From positions 50,282,001 to 50,346,000 of the forward strand of contig OX597825.1 in the NCBI GenBank assembly GCA_951406725.2: a stretch of DNA of 64,000 nt, in the 5' to 3' direction. This stretch comes from Octopus vulgaris. Taxonomy: Eukaryota. The notes under the pieces are model-generated. The model saw only the letters and a program-made list of their open reading frames with translations, was not told the origin of the DNA and searched no databases. Below are positions 1 through 64,000 of the stretch, piece after piece (the first letter of the stretch is position 1; every line of letters starts with the position of its first letter). Both the position numbers and the translations under genes were made by a program.

Positions 1-14
1 ATTATATCATATTA

Positions 15-222
15 AGGTGGCGAGCTGGCAGAATTGTTAGCATACTGGGTGAAATGCTTAGCGATATTTCTTCTTATTTTGAGTTTGAATTCTGCTGAAG
101 TTGACTTTGCCTTTCATCCTTTGGGGTCAATAAAATTAGTACCTGTTACATACTGAGGTCGATGTAATCAACTTAATCCCTTCCCCTAAAATTTGAGGCC
201 TTGTGTTTCCAGAAGATAGGAT
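15..222 (+). mobile_element. tRNA-derived SINE, family B
   Basis: Head GGTGGCGAGCTGGCAGAA...GAGTTTGAATTC and central GACTTTGCCTTTCATCCTTTGGGGTCAATAAAA motif (Meta/MESC-like by recollection). Four further copies in the window. Confidence 0.8.
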
Positions 223-423
223 TTATTAAAGTTGAAAATATGTGACACACTGACATTCATATTTATTATATTAGAAATGTTTAATTTTGTGGAAACTTAA
301 TTTCAATTAAAGTGTATTTCATATGTGTGTGTGTGTGTATGTGTGCGTGTGTGTGTATGTGTGTGTTAAAGAAATCAAACAATAAAACGAAAATGATAGT
401 GTTTGGTATGTGGCAACAGGAAT

Positions 424-469
424 TTCTGTCAAAGAGCATTGATTGTTTAATCAATGCTCTTTGACAGAA
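424..469. repeat. Perfect 21-bp inverted repeat with 4-nt loop
   Basis: TTCTGTCAAAGAGCATTGATT-gttt-AATCAATGCTCTTTGACAGAA. Confidence 0.95.
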
Positions 470-842
470 GATGATGTACAACTTTGTTTAAAGTTGTACA
501 TCATCTCCCTGTTTCTTTCACATACCCACTCTTTCTCTCCCTTTTATTATTACTCCCACTGCCACCACCATCACTACTACTTTTGATAAAACATCGTCAA
601 CTCTCCCTAAATTTTTTTGTCTCTCTTTCTCTCCCTCTCTTTTTCTTTCTTTCTCTCTCTCTCTCTCTCTCTCTCTGTCTTCACCACCTATGGCTCACAT
701 ATTTATCCAACAACTCTCGGAGACTCTACATACAAACAGTCAGGAATTCTGCCTCTCCTTAATGAAATACAGAAATACGGACACACATTATAAAATACCG
801 GAGGTTATCAAGCACCATATTATATATGGGGCATGAGATAAG

Positions 843-1131
843 GGTAAAGACCCCTTCAGTCATGAGTGGCCATGCGATTGCACTTAGAAAATTCTCCTCT
901 GAGGCACAAGTCTGGGTAAGGTTGTTTATGGAAAACCAGCAGTCACCCATGCATACCAGCCTCCCCTTTCTATGGCACCAATGTTGTTCAAGGAAAAGGC
1001 AAAGGCTGATACAGCTTGGCACAGGTGACATCCCAACTCATTTCTACAGGTGAACTGGAGCAACATGAAATAAAGTGTCCAGCAATCAAACTCACTACTT
1101 CGTGATTGTGAGCCCAACACTCTAACCACTG
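843..1131 (-). mobile_element. Degenerate tRNA-derived SINE (separate family)
   Basis: Minus strand begins CAGTGGTTAGAGTGTTGGGCTCACAATCACGAAGTAGTGAGTTTGATT (A/B-box-like head), followed by a moderately GC-rich body. Confidence 0.55.
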
Positions 1132-1397
1132 TTATATTCAGTAATGAATGCTTTGCCTAATTATAGATAAGGCTGACGTCATTAATAATTTTCTATCCTT
1201 TACCTCTCACACATTGAACTGTGGTCATCCTGGGGCACAACTTTTAAGGATTCAGTCAAATAAATTGACAGCAATACTTATTTATGAAAGTCAGGTTCTT
1301 ATTTTATTGGTTTCTATTGATGAAAGCACTAAATTATGGGGATGCAAACACACATACACACATGTATATTATATGTGTGTATATACATATATATATA

Positions 1398-4009
1398 CAG
1401 AGCTGGGCATAAGTTCATTAATCTGTTAATCGTTAGTTAACAAAGTTAGCATTTTCGTTAATGATTTAACTTTTAAGTAAACTTTCAAAATCATTATCAG
1501 ACTAATTAACTTCCATAAACTCAAGTCCGTTAACCCAAAATGTTCATGAAAACTGGTAAACATTTAAAAGTTTCTATTATTTTCAGATTATCTTAGCATA
1601 TTTGATATTGTATTCATCATTCTTTCAACTCTGATAAAATGCCATTTATTATTATAAATAATTTGTAGAACCTTGTTTGGCCCTGCCTGGATTTGAAACC
1701 AGATTCCTCTGCTTGTTGCTTGCAAAGAAAGTGAGAAATTTCTTTGTTCTGTCAAGAGAAAAGTGATTCATGTGTTTCCACTTGATATATGACCTCGCAG
1801 TGTCACGGAGAGTTCAAATGGACAGCAAATGACCACATTAGGATAAGCTATGCATTTAATGATATATCCATCATTCTAGCAAGAATGCAATTATCATAAA
1901 TGGTAGCGCTCTGTAAGTGAGAAATCAGAGAGAATCTTGACCACCACAATGTGAATAATTATTCACAACGGTAATGAGGCAGACAACTATAGTAGCCAGC
2001 AACATATGAAGTAGCATTTTTTAACTCTAAAGCAAAAAGAGTTCTAAAGCCCTGAAAAAGCCCCAAAAAGCTGATTTTATAGTTTTGGCACTTTTTAACC
2101 CTTTAGAGTTTACACCAGCCAAAACCCGTTGTTTCTAATTCCTCTACGAAATCTTTTAAGGAAATAAACAAATCACATTAGTGAATTCACATAGCTTTGA
2201 GATAATGTGAGGGCTTTTCTTCCAGAAACCATAGAACTGGGAGAAAAGCAAAATTAACTGATGGGGATGTCAAGAGAGAAAATACTGATTTCCATAAGGT
2301 GGAAAAAATAAATGGAAGGAAAAAAGTTGGTAAATATTTCAGTGTGAATGCATATAGCTCTTACATGGTAGCAGGGCATGCTAGAAATAGCAGCCCAGTC
2401 TTTCCTTTTCTGGAAAAAGGAGGCTTTTGCACATGATTTCAATGTCACATTCATTGAAAGCATGCAAAATAACTAAGAAAAAAAGATCCGCGAAACAAAA
2501 CTCACTTGGTGGGAAACTTCGAGGTCCCCACCACCCATCCCATCATTCTTTCCTGGAAAAATGTAGTTTACGGCAGGTTTGATGGTCAGATATGTTGAAT
2601 GCACCCAAAAAAAACTGTGGGAAAAAATTATTCCACACGATGGTATGAAATATCTACTGAAAGAATAAAATCTTGTACCAATTATACCTGTATTTTAATT
2701 AATTCAAATTAATGTACTCCATATTGAAAAGTGGCAAAATTTTTATCAGTTGCTATCTGGGATAATTTTCGTAACAAATCAAACAGGTAAGATGCATTAA
2801 GAATTTCAATTTTAGTGTTTATCCATAATGTTACTGCTTTTACACCTGTTGATTAAATTTACCTGCCTATAAAAGTCAAATTTACTCAGCAAAATCAGCT
2901 AAAATTACATAACTATAAACCAGGGGTATATAAAGCACTTACTGACAAAATTTCAAATCAGTGTGTAAAAAATTTACCAAGTTACTAGCAAATAATGTAG
3001 ACACCCCTCTTGAACCTGAATAATTCAAAATAACATGAACAAATATGTTTTTAGGTTGTTCTTTTTCTTACACACACACATAACATGGCCTCGCTTGGTT
3101 GGGACTATACATGTATTACTTTGATATAATCATTTCATAAAATTTGTTAACAGGGAGAACAATATTGAAAAATATCAATAGATGCATGAGTGAGAAAGAA
3201 ATAAAAAGAGAGGTTTGGGGATATGCTAGAAACAACAGCCAGATCTCCTTTAAATCACATATTTTCCTCTGAAATTACAAACAATTCTTTTTTAAGCTGA
3301 AAATGTTTCTCTCATGTGTTTCAAGTGTGTAATAAAAAAAAAATGGCCAAAATCGTTTCAGACTGGGCTGGTGAGGGGGTGACGGAAGTGAAAAAAAATA
3401 ACTTTTCAAAATGTTTTCTGTTTTTCTTCATGGAGAGATGCTTCCCATCATTCTGAAGACTTTGGTGAAAAACATTGGAAAAAATCCCCATTCAAACGCA
3501 GAAATTCCAACTTATGTGAGCCATTTGATATGAAAGTCCATTTTCCAGAAACTCCTTCATCTCCGAAGCCCCCTTCCAAAAATTTTACCAACAAATTTCT
3601 TTCTAATCGTAATTAACATTATTTGAAAGATATTTGTATAAAATTTCATTAAAAAATACCTATTTTCCAGGAAGTTATGAGGGAGATAATGTTGGGTCCT
3701 ATGAATTTTCTGAAACTCCTGTCCCCAACCTCTCGAAAAACTTTTTCCAACAAATCTTTAACTATACTCAATCTACCGGATATAAGCGATTATTTGGTGA
3801 AAGTTTCATTAAAACGTATCCATTTTTCTGGAAGTTATGAGGCAACATAGCCGGTGAGGTATTAAACTGTAGTTATACCTTTTGTCAATACAAGTTCATG
3901 TATTAATGTTAACTTCCGCTACATTTTCAAAGAATTAACAAAATTAACTCTTGGTTAACGAATTAACGATTAACAAGGTTAGCTTTCCAGTTAACAGTGC
4001 CCACCTCTG
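1398..4009. mobile_element. Non-autonomous hAT-like DNA transposon with nested debris
   Basis: TIRs CAGAGCTGGGCA / TGCCCACCTCTG (11/12). Mirrored subterminal GTTAATCGTTA motifs. 8-bp flanks TATATATA / TACATATA within a TA tract. No transposase ORF. Confidence 0.7.
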
Positions 4010-4440
4010 TACATATATATATATATATATATATAACATACAATTGGGACAAGAACGCAAAATATCCAAATTGACGATACAAAAAACACGGACGGGTTGT
4101 TTGAAGCCTTTAATCTTCAGTCAAGAACCGGATCATCATATATATATACACATAAGAGCTTCCACACACCTCAACTTGATAGTACACTAACAAGGCATTG
4201 GTTGGTTTGGAGCTATGGTAGAAGACATTTATCCAGGGTTCCATGCTGTGGGATGGAACACGAAACCAGATGATTTTAAAGTGAGAGTTGTTAATTATTT
4301 TACAAATAACAGTAATGAAGATTTTAATTCAACTCTGACACCAAACTCTTAAAATCTTCTTGGGTAAAGCTATATATACATACATTCATACATCCACTCA
4401 TACATCCATCCATACATACATACATACATACATACATACA

Positions 4441-5500
<1,060 letters not shown>

Positions 5501-5509
5501 TATAATACA

Positions 5510-5824
5510 CATTTGGCAAGTGCCAGTGACATGTAAAAGCACCTGCACTAGAGACACATAAAAGCATCCATGCTGGTGACATGTAGAAGCCTCTGTGCTG
5601 ATGACACATAGAAGTACCCAGACCAGTGACACATAAATGCACTCATGCTCATGACACATGAAAGGCATGTACTACTCTGTTGGGGTGGTTGACATTAGGA
5701 AGGGCATCCAATCATAGAAACCAAGTCAAAATCAGCTCTCCAGCTTACTGGTTCCAATCAAACTGTCTAACCCATGCCAGCATGGAAAATGGATGCTAAT
5801 TGATGATGATGATGATGATGATGA
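5510..5824 (+). mobile_element. RTE LINE 3' UTR fragment with (GAT)n tail
   Basis: Similar to 11380-11637 (GGAAGGGCATCCA...AACCCATGCCAGCATGGAAAA...GATGATGAT). Confidence 0.75.
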
Positions 5825-5832
5825 TATGTATA

Positions 5833-5882
<50 letters not shown>

Positions 5883-6140
5883 GATCAAGATGGTGTAGTC
5901 ATCAATTTAAACAGTATCTCTTAACTCTATCATAAATATTATCATAGTCTCTCTCTCTCTCTTCCTCGCACACATACTCTCTCTCTCTCTCTTCTATAAT
6001 TCTATAAGGGTATCTCTCTACCCTGCCAAGAATGCCTCAAGGTGTCTCTTGTACTCTGTCATCAATGTTATAAAGGTGTGTCTGAACCTTGTTGTCAACA
6101 ATGTAATCACAATGTCTCTGTACCATAAATCCAAACAAAG

Positions 6141-6530
6141 TGGCACAGGAGTGGCTGTGTGGTAAGTAGCTTGCTAACCAACCACATGGTTCTGGGTTCA
6201 GTCCCACTGCATGGCATCTTGAGCAAGTGTCTTCTGCTATAGCCCCGGGCCGACCAATGCCTTGTGAGTGGATTTGGTAGACGGAAACTGAAAGAAGCCT
6301 GTCGTATATATGTATATATATATATATGTATGTGTGTTTGTCCCTCTAGCATTGCTTGACAACCGATGCTGGTGTGTTTACGTCCCCGTTACTTAGCGGT
6401 TCGGCAAAAGAGACCGATAGAATAAGTACTGGGCTTACAAAGAATAAGTCCCGGGGTCGATTTGCTCGACTAAAGGCGGTGCTCCAGCATGGCCGCAGTC
6501 AAATGACGTAAAAGAGTAAAAGAGTAAGAG
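6141..6530 (+). mobile_element. tRNA-derived SINE, family A (full length)
   Basis: Head GGCACAGGAGTGGCTGTGTGGTAAG...GGTTCAGTCCC, internal TA/TG tract and (TAAAAGAG)n tail; many copies in the window. Confidence 0.9.
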
Positions 6531-9205
6531 TAATAGTTGAAGATCATCCATATGTTTAGGGTAAACATCTCTAAGTTGACCTTCAGAGGAAAACTATGGA
6601 CAGTGATGAAATCTCATTGGGATACTGAAGTGGGGAGGGAAAATTAGAGAAAAGGGTTCTGCGTTAGGCTTGTGATAAGGGTGGTAACATATTATGAGAG
6701 ACCAGCTGAGAAAAGTGAGATTGAGGGTGTATACAATTAACGAGTTCATAGCAGCAGAGGATATTGCAGTAGTAGGAGAATATAGTCAGTAAAGACAATA
6801 TTGAATGACTGGAAGAAGCGGTGGTGGTAGTGGACAGCCGGTGATCAGAAGTATGTAGACAAGAGGCATTATAGGTATTAAAGAAGAAAGCAATAAAATT
6901 TACAGAAGTATATAAAAAATAGAACGTTGGGGTATAAATTGATTGATTGATAAGGGAGGGTGGAAGAGAGTGACAAAAGTGGTAGGAGTAACTTGCAGAC
7001 ACACAGACAATATGGACAGCAACAAGTAGGAAACATTTCACAATATCAATCTATTGACAGGTTTCTTAGTAAATAAGAGTAGCGTCCCTTGCACCATAAA
7101 TTTTCTTTGTTTCATAGCCTTGAATCCTCAATTTTCGTCAGGTGTATGAGCAAGTTATGTGCGCAGGTATGACTCTAAATAGTGTGTGTGTGTGTGTATG
7201 TGTGTGTGTGCGCGCTCTCACACACACACACACAATGTTAAACCTCTATGTCTAGAGCTTTTACATCCAGCCTCTAGCATTTCATTTTGAGATCCGCATA
7301 CATAAGAAAATTAATTTCAATGAAGTGGATCAGGTGTTTAGTGCTTAATCAAACAAAAGGTTTTTTTGTAAACATTTCGTGAGACACACATTATTGCAGG
7401 TTCAATCCCCAACAGAACAATCCGAATGTAACAAGAGATTTGATATAAATAAAATGTTGTTTGTTGCCATAATCCACCATTGAACATTTCACCCTTATAC
7501 AATGCATCGTGATAGCATCAGTCTGGTAAAGTACTTCCTTCTCTAAGTTATGATGGCCACAGTTGGATTAACTCTAAAGTGCTTTCCCTAATGATGAAAG
7601 TGATAACCAAACGCAAATAAATACATCATGTAATTTAACATTTCTGTACTTACTTGGTACCAATTAGTAAACATAGATACAAAACAGAGTTTAACAGCTG
7701 GGTAACTTACCTTCTTATTAATTAGCAGTGTTACAGTATGCAGTTTAACACCTTAGTATCTTACTGCTCTACAATATGTAGTTGAATAGCTTGGTACCTT
7801 AGTTTTGTACTTAGTTTTGTGCCAATTAATAAACACAAACACCATATGTAGTTTAATATGTAGTATCTTACTGCAGAACCAATTAACAAACACACATACA
7901 ATATACCTTATCTCTCAACCCATTTATCACTATGAGTCTTCAATTTTAGATTTTTTTAAAGTATTTAATTTATGTGTAGCAAAAGCATGTTCATAGTTTG
8001 GCTCTTTACCTTTAGGTACCCACAGTTTGGTTCTTTATCTTAAAGAATCCACATTTTGGCTCATCATGTGATGGTCGAGTCCTAGCTTTATGCAGGCTGT
8101 CCACCCCATCACATGACAGACTAGCCAAGCATGCCACCATCAGCTATATAGGGAAAACCTTCCCTGCTATTTACGAGCAAGGTTGGTTCTTCAATATGAG
8201 AGCAGTTTTATTCCATTATGCATTACCAGCAAGGAGAGAATTGTCAGCAGAGATTCTTGTCACTATGTTCTGTGTACATCTTCATCTTTAAGAAGTATGA
8301 GAAACTAATGTATTTTAATTAACAGAATTATTCCTGTCATACCAGTTTGCTGTATCTGCTATTGCTGATGAAATAAATATGGTAGTCAACTTTAACTTGT
8401 GTCTTCATATTTCTTGATGTTCTTTATTATGACTCGTTTGAAATCAAAAGATTGTGATATTACCAGAGCTTTAGCCACATTCATCCTTTCCACAATGATA
8501 AACGTGTAATGACTGAAGGAATAACTAAAATCTTCCAAGGTCATCAAGTTGCTACAAGAAGCTTTCTTTTCAAGGATTCTATTCAAAACAAAAGAGCTCC
8601 AACAGTGTCCAGTCTTTAGTAAGTCATTAACTTTGTCCATAATTAACAGGTTCAGGGCATTAAGGAAGCCAATCATTCGGTGAATTAAACCCATGTACCA
8701 AGCAGAAACTCAGAACAAATATGTCATTATGTTATAGCATTTACACTTTAGGTAAGGTGGAGTACTGGGTTAGAAATGATGCATTTAAGTATTAAATAGG
8801 ATATTAATTAGTAAGCGTCTCCTTGGATCATAATTATAATTAAGGGACAGCATTACATTCCAATTCAACTAGTACTAAATGAGACAGATCTGCCCAAGGA
8901 TATGACACCTTTCTATCACAATACTTCTAAATAACTGTAGAATTAATTTGACATCCAGGTGAACTAATCTACAATCACCTGTGCAGCAGAAACTTGTAAA
9001 GAAATACTAGTGATAGATTTGAACCAATGACTTATGAATTACCAGTCCACTGTGATATCAACATGACTTACAAATAAATACACTACACTAGAGCTACCTA
9101 AGTGTAAATATAGGTATAGTTGTTTTAATACCAGCATACACCACAACAACCCAGTTTCAATACAGCTCATGCTACACCTACCCAATTTAAAATGCATCAG
9201 GTATA

Positions 9206-11717
9206 TGAGTGGGTGCTGAAAAGATCCTGGTTTTGAGTAAAAGAAAATACAGGTGATCAGCTAATTATAATTTAATTTCAGATTCACACACTTATTGCAG
9301 TGGCCTTTTAGTTTTTCTAAGCCTTGAGGTATTTCGGATTGCAAGACAGTGTGTGAGAGAAAATTGTGATATCACAGGAGAGAAATGTGTTCGAATGGAT
9401 GATGGTGCACTTGCTTTTAGTGATTCTGAAAAGAAAGAGGCTTGGAGAAGCCATTATGAAAGACTGCTGAATGTGGAGAATGAATGGGAGGAGGAGAGCC
9501 ATCGAAACGTTGACCCAGTAGAGAGACCAGCTATCCCAAGAGACAGCTCCCTAGTAGATAAAGCAATTAAGGATATGAAGCCTGGAAAAGCCCCTAGCCC
9601 ATCAGGAATCACTGCTGAGATGCTTAAAGCATCTGGTGGTGTGGGCTATGGCTTAGTCACCCGCATTGTAAACCAGGTAGTACATAACGGAGTCATACCC
9701 AATGACTGGCATAGCAGCACCATAGTCAACTGCTACAAGGGTAAAGGTGATGCTCTAGATAGGAATAACTACAGGGGTATTAAACTGCTGGATCAGGTGA
9801 TGAAGGTCACAGAGAGGGTCATAGTCCATCTCATTAAGGAGAGAGTCTGCTGAGATGAGATGCAGTTTGGTTTTGTTCTGGGTAGAAGCACCACTGATGC
9901 CATATTCCTGGTTCAACAACTGCAGGAGAAATACCTAACTAAAGATAAACCCCTCTACTTAGCTTTTGTGGACTTGGAGAAAGCCTTTGATAGGGTCCTC
10001 CGATCCCTTATCTGGTGGGCAATGCGGAAACTGGAGATTGACAAATGGTTGATAAGGGCTGTACAAGCCCTATACAGAGAGGCTGTTAGTAAGGTTAGGA
10101 TTGGCAATGAGTATAGTGAAGAATTCCGGGTAGAAGTAGGGGTCCACCAAGGTTCAGCCCTTAGTCCTCTTCTATTCATCATAGTCCTCCAGGCAATAAC
10201 AGAGGAATTCAAGATGGGTTGCCCCTGGGAGCTCCTCTATGCTGATGACCTGGCCCTCATAGCAGAATCACTACCGGAACTAGAAAAGAAATTTCAGGTG
10301 TGGAAGCTAGGTTTAGAATCAAAGGGCCTTAGAGTAAATGTAGCAAAGACCAAAGTTATAGTAAGCAGAAAGGCAAACGCATCACACACACCCTCGAGCA
10401 GGTGGCCCTGCTCAATCTGTAGAAAAGGTGTAGGTAGAAACTCCATAAGATGTACCCAGTGTAAACTATGGACACATAAGAGGTGCAGCAACATCAAAGG
10501 AAAATTAACTGAGAAGATAGCTTTCATGTGCGGCAGATGTACAGGGGCAATAGACACCACAGATACTCAGAAAAAAGATTCCATCACACTCCAGGGGAAG
10601 AAACTAGAAGTAGATGATAGTTTCCGCTACCTAGGTGACCAAGTTAGTAGTGGAGGTGGATGCTCAGAGAGTGTCACCACTAGAATACAAATAGCCTGGG
10701 CAAAGCTTAGAAAGCTCCTACCCCTACTGGTGACAAAGTGTCTCTCACTCAGAGTGAAAGGTAGATTGTATGATGCATGTGTGCGAACAGCCATGCTTCA
10801 CGGTAATGAAACATGGGCTGTGACTGCAGAGGACATGCGTAGACTTGAAAGAAATGACACTAGCATGATCCACTGGATGTGTAATGTCAGTGTGCACACA
10901 TGACAGAGTGTAAGCACCCTGAGAGAAATGCTGGACATAAGAAGCATCAGATGTGGTGTGCAACAGAGACGTTTGTGCTGGTATGGTCATGTACTGTGGA
11001 TGGATGAGGAGAGATGTGTGAAGAAGTGCCACTCCCAAACAGTTGAAGGTATCCGGGGAAAAGGTAGACCCAGGAAGACATGGGATGAGGTAGTCAAGCA
11101 TGACCTTCGAACGTTGGGCCTCACAGAGGTAATGACGGAAAAACGAGATCTCTGGAGATATGCTGTTACTGCAAAGACCCGACAAATAATGTTAGTTCAT
11201 AGCTGCTTCCCGCACCAGCTTCGCATAACCCCAGCCCATCCAAAGTACCTTGGATTGCAGAACAACCTGCTGTGCTTACCTTGGATCATAGAGTGACCTG
11301 CTGTGCTTGAGGAGAACTATTGAGTCAAATACATCAACATCAAAATAAATATCAAATGGAAACTGCAGTTACGATACCTGTGCCGGTGGCACGTAAAAAG
11401 CACCATCCGAACGTTGCCAATGCCAGCCTCCCCTGGCACATGTGCCAGTGGCACGTAAAAAGCACCCACTACACTCACGGAGTGGTTAGTGTTAGGGAGG
11501 GCATCCAGTTGTAGAAACACAGCCAGATCAGACTGGAGCCTGATACAGCCACATGGCTTCCCAGATCCCGGTCAAACCGTCCAACCTGTGCTAGCATGGA
11601 AAACGGACGTTAATCGATGATGATGATGATGATGATGTAAAAGATCTTGGAAGGTTGAACCTCCAGCCAAGCCTTTTGCAATTCCCTTAAAGCTAGGAAC
11701 TTTTCAGCCCACCCTCA
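9206..11717. mobile_element. Mariner-type MITE split by an RTE insertion
   Basis: TA-flanked imperfect TIRs TGAGTGGGTGCTGAAAAGATCCTGG / CTAGGAACTTTTTCAGCCCACCCTCA. Halves at 9206-9325 and 11638-11717. Confidence 0.75.
9326..11637 (+). mobile_element. 5'-truncated RTE-clade LINE; RT pseudogene with embedded PHD finger
   Basis: ORFs 9353-9853, 9860-10903 and 10928-11296 share one frame broken by two TGA stops. RT motifs NYRGIKLL, QFGF, FVDLEKAFDRV, GVHQGSALSP, YADD, FRYLG; C-terminal RGKGRPRKTW; (GAT)n tail. Confidence 0.95.
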
Positions 11718-12044
11718 TATATATAACTTATTCAAAGCAAGTGGGACCATATTCATGACCTGTAAAAGTAGCTAGCCAACATCACAAACAGCCAAATGAA
11801 AATGTACCAATAATTGTTTCAGTACCAGCATACATCACAGCTACCCAGTTGTAAATGTAACTGTGGCTGTATCAACACCAGCCTATACCACACCCAACTA
11901 GATGTAAATGTGACAGTTGTTTCAATATCACTCTTACCCAAAGGGATAAGTAACAATGAATGAAGACAGATAGAGCTGTATCTAACAAATGTATACAATA
12001 CATAACATCAAATCTGGTTAAACGAAGAGAAAAAATTAGTTTAC

Positions 12045-12101
12045 CTGTGTTTTCCTTTTGTAAACGTTCCAGTTCAGCAAACTTAGCTTTTTCACTCCAG
12101 T
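12045..12101 (-). CDS. C2-IPT protein, coding exon 6 (D-WSEKAKFAELERLQKENT), start of a coiled coil
   Basis: Acceptor TGTATTTCCAG and donor ACAG|GTAAAC, phase 1-1, heptad-like ELERLQKEN. No further exon identified; the gene probably continues left of position 1. Confidence 0.65.
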
Positions 12102-12179
12102 CTGGAAATACAGTATTCACATATTTTATATATATATCTATATATATATATATATATAAATGAAACACAGCAAGTGAAA

Positions 12180-13620
12180 GACAGAAGATGGAATATACGA
12201 GAATTTATTATTAATCACGACAATTCTTTCGACACATCTAGCATCAATTCCTCTTGGGTGGGACACTCAACAACTGGTTCAGGAGCATCTGGCCGTGCAG
12301 ATGTATCTCGTTGGGTGATAAATAAATATAACTCATAAAAATGACTGTTCCATAACATAACTTTCTGATTTGTAGAGGGAAAAGCTGCCAGATGGAGGAA
12401 ATATCTTCATTTATATAGAAGATCAAAAATGAAATCACAAATGACTAAAAAACAAATGAATACACAATCCAGTGAGAAAAGTATTAAAAATATAGCTGTT
12501 AACAGGTATGGATGTATAAACGCCCTTGGACAAGCTGCATGGCATGAGTACACTCGCTCATGCAAGCATTCGCAACTCATGATCACAAAGCATACACTCA
12601 TGATCACTTTGATGCACTCATCATCACAAAGTGAGTTATTTATCAGCTTGGTGTTTATAAAAATGGGGAGCTTAAAAGTAAACCTAAGTCATCCATACCT
12701 TAAAGTAAATTAAATTAAGTTAACAGTTACTCAAAATTCATTCTCACTGCATTGTGCAAAAGTACATTTATATGCATGAAGGCATCTTGAGAGTCATTAA
12801 GAAATTCTATTAATTATCTTCTTGTTAGTCCACAGAATAGACAGGGATTCCTCGGAGCAGAAATGGCATCTCCTGGAAATTATCTTGCATGATTTCACAT
12901 AATTTACAATGGACCAATTAATGCTGTACTTCGTTTTATCGTCCTTCAGTTGCCATACAAAATCTGCTAAAGATGGTGAATGTCTCTTATTGACTGTCTT
13001 AAAGCCGTCTGCCCAATGTAAACATAGGGCCTGCCCCTTGTGTGCACAGTACATTTATATACAAGATTTGTATTCATACAGAGATTCATTAAAGTACATT
13101 TTGATTTTTCTCTGCATGAGCATTTATTGTATTTATTATTATATAAGTCAGTCCTGACTCCATTAACCAGCGTTGTTACCATGCTAGCTGTATCATAAGT
13201 ATTTCTACTACTACAAATTGGTCGTAGTTGATGTTTATCCTTGTGGTTTATATCTCCTTGGTTGGTATTTAGATGCAAATGTTCACTAGATCCAGTAGGT
13301 GGGTTATTGAACCTTTGCCACATTTTGCTATTGTTCATGTGATGTATAAGCTGCTCTAAATTAGCAGAATTGGCATAGAATACCTTCAGAGTGTGTCAAT
13401 TAAAAATAGCATGATACCGATTAGATTTAGGAAAACACCCGTCCAAAGCAGCAAAATATTTTCCAGCGATCTTGGTTGAAACATGCAAACTGAAAATCAG
13501 GTTGAACCAGAGGACATCCTGATTCCTATATCTGTTGTTAGGCTTATTTGATTGAGCGTGTTGTACAGGATTGCTTGTATGAGCAAGTGTACTCATGCCA
13601 TGCAGCTTGCCCAAGGGTGT
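12180..13620 (-). mobile_element. Penelope-like element relic (GIY-YIG endonuclease and pseudo-LTR)
   Basis: Frameshifted peptides VLWFN...HAIFN, CSCREKSKC...NLVYKCTV...YVYIGQT and FVWQLKD...INWSIV...RCHFCSEE; degraded hammerhead-like motif near 12190-12251. Confidence 0.85.
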
Positions 13621-13730
13621 TTATACATAATCCTCTTGGGATTGATAAAATAAGCACCAGTTGAGGACTGGGGTCAATGTAATTGACTTACCCTCACCCT
13701 TGATCTTGCTGGCCTTGTGCCAAACAAGGA

Positions 13731-13731
13731 T

Positions 13732-13820
<89 letters not shown>

Positions 13821-13836
13821 GAATGGATGGATGGAT
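13731..13836. repeat. (GATA)n/(GACA)n microsatellite
   Basis: Direct inspection. Confidence 0.95.
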
Positions 13837-15786
13837 CGTACATACATGTGTGTGTGTGATTGTGTATGTGTGTGTGCATGTTAATCCTCATTGAGGAGAT
13901 AACAAGGGATCAAGACTTCTGGCTATTTGCTGTGCTTGAGAAGACAAATGAAGTTAAGTAAAATCATAGCCATCCACACATACAAGCATTTCCTTTACAG
14001 TTATGCCTCCCACCCACACATAATTCAGTCAATACTCTTCTACAACCCATCTTTCTTACACACCCACTATCCATGGCCAGCTCTGCTACTCTCCCTCACG
14101 GGCCTATCTGCAGACACTCTTAGCCCTCACATCTACCTTACCTCCCACCCAACCATTCCAATTCTTTTCACCATCATACACTTTTATGGAACATCCCTTC
14201 TATCCCCTGTGTAATACTTATACTCCCTCCGACACTGTTCCATATGTGTAGGCCCTCTCTCTCTCTCTCTTACTTTGACCGACTCTCTCTATCTCTCTCT
14301 CTCTAATACTCTCCCATCTTCCTTTCCTTCCTTGTCCTACTAAGGTAACCAAATAGGAAGGCTATCCTTGCTCCTGTATTATACGTTACTCTCTCGCCTG
14401 ACACACAGCCACTTTCCTTGGTTCCACTCCCTCTCACAGCTGAGAGGTCTTTATCCCATAAGCTACTTGTAGGACAAAAACTGAATGCAAGAGAAATCAG
14501 AGAAGACTGTTGGTACAGCAATATAATGCATAAGGGGGAATGAATGCTGTATAAGGAAGTTCTAAATGTGGAAGAAAGAAAGACCAAGGAAGATATGGAA
14601 CAAACACCAATCTTAAGATGCTGAGCTTCCTGATGGAGATGGTTAGCAATGATTAACTACACACATTTCTCTGTTGGATAGCATTAGCACGAGAACATTA
14701 AAACAAGGCATGAACGCTGAGTGATTTTTATTTACAATTGCATCTTTGTCTGATAACCCTCCATCTTCTTCCCACCTATCTGAAACAGTCACCTCCTACT
14801 CTCAGTCACCTGTCACTCACACTCTGTCTCTACCTACCATTCTTATCACTCATCACTTGCACTGCATGCTCTTCTTTCAGTCACCCAATGTTACTCTATC
14901 ATGGTCACTATACAGTTAGGAATGGAATGACCTTAATTTCTCCAGCTTTTACACTCCACCATTCCATTTAGCCCGTCTTCCACTCAGAACATCATGTTAC
15001 CCATGTTGTGAGGATATTTGTGGACATGAGCATATTCTAAAACCCACATCTACCACTATCCTACCTGTCTCTCCCATCAAGATACCTGTGTATGAGGGAT
15101 ATTACTTGATTTATCCATAACTAACACACCCACTTATCTCACTTTCTATGCTGACAGCCTTCCCAGGCCATCAGTATTGACATTCATAACTCTCTTACAC
15201 TCTTATCCACCTTTATTAACATTCAATCTCTCTCGTACACTGGTAACATGCACAAGCTGCTATTTCAGTCAGTCCTCCGTCACTTCCCCATTACACTCTT
15301 ATCACACTGCTCTCCATGTCATAATACCCCCACATACACACACACACTTTTATAACTCTACCATTCACTCCTCTTTTTCATGCTGTCTTCAATGAACAGA
15401 AACACTTCAGATTTGACAAGATTGTTCTTTACTCTTGCTGAAGACATGACAACTTATCTGGTGAAGCTACTATGATAAAATACACCCAGTACATTCAGTG
15501 AAGTGGTTGATGTTAGGGACAGAATCCAGCCACAGGAGCAAAGTACAGTCCTTGAACATGTCTAGGAGGGTAGTAACTCTAAATTAGTATTCAGAACTGA
15601 GACAACCCATCCAACCCACACCAGCATAGGAAGCAGACACAAAATGATGATGATGATATTGGTGATGATGATAACAATGACAGCAGTGAAGATGATGGTG
15701 ATGTATGTGTGTGTGACCAAATGAACATATATGTATATATATATATATATATAGAGAAATATTAGCTAATAACAAGTTGTTATTTA

Positions 15787-16007
15787 TAAGGTGGCAGGTT
15801 AGCAGAATCGTTATCACACTGGGCAAAATGCTTAGTGGTATTTCATCTGTCTTTATGTTCTGAGTTCAAATGCTACTGGGGTCAACTTAGCCTTTCATCC
15901 TCTTGGGGTTGATAAAATAAGCACCAGTTGAGGACTGGGGTCAATGTAATCAACTTACCCTCACCCTTGATCTTGCTGGCCTTGTGCCAAACACTTTGAA
16001 ACCAATA
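15787..16007 (+). mobile_element. tRNA-derived SINE, family B
   Basis: Same head and core as 15-222. Confidence 0.8.
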
Positions 16008-16936
16008 TGAAGTGGCTATTTAACCCCATGTTAACTGTGATAAAGAATTCAATGGTCAACTGGTATTCCAGCCATGACCAGCTCAACTTTTATTCAAGTA
16101 GCATCTTTAAATCTCCATTATCTCATGTAGTGTGTGATCTGAAGGTTATTTCATTACACTAAAACACAGAGAGTCGGCTTAAAGGCTCATGGCACATATT
16201 GTGTTGTAGAGAATCAGAAACTTACTTTTAATTATGGCACAGAATCTCACAGCCCTTCCCTCTACCAAACCACCCAAGCATCATATTTAAATCTAAGGAA
16301 TCATGACGGTATAAGAAATCATTATGGTAAAAGCAAAAATTGGAACTTTATTACTTAAGATCAACGATATCAGAGTAAAGAGCTTTTAATTTCAATAAGA
16401 TAATAGCTACTGCTACAACCACCCCATTATTACTACTACTGCCACCATCAACACCACCAAACCACCACCACTATAACTGTGAATATATTTGCTGTTTCAT
16501 TGACTACATTAATGTGAAACAAAGACAGATTCTGCGTGGTGAGGCTAGATAGCTCTTCTCTCTTGCAATAACTTCCTCCGATTAACTAATATCTCTGACC
16601 CAATCAGATTTTATTGATATTAAAAGAAAAAGACTGGAAGACATTGCTGCATCTTAAAGTTAGGTGATAGAATTAGCTGAGAAGATGGTTAACTAGTAAT
16701 GGTACTGTGCTACACTTCTGATTCAGCTTTGAGTGTTCTGTTCTAGCTGCAAGCACCATTCTGTTGAATCTCTGAGTAAAATACTTTTCATTGAACATCA
16801 GTATTCACAGTTATCTGGGATGGAACTAAAATGCACAAGCTTTAAAGAATACATCTTCCCCAATATATTACCTTCCAATACTTATCTCAACAAGAAACAA
16901 ACTTACGTAATAGGGTAAGATGTGAAATCCAAGGAA

Positions 16937-16994
<58 letters not shown>

Positions 16995-17266
16995 CATACA
17001 TGTATGTACATATATCTATAGTTGGAATTTACAAAAGAAACAAACAAAACAAAAGATGAAGATGGGTATTAGTTTAACGCTCGGAAGAAAGTCTTTTACG
17101 TTTCGAGCCTATGCTCTTCAAGAGAAAGGAACACAGAAATAAACAGAGAGAAAAAGTAAAAAAAGTTTTAGTGACTAGTTATATACATATATACCTGTAT
17201 GTAAGTGATTATATGTATATATATATATTTATACATGTATGTAAGTACATATATATTGAATGTGTA

Positions 17267-18066
17267 ACGTCAGTGTGTACACACAACAGAGTGTAAGCGC
17301 CCTGAGAGAAATGTTGGACATAAGAAGCATCAGATGTGGTGTGCAAGAGAGACAACTGCGCTTGTATGGTCATGTGCTACGTATCGATGAGGAGAGCTGT
17401 GTGAAGAAGTGACAATCCCTATCAGTGGTAGGAAATTGTGGAAGAGGGAGACCCAGGAAGACATTGGATGAGGTGGTGAAGCTTGAACTTTAAACATTGG
17501 GCCTCACAGAAGCAATGACAAAAAACTGAGACCTCTGGAGATATGCTGTGACTGAGAAGACCCTGCAAGAAAAGAGAGATCACAGCCATAGTCTACACCA
17601 GTGTCACATAACCAGCCCATCTAAAAAGTACCTTTGAATCATTGGGTGACATGCCATGCTTGAGGAGACCTATTGAGTTAAGTAAATCAAAATCGGATCA
17701 AATCACAATCAAATGGAAATTGTAGTTGTGGCCAATACCAGTGCCGCCTGCCTGGGTCTCATGCTGACATCACACAATAAACACAATTCATGCGTAGGTT
17801 GCTGCCAGCTTCCCTGCCCCAACTGGCTCCTGTGCCAGTGGCACATAAAAACCACCATCCATACGTGGCCAATGCCAGGAACCCGTGACTGGCTCCCGTG
17901 CCGGTGGCACGTAAAAAGCAGCCACTACACTCTTGGAGTGAAGGGCATACAGCTGTAGAAACATTGCCAGATAAGATTGGAGCCTGGTGCAGCCTCCTAG
18001 CTCACCAATCCCCAGTCAAACCCTCCAACCCATGCCAGCATGGAAAACAGACATGATGATGATGAT
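17267..18066 (+). mobile_element. RTE LINE 3' fragment
   Basis: Colinear with about 10877-11637 and ends in (GAT)n. Confidence 0.9.
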
Positions 18067-18145
18067 GTACATATGCATATATACATACACATGTGTGTGT
18101 GTATATATATATATATATATACATACTCATGTAAGTATGTATATA

Positions 18146-18192
<47 letters not shown>

Positions 18193-18299
18193 GTAAGTAT
18201 ATATACCATAAAAACCCATGTAATTTGCACACTTGGTAATTTACGCAGATGATTTTCAGGATAAAAATTGTTAAGAGAAGCTTCAACTCATGTAAAATT

Positions 18300-18905
18300 T
18301 GCACCCGTGCTAGCACCATCCGAGCGTGATCGTTGCCAGAGCAGCTAACTGACTTCTGTGCCAGTGGTACGTAAAAGGCCCCATTTGAGCTCGACCGTTA
18401 CTAGCATCACCTTACTAGCAACTGTGCTGGTGGTACGTGTAAAAAGATTCAAGTGAGGTCATTGCCAGTACTGCCTGACTGGCCCCCATGCCTATTTCTT
18501 TACTACCCACAAGGGGCTAAACACAGAGGGGACAAACAAGGACAGACAAACGGATTAAGTCGATTACATCAACCCCAGTGCGTAACTGGTACTTATTTAA
18601 TTGACCCCGAAAGGATGAAAGGCAGAGTCGACCTCGGCGGAATTTGAACTCAGACGAAATACGGCTACGCATTTTGCCCGGCATGCTAACGTTTCTGCCA
18701 GCCGGCCCCCATGTTGGAGGCATGTAAAAACACCCACTACGCTCTCGGAGTGGTTGGTGTCAGGAAAGGCATCCAGCTGTAGAAACTCTGCCAGATCAAG
18801 TTTGGAGCCTGGTGCAGCCATCTGGTTCGCCAGCCCTCAGTCAAATCGTCCAACCCATGCTAGCATGGAAAGCAGACGTTAAACGATAAACAATGATGAT
18901 GATGA
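18300..18905 (+). mobile_element. RTE 3' UTR fragment interrupted by an antisense family B SINE (about 18493-18707)
   Basis: RTE tail motifs on both sides of a reverse-complement SINE B. Confidence 0.8.
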
Positions 18906-19527
18906 TAAACCCCCAATCCACTATGTAAAGTGGTTGATGTTAGTAAGGGCATCCAACTGTAAAAACCATGCCAAAGCAGATCTTGCTGGTGCCATATAAA
19001 ACCCTCCCAGTCCACTCTGTAAAGTGGTTGGTGCTGTAAAAGCCATGCCAAAACAGACAGTGGAACTAGTTGCAGTCATCTGGCTTGATAACACTTGTCG
19101 AAACATCCAAGCATGGAAAACAGACATTAAATAATAATGATGATGATCACACACACAAACACACACACTTTTCAGAAGGTGATGGTAAAATGTATGGAAA
19201 TAGTACAAGTACCACAGCACATAGGAACCATTTCTGGTGGGGTTCAATGGGAGCTAGACCCGGATCTAATCCAGTTCCTGAAAGATCCAGATATTGCAAG
19301 CACTGGACTTACACAGAGTAACAAAGCATAGTCAGGTTAAGTGGCCGCAAGCTATGAAGAAAGAGGAGTAGTGTCAGTATGATAAGAATGTTGACGATGT
19401 CTTAAAAACAACAACCAAAGGTGATGCTAATCATCACTTCCAAGCAATGATCACCATTATCATGTGAGCAGTTTGAACTGGAAGAGGAGGAAAAAGTGAA
19501 ATTTCCTTTATGTATTAAGTAACAACA

Positions 19528-19860
19528 TCATTTAACGTGTTTTCTGCTGTCATGGGTTGGATGGCTTGACAGGAGCTGGTCAGCTGAAGGACTGTACCAT
19601 GCCCCACTTGTCGGTTTGGCATGGCTTCTATGGTGGAACATTCTTCCAGATACCAACCACTTTAAAGAGTGTACAGGGAGCATTTTACGTAGCACCAGCA
19701 CAAGTGTTATTATGTGGAATTGGCACAGGTGCTTTTTATGTGACACCAACATATGTGCTTTTTACGAAGCACCAGAATGGGTGCTGTTACATGGCACTGG
19801 CATCAGTGCTTCTTATGTGCCACTAGCACAAGTGCCTTTTACATGGCACTGGCATGGGTG
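19528..19860 (-). mobile_element. RTE 3' UTR fragment with expanded ~25-bp internal repeats
   Basis: Repeated GCTTTTTACGTGGCAC-like units, antisense to the RTE 3' UTR. Confidence 0.65.
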
Positions 19861-19975
19861 CTCAAGTTAGGCAAAAGATGAGGCTATCCTTATGTTCTTG
19901 TACCAGTGGCCAGTTCCCCACATATGTATGTGTGTGTATTCATATATTCCTGCACACACATATATATACACATAG

Positions 19976-20016
<41 letters not shown>

Positions 20017-20576
20017 GAGAGAGAGAGATACACACACACAGACACTGAGACAGACTGACATACACCCACACACATACACATATACACCTATTCCCAATCA
20101 AGGCAATATTTCCCCAGGGCCAGATGTAGAACACTGGAAACAAGCAATATCACTTGTATTCCAGTGATGCTGCTCATTTACAACCATCAAGTGATGTTAA
20201 AGCAACGGGTACACAAACACAGATAGTAAAACAGTTAGTCTTCAGCTTACATCAGCTTGTATAGAAAATGTGAAGGAAATGATTATTCATCTATAAAGTT
20301 TATTAATCCATATACCAAATGCACTTAGCCTCATATGAAAACTTTGAAGTAATCCTCATTACAGGGCAAATGCTATACAACTCCAGTAGAAAAGTAGTTT
20401 ATGCTGCTTAGTATATGATAACTGAATAAGTGAATGAAAGAAAATGAAGACGCAGTTATGCACTACACGTTGCAGAATTATGGGACAGTTTTAATGATGC
20501 ATAATAGATCATGCATTTCTGAAACAGGCGTAGAGCATAAATACTTCTTCCATTCCTGTCATTGACTTATAGTCTC

Positions 20577-20607
<31 letters not shown>

Positions 20608-21308
20608 TACACACAGATACACACACACACAACAGATTTCTTTCAGTTTCCATCTAACGAATCCTCTCACAAGGCTTTGGTCAGTCTGGGGCTGTAGGAG
20701 AGGACACTTGTGCAAGGTGCCATGCAGTGGAACAGAATCTGAGACCACAGCTTTTATATGAATGAGTGAACAACTGAAAGAAAAAGGCACTCAACACATG
20801 TAGTAAGAATTACATGTATTATTTGAATCAGTTTGATTTGGTTCCATGCAATATAAAGTTTCACAGGTCTCTAGAGACAAGCTTCTATTTGAGGCCTGCG
20901 GAACTCTAAGTCGCATGGAGCCGAATTAAATTGTTTTAAATAATACATATTTATACACACACACACACACGTTTGCATACCATGCAACCACTGACATATA
21001 CATATTTATGTAAATACAGATACACACAAAACACTATATTTCCTCAAGACAGCCTTGCAATCTCAACATTAGTGCAGAATTCAAGGCAAAGCTGGAAGAA
21101 ACTCAATAATGACAACAACAACAACAACAAAAATAATGTTTAATTCAATAGTTATAGATTTGATTTTCACTGCAGGAAATGATGTAAACTGACAGATTTC
21201 AAATTTGGTTTCCAAAATTCTCAGAGGTAATCTTCAGTCATATAACAAACAAATTTACTGTCATTTCTAGACACAGAGAATTCCATTCTACAGAATCTGT
21301 GTGTGTGT

Positions 21309-21351
<43 letters not shown>

Positions 21352-21518
21352 AATACATGCATACAAATATATACACACAAGCAATTATACACAAACACAC
21401 ACACACATATATATGTTACACACATAAACACATGTTCACTGTAGAGGAAGGGATCAGGACTAGTCTTTCATTTTTAATAAAATTTGTGATATGACATCTT
21501 CTCACTTTCAATGTGTGT

Positions 21519-21566
<48 letters not shown>

Positions 21567-22119
21567 AGTGTATGTGTGTGTGTGTGTGTATATATATATA
21601 TACACACACACACACGTATACATCTATGTTTGTATATATAGATAAATGCATGCAAAAAGGAGGGTATCATATCACAAAAATTATTAAACACTCCACCCAG
21701 TCCCTAATTCTGTTCTTTATGAATCAGTGATGAAAAAAAGTTTTTATACTGTTTAATGTTAATATGATATAACAAATAAAAAAAAACAGTTAAATTCAAA
21801 AATAAACGTCTCCATCAAATACAGTAAATTTGGCAACTATTTCAGAATAGAACTATATATAAAAAAAAAACCTTCCATCAAACATTTTAAGTTTTTTGCT
21901 TTCTTCACACATTTAGAATAATCTTGAGGTAAAAAATATTTTAAAATATACAGATGTGTAAAAGTTTACATAAGTATGTTTGTGTGCCTCTCAGTGTATG
22001 TGTGTGTGTGTGTGTGACTTATTCCTCAATTAATGTTTTGGAAAGATGTAAACAAAGAAAATTCTTAATTTAGAAATGAACTTACTTATATAAAGAGAAG
22101 CAAGTGATAACAATGTGTG

Positions 22120-22456
22120 TTATATAGACAGATATAGATATACACAGTCACACTCACATATACATAGAGATTTATATTTACATATATAATATGCATATAT
22201 ATACATACATATATATATATGCACATATATATATGCATACAGGTGTATGTGTGTGTGTATACATATATATATATATACATACATATATATATATATACAT
22301 ATATATATATACATACATATATATATATATACATGCATATATATATATATATATACATATATATACACACACACATATATATATACATATATATATACAC
22401 ACATATATATATATACATATATATACACACACACATATATATATATACATATATAT

Positions 22457-22497
<41 letters not shown>

Positions 22498-22545
22498 TAT
22501 ATATATATATATATAACACACATATACACACACACACATATATAC

Positions 22546-22586
<41 letters not shown>
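22120..22586. repeat. Compound (TA)n/(CA)n microsatellite
   Basis: Direct inspection. Confidence 0.97.
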
Positions 22587-22588
<2 letters not shown>

Positions 22589-23134
22589 ACAAAGTGAAGT
22601 TGTAAGATACCGCACGAGTGGAAATATATATGAAAGAAGGTTAAAATTGCATTTTCAAACATTCTTTCATATATATATACCCCAGTACCCACACTTTATA
22701 CATACACAGATTTGTAAGTAGGTTGTTATGAAGATGTATATATGTATATAAGTAGGTAAATGGATATGTAAGTAAACTGACAAATAAGTAGATAGATAGG
22801 TACACAGGTAATACGGACAGACAAGCACACACATATATACTCAAACATGCACACATGAGGAGACAGATTTACACACACACAAATAAAACTGAATAATGAT
22901 ATACATATGTGTATGCACATGCACACTAATGCACACACATGCACACAAACAAACAAAAAGAACGCAGCTCTAATAATGGACAGAGCCAATGACTATTGAA
23001 GAGGTTGCAAGAAGCAATGAAAATTTTAGAAAAAAATAAATAAATAAAGGAGTGGAAATCGAACTGGTGAGTGTGTTGAATAATAAAGCATTAAAACAGA
23101 ATGACTCTCCCCAGACATAATAATATATATATAT

Positions 23135-23367
23135 TGGCCTTCAAATGACACCACCCCACTGGCTAAGCGAGGAGGCCAAGCGAAGAAAGAGTGAGAGAAA
23201 GTTGTGGTGAAAGAGTACAGCAGTGATTGCCACCACCCCCTGTTGGAGCCTCATGGAGCTTTAGATGTTTTCGCTCAATAAACACTCACAATGCCCGGTC
23301 TGGGAATCGATACTGCGATCCTACAACCACGAACCCGCTGCCCTAACCACTGGGCCATTGCACCTCC
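23135..23367 (-). mobile_element. tRNA-derived SINE, family C
   Basis: Minus strand GGAGGTGCAATGGCCCAGTGGTTAGGGCAGCG...GTATCGATTCCC has A/B-box-like motifs followed by a non-tRNA body. Confidence 0.7.
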
Positions 23368-23444
23368 ACACACATATATATATATATATGCACATATATA
23401 TATGCATACATATATGCACATATATATATATGCATACAGGTGTA

Positions 23445-23486
<42 letters not shown>

Positions 23487-23584
23487 CACACACACACTTA
23501 CATATCTGTGTTAACTTTCTCCATCCTATTCTTATTCTAGCAAGTATACTTCCACTGGAGGAGGATGCTGTGTAAGTATAGTTG

Positions 23585-24075
23585 CTAGATTACAAATAGG
23601 ATGGAGAAAGTCAGTGAATTAGTTACCTTTGCCAGCAATGAAATGTCTCTGTCTCAAAGTGAAAGGCAGATTGAATATGAACCTTGAATATGAACAGTAA
23701 TGCTGCATACAAGTGAAATGTGAATTGTGAATGCAGAGGACACTTGAAGGCTTGAAAGAAAGAAAGCTTGTATGTTCTACTTGATGTGCAATGTCAGTTT
23801 GCATGTGTGACACAGTACAAAATGTATTAAGAGAAAAACTGTGCATAAGAGGTATCAGAAGGTGTCTGCTAAAGAGAACACTGAGTAGGTATAGTCAAGT
23901 GATGCACATAGATGAGGACAGTCGCATAAAGGAATACCAATTGCTATACATGGATGGAACTTGAGGGAGAGGGAGATCCAAGATGTAATAGTGAAGAATG
24001 ACCTCTGGATGCTGCGTCTCATGGAGATGACAAAGGACTGAGATGATTGGCAATTTGCTGTGCTCAAGAAGACTT
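23585..24075 (-). mobile_element. Old RTE RT 3' fragment
   Basis: Antisense similarity to 10620-11100 (KGRLY.ACV...LH, MRRLER, SMRRSIQ). Confidence 0.7.
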
Positions 24076-24799
24076 GTCCATCTAAGCAAAAATGGTGCCC
24101 TAAAAGTTTATTGCTTGTGCCTATGCCCCAGCACCCAGTTTGTCCCAGTAGAGTCTTTTCCTCCCACCTCCACTACCACCACCCCAACTCAGCTTATTAA
24201 TATACAACCCTCCCACAATTCATCTTCCTTTGACACTCCCCACATCAGTCTTCTGACTATGGCACTATTCACTCAGCTGTTGTAACAATGAGAGTGAACC
24301 TGCACATATTTCATCCTTCCATCTTATCATTAATCCTCCTTGGAACACTTCTTTTTTCTCATACATTCTCACTTACCACTTTATTTTCTACTGAACTCCC
24401 TTTCTATCTTCCCTTTCTTCTGTACAACACCTCATTTTACCAATGACAGTCTTCTACGACCTAAGTTCAGCTACTACTTTTTCCACTATTATGTACTTCT
24501 GATTTCATCCATGCACTGTACATCACTCTAACACCTCACCCCACATAACTTTACATCATCTTTGCCACCACAATCACCAGCTACTTCTTTCACCTTCCAC
24601 TTCAACTGACATTTTGACAGATGTTGTCTCCACCATGTTCACCACCCACTGCATTTCCCTTCCATCTGTCACTCTCCTTCATATTCCATGAACTTACATA
24701 TATACCCATACCACTGTAGGAGAGGTACCATAGCTGTGAAATCTGGCATGCATTAGTTTCAACTCTTCTTATTAACAAATGCATTATATCAGTTCAAGT

Positions 24800-25927
24800 A
24801 AACAGACAACTGATTGTTCAAAGACAATTTCAAAAGTAACAAGTAGAGAGTTCTTTTGAAAATCAACAAAATTTTGAATCATGCTGTTATTAAGTATGAG
24901 TTGAAAAAGGGATTACCCCCAAGGACATTCATACTAACATGGTTGCTATATTAGGGGATTATGTTCCAGCTTTATCAACAGTGCTGTTGAATTTAGGCAA
25001 GGAAGGGACAGTTTTGAAGATGACACAAGATCTAGACATCCTGCAATTGCCCCCACCAAGGAAAACATTGATTATGTTCACCATATAGTGATGGATGACA
25101 GACAGTTGACTATAAATCAAATAACCAATGCTATTAGCATATCCTGTGAGAGAGTTGAGAATATTCTGCACAATGAACCTGGCATGATGAAGTTTTCTGC
25201 TCAGTGGTTACCATGTCTTCTGACTCCTGTTCAAAAGTGTACCAGGCTGATCCTGGGAAAATCTGTCATTCTTTCAGGCAGATCCAGCTGGTTTCCTTGA
25301 ACGTTTCCTAACCCAGGTTGAGTGTTGGGTTGTATCACTTTGAGCTAGAGAGAAAATCTATGCAGTAAAAACACCCCTCCTCACCTTCTCCAAAGAAGGC
25401 CAATGTCATTTCATCTGCAGAGAGAATGATGTCCACAGTTTTTTGGGATGCAAAAGACATTGTGTATATTGACTATCTTCAAAAGGGCCACAACAATAAT
25501 GGAGAATACTGTGCTAACTTGCTGAGGCAGTTATGAAAAGCTATCAAGACCAAACACCCAGAAAAACTAACAAAAGGGGTCTGGTTTCATGACAATGCTC
25601 CAGCACACATCTCCTTGGTTTCAATAGCTGCTATCCATGACCATGACTTTGAACTGGTTGATCACCTCCCTGTTCCACTAGTTTGGCCTCATCTGACAAT
25701 CATTTATTCCCCAACATGAAAACACTAGGCTGGGAATCAATATTACAGTGATGATGATGTCATATATGCTATTGATGATTTTTTTGACCAACAGGATGAT
25801 ACGAGCACTGCAACACCAATGGAAGAAATGCATGGACTGCAAGGGACTATGTTGAAAAATAAATCTCATTTGGTTACATTTCATGAAGTTATCTTAGTCA
25901 GCCTATGAACTTTACAGTGAACCCTCA
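24800..25927 (+). mobile_element. Decayed mariner transposon
   Basis: Relics of DDRQLT...ISCERVENILH, WLPCLLT (WVPxxL), FHDNAPAH and LASSD..LFPNMK (YSPDLAPxD); right TIR ...ACCCTCA-TA. Confidence 0.85.
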
Positions 25928-26131
25928 TATATACATAGGTATGTATGTGTGTGGGTGTGCTGGTAGGCAGACAGACAGATGAATTAGTTACAGGATTCAT
26001 TAGAATCTAGGCATATTAACAAGGACATGAGGAATAGCAGGGTACCTAGTACTGAGCTCACAGTAAGGTAAAACAACTTTCAGTCATCAGTTGTTGGTAG
26101 TATACTGTAAGTACACACACACACATATATA

Positions 26132-27095
26132 TCAGGTCATCACATAAGTTCTCTTCAAATTTTGAATAAAGAAAACAAGTGTTATATTTAATTGAAATTT
26201 AATCATCAGTGTACTTTCCCTGATTATCTATGACTTCCTTCCATCTCTTTACAAGTTTTCTAATCCCATCAATGTAAAACTCTTTTGGTGTCAGAGCAAA
26301 GAACTCTGAAATGTCAGTTTTGACCTCCGCCTGGCTTGCGAAAGTTATGCCCCCCCCCCCCAATGATTCTGTAAACTACGAAACAAATGGTAGTCTGAAG
26401 GAGCAAGGTCGGGAGAATAAGGTGGATGAGGAATTTTTTCCCAACCAAGCTCTTTGATCTTCTGTGATGTCATCTTTGCAGTGTGGGGCTGCACATTGTC
26501 CTGATGAAACATCACTCTTTTTCAATTCACTAAAGTGGGTCTTTTTATTTAATTCAGAGCTTGGTTCAAACGCTCTAATTGCTGACAGTAGACTTGAGCA
26601 CTGATTGTTGCATTGGATGGTAACAATTCAAAGAGAATTACTCCTTTGCAATCCCACCAGAAAGAGAGAAGAACCTTTTCCCATAAAGTTCCCTTCTTGG
26701 TTGTGGTTGAGCTTTTTCCCTTTTACCAAGCCACTGTTTATGACGCTTAACATTTCGATAGAAGATCCATTTTTCATCACTAGTCACAAATCTATCCCAA
26801 AAGAGTGAAATGAGTTCGCAAGAATAGAGAAAAGAGCAGATGTGAACTCAGGATTTGCGGTTGCTTCCGGACAATTCATGAGGCACCCATTTTCCAAGTT
26901 TAGGAACCTTTCCAAGTTGTTGAAGATGACGATGAACAGTTGCATGGTTTGAGTTAAGCTTTATTGCCAATTCTTCAATTGATAATGCAGGATTTTCTTC
27001 AAGTAATGCCTCAAGGAGCTTATCATCAAACTCAACTGGATGTCCTATTCGATCTTCATCTTCAAGGCTGAAATCTCCACTTCTGATATCCCAGA
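26132..27095 (-). mobile_element. Decayed mariner transposon, 5'-truncated
   Basis: LEDEDRIGHP...WVPHELS, IVTSDEKW-like motif, FHQDNVQPH and PPYSPDLAPSDYHLFRSLQ on the minus strand. Confidence 0.9.
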
Positions 27096-27120
27096 TTATG
27101 GGATATTCTGTCATCGAAGA

Positions 27121-27174
<54 letters not shown>

Positions 27175-27589
27175 AGTAATTGTTTGAACTAATGGATGGA
27201 TATATGTCAATTAGTGTGTTGAATAAAACACACTCACAGTTTGGGCTACTTGGTGTCAAATATGGTTAGGGTATGTATCCTCTGGATCTACTTCAGGAAT
27301 TCTGCCATGTTAGTTGAGATAATAATGATCGATGAATGAAGTGGAAGATGGATTTGGCATTAGTCTTTATTCAGTACGATGATCATTTCAACCCTTCTGC
27401 TGACTGTCCTTCATGGGTGGGATGTGTATCCAATTGTGTTGTATTGATCAGTGCAGTCTGGATTACATCAGGTACATATATACAATAAAGTGAGCAACTC
27501 ACTCATCATTCTATGTAAAGACTAATGCTAAATCCATCTTCTGTGTCATTCATCAATTATCATTATAAATATATATATATATATATATA

Positions 27590-28691
27590 TTATTATTGTT
27601 ATTTTTATTGTATTTTTGTATTTATATTCTCGTAACATCATCTGTTTTCCCGTCCTTGTTTCCGTAATTATTTGATGCTTTTTTCCAAGGAATCTAATGC
27701 TCTTAGCTTTGTTTTTCCTTGGGGCTGGCCTGATTGGAGCAATCTCAAGATTAATCAGCCAAAATTGCGAGGATGATCCAGTTCTTGACTGAAGATAAAA
27801 GGCTTCGAATGACCCGTCCTTGTTTTTTTTGTATCGTCTATCTGGATGTTTTGTTGTCCCTTTTTGTATCACCTAGTTGTTCGGATGTTTTGTGTTCTTG
27901 TCCCATTTTGTATTTTATTTTATATATATATATATAGTGACGTACATACACTTTGTTCTCTTATATGTAAGTACACATTTCACTAAATTTTGTATGACTT
28001 TTTCAACCTTTTTACTTTTCGTTCTTGCTTTCTCCTCCCTCTCTCTCACATTTCTTTGCCTTTCTTACTCACTTTTCACTTGACTATGTCCCTGTCTCTC
28101 TTTTTTTCTCACCACTCCTTGATTCTTCCACCAATCTACTTCTACACACTCTATCTCGCTCTCTCTCTTCTCCCCCTCCTTAATTCCTTTGTTCCTCTTT
28201 TTCTCCCCCTTCTCTTCTCCCATGACCGATAGGCCGACTGCTAGTCCTTTTGCGTCTGACCATGGTCACTGCCACATCAACAGTCTTCCTTCTGCCGTAA
28301 GGCTTCATTTCCACACATGCCAGCTGAATTTGTCCCCAGTTGAAAGACACCTGTTGTTATGTCCTGTTATAATTATTATTATTGTATTTTGTATTTATAT
28401 TCAAGTAACATCGTCTGTTTTTCCGTCCTTGTTTTCGTATACATTCAATGCTTTTTTCCAAGGAATCTAATACTCTTAGCTTAGTTTTCCCTTGGGGCTG
28501 GCCAGATTGGAGCAATCTCAAGATTAATCAGCTGAAATTGCGAGGATGATTCAGTTCTTGACTGAAGATTAAAGGCTTCGAATGACCTGTCAGTGTCTTT
28601 TGTATCGTCTATCTGGATGTTTTATTGTCCCTTTTTGTATCACCTAGTTGTTCGAATGTTTTGCATTCTTGTCCCATTTTGTATTTTATTT

Positions 28692-28700
<9 letters not shown>
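27590..28700 (+). mobile_element. Non-coding element with ~330-bp direct terminal repeats (pseudo-LTR-like)
   Basis: 27590-27925 and 28367-28700 are diverged direct copies flanking a pyrimidine-rich core, set in TA tracts. A partial inverted copy lies at 4035-4138. Confidence 0.75.
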
Positions 28701-28730
<30 letters not shown>

Positions 28731-28794
28731 AGACAGACAGACAGACAGGCAGACATACAGACAGACAGATAGATAGATATGTGTACACACACAT

Positions 28795-29508
28795 TTCTGC
28801 CATGGACAGGAAGTTGTAACAATGAGCCAATGTGAAATTTTGCAGTAAATTTGGGAAGTCTACTACAGAGGCATTGAGCATGGTTCAGCAAGCTTATGGC
28901 GATGAGGGAATGGGTCGTATGCAATGTTTTGAGTGGCATGGGTGCTTCAGAAGTGGAAGAATGTGCCTGGAAGATAATGAGTGATCTGGAAGGCCTGCCA
29001 TGAGCATCACTTCCGGAAATGTGGAGAAAATTCATCAGCTTGTACATGATAACTGTCAGAGGATAATCAATGGTGTTTTGGAACATTTGAGGGAGGACAT
29101 TCAGTGAAAGTGACTGGATCTGTTGGAGCATGAAGAATTGGATTCTTCACAATGATAATGCACCCTGTCACCTCATTAGTTTCTTACCAGAAACAACATG
29201 GTATCACTTCTGCAACAGTCCTATTCACCAGATTTAGCACCTGTGTACTTCCATCTGTTCTCCAAAATGAAAATCAAACTCAAAGGTCACTGTTTTAACA
29301 CCGTTGTTGAGATCATGAGTGAATTACAGGAGGTCTTTGTCTTATGGAAAAATGACTTCTAAACCAGATTTAAAAAGTGGCAGGAATGCTGGGACCAGTG
29401 CATTGCTGCACAAGGTGGCTATTTCAAAGGGGATGATGCTAAAATTTAGGTAAATAAGTTTTTTTGCATTAAACATAACTAGTCTACAAACTTTTTGATA
29501 CTAGCTCA
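28795..29508 (+). mobile_element. Internally deleted mariner transposon
   Basis: ANVKFCSKFGKSTTEALSMVQQAYGDE, WILHNDNAPCH and SYSPDLAPVYFHLFSKMK; right TIR ending ...GCTCA-TA. Confidence 0.85.
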
Positions 29509-29654
29509 TAACTGATAGTATAGGAGACATTTCATGCTGGATACTGTATAAAACTTATATTTTTTCATGCATGCAGTTTTCTAATTTCTTCTTTAGTTTG
29601 TCGCTTTTCTTGATGAAAGGTTTCACACTAAGATTATTCTATGTATATTGTCTT

Positions 29655-29659
29655 TGTTA

Positions 29660-29714
<55 letters not shown>

Positions 29715-29715
29715 C
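29655..29715. repeat. (ATT)n microsatellite just downstream of the exon 5 donor
   Basis: Direct inspection; explains the poly-N tail of ORF 29623..29979. Confidence 0.95.
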
Positions 29716-29759
29716 ATCACTGAACATGCAAATTGAAGAAAAAAGGTGAAAATACAAAC

Positions 29760-29997
29760 CCTCTTTGTTGTTTGTGACCTCTGAAATGCCATTCTGTAGA
29801 GCTGCAGCATCATTACCATTCTGGAGACTGACATCATCATTGCTGTTCTGAAGAGTAATATCATTCACTGCTACACGAGGGACATCACTTGCAGTACGCA
29901 TGTGTTTGAAAAAATTTTTCCTAAAACGTCCTTCAATGTTTTCACCATGCTTTGTTTTGGAATTTTCTTTGATATTCAAAAAAGTGTCTTTTTTCCC
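29760..29997 (-). CDS. C2-IPT protein, coding exon 5 (GKKDTFLNIKENSK...KHMRTASDVP...NNKE)
   Basis: Acceptor TTAATTTTTAG and donor GAGG|GTTTGT, phase 0-1. Open for 238 nt and frame-compatible with both neighbours. Confidence 0.75.
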
Positions 29998-31039
29998 CTA
30001 AAAATTAACAAAAACAATAAGACAACAAAAGTAAATTGTAATAATGGCATAAAAGACAACAGGAATATTAACAAAATCAACAGTCACCATTAGGAAAACA
30101 ATCCAGTAAAAAATATCATAGAATTAATGTTTAATGAATTAAATGATAAAATTATTTCTTTGGTAATGACAAAATTATTATAATTCATGGGGTGTTCAGC
30201 GAACAGCAAGAATCTAAACAGAAACATATCTATCCATTCTTAATACATTTTGGCAGATTTGAAAGTGATTATCTGATCACTCTTGTTTTCTGTCAAAGGA
30301 GAACACTTTAGACAATGTATGTTCATAACTCATGAGATTCCCCACTGCAAAGGGACTTTGAAACACTATGATATTTCAGCCTTATTGTGTGTGTCTCCTC
30401 ACTCAAAGTTACCCTGTCAGACTGATGAAAAGCACGAGCTCACATTTATGGAAATCAGCAAGCAAATTATTTACTGATGTGTGCAGAAAAATTGGTCCTT
30501 TTGTAAAATCAGGTTTTCTGGTGAAATATTTCATTTTTTATTTCTTACAGAATCCTTGATGAGTGGCAGAAATGGCAAAGCACCAGATAAAATGCTATGT
30601 GGTATTAGATTACATCACTTTTATTTTGTGAGTTCAAGTCACATTATAGTCCACTTTTCCTTTTATTACTCTGAGAATAAAGAACCAGCTCAATATTGGC
30701 GAAGTTTAATTGACAATGCTTTATTCTACAAAACACTAGTGTTTTCTATGTTATTTTCATGTTAGAAAGAGTTATGTATCAGTCATTAGTGGATGTAGAA
30801 TTAATAGAGCTGAACATTCATGGGTGACAGAATAAATAGTCTCAGTCTAAATGCATGGCTGTATTTAGTTATGAAACATTATATTTTGAGTTTACTTACT
30901 GTGGAAATTGACAAAATCAGTATCAATGAGTGTTTGGCTGAATTAAACTATACTGCTGTTCCCCATCATTAGTTTGTGTCAATTTTAGAAATCAATATTA
31001 TTGGGTATTATTGTAAACAGCGATCTGCATTGGATCAAC

Positions 31040-31625
31040 CACATCTCTAAGATCTGGGTATTATTGTAAACATTGATCTGTGTTGGATAAACAACATTTC
31101 CAAGATTGCCAAGAAGGCTGAGGGTGTCCCTGCATCACTCAGTAAGATCTTTGTCAGCTGTTCTCCAGCTGTCTATTTAAAACAGTATATGACAATAGTA
31201 CATCCACACTAAGAATTTGTATCACCAGTTTGGAACCCCTATCTTGCTCAGCATATAAATCTCCTGTAAACTCAGAAACTTGCAACAAATTGAATACCCA
31301 CCATCAGGCATCAACCATACTCTGGACATCTTACTTTCCTGGGCATGAAGACATTGAAGCTCAGACGTCTGACAACTGACTTCATAGACACCCATAAGAT
31401 TATTCACCATCTTTCCAACAACAACTTTGGGCACCTTCTTGAATTCCATATGAGAAACACTCATGAACATGCTTACAAAATCAAAAAGCAACACAGTACC
31501 CATGACTTTCAGAAACATATTTGCACACTCAGAATTGTTGAAGCATGGAATAAACTACCAACAGTCATTAGCTGTCGAGACACTACATCCTTCAAAACAT
31601 CCATGCTTCCTGAAATCTACTAACA
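31040..31625 (+). mobile_element. CR1/L2-group LINE 3' relic
   Basis: DLGIIV, KIAKKAEGV, SPVWNPYL, TLKLRRLTTDFIDTHKII and RIVEAWNKLP motifs with frameshifts. Confidence 0.8.
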
Positions 31626-31949
31626 GTACATCTGATGGCTTTATTTTACTTTTTTTTTTTTGTCTTTCTTAGTTGTGGTGCACTGTATACAACAATTTCA
31701 TATTTCAATACTTTTGCAAAGTTTAAGAATATCTGATACAGAAACACAGCACCACACTAAAACCTTACAGCGTAAACAGTAACAGAGCACCAAACTAGAT
31801 AACTTACAATCTAAACAGCCATACCCAAAGTGTCCTCAAAAAGACAAGTACATACCTTATAATCTCTAGTTGTCTTTCATCTCTTTCACATGTCACAAAG
31901 GTTGGCTAGCTTTTACAGTATAGAGACTAGTGAGACACCGAGGCACTAT

Positions 31950-32404
31950 TTAACCCATTATCATTTAAACTGATCATATCCAGTCCAAATATTGTACCTA
32001 TTTTGTGTTCAAACCAGCCAAATCCAACTTCCCACACCTACCCAACAATATCATTTGAAAAATACAATCACATCATCGAAATCTCAAAGCTACAAGATAA
32101 TGCTCATTAATTCTAAACAATGTGAATAAATAAGCATTACATTTGAAAGAGTAATTGGAATGCTGGAGAGTTAGCCCATTAGTATCTAAACCAACAATAT
32201 CTGACCAAATATGTATTATGCTACCTGTATTATGCTCAAACTGACCAGATCCAGCCTCTCACACTTACACTTCAATGTCATTCTAAAAATAAAGAATCAT
32301 ATCATCAAAATCTCAAAGCTATGAGATAATGCGTGATTAATTCAAAACAATGTGAATAAATAAGTATTACATTTCATAGGCTAATTTGAATTCTAAAGAG
32401 TTAA
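31950..32404. mobile_element. Two tandem ~225-bp TTAA-flanked MITEs (piggyBac-like ends)
   Basis: TTAA-CCCATTA...GAG-TTAG-CCCATTAG...CTAAAGAG-TTAA; the two units are colinear homologues sharing the middle site. Confidence 0.8.
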
Positions 32405-34809
32405 AAATAACCTCTATTATGTATTTTTAATTCTTCTTAGCTCTCTGTAATTACAGATGACAACACCCTCCCACCTTATGCTGTAATCCCTGAATGAGAT
32501 AGCATATGTGCAAGTAAACCAAATCTGGAACTTTATCTTTTTGCATATGTGATGCACACATTGTAGCTGTGGAACATGATGCTTGCTGCTGGATTTTGGC
32601 AGGATGAACCAGTTTTTGGTGTGTGCTTCATAGCCTCTCTCTTCCAATTCACCCACTGTATTATCCTCTACAGGTCTTCGTCAAAAGCTGGCTATTAAAT
32701 TTAGCCAATCCCGTGTTCTAGTCTACCTAGTGACACAGTGGTGCATCTTTATCTCCTATTTAGTTTATTCCTGTCTGAGAAACCAACAACAAACCACTGG
32801 ATCAAGGATCAGCTTAAATAAATTATACTATGTACATTTTATATATATATTATATAATATATAACGTTAAAATCCAAGGATCGAGATGTAGGGAGTTAGT
32901 AAGCTTCAAGCAAGATATAAAAAAACAACTTTCAGGAACAATAGTGGTTTATTGACATAGAAGGTTGTAAATTTTTCCCATATTGAAGTTCAATAACCTG
33001 AAAAAAGTTATTTTATGGCTTACAGTTAGCAGCTGGGGCTGTTGTGTATGTGAATAATATATATATAAACACGCACACACTTACTCTACTATATTTAACA
33101 ATATATACGCTCCTATATATTTAATGATAGGCAGAGGCAGAGTTGTGTGGTTAAAAAGACTGGTTGCCAACAACATTGTTCTAGGTTCAGTCCTTCTGCA
33201 CAGTAACACCAACAAGTGTCTTCTACTATTGACTAGGGCTGACCAAAACCATGTGAGTGAGTTTTATGGACAGAAGTTGAAAACAAAGCTGTGTGTGTAT
33301 GTATGTGTGTGTGAGAGAGAGAGAGTGTGTGTGTTTATATAATGATAAAATCGATTCCAAAGTAATCCTTCAACTCACCAAACAGAACAATAATACATAA
33401 ATGGAAAGAAAGAAAGAAAGAAAGAAAGAAAAAGAGAAAGAAGGTAAGATAATATACCCCCTCCCATTAGTCGTTACCACCATCATATCCATCCAATATA
33501 AACACTTTGGTATTATTATCTCAGCCATTTTATATAGCAATAAACCATTTGATGTGTTTTAAAATCATTAGTGCTTATATTATATTTCAAAATATATCTG
33601 TCACATTAATTTTATCCATCATCATCAACACCACCACCACCACCATTATCATTATTCAGTTGTCTGATTTTTGCTTTCGCTGCATTATCATGTGCATCTT
33701 TGTGCACCTATCTTGGCTATGTGCAGTGTGTTGCTTTGATTTTAAAAAAATGTTTATAGCATTGAAAATATTGTGTAATATGTGTGCTGTGATGTCTTGT
33801 AGTGCTATCTCCTATACATTGTGTGTATATAAGACCAACTATACATGATGTAAGACATATATATATGGTGTTTAATAGTGCTATTTCCTATATGCCGTGT
33901 GTGAATGTCTAAGACCTGTAGTACAGTGCATGATGTATGTGGCATTACCTCCTGTACACTGTGGGTACCTGTCCAAGTCCTGTGATATTCTGTATGATAT
34001 ACACGTGTACAGTACCTTGTGGTATTATTTCTTGTTATGTTGTGTGTTTCTAATGTAAGGTTTTAGGCTTGGTTATATATTTGCTTGTATTTTTTTTAAT
34101 CATTCCCAAGGAACAATTTATTACAGAATTTATTTGGTCTTCACTCCCCACATTCTAGCTATGTCCAAGGGGCATGCAGAATCATTATTGCAGTGGATAA
34201 AATGCCTTGTGGTATTTAGTTATAGACTTTTAATTTATAAGATAAAATTACATTGAAAGTAACTGCCTTTCAAAATTAAAAATTAGAAATGCATGCAAGG
34301 GTAATAACTCTAACAAGAAAAGATGATCAAAGCTTTAGAATACAGAAAATGTAAAATGAGAGCAGGTGGTGTGGTTTTAAAACAAACTGGTGACAGCAAC
34401 AGACACGTTTCCATAGTCATTGATAAGTGAACTCTTGAGACAAAGAGGACTTACTTTTCAATGATCTTTCATGTGACTCCAAAACAGATTGGCAAGAACA
34501 CAACACCTGGTAGAGAAACACTCTGCATGCCACAAAAAGATGATACATAGGTAGGTATGTTTACTATAAATTTCAAGGGAACAGTAACCTGATCACATTT
34601 CAATGATCATGCTTTAGTAATCTGTTTCCCCAAAAATGGTCAAAAATGTCAAATGTGTCACATTTATGTGAAAGATATCACACATATGATTAGCTTCCCT
34701 CCATTGTGACACAATGTAGGCATTAAAAACAACATATGATATTACCTGAAGGAAAAACTGTCCTGTAATCAATATAGACAATGCCCCTGTTATTGAATAT
34801 ATATATACA

Positions 34810-35170
34810 CATTAACGCAGGGAAATATCAATAGAGCGCTCCAATGAAAAGTTCAGCCTAATGTTGTTATTTATGACAGAAAAGGAAAATCGTGTATAGT
34901 CATTGAGGTCAGCTGTCCTGCTGATGTGAACATCTCTGCTAAAATCTGTGAGAAGGGGAATATGCACAACTACTTCAAAACCTGCAGCTGCTCTACCATT
35001 ATCATTAACATTTATACTAATAATCATTGATGATAATAAATGTCTAAGTGACAATCTGGAAGAGTTATGATTATCAGGGAAAGAAAGCGATTAGCTAGCA
35101 CGCACTTTACAAACAGAAGCTGTGAGTGGAACAGTAGGTATGCAAGACTTTGCTAAATTTGAACATGTAA
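34810..35170 (+). mobile_element. Restriction-like endonuclease relic of an R4/Dong- or NeSL-type non-LTR element
   Basis: QPNVVIYDRK / KSCIVIEVSCPADVNISAKICEK / QLLQNLQLLY across frameshifts resemble the PD..(D/E) RLE region. Confidence 0.6.
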
Positions 35171-35884
35171 CATTTAAATTGTAGCAATAAAACTTTGTTT
35201 CTTTGTTAGAAGCCATCGCTTTTCTTCTAGGAGAATTGTATTAGATAAAAAAAATATAAACAGACAGACAGACATAAAAGTATATATATATAATTTTGTT
35301 TTCAGGGTGATATTATTTGTAGTGATTAATTGCTTGTGTATTGTACTTTCTTTTGTCAACTCCATTCTAATTACCCATCTACATTCACTCTGCACCTGTA
35401 AATACTTGGGACTGCATCATAATCAAAACCCTTTGAGACACTGCTTACAGCATGGTCACACTCAGATGACACAAGCCAGTAAAAGAATCAAAGAATATAT
35501 GGACAATTAAATAAAGCAGGAATATAGAAATATATGTCAGGTAGTAAAATATCTGGAAGTGTCATGGCAAGCGATTGGTATAAAATTTGTTGTCATTTCA
35601 TATAAATGCCAGAAAATATATATATTTTATCACAGTGTAAATGTAGGAGAGAAGTGAGTAAATATTTTCATAAGGTTTTACAAAATGTTTAACACCAAAT
35701 CATTGAATTTTGGTCATAAGAGACTATATGCAATAAAGTAACACATATGTAAGTTCACATATATGTATGTACACAGATATACACTCATACATACATGTGT
35801 GTATATATTTAAATATTAATATAAACCTCTCTGTGTGTTATTTGTGCACATGAATACCTGTATATATATGAATGGATAATATAA

Positions 35885-35919
<35 letters not shown>

Positions 35920-35961
35920 TGCATTAATATGTATGCCTACATACAATTGATATATATATGA

Positions 35962-36058
<97 letters not shown>

Positions 36059-36901
36059 CCTTTTTTATGCAAGAAACTGATTTTGTATTCCTCTGCTATC
36101 CATTGTGCATATAAACACAAAACTTTTGGCAAAGCCATCATATCTAATTATAAAGCCAAAATTGAATGCTGCCAATGCAAATATATAGAAATAAGCTTTA
36201 CACTACCTTAACCATTCCCATTTCTGTTTTTAAAGTTATAAACCTGTGCAGTTTTTCTCTTGTGTGCTTTATAGTTTATCACATAGATAAAGATATTTTT
36301 CCTAACCTCACCATTATTCATTGGTAACAAAAGGTGAAGTTCCATCTAACTCCTTATTTTCCATTCAATCAATTACTTTCCAAGATCAATTCCTGCTCAG
36401 ACTTCATGCATTTCCTCCATCCCACAGTCTATCAATTTTTCTGGAAGTCACTCCTTATGTGTTGTTTCTTAGAAACCAAAACTAGATGTGACAGTTGCTG
36501 ATGGTGAGAACAATATGAATCTGTAACAATTATTTAATACTTACTTACTGTGACTGCCCAAAACCCGTATCACATTTATATTGGAAAGTATATTCATTGG
36601 TAATGTGCAAAACTATGATGCAGCTCACCCTCACCACATCTCTTCCATCCTATCTTCATTTCCCAAGCCTTCCACATTTCTAATCTATCTTCTTTCCCAC
36701 TTACTACCTTTTGTCTATGTATGCAGACTAACATTGCTTTGCATTTCCCATCAATGGCAGCCAGTAACTCAAATATACAGTATGTAAAACTCTGCTGTCT
36801 TCTATTTTTTTTAAATGCTGATAACTCCACTCCCTATAACAATTTTACATTGCTCTTTCAATTGCATTACACACACACACACATACACATGAATGTGCAT
36901 G

Positions 36902-36937
<36 letters not shown>

Positions 36938-37244
36938 TAAAAGGAATTCCAACCTTGTTTGATTTTCACGTTTTATTTACAATCTTATAATGATATAAGA
37001 TAATATAATATAATATAATATAATAAAACAAAATAAAATAATAGAATGTTAAATGTTCATTCTGATTGAACTAGTACTTTCATGCATTAAATTCTGCAAT
37101 CTTCAGGTTCATGTAGTAGTGGTGACAGTCATGCTTCACAATTTTTGACTGTAGCAAGATGATTGAATCTGTGCTTTAAATACAGCTGTGTAGGCTCCAG
37201 ATGCTAGGTTTTGCAAACTGTATTCTGACCAATCAGTGTGTAGT

Positions 37245-37357
37245 ATATATATATATACGAATGCATATATATACGAATGCATATATATACGAATGTATAT
37301 ATATACGAATGTATATATACACGAATGCATATATATATACGAATGTATATATATATA
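37245..37357. repeat. Minisatellite of ATATATACGAATG(C/T)-type units
   Basis: Direct inspection; retains CpG in every unit. Confidence 0.9.
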
Positions 37358-37887
37358 GTTGTAATAATGAAGTTAAACCAAATATTTAGAAATCATTTAA
37401 AACATACATTTCAAGTTTGCATAACATATAATAAGAAGTGCATCCATTACATTACACAAACTTCCACACAACATTTCAAAATATTTTTGGAATGCTTTCG
37501 TGAGGAACGTTTACATAAGGGATATGTCTCCTATTGAACATTACTCAAACCTGACATTTCAAAATATCACTATTTAGTTGACTTCATTATTACAACTAAT
37601 ACGATCCGATGCCAGTACAGACTAGCCAACTTTGACTTCGCTTAAACAGATACTCTAACAATGGTTTGGAGCAGTTTGTTATATCTCACCCAAGTCAAAA
37701 ATTCTAGTACTGTATGCTACTTCTTAATGTAACATGATATTATATATATATAAGAGTTTGTTGGAGATACACTTTTTGTAAATGCACCTTACAGTTTCTG
37801 TTTTTGCATGATAAACACAAGATGCAATTTGAGTCATTTATTGCCTATGCATGTCGCAATGCTGGCATATTCTGTATATAAATAATA

Positions 37888-37919
<32 letters not shown>

Positions 37920-38140
37920 CTTTATTAAAAGCAGCAAAAATATCACAAAAACTGTTACTCAGAATCTCACATTCCTACACACAGATATGTCTCCAACAAT
38001 AATAACACTTTGCTAGGGTGGGCCATGGTGCCTCATATATTACTAAAAGACTTCAACAAGTGGTGCTATTAAGTTAGACATGGCCTGGGCATATACTGGC
38101 TGAAAACTATCAGTTATCAAAGTTATATATAACTAGATAG

Positions 38141-38197
<57 letters not shown>

Positions 38198-38249
38198 TAT
38201 ATACATATAAATATATATAACTATATACATATAAATATATATGATGCAA

Positions 38250-38935
38250 CATTCCATGTGCATATTGTCAAGATGGCAACATTGTGCAGGCGAGTGGCTG
38301 GCTGGATTCTGAGGACATTCAGAACCAGGAAAAGGGATGCCCTGCAACCCCTATGGAAGACTTTTGTTCTCAGTCGCCCGGACTACTGCTCCCAACTATG
38401 GTTCCCAGAGAATGTGAAACAAACTGTGGAACTCGAAGCAATCCAGTGCCAATACACAAAGATGATTGACTCCATGCAAAAGATGGTCTACTGGGGGAGG
38501 CTAAAGGAGCTGAGTCTCTATTCCCTGGAGAGAAAACGAGAGAGATATGCAATGATATATATTTGGAAGATCTTGGAGGGTTAGCTCCCAATTATGGAAT
38601 TGACAGCTATACCAATCTTCAAACTCGATGGCACTGCATCATACCAAAGATCTCATCTTACCCATCTAAAATAAGGACACAGTAATGCAATAGTCTTGGT
38701 TACAAAGGCTCGCAATTGTTCAACATCCTTCCAGGCAACCTTAGAGATCTACATGGAGTTGATGTGCAAGTTTCCAAAGAATGTTTGTACAGGTTTCTTT
38801 CTGAGATACCAGATGAATCCACATCGCAGCAGGAGATGCAAAGAAGGAAGAAGGGCAGCTCTGTCCAATTCACTACTTCACCAAAAAGAAAATTGGAAAC
38901 AACAGCAAGTACAGGTGGTGCACCAGCATGACTTC
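38250..38935 (+). mobile_element. CR1-group LINE 3' relic
   Basis: GWILRTFRTR...DYCSQLW...LSLYSLERKRERY..IYIWKILEG, then FNILPGNLRDL. Confidence 0.85.
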
Positions 38936-38976
38936 AGCCCCGGGCAGAAACCAATAAAAGATATATAAATATATAA

Positions 38977-39031
<55 letters not shown>

Positions 39032-39584
39032 TATATAGGTATGCTGATTCAAACAGGAATATAGAACTCAAAATATGAGTATATGTATATATCTATTATT
39101 ATTTAGCAGTAGCAACAGAATGCCTCAAGGGCCAAGAGTTTTGTATGTTAGCACAATTCATGAAGCTCTCAGCTTGAGTCACTTTGCTGCTTCTGCAAAA
39201 TAGTAATAAATATATGAAGATGGGTGTGGGTGTGTGGGTGGGTGTTTGTTTATGTATGTATGTATGTATGTATGTATGTATGTATGTATTTGTACATGTC
39301 AGTAAATTTACTTTTCTCTTCTAATATGAGGACAACAGTTATTAGTAGGTTATGAATGACAGATTCAGTGTCTGTAGCTGATGAAGTATAATAACACAGA
39401 AACACATCCTTTTGTTGGATAAAAACCTTCACAACCTAGCTCAGTGTGTTTTCACACAATGTCTAAAAGAACTTCTCTTCTAAATCAATTACTGCAGCAA
39501 ATATCTTTCCACATTTGAGTGCACATGACTGTATTCAATATAAATGTACACAGCTTTGTTATAATCAACACTGCTTTGTAATTG

Positions 39585-39682
39585 ACTATGTCATAGAGAT
39601 ACATAACTATGTCACATAAATATATAACTATGTTGTATAAATATAGACTAATGTTATAACAGGATATAACTATGTCATATAA
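39585..39682. repeat. ~21-bp minisatellite (ATAACTATGTCATATAAATAT-like)
   Basis: About five diverged units; related units at 38190-38240. Confidence 0.7.
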
Positions 39683-40477
39683 GTTCTTGACAATACTTTC
39701 AAATACTGAACTGTTTTCTTTAGCACACTGTAGAATATACAAAGTTATTTTATCTTAAAAATGTTACATACATTCCAGAAGGTATACAATGACAAATATG
39801 TTATTAATGGGTCCACTATAGCTATAACAATGTGAAGAGGAGACTGCTACTGCTTCTATACAATGACAGGCTAGAGGTTTGTGTGAAAAGGGGACAATTA
39901 CTTAAAGCAATTACATAACAATAGTTGTGAAGAATTGACGAAAGCATCTCAGAAGAAATGATTCACAACTCCTACTTGATCATTTTAAGTCAAATGCTCA
40001 AATTCCCAGCATGTGATATGCTACTGTTTGAATAGATGTCAGATATTGAACATAGAAGTTCTGGGAAGTTACTCAAAGTTACTCTCAAAAGATTGGTATC
40101 ATTTCCATAGATTGGCATTCATTTATGTTATAGTCAGTGGAGTCTACTTACTGTTATAGTGAGTGGAGTTAAGTAGCTGCTCCATGGACCAATGGTCCTA
40201 TAAAATTTATATTCAATTCAATTTGTAAATAAAGACAAGTTAGTACATTCATGGTTGCTGGAAGCAGAGGTAAGGTAACATCAAAAGTTTGAGATCACTG
40301 GCAGGCAAGATCAGTGTTAGCTGAAGTTAATCCATAATTGTAGATTACACAATGAATGATAGTGAGTTGATTGATTAAGAGAAAGGAGAGAAAATACTGA
40401 GACTAATACCACATTAGTAAAAGATTGTTGTCTATGGGACAGATATACAATGGTAAATATAAGATTGTTCTACTTAC

Positions 40478-41609
40478 TTTGCCATGATTTTCTCCAAGAT
40501 CTTTGGAATTTTTCCTTGGGTTATTTTGAGCAGGAAACTTTCTCCGATCAAGTGAAGAAAATTTATTAACAGAAGCAGGATCAGGTGGGATTAATTTTTT
40601 ATTAAAGCCTAGAGTTTGCAGTTGAGTATCAGATGATTTGTGAGATTCAATTGATGCTGTGGGGGAATTTGGCATTGATGGGTTTTCAAAAGGGTTAAGA
40701 GAATCATTCTGACCATGTCGTGTTTTAGGAGAATTTGGTGCAGAAATTGTTATTTGAGTTGGTGGTGTGACTAAGGCTAAAGTACTATGAGAGAGAGATT
40801 TGTTTAAATTTGAAGATGGTCTGGATTCTGGAGGTTTCGGTGCAGGATTTTTATTCCGAGCAGCAACTAAAGTGAAGCCTCCAGTCAAAACAGTTTTACC
40901 ACCTAATGAAGTCTCAATGATAACATCACCATGGCCAGTAGGACCTGGCAATGTTTCACAGTATATCTGACCTGAAGATTCATATTCTAATGTAGAAAGA
41001 ACATCAACATCGCAAATACGCAAGGTAACAATATCAGATTTCTTTAAACCAAGGTTTTCACCTACAATAGTAATACGTGTGCCACCAGCAGCTGAACCAG
41101 TATTTGGAGTTATGTAGGATATTTCTGGTTCAACCCCAGCACAACTTAAATTAAAAGTACTTCGAGTTTTTAATTTTGATGGTGCACCCTCTGATTCTTC
41201 ATCATCTGAGATGTCAGTCTTTGATAAACTAAAAATATCATGAAAAGATCGAGAGATTCTTTTATTTAGATTTGAAAGGGGACTAGTTGACTTGTGTTCT
41301 TTCTTAAAGAAATTACCAGAAAAACCAGGTGATCGTTTAAAAGTCAAAAAGGGATTAGTTGTAAGCCAACTATTTCTTCTTGACTTAGATTTATCATCAA
41401 CTTCTCCAGATTCTCGATATTTAGAAACATAACACTGGTATATTAAACTTCCTTTTGGTTTGGAATTCTTCTTGTGAGGCTGCAAGGCTGTACAAATAAC
41501 TCTTCCCTTGGCCCCACGAAGAGAGGCTATAGGAACCAATATTTGACCCAAAATATCATCCTTTTCTGTGACATTGAAGAATAAAGTATCCGAGGAATTA
41601 TTGATGGAA
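40478..41609 (-). CDS. C2-IPT protein, coding exon 4 (rest of C2, Ser/Lys-rich linker, IPT/TIG domain, Pro/Ser-rich region)
   Basis: Lies within ORF 40403..41677. Acceptor TTTCTCTTTCAG at 41610 and donor AAA|GTAAGT at 40477, phase 2-0. IPT signature PEISYITPNTGSAAGGTRITIVGENLG...GDVIIETSLGG. Confidence 0.93.
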
Positions 41610-41978
41610 CTGAAAGAGAAATTTGGAAACTGAGTTAACCAGTTACAATGCTTCAACCAATCAACCAACCACATCAATCCAACCAGTCAATCAATCAAAT
41701 CAGTCCAACTAATCACATGAGTTCAACCAATCAACCAATCACATCAGTTAAAACTAAATGAGAACTAAAGTCACTTATACAGAGAACTTGTTTCAGTATC
41801 TTCTTTGTGCTTAAAAAAATATAGCAATGTCGAAGTTTAGCTCTAAAAATATGTGGTTACATATGACCTGGGATGCCATTATTTAGTTTTGGTTTTATAG
41901 AGTATAAGTCTTGCTTATGTAATATGATGGGCTGAAACTATCCACGCAATTGGTGGACAAAATGTCCTTCTATAGGCA

Positions 41979-42606
41979 TTAATCCTTTCGTTTCTATATT
42001 CCTAAGCAAAATACACCCCTTAATGTGTTTCAATTAAATTTTTAAATAATCATGAATTTACACTGGTTTCATGAAACAACTCTTCCCAAATCACATTAAT
42101 GTGTTGATACACATTAATGTGATTTGGAAACATGATTTAAAAAAAGGTTCTTAACCAAATCTGTTTCATAATTTTTGTCTCAACGCAAATCTAATTTTGT
42201 CTCAAAGCAAATACAGATAAATTCAAAAAAATATAATATTTAAAAAATTTTATTTAAACATCAGTGTAGACAATGAGTTATTCATTGAGTATACAGCAAA
42301 AATTTAATAGAGAAGAATTGCTCAAATTACTGGATTATCTATCAGCTGAATTTAATGCACTTAGATAGGTGTACCATAAAGGTAAAACATGAACGAAATA
42401 CTAGAATTTGCTTTTGAAGTAAACCAGGAAATGAAATACATGCCATCAACTAAATTAAATAAACTTACATGTATATAAATACACAGAAACACATAATAAT
42501 GATTCACAATCCAAATTAATGAAACTTTGTCCTGCATCTTACAGGTAAATAAAAACAAGGTAATTTTAAAATGTTTAGAAATAAAATTTATATATGTATG
42601 TGTGTG

Positions 42607-42648
<42 letters not shown>

Positions 42649-43261
42649 ATTCCTGAAAACTTTCTTCCATGTGAGAAATCTCAGTTTACATTCTGTGTAA
42701 TGACTCATTCTGCAATAATCCCTTCAAAGGAAAAAAAAAAATTAATAATCTAATGGCTTTGTTTCCTTAGAAAGACTGCAGCTAGGTCTACTATCTTCCT
42801 AAAAATAGCTCAGAATAATAGTTTTTAAATTCTTGCCATATTCAAGACCACATTTATTTTTTATCACTATTAGAACTGTTGTCAGAATCATTTCACTTTC
42901 AGAAAAAGAAAGATCCAATTCATAAAAATACACTGATTTTTATGTTTGCCGTATTTTTTCCAAGATTTTTCTGTCTCCATTTGAAAATACCTTAAATTCA
43001 AACTCACTGCTTGACAACATGAAACTGGTATCCATTTTCCATCAGAAAATCGAAGTGGCAAAAAAATGGTAAAAATAATATCCAAAATTTCACAGCACTC
43101 AATATCATATACAATAATTTCGGACAGTGTAACTCAAATATTTATATAATGAAATCATGTGTTTTCACAAATGTAGTAACAAAATTTACATTGAAATTCT
43201 CATTAAAATAGGAATAGGTCATTTCAAGCAGTTAAGAACAGTTTTGTAACAAAAGGATTAA
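41979..43261. mobile_element. TTAA-flanked non-autonomous DNA element (piggyBac-like ends) in intron 3
   Basis: TTAATCCTTTCGTTTC ... GTAACAAAAGGATTAA inverted match of 14/16, including TTAA. Confidence 0.65.
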
Positions 43262-44048
43262 AATCTAAAAACAAGCAAGGCATTAAGAAAGGTTGATCAA
43301 AAATTAAAGATAATGTAGATTAAAACAAGCGTTGCCTTCAAAGCCAACAGTTGAAAGTAATTACATTGTGTGAGAGCATGTCATATCTCCTCAGTTCTAC
43401 CATTTCACACATTTTTTTCCAGGCTGGTATGAGTTGGCAATGCTGAAACAATTGTTTTCACAGTGCAACCCTGAAGCAAGCATCAACTTTGTTCATTAAA
43501 ACTTTTTGTTCAAAGTTTCAAATGGAGCAAGATTACAAAATTTGTAAAATGACCAGCATTCATAGGCTGTGAGGTGAGTTCTAATGTATTAGGCAGGAGC
43601 ATCTTTGAAGAAATTAACACTTGGGAGGTCTTCAACACATTTCTCTAAAAAAAAAAACCTGAAACCACAATACTTGTCTCATATCCTCAGCAAATCAACT
43701 TATTTTAAATGTTTTTCAGATTCACATCATGTTTAGTTTTCTCAAACTTTAGTTATCTTTTTCCTTTTTTTATTTTTTTTTGCTGAGAGCAGGTGCATTG
43801 CTCAGGAAGACAATAAAAGACAGCAGTAAGATTTGAACTGCTGACCCAGGTGTCAATTGCTAAATATTGTAGTCGACTGTGTTTCAGCACCATCACATCA
43901 GTTAAGACTACATCTTCAGATTTATCTATGATGCATTCCAAACATATTCAGACCTCTCTTTCACCATTCTTAAGCCATTCTTGTCAGAATATGTCAATTG
44001 TCCTAAAAACCAAAAAGAGGAATTGTAAAGCTAGACTGGTCAACTTAC

Positions 44049-44154
44049 AGAACTGATTCTTCATTCCAAACAGGATTACCCTTAGGATCTTTCACAACTG
44101 ATGTCCGATATTTCTTGTTTCCAAATCCAAATATCACTGAATATTTATGGCGTC
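44049..44154 (-). CDS. C2-IPT protein, coding exon 3 (G-RHKYSVIFGFGNKKYRTSVVKDPKGNPVWNEESV-L)
   Basis: Acceptor TTTTCTTTGAAG and donor CT|GTAAGT, phase 1-2. Contains the C2 motif KYRTSV...NPVWNE. Confidence 0.9.
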
Positions 44155-44999
44155 CTTCAAAGAAAATAATGTTTTTAAAATTATATTTTAGATATTACTT
44201 CATTGAGCAGTTGTAATTTATATATATGTATGTACAGAAGATGATATAAGAATGCTGTGCTGAAGGGGACTTGTCCAACCAATACAAGCATGAAAAGAAG
44301 ACATAAAATTGATGACAACAATGACGATAATGATGATAGCTGTACAAATAAAGGGAAAAGGGACCCAACACACGTTGTACAGCATCAATAATAAACATTT
44401 TAAGGACATTCATTTGTCCAAGCATAAATTAGCCAAGCAGTTGCAGGGATTTGGGAAACAGTGCCAGTTTTCTTTATTTCACCCATTTCTTTACATCCCC
44501 AGCACACTAACTCCTTGCTCTTATTTCTTCCTAAATCATTTTTAGCCATGTTTGTGAGGAAAATAAAATATTTCTGATAACATCTTTTACCTTTTCCCTT
44601 TTACTTGTTTCAGTCATTAATGATTCAGTTAATAATTTCATCTTACACATGTGACATTCCCTTAGCTTACATAAAAGACATTACCATATCTTACATTTGT
44701 GAATATGTGATATTACTACATTTTACGTGTTATTATCACACTTTATACATGTGACATAATCACATCTTGCATAGTCTCATAAAACTGGATGTTTTGAGAA
44801 ACAAAACTTATTACAATAACAAAATGCTAATATATATTTAACTGGTGTTTCCTAGCCCAACATTTGATTAACAAATGGATCACAGACTGTTCATTTATGA
44901 ATAGAAGCTCCTTTAAGCATTTCACCATTTCTCAATAAATTTTAACAGAAGAAGACAGAACAGAAACATTATAATAAAAGTAGCTTGGATTAATCATAC

Positions 45000-45035
45000 C
45001 TGGTTTCTTTCCTTGTAATCCTTTTGCATTGTGAA
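45000..45035 (-). CDS. C2-IPT protein, coding exon 2 (36 nt, V-HNAKGLQGKKP-G)
   Basis: Acceptor TGTTTTTCCAG and donor CCAG|GTATGA, phase 1-1. Peptide matches the C2 'V..A.GL..K' motif. Confidence 0.85.
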
Positions 45036-45339
45036 CTGGAAAAACAGGTGAAGAACAAATTATGTCATAATATTTGCATTTTACAGACACACATACACAC
45101 GCATCATTTCATTATGTAATACAGGAATATCTTTGTTTTTGGCTTGACATCCATTTATCAATGTCAGCATGGATGAGATGGTTTATTTGTTACAAGTGTA
45201 TTTTACAGTTGGATGTTGTCCCTTCCTAATGTGAACTGTGAACTACTAGTCAACTGTGAAATAGAAGAGAAACCTGATTCTTGCTCATTTACAGAGATAC
45301 CATCAGCAGAATTAAGTGCTTTGTTCAAAGAAACAACTC

Positions 45340-45652
45340 TATAATAGTCACAGTAATCTCTTAACTAATGACTATCATAGCACCACAGTAATCTCTCAAC
45401 TAATGACTGTCATAGCATCATAGCATCTCAAATGATGACTGTAAGAGCATTATAGTAATATCTCAAATTATGGCTGCTATAATATCATAGTAAGATCTCA
45501 AATGATGACTATCAAAATGCTAAAGTAAGGTCTGAAGTAACGACTTTCATTGTCATGTAGTAACAAATGAACTAATGGCTGCTGCTGTAGTAATGCAGAA
45601 AGGACTTAACTAATGGCTATCCAAATGTTACATCAGGGCCTAAAGTAATGAC
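45340..45652. repeat. ~30-bp diverged minisatellite (CATAGTAATCTCTCAACTAATGACTATCATAG-like)
   Basis: Roughly ten units with recurring (A/T)AATGACT/ATGGCT cores. Confidence 0.8.
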
Positions 45653-47534
45653 ACACACAGTTATCATATCTGTTACCATTATTAATTTGTTGGTATCAGA
45701 TAGCATGAAGAGTGGAACTAGGGACTAAGTGCATTGCATCACCAGTTCAAATTCTGACATGGTTCTAAATCATCTAGCATTGATAAGATATATACCAGAT
45801 AAATACTGGGGTTGATTAAATCCAATATACCCTCCCTCAATCTGCATCCTTCCTACCATAGTCCTTCAAGCACCACTGACCCTTGGAATTTTCTGACATT
45901 TCACATTTCATGATCCTTTACATTTCAAGATCCTTCATACTCTATAACCTTTAGCATACCACTGGTCCAAGAAACCTGTCTGGCTCTTTGCATACAATGG
46001 CACTTCAAATAAAACTGTCTTTTGGAAGTCTACAGTCTCTTCAAAAACTATAGCCTTTCAAAAATTATAGCCTACTGATCCTTAAGACCCTCTGGTCCTT
46101 CATACACAGATACTGTGGCCCTTGGAGCTTAATAGGGAAATTTTGACGATTCCATGACATATTACATAGGAATTATGTTTGTATGATGAATAACAACCAT
46201 TTACGTGGGTGTTGTTGTTTAGCCCCAGATCAGTTCTGATCCCACTGACCTGTGATCAAAAACACTCTAACTATCCCAACTCATTTTCTAACAATGTACC
46301 AAGAATTATTTTACCCAATATGTTATTTTCATCTTTAAGATGGCATTGTATGGTTTGAATATAATTTAATAGTTATTTCTAGGTATAAAGAAACCACAAT
46401 GTGGCAGAGTGCTTAATGACTTGTCCCTTTTCTTGATCAAGAGAAGGGAGATCAAGCATTCAGTGTGTATAATTAGTGACCAAATGCCATTGGGATGGTC
46501 ACTGTATTTTAAGAAAGAATTCATGCCAAATCAATGGTTGGTCTATTCCAGGTAACATTTCTTGGTGACCTCTGACCCATTTCTGACCAATGAAATACAA
46601 TGTTCTGCTCAGACAGTGATTTGAGCTCGTGTACTATGACCAAATAATCCATTTCCTTATTCATTAAACAATTGTGACTTTACACTGAAATATTTCACTA
46701 ATTTTAAAATTCACTTGAAATACTTCAGCTTCAAATAAAATTTTATATTTTGAACCAAAAATTTATAATCTTTATTTAATTTCCTCAGAAGTAGGAAAGG
46801 AAAAGGAAGCAACACACAATTTGGAATTGACTTTTCAAGTGAATACCATATGATAAGGAACTCTAGAAAAATGTTGACCTTGAAGCAATGTTGGAATGTA
46901 TTAATTACAAAATTGCAAACCTTTCAGATTATATCAGAGAAACTCAGCTGATAGGAATTAAGTCTAAAGACAAAATGTTCAAAGAATAGTAACGGAATTA
47001 GGCAATATCTTTTCAATATCATCATCTTAAGATTGCTATATTTAAAAACAAAAATTCTGAAATGTTTAATTTGGTAATAGAACAGGGCCTTATTTGAAGC
47101 CTAAAATGCAAAAACAAGAACATAATTAGGAAAAAATGAATATGTAAGTTGGTGAACTTTTTTTTAAATTTTAAAATAAAATCAAAAGCAAGAGAGATTA
47201 CACTAGTGGCATGAAAGATGAAAAGTTTTGTGCAATCAAATCATTATAATTAAGAAAAAAGAAGAGTTAACAGGGATACAGACATTAATGAGAGATTACA
47301 AAATAAACATTTAGTAACATAAAACCAGCTACCAGAGCTGTGCTGTCTCTGACAAAGTTTTTAATAAACCTTTTGCGGCAGATTTAGTTGACCATGAGGG
47401 TTGGGGGGGTGTTGAACTAAAATACACACTAACTGAGAATGGTGGTCATGAAAATGTTCAACAAAAGTTTATAGTTGCTTCAATGCATGTGTGTTTGTTT
47501 GTGTGTCTGTGTGTGCGCGTGTCTATATATATAT

Positions 47535-47780
47535 ATACACACATGCACACGCATACATACATGTACATACATACAATACTCAATATACACACATGCACAC
47601 GCATACATACATGTACATACATACAATACTCAATATACACACTTACACCTATATACACCCACCCACACACATACACATAAATAAATGTATATACATATAT
47701 ATACACGCACATATGAAAAACCTACACATATGCACACACATACATACATGTACATACATACAATACTCAATATATACACC
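47535..47780. repeat. ~50-bp unit, three copies
   Basis: CATACATACATGTACATACATACAATACTCAATATA recurs three times. Confidence 0.9.
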
Positions 47781-48632
47781 ATGTATGCTTGCTATCAAAT
47801 AACAAATCTATCGCTAAGTAGTATCTTACGAATAAACTTAAATTTAATATCTAATAATATAGAAAATTACGATAATTAGATCATTACATAAACAACGATA
47901 TTTACATAAGGAAAATATTATTACTCCAAAGACTTATACAATATTAAAATTTACAATTTGAAGATCTTAAATAAATACATACTTATCTTAGCGAGGTTTA
48001 GCAATGAACTAAAATTTTGAATCGGAAAACGTCTTTACAGCGTTTATAAGAATACTCATGGAATTACGTTATTAGCAAAAAAATAGAATAAATTGTTGAA
48101 GAATTCATTAAGCGTGAGGAACCTACGCTTTATTAATGAGATTGTGAATGGGAAAATTATTGGTTTATCATTGTAAATAGAATGAAGTCACAAATAAAGA
48201 ATAAAATCTCTCTATACTATAATATTTATTAATAAAATAACTATGATAAATGAAACTTAATACAAAATAAATTAAATGATTTAAATGATTAAAAACCACT
48301 AATTATTAAATATATTCTAAAAATCTTATATGATTAATAAATATATAAAAAAAATTATTTATATAGTAACCCCTCAACATACTATAAAGTCTTTCACATG
48401 CCCTTATAATTATAAGCTAAATTTAGTGATCATAACTAAATCTATAAATACTTATCAAAATTTGTAGTATAACTATACATACGTATACATAAATATATAA
48501 AAATATACATACATATACATATATATATTTCAATTAACCTGAAGATTGACTGTAACCATAACTCGAATTATTACGAATTGTAAAGCCATGAAACGATCGT
48601 ATCTTTTATTAAACTTTTAATACTTTTGATAT

Positions 48633-48810
48633 ATCATCATCATCATCATCATCATCATTTAGCGTCCGCTTTCCATGCTAGCATGGGTTGGACGGTTTAA
48701 CTGGGGTCTGTGAAGCCGGAAGGCTTCATCAGGCCCAGTCAGATTTGGCAGTGTTTCTACGGCTGGATGCCCTTCCTAACGCGAGTGTAGTGGGTGTTTT
48801 TTACGTGCCA
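48633..48810 (-). mobile_element. RTE 3' tail fragment
   Basis: (CAT)n followed by CGCTTTCCATGCTAGCATGGGTTGGACGG, antisense to the RTE tail. Confidence 0.85.
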
Positions 48811-49473
48811 CACATGTGTGTACATGTGTGTATATATATATATATTTAAAATAATATAAATTAATTAATTTTATGTATTGGCTTATGTTTTTCATTGTTT
48901 GATTTGCCTAATAGTGGTTTTATCTCTAATTTAATATAATATAATATAATATATTTTACTATAAAATTGGATTTAATCCTAAATCTGATTTTTCCCTGTA
49001 AGTTTGGATTTATTCCCTAATATTTTAATAAAATTAAAATTAATAACTTTAATAATTCTTTAAATGTTAATTATAAATTTAAATCTAATAATAATAATAA
49101 TAATATGATAAAGAAATATAATAATAACAATAATAATGACAGTTTTAATAATAAGAAGAAGGAAAATAAGAATAAAATTTGGTTAATATAATATTTTCAT
49201 TGTTTGATTTGCCTAATAGTGGTTTTATCTCTAATCTAATATATTATATAATATATCACAACAATGGTAAACTTGCAGAAAATTATTGTGGATTCTCAAC
49301 TAAACCATTTTATTTAATTTTTCCACATACTTCTATATTTCTGATACCTCTTTACAGATGATACCAGTGCCTCTAAGATTACAATCAAACATTCAATGCC
49401 ACATACCTATGCATGTATGTACATACATGCAGGAATTGTAAGTGTGTACATATATATGCATATACATAGACAC

Positions 49474-49860
49474 AGAAATGGCTGTGTGGTAAGTAGCTTG
49501 CTTACCAACCATATGGTTCAGGGTTCAGTCTCAATGCATGGCACCTTGGGCAAGTGTCTTCTACTATAGCCTCAGGCCAACCAAAGCCTTGTGAGTTGAT
49601 TCGGTAGATGGAAACTGAAAGAAGCCCGTTGTGTGTATATATATATATGTGTGCATGTATGCATATGTTTGTGTGTCTGTGTTTGTCTCCCCACCAACTG
49701 ATGTTGGTATGTTTACGTCCCTGTAACTTAGTGGTTTAGCATAAGAGACCGAAAGAATAAGTACTAGGCTTACAAAGAACAAGTCCTGGGTTCAATTTGT
49801 TTAACTAAAGGCGGTGCTCCAGCATAGCCGCAGTCAAATGACTGAAACAAATGAAAGAAT
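49474..49860 (+). mobile_element. tRNA-derived SINE, family A
   Basis: Colinear with 6141-6530. Confidence 0.9.
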
Positions 49861-50074
49861 ATATATGTACAAATGTAACTGTGTATGTGTGTACATGTGA
49901 AATATGTAGGAGATATGGTTGTGATGATATAGACATGTTATGTAACAGTATGTGAGAGGTGTAAGGGCATTGTTTTAAGGGTATTGTGAAAGGCCTGGTT
50001 GGAGGCCCAACCTTCCAAGTTCTTTTACAGGATTTAGAAAAACTGAAGAACCACTGCAATAAGTGTGTGGATCT

Positions 50075-50292
50075 AAGGTGGCAAGCTGGCAGAATTGTTA
50101 TCATGCCAGGCAAAATGCTTAGTGGTATTTCTTCTGCCGTTACGTTCTGAGTTCAAATTCTGCCAAGGTCGACATTGGCTTTCATCCTTTCAGGGTCAAT
50201 AAATTAAGTACCAGTTGTGCAATGGTGTTGATCTAACTGACTGGTCCTACTCCCCAAAAGTTTCGGTCCTTGTGGCAAGAGTAGAAAAGAAT
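50075..50292 (+). mobile_element. tRNA-derived SINE, family B, inserted in a mariner-type MITE
   Basis: SINE B sequence interrupts AATAAGTGTGTGGATCT...AATAAGTGTGTGAATCT, an apparent target duplication, within an antisense copy of the 9206/11717 MITE family. Confidence 0.8.
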
Positions 50293-50401
50293 AAGTGTGT
50301 GAATCTGAGAGGGGAATATGTTAAATAAAATCATAATTAACTGATTCTCATGTATTTTCTTTTACCCAAAGCTAAGAACTTTTCAGCATGCTCTTGTAAA
50401 T

Positions 50402-50619
50402 TCTCTTTCTCTTTTATTCTCTTTTACTTGTTTCAGTTATTTGACTGTTGCCATGCTGGAGCACCACCTTTAGTCGAGTAAACTGACCCCAGGACATATT
50501 CTTTGTAAGCCTAGTACTTATTCTACCAGTCTCTTTTGCTGAACTGCTAAGTTAAAGGGACATAAACACACCACCATCAGTTGCCAAGCAATGTTGGGGG
50601 GACAAACACAGACACACAA

Positions 50620-50655
<36 letters not shown>

Positions 50656-50838
50656 ACACACGGGCTACATATATACGACGGGCTTCTTTCAATTTCTGTC
50701 TACCAAATCCACTCACAAGGCTTTGGTTGGCCCGAGGCTATAGGAGAGGACACTTGCCCAAGGTGCCACGCAGTGGGACTGAACCCAGAACTATGCGATT
50801 GGTAAGCAAGCTACTTACCTCACAGCCACTCCTACGCC
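50402..50838 (-). mobile_element. tRNA-derived SINE, family A
   Basis: Reverse complement of 49474-49860. Confidence 0.9.
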
Positions 50839-51453
50839 TATGTGTAAAGTATGTAGAATAAGGAGTTGTGATGATATGGATATGTGGTGTATGCAAGAGA
50901 GCTGTTTAGAATGATATGGCCATGTGATGTATGAATAATAGTAGAGTGCTTGGTGAAAAAGTGATGTAACCCAGAATGGGTAGGTGACCATCATAGAAAA
51001 CTGGGAAATAAATACACAGGGCAAGGCAGGGTGAGTGAGTGGAATTGTCATGTCAGGATGTTGGAGTTACAGATAAGGCAACACAAGATTAATGCATGTG
51101 ATGATTTCATAGAGTGCAGACCTATCCAACCCATACCTAAAGAGAAAATAGGCATTAAAAACTGATATTGTTGATAAAGCAGGAAATATATTTCTTTCTG
51201 CTAAATAAAATTAAAAGATTCATCAACTCTAGAACTTAACCTAGAACTTCTCACCGTCTGAACAAACATTACATACACATGTACATCCATGTATGTGCAC
51301 GCACGCGTATGTGTATGTATGTATGCATGCATATATATGAGTGTGTTTGTGTGTATGTACACACACACAGATAGGCATACCCAAATACAAACCAAATGAT
51401 ATAAATGAGAAACATTAAATATATCAAAGTACAGAAATTTAGTTAATACATAC

Positions 51454-51502
51454 CTATAACAGTCACTTGGTCAGGAATCGACTGCTGCTCACTCTCATCC
51501 AT
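51454..51502 (-). CDS. C2-IPT protein, coding exon 1 (MDESEQQSIPDQVTVI-V); the exon probably extends 5' as UTR to the acceptor at 51668
   Basis: ATG at 51502 is the first in-frame ATG after an upstream in-frame TAG. Donor ATAG|GTATGT is phase 1 and joins exon 2 to give DQVTVIVHNAKGL, the first C2 strand. Acceptor TTTTGTTTCCAG at 51669. Confidence 0.75.
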
Positions 51503-51656
51503 TAGTAGATTTATTAAAACTAGTACATCTACTGCAATTAGTAAAACTAATACTGTTGACAAGTTCAATGCTGTTTCTATGTCTACCACAGTTGGTACAA
51601 TTGCTAAGTTGATTTGATGCAGCTGCAATATACCCTACGGCATTCTTCATTTTCAT
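51495..51656 (-). other. Overlapping upstream ORF, 53 aa, with two CxxC pairs
   Basis: Translates as MKMKNAVGYIAAASNQLSNCTNCGRHRNSIELVNSISFTNCSRCTSFNKSTNG*. Its last codons overlap the main ATG (AATGGATGA). Confidence 0.5.
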
Positions 51657-51947
51657 CTTGGCATCTTTCTGGAAACAAAAAAAAGAAAAACAAAACTGGT
51701 ATTTTAAAGAACAATAGTGTTTCTTGAATATTCTAAGATGCCAGACAAAACAGGAGTGGAAAATGAACTCATTGAAAGTTATTGCAATATTTTTATGGAG
51801 GTAAATTCAGAAAGAACAAGTTCAATTCCATGGAATATATGTTTTACAGATGTAATAAGACAAGAGAAATACAAATCTTTGCAAATACATAGTCAATCTG
51901 CAAAGCCAACAGAGTAATGATAATGATTATTTTTAATAATAATAATA

Positions 51948-52160
51948 ATCCTTTCTACTAAAGGCACAAGGTCTGAAATTTTGGGGGAGGGGACTAGTAA
52001 AATTACATTGACCCCAATGTTTCACTGGTACTTAATTTATTGACCCCGAAAGGATGAAACGTTAAAATCAAACTTGGCGGAATTCTCAAAATATAAAGCC
52101 GGACAAAATGCTGCTAAGCATTTTGCCTGGTGTGTTAATGATTCTGCCAGCTTGCCACCC
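51948..52160 (-). mobile_element. tRNA-derived SINE, family B
   Basis: Antisense head and core, flanked by (TAA)n. Confidence 0.8.
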
Positions 52161-52419
52161 TAATAATAACGACAATAATAATAATAAGTTATGACGATAT
52201 TAAGTGTGATAATTAGCTAGGCCAAGCAAGAGCTTCCTTTTATTTCTAATAACACTTAATTAAAATGGTCAATGTGCCATAAATTACTAACACCAATGCA
52301 TTGTTGTCAATGAAACTACTTGTTAGTATGTGAATGCTATATATTTTCCCAACCTCAAACAAATAACAGTCAAGGTGACCCTAATTGTAATTTCAACAAG
52401 AATAAAAGAATTGAGGAGT

Positions 52420-52662
52420 GAGGAATCTCAGGTGAGTTGGTGTCATGGAACCAGGGGTGGTGATCTGAAGGAGGTCGGTATCAAAGAACCAGCATTGGTG
52501 GTTACAATGGCAATGATCTCAGGTGGGTTTGTATCACAGAACTGGGGTGTGGTGATTTAAGGTTGGCTGGTCTTACAGAAGTAAGGGTTGTGATCTCAAG
52601 TAGTTTGGCATTACAGAACAGGAATGGTGATCCCAGATGGATTGGAATCACAGAACCAGTCC
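52420..52662. repeat. ~35-bp diverged tandem repeat; inverted related array at 53765-53870
   Basis: Units resemble GTGATCTCAGGTGGGTTGGTATCACAGAACCAGG. Confidence 0.7.
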
Positions 52663-52795
52663 TGCTGACCATGGGTGAAGCAGGACTCTTCAAGCAGTAA
52701 AATGGTAACTGATGGCAATTTGTTGATGGTCATGGCAAGAAAGAGACTCACTGGAAATTGAAGTAGTTTGGATTGAAATGGGATATCATCTCCTG
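52663..52795 (-). pseudogene. Pif1/Helitron helicase C-terminal fragment
   Basis: DIPFQSKLLQFPVSLFLAMTINK...LLLEESCFTHGQ resembles the Helitron F.R.QFPV.L.FAMTINK and F.HGQ motifs. Confidence 0.7.
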
Positions 52796-53157
52796 AATTT
52801 GTGCAATGGAGGTTCTGATATCTAGTCAATGCATTCGGTGCATCCTAAGCTTGGGTGTTTCATGGGACCATGCAATGGAGGATCATGTTTGCATATCATC
52901 AAGTCCATTCTTTCTCTATTTGGATGTCTTCTGAGCTTGCTGCTGATACTTTGTGAGAGTCTTCCAACTCTGTCACCCTAATGAAATTCCTTATTCACAC
53001 ACACACACGCACACACACACAAGGTGTATGGCAATTATGTAGTGTGAGGGAAGTTTATAATGAGCAAATCATAAAAGGCAGATAGACCGATACACTCATC
53101 TCTTATGACTGATTTGCATTACATGTCATATCAAGAAAGATGGGGGAGCAACATGCA

Positions 53158-53196
<39 letters not shown>

Positions 53197-54004
53197 AAGA
53201 AAGAGTGAAAGAGAGAGTAATAAATATATAGAGAGAAGAGAAAAGCATAAAAGCCAGGGGACACTGACAGTTATAAGTCATGACACACCCATATACAAAC
53301 ACACACACTCAGGTAATCATGAGTTTAAGATGTCTTCTATAAACATTCAATATTACGATCTCCAATTTGCATTATTTCTTGTAGCAGATTATATTTTTTG
53401 ACTACTAATAATCAAAAATCTTCTCTTTGTGGATCAGATTTTGAAAATGAAATCCATTTTTCTCCAGGACACATCTTTTGGAGCCTTTTGGTGATATACA
53501 CATGTACATAAATACACACACTCATACATAGATATATATATATATATAATTGAAAAAATTGTAGTCAACAATTCACACACAACAGAAGCCCAAGCATAAA
53601 CCTAGAATTATATATAATACTACTACTGGATAGCACAGGCTGAAATCTGAAGGTGGACGAGCTTTATACTGTTCTCTGTTATGTTCTATACATACATACC
53701 ACATTTTGTTCTGTGAAGCCAAACTATTTAACATCACTCTTTATTCTAAAACATAAACTGACCTCAGATGACCAACCCTGGTTTTGTGATTCCAGATCCT
53801 GGTTCAGTGGTGCGAACCCACTTGAGAACACTACTCCAGTTCAATAATACCAATTTACCTGGGATCACCAAATAATGGTAAAATCCATCCTGATCAAGAG
53901 GTCAGTCTGTTGGGAAAGACATGGCCTGACAGAATGAAAAAAGAATTTAAATGAAGGCATTCTATTGTGAAAATTGCTCAGCAACAACGGGCTGCTCAGC
54001 AAGT

Positions 54005-54322
<318 letters not shown>

Positions 54323-54483
54323 ATAACAACTATATCAATAATATACTACTCCAAAGAGTTTCAACCAGAACTCAGGCAATTCTCCTAAACATCAACTCAT
54401 GTCCTCTTAAAAGAAGTATATAAACTGCAAAGAAATATACAAATGTGTAGACACACACGTATGTATGCGTGTGTGTGTGTGTG

Positions 54484-54515
<32 letters not shown>

Positions 54516-54965
54516 CAACACAACTAATTGATACAAAGACTTCAATTTAATTAAGAAAGAATGGAGAAAGACGAGAAAGAAATGTAGATTATTTCAAGAA
54601 GATGGCATTATTTCATCATCAAGTTGAATATTTCAAGAATCTTTGACATAATGAGGAAATCTGAACAAGCATGAAAATCTCAAAATGTTTATCTTTGTCG
54701 TTATTGTTGTTAATGTTGTTATTATTATCATTATAATTACTATCAGTAGTAGTAGTAGTAGTAATAGTAGTAAGTTGTGAAGAATCAAAACAAAAGCTAA
54801 GTACTTGGAAGTTGACATAGGTTGTTATTGATTTTGTGTGTGAGTTTGAATGAATGCATATGTGTGTATAAACGTCTGTATGTATGTGTATGCATACATA
54901 CATGTGCATGTATATATAGACACCCATATCCACACATATATTATATAAAGATGTGCACATGTATG

Positions 54966-55007
<42 letters not shown>

Positions 55008-56000
55008 AACATATATTTGCATATGTGTGTGTGTGAGTGTGTATACACACATACATACATAAATTTTTCTTTCCTCTTCCTCTCTCTCCCACTGCTGCCA
55101 GTTTATACATGCTCTATCTCTCTCTCTCTCTCTCTCTCCCTCTCTCTCCCACTGCTGCCAGTTTATACATGCTCTCTCTCTCTCATTCTTTTCTTTTTCC
55201 TATCAGCTGCTGCCAGTCAGTCAAATAAAAAGAAATGTAATGATTTTCTGTCTTTTTGCTTTTCTTTTCTTTCCTGTCATCTCAACACTGAAGAAGGACT
55301 CTGTCCAAAATGTGTGAAACTACACTCCCCACAGCAATATTCCTTTATTTTTTCTTTTATTTTTACACACACACACACACACTCAAGCACATCTATGGGC
55401 TAATTCTGCATTCAGTGTAGTTTTTACTGGCATTTTTTCTCAATGAAACTTGTCTGTGTTGTACCATGTGTTTATCCTGACTGTCTTCTTAAAAATCTCT
55501 GTAGCTAATTCCATAGTTTATATAGGATGAGTCTCATTAGGGCAACAGAATTAAAAGACTTTAGGGTGAGTTACATTAGTATCCTTATTTTTTTTCCCCC
55601 TCTTATATAAGAAGTAAAAAGTCTGGTCAGGACACAGGAGAAGAAAACTACTAAGCTAGCCATATCTAGGACATGAAAGCCAACAATACCCTGCACACCA
55701 TCAAGAAGAGCATCGTAAAAAAATCTACACCAAACATTAACTTACTGGATACTAACCCACCTGAGACCACCCAGGGGAATTACAACCGTGTTTCGTGGTC
55801 TGCTACCACAACAGCTTCTTTATAGGATCCAGTTAGCTCAAGACATCATCATGAGGAACCATGTCCGGTTTCGGCTCCTACCCCTCTATCATTTTGACGT
55901 GGCGGGGCCCTTCCTTTTGGAGGTGTCTTCAGCTCTGGTGTTGGGTGCATGTCTTCTTTCTTCTGTTCCCTGGCCTGTATCGTCAGTGAGTGTCAGACTG

Positions 56001-56036
56001 TGACTGACTGACTTGTCAAATTTTTCCCTTTAAATA
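56001..56036 (-). promoter_or_regulatory. Candidate Pol II core promoter (TATTTAAA plus TCAGTC initiator)
   Basis: TATTTAAA starts at 56036, 31 nt upstream of the A of TCAGTC at 56005. Surroundings retain CpG. Confidence 0.4.
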
Positions 56037-56189
56037 CCTGCCGCTAGTCTCCAGCAGGCAGCCCCAGCAAGTTGTCACGTAACACTGTCTCACCTTAACT
56101 GACTAGTGAAGGCGCGTAGTTTTAGCCAGCACATTCTCTAAACGACCGTCACCTGTCAGTCAGTGAAGCTGATTCAGTGTCGGCTTGTC

Positions 56190-56771
56190 TCACCTAATGA
56201 TGTTATTTCCCACTGGCATGTTATGACTTTCAAGCCCTTTTCGGTCTTCCCGCTTCAGCCATATATAGAAGCTGGCTTTTTCGACCGCCTCCTGTACTCT
56301 CCTTATTAGTTTTCGCAGCTCGGAGCTAGAAAAAACAAATCTTCTTTTGAAAAGCGTTGACATTTTCCTTTCAATGAAGCCTCTAGCTCCCACTGCCAGG
56401 TGATAATATTCGACATTCCATCCCTGTTCTCTGCATTCTTCGATTAGCTTTTCGTAACTCTTCTCCTTTCGTTCCTCTGCATTGCCGATGTTCTCTTCTC
56501 AAGGTACTGTCAGTTCTAGTAAAATTCCTATTCTCCGGTCTCTGTTCCATAGGACTAAATCTGGTCTTTTTGTTGTTTTTATTAGTGGAAATATTACTTG
56601 TCTTTCCAAGTCTGTGGCCACCTCCCAGTATCCCTTCCATCTTTCATCTATCACGTATACTTTACTTGTAGGCCTGGTTTTATATCCGTTTCTCTCCTTG
56701 TGGAAGTATACTTTCCTGCGCTTTTCTACTTTTGGGTAGAAAACTTTCTTAATGACTTGTAAGGTACACAT
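56190..56771 (-). mobile_element. 3' end of an RLE-type non-LTR retrotransposon (Hero-like)
   Basis: One frame with a single TGA: WEVATDL...RPDLVLWN...LLELTVP*EEN...ERK...GW...VGARGF...AVEKASFYIWLKRED. Confidence 0.85.
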
Positions 56772-56904
56772 TATTTCATTATACTATTACAATATGCTGC
56801 AAAGTATATTAAATGTTTTTAAAAGTCAAACTGTATACTACTGTGCTAGCAATGCACAAAAATCATGAGTTAAGATCATCTCTACAGATTTTCTATAGAA
56901 ATAG

Positions 56905-57554
56905 CCAGCACTGAATTTTTTTACGTTTCATATCTGAGACAGCAGATGTAAACAATGAGATCAAAGATGAACATAATGGGTAATGGGCATATATGCCAGA
57001 TTTCAGGAGTTTTTGCTTCTTTATCAGAGCCCATCCATATCAATAATAATCTACAAATTTATTGCTTATATAGTCACAACACATAGCGGTGTAAGGCTAT
57101 TGGATGTACCAATTTATATATTAAACACATTCCTGTAACAAAATCAGTGCTGCCTATAATTCCTATAGACAATGTGTAGAGCTGACCTTAACACGTGATT
57201 TAAGTGCACTGCTAACACAGCAGCACACAATACTGAATTATAAAAATGTTTAATAAATCTTATAGTATATTACGGTTATATATCAAAATACCAAGTGCCT
57301 ACAAGTCACTAATGTTTACGTACAAGCTTCCATAATGTGTTTGATATGTAAAATTGGTATATCGGAAAATGTTACACCGCTATATTTAGTGGCTATTTAA
57401 GCAATGCATTAATGGGTTGGATGAGTGCTGATGAAAGAGGAAAAACTCCCAAAATATGGTATATATGCCCCCATCACCCATTTTTTTCATCTTTGATCTC
57501 ATTGTTTGTTTACATCTAACATCACAGACTCAAATGTTACAAAACCAGTGCTGG
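56905..57554. mobile_element. Foldback/MITE with ~225-bp inverted arms
   Basis: 56905-57131 is the diverged reverse complement of 57334-57554 (CCAGCACTG/CAGTGCTGG; ACAATGAGATCAAAGATGAA/TTCATCTTTGATCTCATTGT; TAGCGGTGTAA/TTACACCGCTA). Confidence 0.85.
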
Positions 57555-58521
57555 TTATAATAACAAACTTTCTGTTTTAAAGTGACCAATATTAAAACTT
57601 TCCTTAAAATTTCATGTTATTTTATGTTCCAGGCACCAGCTTAATATTCACACAATTATTTTAATAAATTCTTCATTATTTTCAAAATTAACTAAAACAA
57701 AAGCAATATATAGCAGCAGAAATATGGTATTGAAATGGTTAATGGGTCAAGGTAGTGCAAGCTTTGTGAAGCCTGATGAACTCATATTCTTTTTAAATTG
57801 AAGAACTCCACTGACCTATTGAATTCTAGATCCAAAATGTTCAGTAAATGCAAGCTTCTCAATATGTTTCTATCATCTAACTGGAGAACATCACCCTCTC
57901 CACATTTTTTCCCATCGAATTAACCACATCAACCATTTTAAATTCCCATTCTAACATGCCCTTGGCCTAATTTTTTTCTTCAATTTCTATTTTTACTTAT
58001 TTTCTTTTTTTTCTCTCAGAGACCAGCCATGTTCTATTTTGAGCATGAAAGATTGCATGATAGTACATTACAAATTGTACAAGCTTCTCCAACAATGAGA
58101 CTATCAATGCACAAGACTTTATTTAACTCTGGTGTATATTAGATAATACGTATTTCTCAATGGGGGAAGTACTTTTTTTCGCTGAGCTGACTAATAACAG
58201 AACAGTACACTACATATAAGTTTTCAGTGTATATATAGAAAATAATCTGATATTTGAGCATATAAACTCCTGATGGAAAAAAAGTGAGCATTAGTACAAG
58301 TAGGAATCAAACCCACACCTCTTACTTTTGTGATGCATGCTGACCAATTACACCAACATACCCATCTATTTTTTTTTATATTAAATTTAGGAAATATGAG
58401 TTCATAACATAAGTTTGCAAACATGCATATGCTGCATAAGAAATGGTAATGAGTAAAGATCTTGTAAATATATTTATAAGCTTTCACTAGATACTGACAA
58501 TAGAAAATATTGTAATATATA

Positions 58522-58721
58522 CTCTTTCAGTCTTTTACTTATTTCAGTCATTTGACTGTGGCTATGATGGAGCACCACCCTGAAAGGTTTTTAGTTGAAC
58601 AAATTGACCCCAGGACTTATTCTTTGTAAGCCTAGTACTTATTCTGTTGGTCTCTTTTTCGAACTGCTAAATTACAGGGATGTAAACACACCAACATCAG
58701 GACAGGCACAGACACAAAGAT

Positions 58722-58753
<32 letters not shown>

Positions 58754-58913
58754 GATGGGATTCTTTCAGCTTCTGTTTACCAAATCCACTCACAAGGCTT
58801 TGGTTGGCCTGAGGCTATAGCAGAAAACGCCTGTCCAAGGTGCTATGCAGTGGAACTGAACCCAAAATCATGAGGTTGGGAATCAAACTTCTTACCACAT
58901 AGCCATGCCTGCA
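58522..58913 (-). mobile_element. tRNA-derived SINE, family A
   Basis: Antisense copy of the family. Confidence 0.85.
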
Positions 58914-58915
58914 CC

Positions 58916-59010
<95 letters not shown>

Positions 59011-59029
59011 GAATTTGTTTTGGGGTCTG

Positions 59030-60219
59030 AAAATGCACCTGAATCTAAAACCGTGCAGACATTTTAAAATTTTGTAAAAGATTTATTCATATACCAAACT
59101 AGTTTCGACATCTTTTTTTGCTTATCAGTGGTACAAATATATAAATAAAGTGTTTGAGAGTGTTTAAAGTTACAAAGTAAAAATTGGTCAAACAGGTTTT
59201 AATGTTCAGATGTTCACAGAAATTTTAATGACTTTCACAGGGATGGCTGGTAATATAAGTGCAAATTTTCAGTGAAGACCATAACGAATGTCCATTACTG
59301 AAAGTTCAGTCAAATTGAGTTTTTATTAAAAAAAAAAAAGTGGAGAAGAAAGAGAAAAAGGGAGAAAGAAAAAAAGTTCTGTTTACAAATTCTGTTGTGG
59401 CGCATGTAGTTCTTTTTGCAATTTCAGTCTCAGTGAACTGGTCTCTTCACCACTGCTTGTTGGAGTTCAAAGTGCTTTAAGTTCGAATCTTTTAGTATAT
59501 GTATATTTTTGCAGAAAAGGATTAAGATTTTGATTGGTTATAATTTTGATGACATCTTGGTCAAAATATTTTTATTTTGGCAAGATCTAGTGTTTTGGTT
59601 GGTTGGCTTCCTGGTGACATCCATTCCTTGTTCACCTCAGTCAAAGAACAAGTTCCGATTGGTTGCAGGTTTCATGATGTCACTTTATTCTGATCAGTAA
59701 TATTTTTGTTTTAGCAAAGTTCAGTGTTCTGCTTGGTTGACTTCCTGGTAGGTATTCAGTAATTTGTTTTTGCCTGATGGTCATCTAAGTCACTATTTGT
59801 TTTTTTTTCCGAGAGTCCAGTTCTCACCAGTGTAAAATTTCATTGGGGTTTGTCTGAGGTGATGTCAGCAACTGGTGTTTGAGAGGGTGTATGGTATTAT
59901 TGTATAGTGATTTGAAGTTGGGGTTTCAAATATCTGAGGTAGGTTGTTACTTAAACTTTTCAAATTATATCTCTTGACTCTGGTTGTTCTCTGTAGTAAA
60001 ACAGGATTTCCTTTTTCTGGTGTGTTATTATAGGATATTTAGTGGTGGTTTGTATTTTTGAATGAGCATGCATTCCCAATTCAATTGGAATTGGGTTGAA
60101 GTGTTTCAGGTGCATTGATAGTGAGGGAAAAATCTGGTATTTCAGATTTATGTCTGTGGAGTATTGATCTAAGTGTTTGCTTGACAAAATTTTCTTGGTC
60201 ATGGGAATACACTTCTTTC

Positions 60220-60220
<1 letters not shown>
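59030..60220 (-). mobile_element. Old Penelope-like element relic
   Basis: Heavily decayed coding-like sequence with a YTGE-like motif near 59825, plus a minimal hammerhead relic at 59091-59134. Confidence 0.55.
59091..59134 (-). ncRNA. Minimal type I hammerhead ribozyme relic (probably inactive)
   Basis: GTACCA-CTGATAA-stem II-GAAAC-TA-GTT-TGGTAT: stem I intact, palindromic stem III, core G8 changed to A. Confidence 0.6.
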
Positions 60221-60265
<45 letters not shown>

Positions 60266-61846
60266 CAATTTGGTTTACCCCCCACCATCCCTTCTCCATT
60301 AACACTATAACACCCATAGGTACATCCCCATTTTCAACAGGCACAACCTTAGGGTCTTGTTTAACTGTGCCCTAACATTAAGAGTATCTTAGTTAACACT
60401 ACTAAGCAATGGGAAGAGGCAGGTTGCTCATGCAGGATCCACAACAGTTGCCCAGTAGAAACCAAAGGCATCGTCTATCAGACTGAGGTACAGGCAAGCC
60501 TGGCCAATTCCACCAGCAAGAACCATAACAGCCATAGCAGTCACAGACACAAAGGCAGAGCCAACATCACTGCAACCACAGCGAACAGCCTTACTGAAAA
60601 CAGCAACAGCAACACCAACAGTGCTCACCATAAACCTGATGGCACCATCACTAACATCGATCACAGTGACGTCACCTCCAACACCAACCTTACCAATAGC
60701 AGACAGGACAACATGCTCACTGGCAGCTCTCATTCCAGCAGTGACAGACCAAATTATATTGGCTGCAACAACAACAGCAGCAGCAGCACCCTTAATAGAC
60801 GCACTGGCATAGATGTGAATAATGGTAACCCTGTCAACAAGGATGGCATCTCCACCACTGGGGAAGACAGCAATAATAATGATAATATCAAATATTGTGA
60901 CACCTTCAACTACAGCGGTAACATTGACAGTGGCCCCTGCACATCCCGTAATAACACTACCAATGACACCACTACCTCCGCTTCTACCAACACCAATGAT
61001 CCCAGCATCATCAATGTCGAAGAAAACATCAGCAATAACAACACCATCGACTCCAGCAACATCATCATTGCCAGCACTAGCAACAACAACAGCAGCAGCA
61101 ACATCATCCACAGCAGCAACAATAGCAACAACAGCAGCAGCAGTAGCAACAATAGCAGTACTACTAGCATCCACAAGTTTAACAATACCAGCACATGTAC
61201 CACCAGCAACACATGCAGAAGCAGTAACACTATTGACACAACCACCACCAACAGCCCCAGTGTCAGCACTCTCAGAATCAACACCATTGCTGGCAGCAGC
61301 AGCAACAGCAACACTGACACCAGCAACAACATGAACAACTGCAATCACAACAACAGCAACACCAACAGCAGCAGCAACATCAGCAATAGTAGGCATGGCT
61401 CTGACTCCGCACATCCAAGGAAACACATCGGATGCATGGGAACTTCCTTCAAGAAACGTCTCTCCAGCCATAGGCTCTCCTTTAGGGTCCAGGAAAGGAG
61501 ATATCTGGCCACTGAAGGAAGACAGACTTCCATACTTGATAACACAGAAAATCCTGCACAGTCCAGGTCCATACATAAATGAAACGAAAAAGGGTATGCA
61601 TAACCAAACGCATGGGAATCTTGAAAACTCACACATACAAGGGAACATACTAAACTCCAGAACAGAGATTTTGGGGCCATACTTACATTTCAAGAAATTC
61701 TTATTAGCATTTTGGGAACCACATAATAACAATAATAGCAGTATTATTGTGATAATATTCACACTAAAGCTGGAAATTGATTGCTGATTACCCTCACAGC
61801 CGACAGATGGTGTAGCTGAAAGAAGACAACATATCCAGAAGCCAAT

Positions 61847-61901
61847 GACCAGCTGATGACCACCAGAAGAGGGAAATAATCCCCATTGTTTATATCTGGT
61901 T
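61847..61901 (+). ncRNA. Type I hammerhead ribozyme, slightly degenerate
   Basis: GACCAG-CTGATGA-CCAC(cagaa)GAGG-GAAATAA(loop)TTATA^TCTGGTT: intact core, one mismatch in stem II, one-base offset in stem I. Confidence 0.65.
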
Positions 61902-61946
61902 CGTTTCCCCCTCCATACTTTAAAGAGGCCATAAGCCAACAAGTCT

Positions 61947-62006
61947 TAGGGTCTGATGATATGCCATAAAGATACACTTTATGGTGAGAAACCCAGGGTA
62001 ACCCTA
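61947..62006 (+). ncRNA. Type I hammerhead ribozyme, apparently intact
   Basis: Stem I TAGGGT/ACCCTA; core CTGATGA; stem II TGCCATAAAG(ataca)CTTTATGGTG; GAAA; stem III ACC(cag)GGT; cleavage triplet GUA ending at 62000. Confidence 0.85.
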
Positions 62007-62056
62007 TAAACAGGACTTCACTAATAATAAATATGTATACACACACACACACACAC

Positions 62057-62202
62057 AACAGCTTCTTTCACTTTCCAAGTACCAAATGCACTCACAAGTC
62101 TTTGGTTGATTCAGAAATATAAAATTCAGCTTGGGACTTGCCTAAGCTACCATGCAGTGCACTGAACTGGAAAGCATACTTCCTAACCACAACTATGCCT
62201 GC
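62057..62202 (-). mobile_element. SINE family A, 5' fragment
   Basis: Degenerate antisense head. Other partial copies near 1185-1345, 20610-20752, 33130-33290 and 63850-64000. Confidence 0.7.
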
Positions 62203-63109
62203 ATACACATACAGCCATACACAAATCCACGGGTGGTGATTGCTGCATTTACACAGATGATTACAATCTTCATGTGCTTTCTCATTGTCAACAGTGTTTC
62301 TGGTTTTCCATCCATAACTCATCAGATGACAATTCAGTCTCACCGCAGATCTGCATGTCTTGAAGCAGAGGCAACAGACAAAAGTTGAAATTTACTGAGC
62401 ACTTCCAGTTGGTTACATCTGCACACATTGCCAGTCTCCCATTGCCAAAAGGTTTTGAATAACTGACAAAGGAGGTCACCATAAAGAGACACCTGTACAT
62501 CATTAGATTACAGTGATAAATGCTTGCACAACACAAATACCACTTTCTGAACCCTCTGTAATTAGTACTTGGAGACAGGTCAAAATGAGATGACCAGTAA
62601 TCACATGAAACTGAAGGTTTTACATCATAGTAACCTTTTCATGAAGGATGCTGTGAGAACAGCAAGGTGACTCTCACTCCTGATGTTTTTACTGCACACC
62701 CTGATACCAACCAGAGGTATTTCTGCATACCCATGCTCAGATAGATTGTCACAACACATGCTACTTAACCTAAAGCTGGGACCCTGACAGGTGCGACTAA
62801 TCTGGGTCAGAAATGATCTGTAATATTGGCTAAGAGGTGATTCCCACAGCCCTCAAACCCCGAGGCTCATGAACCAGTACCCCATTACTGGATGCAGTTT
62901 AAAATCATACCAAAGACATACATGCATACACTCATACTGACATCTAGTCATATCAATATATTTAGAGTTGTATATGTGTATAATTAAGTGGGAAATCCCA
63001 AACAAGGTATGAACCTTGGTTGACAAAGACTTAAACATACATTTGACCATGGACACACATGCATACTCTCATATATAATACATATAGACAGACATACAGA
63101 TAGACAGGC

Positions 63110-63149
<40 letters not shown>

Positions 63150-64000
63150 CCAAACATAGACAAACAGCAGAAAGCAGGACTATGCTGTATGGAAGAAGAC
63201 ATATTTCCTTACAACAGACACGATATGATGGTAACAATATATGTGTGTGTGTGTGTGTGTGTAAGTATGTATGTGTATATTATCTGTTGGCTGAGTAGAA
63301 TAAAGCAACCACATGTAATACAGGAAAGAACGTGATAATATATATACACAGATACATCTCTGGTAATTGTATTGAATAAAGTGAGAACTGACAGTGACAT
63401 AGAATTTACGCATTCCATTTATAATGTCAACAATAACCTTAACCTACACCGCCACCAAACCCTCACTAAAACCTGTATCCACATCACCAACAGCAGCACT
63501 ACTGCTGCCACAGAGAATATAATTAGCACAGTTAATTAAGACTTACTCAAGTGTTACAAATGATTCATCATCATCATCATCGCAAACACCTTTTAAGATC
63601 TATTTCTTCCAACTTAATACTTACAAAGTATTTCAACTCTCTGACTAACAGCCAACAACAATTATAACAATTACAACAGGAACAACAATAACAGTTACAT
63701 GAATCACTATTCAAATAGTAACAACAACAATAACATACTCTCCACAACACACACACAACAGGTAGTCTCTGTGTTGTTGCTTGACCTGCTAGAAAGAGCA
63801 GCTAAAGCACACTTAAGTTACAATATACTTTTGTCAATGTTTTTTTTTATCTTTCTTTTTTCATTTCAGTCATTAGACTGAGGCCATGCTGGGGCACCAC
63901 CTTGAAGAATTTTAGTCAAATTAATCAACTTCAATACTTACCATTTTATTTTTATTTTTTAAGTCTGGTACTTATTCTATTATTTTGCTGAACTGCTAAA

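Follow-up and report, generated by a model that had tools for sequence, protein, structure and literature searches.

The gene on the minus strand of this 64,000-nucleotide stretch of Octopus vulgaris DNA (the window) encodes a protein with the order C2 domain, linker, IPT domain, disordered region, coiled coil and Rab11-FIP-like tail, the last carrying the motif YIE. We read it as a member of an ancient family of dimeric Rab11 effectors acting on recycling vesicles, whose Sec5-type IPT would ancestrally have bound Ral-GTP and lost its key arginine in molluscs, and we give this reading a probability of about 0.58. The C2–IPT–tail architecture is present in a filasterean, sponges, cnidarians, ambulacrarians, annelids, a nemertean and molluscs; some members have two or three tandem IPTs, and a nematode record combines IPT and tail. 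An IPT tree built without Sec5 or FIP domains tracks the animal groups. Judged from these sequences, the family is older than animals and not a lineage oddity. The first-pass annotation had called the architecture uncharacterised, and targeted searches of the literature, in which most subscription papers were beyond reach, gave no published description of it; the family is apparently undescribed, and its age and tandem IPTs had been missed. It seems to be missing from vertebrates and flies.

The octopus features are as follows:

51454..51502, minus strand: coding exon 1, with the ATG; residues 1-16, first C2 strand
45000..45035, minus strand: coding exon 2 (36 nt); residues 17-28, basic C2 loop 1 with K26/K27
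44049..44154, minus strand: coding exon 3; residues 29-63, C2 core
40478..41609, minus strand: coding exon 4 (1132 nt); residues 64-441, second half of the C2, linker, IPT and Pro/Ser-rich disordered region
41237..41254, minus strand: conserved linker motif; residues 183-188
40865..41128, minus strand: Sec5-type IPT/TIG domain; residues 225-312
29760..29997, minus strand: coding exon 5; residues 442-520, disordered, containing HMRTASD
29904-29884, minus strand: HMRTASD, an H-x-R-x-x-S motif in exon 5, found mainly in molluscs
12045..12101, minus strand: coding exon 6; residues 521-539, beginning of the C-terminal helix
1..12044, minus strand: intron 6, running past the left edge of the window

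What kind of IPT does the protein carry? By sequence and by modelled fold, its closest relative is Sec5's Ral-binding domain, before plexin/MET, as had been proposed from the DNA alone. Against PDB sequences the octopus IPT retrieves Sec5 first (45.8 bits; 28.5 for the best single plexin stretch), the Owenia IPT scores 74.5 for Sec5 versus 45.7 for plexin, and the family profile scores 94.8 for Sec5 in one stretch versus 83 for plexin over three. The model of the octopus domain (pLDDT 95) matches 1uad_C in Foldseek with E 1.3e-7 and TM 0.82, compared with E 2.8e-4 and TM 0.69 for plexin A1. VIA gives Z 15.3 for Sec5 (rmsd 1.9, 92 aligned) versus 13.6 for plexin A1 (1.9, 91), a modest margin of 1.7 Z with a similar rmsd for MET. 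Sec5/EXOC2 (PDB 1UAD, 1HK6) is thus the closest solved IPT relative across the full domain, and both proteins are cytosolic. The first half of the octopus-family IPT, unlike that of Sec5, carries a plexin/MET-like insertion of two residues after the first strands. All 7 matches in a homologue search among proteins of 661-2000 residues were plexins, and a family profile search gave 0 Sec5 and 0 canonical FIP among its 35 matches. The IPT repeats of plexin, MET and RON have the fold of the octopus domain (Z 12-13.6) and its G-G-T motif, with sequence likeness to the family mainly over the first two-thirds of the domain; they are extracellular parts of receptors, whereas neither a signal nor a membrane segment is present in the octopus protein. 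Its Pfam scan gave no match to signal-peptide, Sema or PSI-type plexin domains, and no membrane-spanning segment is found in it (top 19-residue hydropathy 1.08). A plexin/MET fragment is rejected, since Sec5 ranks first and neither receptor domains nor a hydrophobic segment are found.

We take Sec5 Arg27 to form a salt bridge with RalA Glu38, because the R27E/E38R charge swap rescues binding. In the accessible parts of the sources, Sec5 R27E rescues binding to the Sec5-uncoupled RalA E38R (PMC3382198), and Sec5 Thr11 touches RalA Tyr36 (PMC12407918). Both positions are retained in most non-mollusc members of the octopus family. Of the 15 rows outside the mollusc clade, 11 have a basic residue at the Arg27 position and 4 have none; all 29 rows inside it (clade support 100/99) lack one, which counts as a single loss on the mollusc stem rather than 29. 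Arg or Lys persists across the range that runs from the filasterean to hemichordates and annelids, and both copies of Pigoraptor and all three of Paralvinella have it. Most gastropods and bivalves have Glu or Asp at this position, scallops have Leu at the Thr11 position as well, and the octopus has Ser228 at the Thr11 position and Val246 (41065-41063) at the Arg27 position. Thr or Ser together with Arg or Lys is found in 39 of 123 matched family IPTs, compared with 14 of 178 matched control IPTs. Since control IPTs often have Thr at position 11 (74/178; Thr or Ser in 113/178), the Arg, found at its position in 7/178, and the C-terminal half of the domain alone are diagnostic.

From these contact residues, the ancestral IPT (filasterean, sponge, cnidarian, hemichordate, annelid, nemertean) would bind Ral-GTP like Sec5, and we give Ral binding by members of the ancestral type an even chance. 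The protein would then have served as a coincidence adaptor for Ral and Rab11, with multivalency wherever IPTs are in tandem. On the mollusc stem the last strand was altered and the Arg27 position took on Glu, Asp, Val or Ile; Ral binding was likely weakened in molluscs, to go by these substitutions. With both changes, the octopus IPT is probably a weak Ral binder or has another partner. The Ral coupling suggested by the first-pass annotation accordingly holds in part: the Sec5-type IPT is there, but with Val246 in place of the arginine and no basic residue in any of the 29 mollusc rows.

Alternatively, the protein may be a Rab11-FIP-like adaptor whose IPT shares ancestry with Sec5 and never bound Ral, serving instead in cargo binding, dimerisation or contact with another GTPase. 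IPTs are general interaction modules (those of EBF, NF-kB, plexin and MET all give Z 10-13.6 against the octopus domain), the Arg27 position is free to vary in molluscs and in the four other rows, and an Atlas search with the IPT alone gave just generic TIG clusters with scores below 0.9. The retention of the basic residue across such distant groups and in multiple Pigoraptor and Paralvinella copies, as well as the rarity of Arg in control IPTs, speak against it, and we consider it unlikely. It is also conceivable that the octopus protein functions as a Ral effector in its own right, edge-strand backbone pairing with switch I of Ral being enough without Arg27. The IPT retains the Sec5 fold, has Ser at the Thr11 position and is well conserved among molluscs, and in C. 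elegans a change equivalent to Thr11 seems to impair association, not abolish it (PMC12407918, in the part accessible). Val246 argues against this, as do the scallop Leu and the gastropod and bivalve Glu/Asp, a reversal of charge that matches RalA E38R when made in Sec5, according to the accessible text cited above. Ral binding by the octopus IPT, and with it this alternative, is therefore improbable as judged from its residues. Co-folding of octopus residues 221-316 with a metagenome-contig Ral G domain, GTP and Mg scored 0.00 in two runs made without alignments or folded controls, and so speaks neither for nor against binding.

Returning to the Rab11-effector reading, the tail carries much of it. 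The C-terminal helix spans residues 524-562 with high pLDDT in the monomer model, and Leu534 and Leu541 are conserved. A profile of 14 family tails matches the Rab11-binding domains of FIP3, FIP1 and FIP2 with E 7e-7 to 2e-5, Y-I-D and the downstream Pro aligning gap-free; the single higher-ranked match is a designed repeat coil, and SCOC and generic coils match as well. Searched singly against the PDB, a cuttlefish tail had no FIP match at E 10. Among 79 tails examined, which had been chosen with the family profile, all have Y-hydrophobic-D/E/N and a Pro 12 residues on, and 59, the cuttlefish included, have YID. The curated Pfam cut-off for RBD-FIP is passed by 7 of 25 relatives scanned and by none of the 10 mollusc-type proteins; the octopus tail reaches 12.9 bits, below the cut-off of 23.3. 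By motif and spacing, the helix would form a parallel homodimer whose Y551-I552-E553 tail binds two Rab11-GTP, as in Rab11-FIPs. Binding of a Rab11-family GTPase by the tail is, on these alignments, quite probable; Rab11 is the better supported partner than Ral for the octopus protein, and the earlier "possibly" had rated it too low.

Could the divergent tail bind another GTPase (Rab14, Rab25, Rab42-like or Arf) or merely dimerise, with no role at Rab11 endosomes? The low RBD-FIP score, YIE in place of YID and Leu at the conserved Met would fit, and small changes in FIP tails alter Rab specificity (bioRxiv 2021.01.25.428185, in the part accessible). Yet the FIP spacing is exact, YID prevails in the family, some relatives exceed the Pfam cut-off and the essential Ile is retained; in FIP1C/2/3/5 its replacement by Glu eliminates Rab11 binding (accessible text of PMC9282008). 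We therefore regard this as quite improbable.

The C2 domain called from the DNA is borne out by Pfam on the full protein (E 1.7e-9, 38.2 bits; TIG, E 2.3e-11) and by a predicted fold close to Munc13-1 C2B (Z 16.8, rmsd 1.5, 110 aligned). The domain is basic (19 K+R versus 8 D+E), and it may resemble the C2 subfamily of class I FIPs. Lys27 and Lys32 stand at what we assume, from canonical spacing, to be loop-1 calcium-ligand positions, and loops 1 and 3 do not supply all five acidic ligands; residue 27 is Lys or Arg in 20 of 21 family members, residue 32 is Asp in none of the 21, and loop 3 is shorter than in extended synaptotagmin 1. By analogy with class I FIPs, such a C2 would dock on anionic vesicle lipids without calcium. 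Among 21 aligned members, the linker motif (residues 183-188) has Ser at the S185 position in 20 and Asp at the D188 position in 16, which makes it a candidate phosphorylation site; S185 and HMRTASD presumably resemble kinase sites of class I FIPs.

Class I Rab11-FIPs (FIP1/RCP, FIP2, FIP5/Rip11; Drosophila Rip11) share the N-terminal C2, the long disordered middle and the C-terminal coiled coil with a YID-type Rab11-binding domain at its end (class definition from the accessible part of PMC9282008). They have no folded domain between C2 and RBD, whereas the octopus family adds one to three Sec5-type IPTs after the C2 linker (residues 225-312 in the octopus), and the octopus tail is divergent, below the Pfam cut-off and with Cys preceding the Pro. 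As a lead, the Atlas holds a separate IPT-less C2+RBD-FIP cluster (63 members, commonest in Mollusca, score 0.77), so the octopus family is probably paralogous and not the mollusc Rip11. For class II (FIP3, FIP4, Nuf), the FIP3 RBD and that of FIP1 match the tail profile equally well; the octopus protein has no Pfam EF-hand match and carries C2 and IPT instead.

Several database labels make the protein the exocyst subunit EXOC2/Sec5, among them the source names of Octopus, Owenia, Paralvinella, Acropora, Mya and Sycon records, and the Sec5 IPT is the top PDB match. This is hardly credible. None of 10 proteins scanned matches the Pfam Sec5 domain at E 1, the modelled octopus protein has no helical-bundle body (residues 326-519 are mostly below pLDDT 50), and its IPT is internal, after the C2, and in some relatives tandem, not N-terminal. 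An EXOC2 orthologue is rejected, and the label "exocyst complex component 2" is wrong, because the exocyst helical body is absent; the analysis corrects it in at least six invertebrate records.

As for the gene itself, every intron border of the six exons is GT-AG and the chain (cumulative phases 1,1,2,0,1,1) gives 539 stop-free codons, as the first-pass annotation had assembled them. The translation equals residues 1-539 of O. vulgaris CAI9731163.1 (578 residues, labelled "exocyst complex component 2") at every position; compared with the O. sinensis RefSeq protein, 2 positions differ. The last 39 residues, the FIP-RBD-like tail of exon 7 (540-578), are encoded left of the window, where a final exon with a YID-type motif had been expected; tblastn with the tail found no match within the window. 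Annotated proteins from four octopods support the junctions, as do full-length decapod and bivalve homologues encoded on contigs of 1.6-3.4 kb; five contig-encoded homologues align gap-free across the three C2 junctions, and junctions 4 and 5 lie in a poorly aligned linker of the homologues. On this protein-level comparison the gene is confirmed as real, its exon chain being supported indirectly. The exon-4 stretch is present in 20 of 24 sequencing-run rows, none recorded as RNA. That prediction fused unrelated exons, as the introns, up to 17.7 kb long, and a pair of tiny exons might suggest, has next to no probability and is rejected: exon 4 contains the entire IPT together with the latter half of the C2, so their fusion is independent of splicing, and the domain order recurs in 76 of 242 collected proteins (near-duplicates counted), including full-length products on 2-3 kb contigs.

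Few Ral effectors are known, and the Sec5-type binding domain is usually regarded as exocyst-only. Tentatively, and at somewhat less than even odds, the family may be a third, pre-metazoan class of Rab11-FIP and an unrecognised Ral effector, the sole Sec5-type Ral-binding proteins besides Sec5, a single chain of which would recognise both Rab11-GTP and, through as many as three tandem domains, Ral-GTP. It would have been overlooked as vertebrates and flies seem to be without it, its interface would have been rewired once on the mollusc stem, and it may share the origin of the domain acquired by animal Sec5. In their accessible parts, the sources describe exocyst control by Ral as a metazoan innovation (PMC12407918) and Ral-binding domains as later acquisitions (PMC2635961). 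A pre-animal family with a Ral-binding-type domain on a Rab11-FIP scaffold would be a direct molecular link between Ral and Rab11 recycling, and it offers a handle on the origin of the Sec5-type domain. It also predicts a contrast, in which the Arg-bearing IPTs of sponges, cnidarians and annelids would bind Ral and those of molluscs would not.

The six minus-strand exons proposed in the first-pass annotation are all present, with GT-AG boundaries and a spliced frame of 539 codons without a stop.

Coding exons of the octopus gene, by window position
51502-51454, minus strand, coding exon 1, GT-AG
45035-45000, minus strand, coding exon 2, GT-AG
44154-44049, minus strand, coding exon 3, GT-AG
41609-40478, minus strand, coding exon 4, GT-AG; second half of C2 and IPT
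29997-29760, minus strand, coding exon 5, GT-AG
12101-12045, minus strand, coding exon 6, GT-AG

The translation equals residues 1-539 of P0008 (CAI9731163.1, Octopus vulgaris, 578 aa), whose database label reads 'exocyst complex component 2'; it shows 2 mismatches to the O. sinensis RefSeq protein. The last 39 residues of P0008 match nowhere within the 64-kb window, which places exon 7 to its left. The three C2 junctions are crossed without a gap by five homologues encoded on short contigs, the same five aligning poorly at the linker junctions. Because exon 4 encodes both the second half of C2 and the IPT, the domain fusion is independent of splicing. P0027, the O. bimaculoides UniRef model, does not stop at the exon-5 donor but continues into an AAT/GAT repeat (window 29759-29689), probably through faulty gene prediction. 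Compared with P0013 (cuttlefish cluster), the linker of P0038 and P0040 has a 16-aa insert close to where exons 4 and 5 meet in octopus, possibly through alternative splicing.

Intron 6 holds a broken non-LTR retrotransposon (9257-11296, plus strand) in three frames with stops between, its reverse transcriptase (Pfam RVT_1, E 2.1e-22) having a PHD/C1-like cysteine cluster inserted behind. Three intron 5 fragments look to us like mariner-type transposase N-termini; 26848-27210 (minus) gives weak helix-turn-helix Pfam matches, and 24938-25300 (plus) and 28691-29146 (minus) give no Pfam match. Intron 4 fragments at 31294-31623 and 38195-38584 (both plus) and an interrupted frame at 56190-56783 (minus), likewise without Pfam matches, are by resemblance presumably decayed LINE-like C-terminal pieces and a retrotransposon C-terminal endonuclease region, respectively. 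The stretch at 60365-61945, with overlapping low-complexity frames of 405 aa (plus), 505 aa (minus) and 171 aa (plus, Thr/Ala/Pro-rich) and no Pfam match, is probably a degenerate trinucleotide repeat.

In Pfam, the octopus protein matches C2 (E 1.7e-9) and TIG, the Pfam name for the IPT (E 2.3e-11), while RBD-FIP, the Rab11-binding domain of Rab11-FIPs, falls below threshold at 536-565 (12.9 bits, cut-off 23.3). EXOC2-type labels also stand on the Octopus, Owenia, Paralvinella, Acropora, Mya and Sycon family records; identity with EXOC2 is rejected, the octopus protein having no Pfam match to the Sec5 body. No membrane segment was found in it. The AlphaFold model shows a confident C2 (about 9-129) and IPT (about 226-312), one long helix (524-562) and a short helix beyond Pro564, with most other residues at pLDDT <50. 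P0008 has NPF motifs at aa 149 and 369, in exon 4, and several relatives also carry NPF after the IPT; the NPF of FIP2 is reportedly an EH-domain binding motif.

The octopus C2 is basic (19 K+R, 8 D+E) with a short loop 3. Residue 27 is K/R in 20/21 aligned members and residue 32 is Asp in none of the 21; judging by canonical spacing, we take these to be the two loop-1 positions that hold Asp in calcium-binding C2 domains. As described in PMC9282008, class I FIP C2 domains bind anionic lipids independently of calcium, and by analogy the C2 of the octopus family may do the same.

A profile of 14 family tails picks up three FIP Rab11-binding domains (FIP3, FIP1 and FIP2; E 7e-7 to 2e-5), in which Tyr-Ile-Asp and a later Pro fall in register. 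The top rank goes to a designed repeat coil, whose score adds up weak stretches; SCOC and leucine zippers are ranked below the FIPs. A single cuttlefish tail as query matched no FIP. The curated RBD-FIP cut-off is passed by 7 of 25 relatives and by none of the 10 proteins of a Pfam set including octopus. Tyr-hydrophobic-D/E/N is kept in 79/79 tails (59 YID, 8 YIE), themselves selected with a family profile. Octopus Ile552 is the counterpart of the Ile whose change to Glu in FIP1C, 2, 3 and 5 abolishes Rab11 binding (PMC9282008). That the tail binds a Rab11-family GTPase is given a probability of about 0.75.

Does the IPT belong with Sec5 or with plexin and MET? The first half of the octopus-family IPT shares a G-G-T insertion with plexin, whereas the second half resembles Sec5; among long proteins the homologue search returned plexins only, and the Atlas cluster resource gave generic TIG clusters only. 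In PDB searches, the octopus IPT has the Sec5 Ral-binding domain as top match (45.8 bits over 88 residues) vs 28.5 bits for the best single plexin stretch; Sec5 likewise tops the list with the Owenia (annelid) IPT as query, at 74.5 vs 45.7, and with a 21-member IPT profile, at 94.8 vs a sum of 83 from three stretches. With the octopus IPT modelled alone (pLDDT 95), Foldseek places Sec5 chain 1uad_C first (E 1.3e-7, TM 0.82), ahead of plexin A1 (E 2.8e-4, TM 0.69) and MET (E 3.7e-4, TM 0.77). Against 48,161 chains 1uad_C is again first (Z 15.3, rmsd 1.9, 92 aligned; plexin A1 Z 13.6, rmsd 1.9, 91 aligned; MET Z 12.7). D-x3-L-x-I occurs in 107/135 family IPTs vs 8/349 controls taken from matches to the octopus exon, and T-x-x-G-G-x-G-x-S in 36/135 vs 4/349. 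The Sec5-type assignment of the first-pass annotation holds by sequence and fold, on a real but modest lead.

Its proposal of a Ral adaptor fares less well in octopus. Sec5 Thr11 touches RalA Tyr36 and T11A lowers affinity (PMC12407918), and Sec5 R27E regains binding to the uncoupled RalA E38R (PMC3382198), implying an Arg27-Glu38 pair. The octopus IPT aligns Ser228 and Val246 at these positions. Thr at position 11 is common in matched control IPTs (74/178) and therefore not diagnostic; Arg at the Arg27 position occurs in 7/178. That position is R/K in 11 of 15 tree rows outside the mollusc clade, the other four being non-basic, and in 0/29 within it (Glu, Asp, Val or Ile), a single loss on the mollusc stem; the last strand of mollusc IPTs is also altered. 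Ral binding by ancestral-type members is an even bet, and by the octopus IPT unlikely.

The family scan covered 1.84 billion representatives (best 150 of 929 matches listed), and 76 of 242 retrieved proteins, near-duplicates included, have all three domains. Names, looked up for 30 proteins and otherwise taken from search records, place the family in the filasterean Pigoraptor (two IPTs), sponges (Oscarella, Sycon), cnidarians (Nematostella, Acropora), the hemichordate Ptychodera, the crinoid Anneissia, annelids (Owenia; Paralvinella, three IPTs), the nemertean Tubulanus and 19 mollusc species; a nematode Plectus record has IPT and tail with no Pfam C2 match. Vertebrates and insects are absent among named proteins, a minority of the matches, and may have lost the family. 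The tree of 44 full-length rows, excluding partial records and near-duplicate cluster members, tracks animal groups, with all 15 of its named molluscs in one 29-row clade (support 100/99). Two or three tandem Sec5-type IPTs occur in P0047, P0053, P0062, P0064, P0071 and P0076, every copy in the named members (Pigoraptor, Paralvinella) having R/K at the Arg27 position. An acidic insert of 300-400 aa separates C2 and IPT in P0022, P0023, P0073, P0074 and P0082; the long branch of P0073 within the bivalve clade suggests a second gene copy. Magallana gigas P0089 has C2, linker motif and tail without IPT, possibly an IPT-skipping isoform or gene-model error; oyster P0221 has C2, IPT and tail.

Among the Atlas clusters, one with 53 members combines C2 and TIG and another has C2+RBD without IPT; both are commonest in Mollusca, which suggests that the octopus-type gene may be a paralogue alongside an ordinary class I FIP. 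Its predicted mode of action resembles that of class I FIPs; the extra IPT sets it outside strict membership. The sequences come from public databases, where their annotation is automatic, and the architecture is apparently undescribed, with no description in open-access listings and abstract openings. Most likely, the protein is a dimeric FIP-type Rab11 effector, whose tail would take Rab11-GTP on recycling vesicles while C2 docks onto anionic membrane. The ancestral IPT would read Ral-GTP, making a Ral/Rab11 coincidence adaptor; in octopus, Ral has probably given way to another partner or is bound only weakly.
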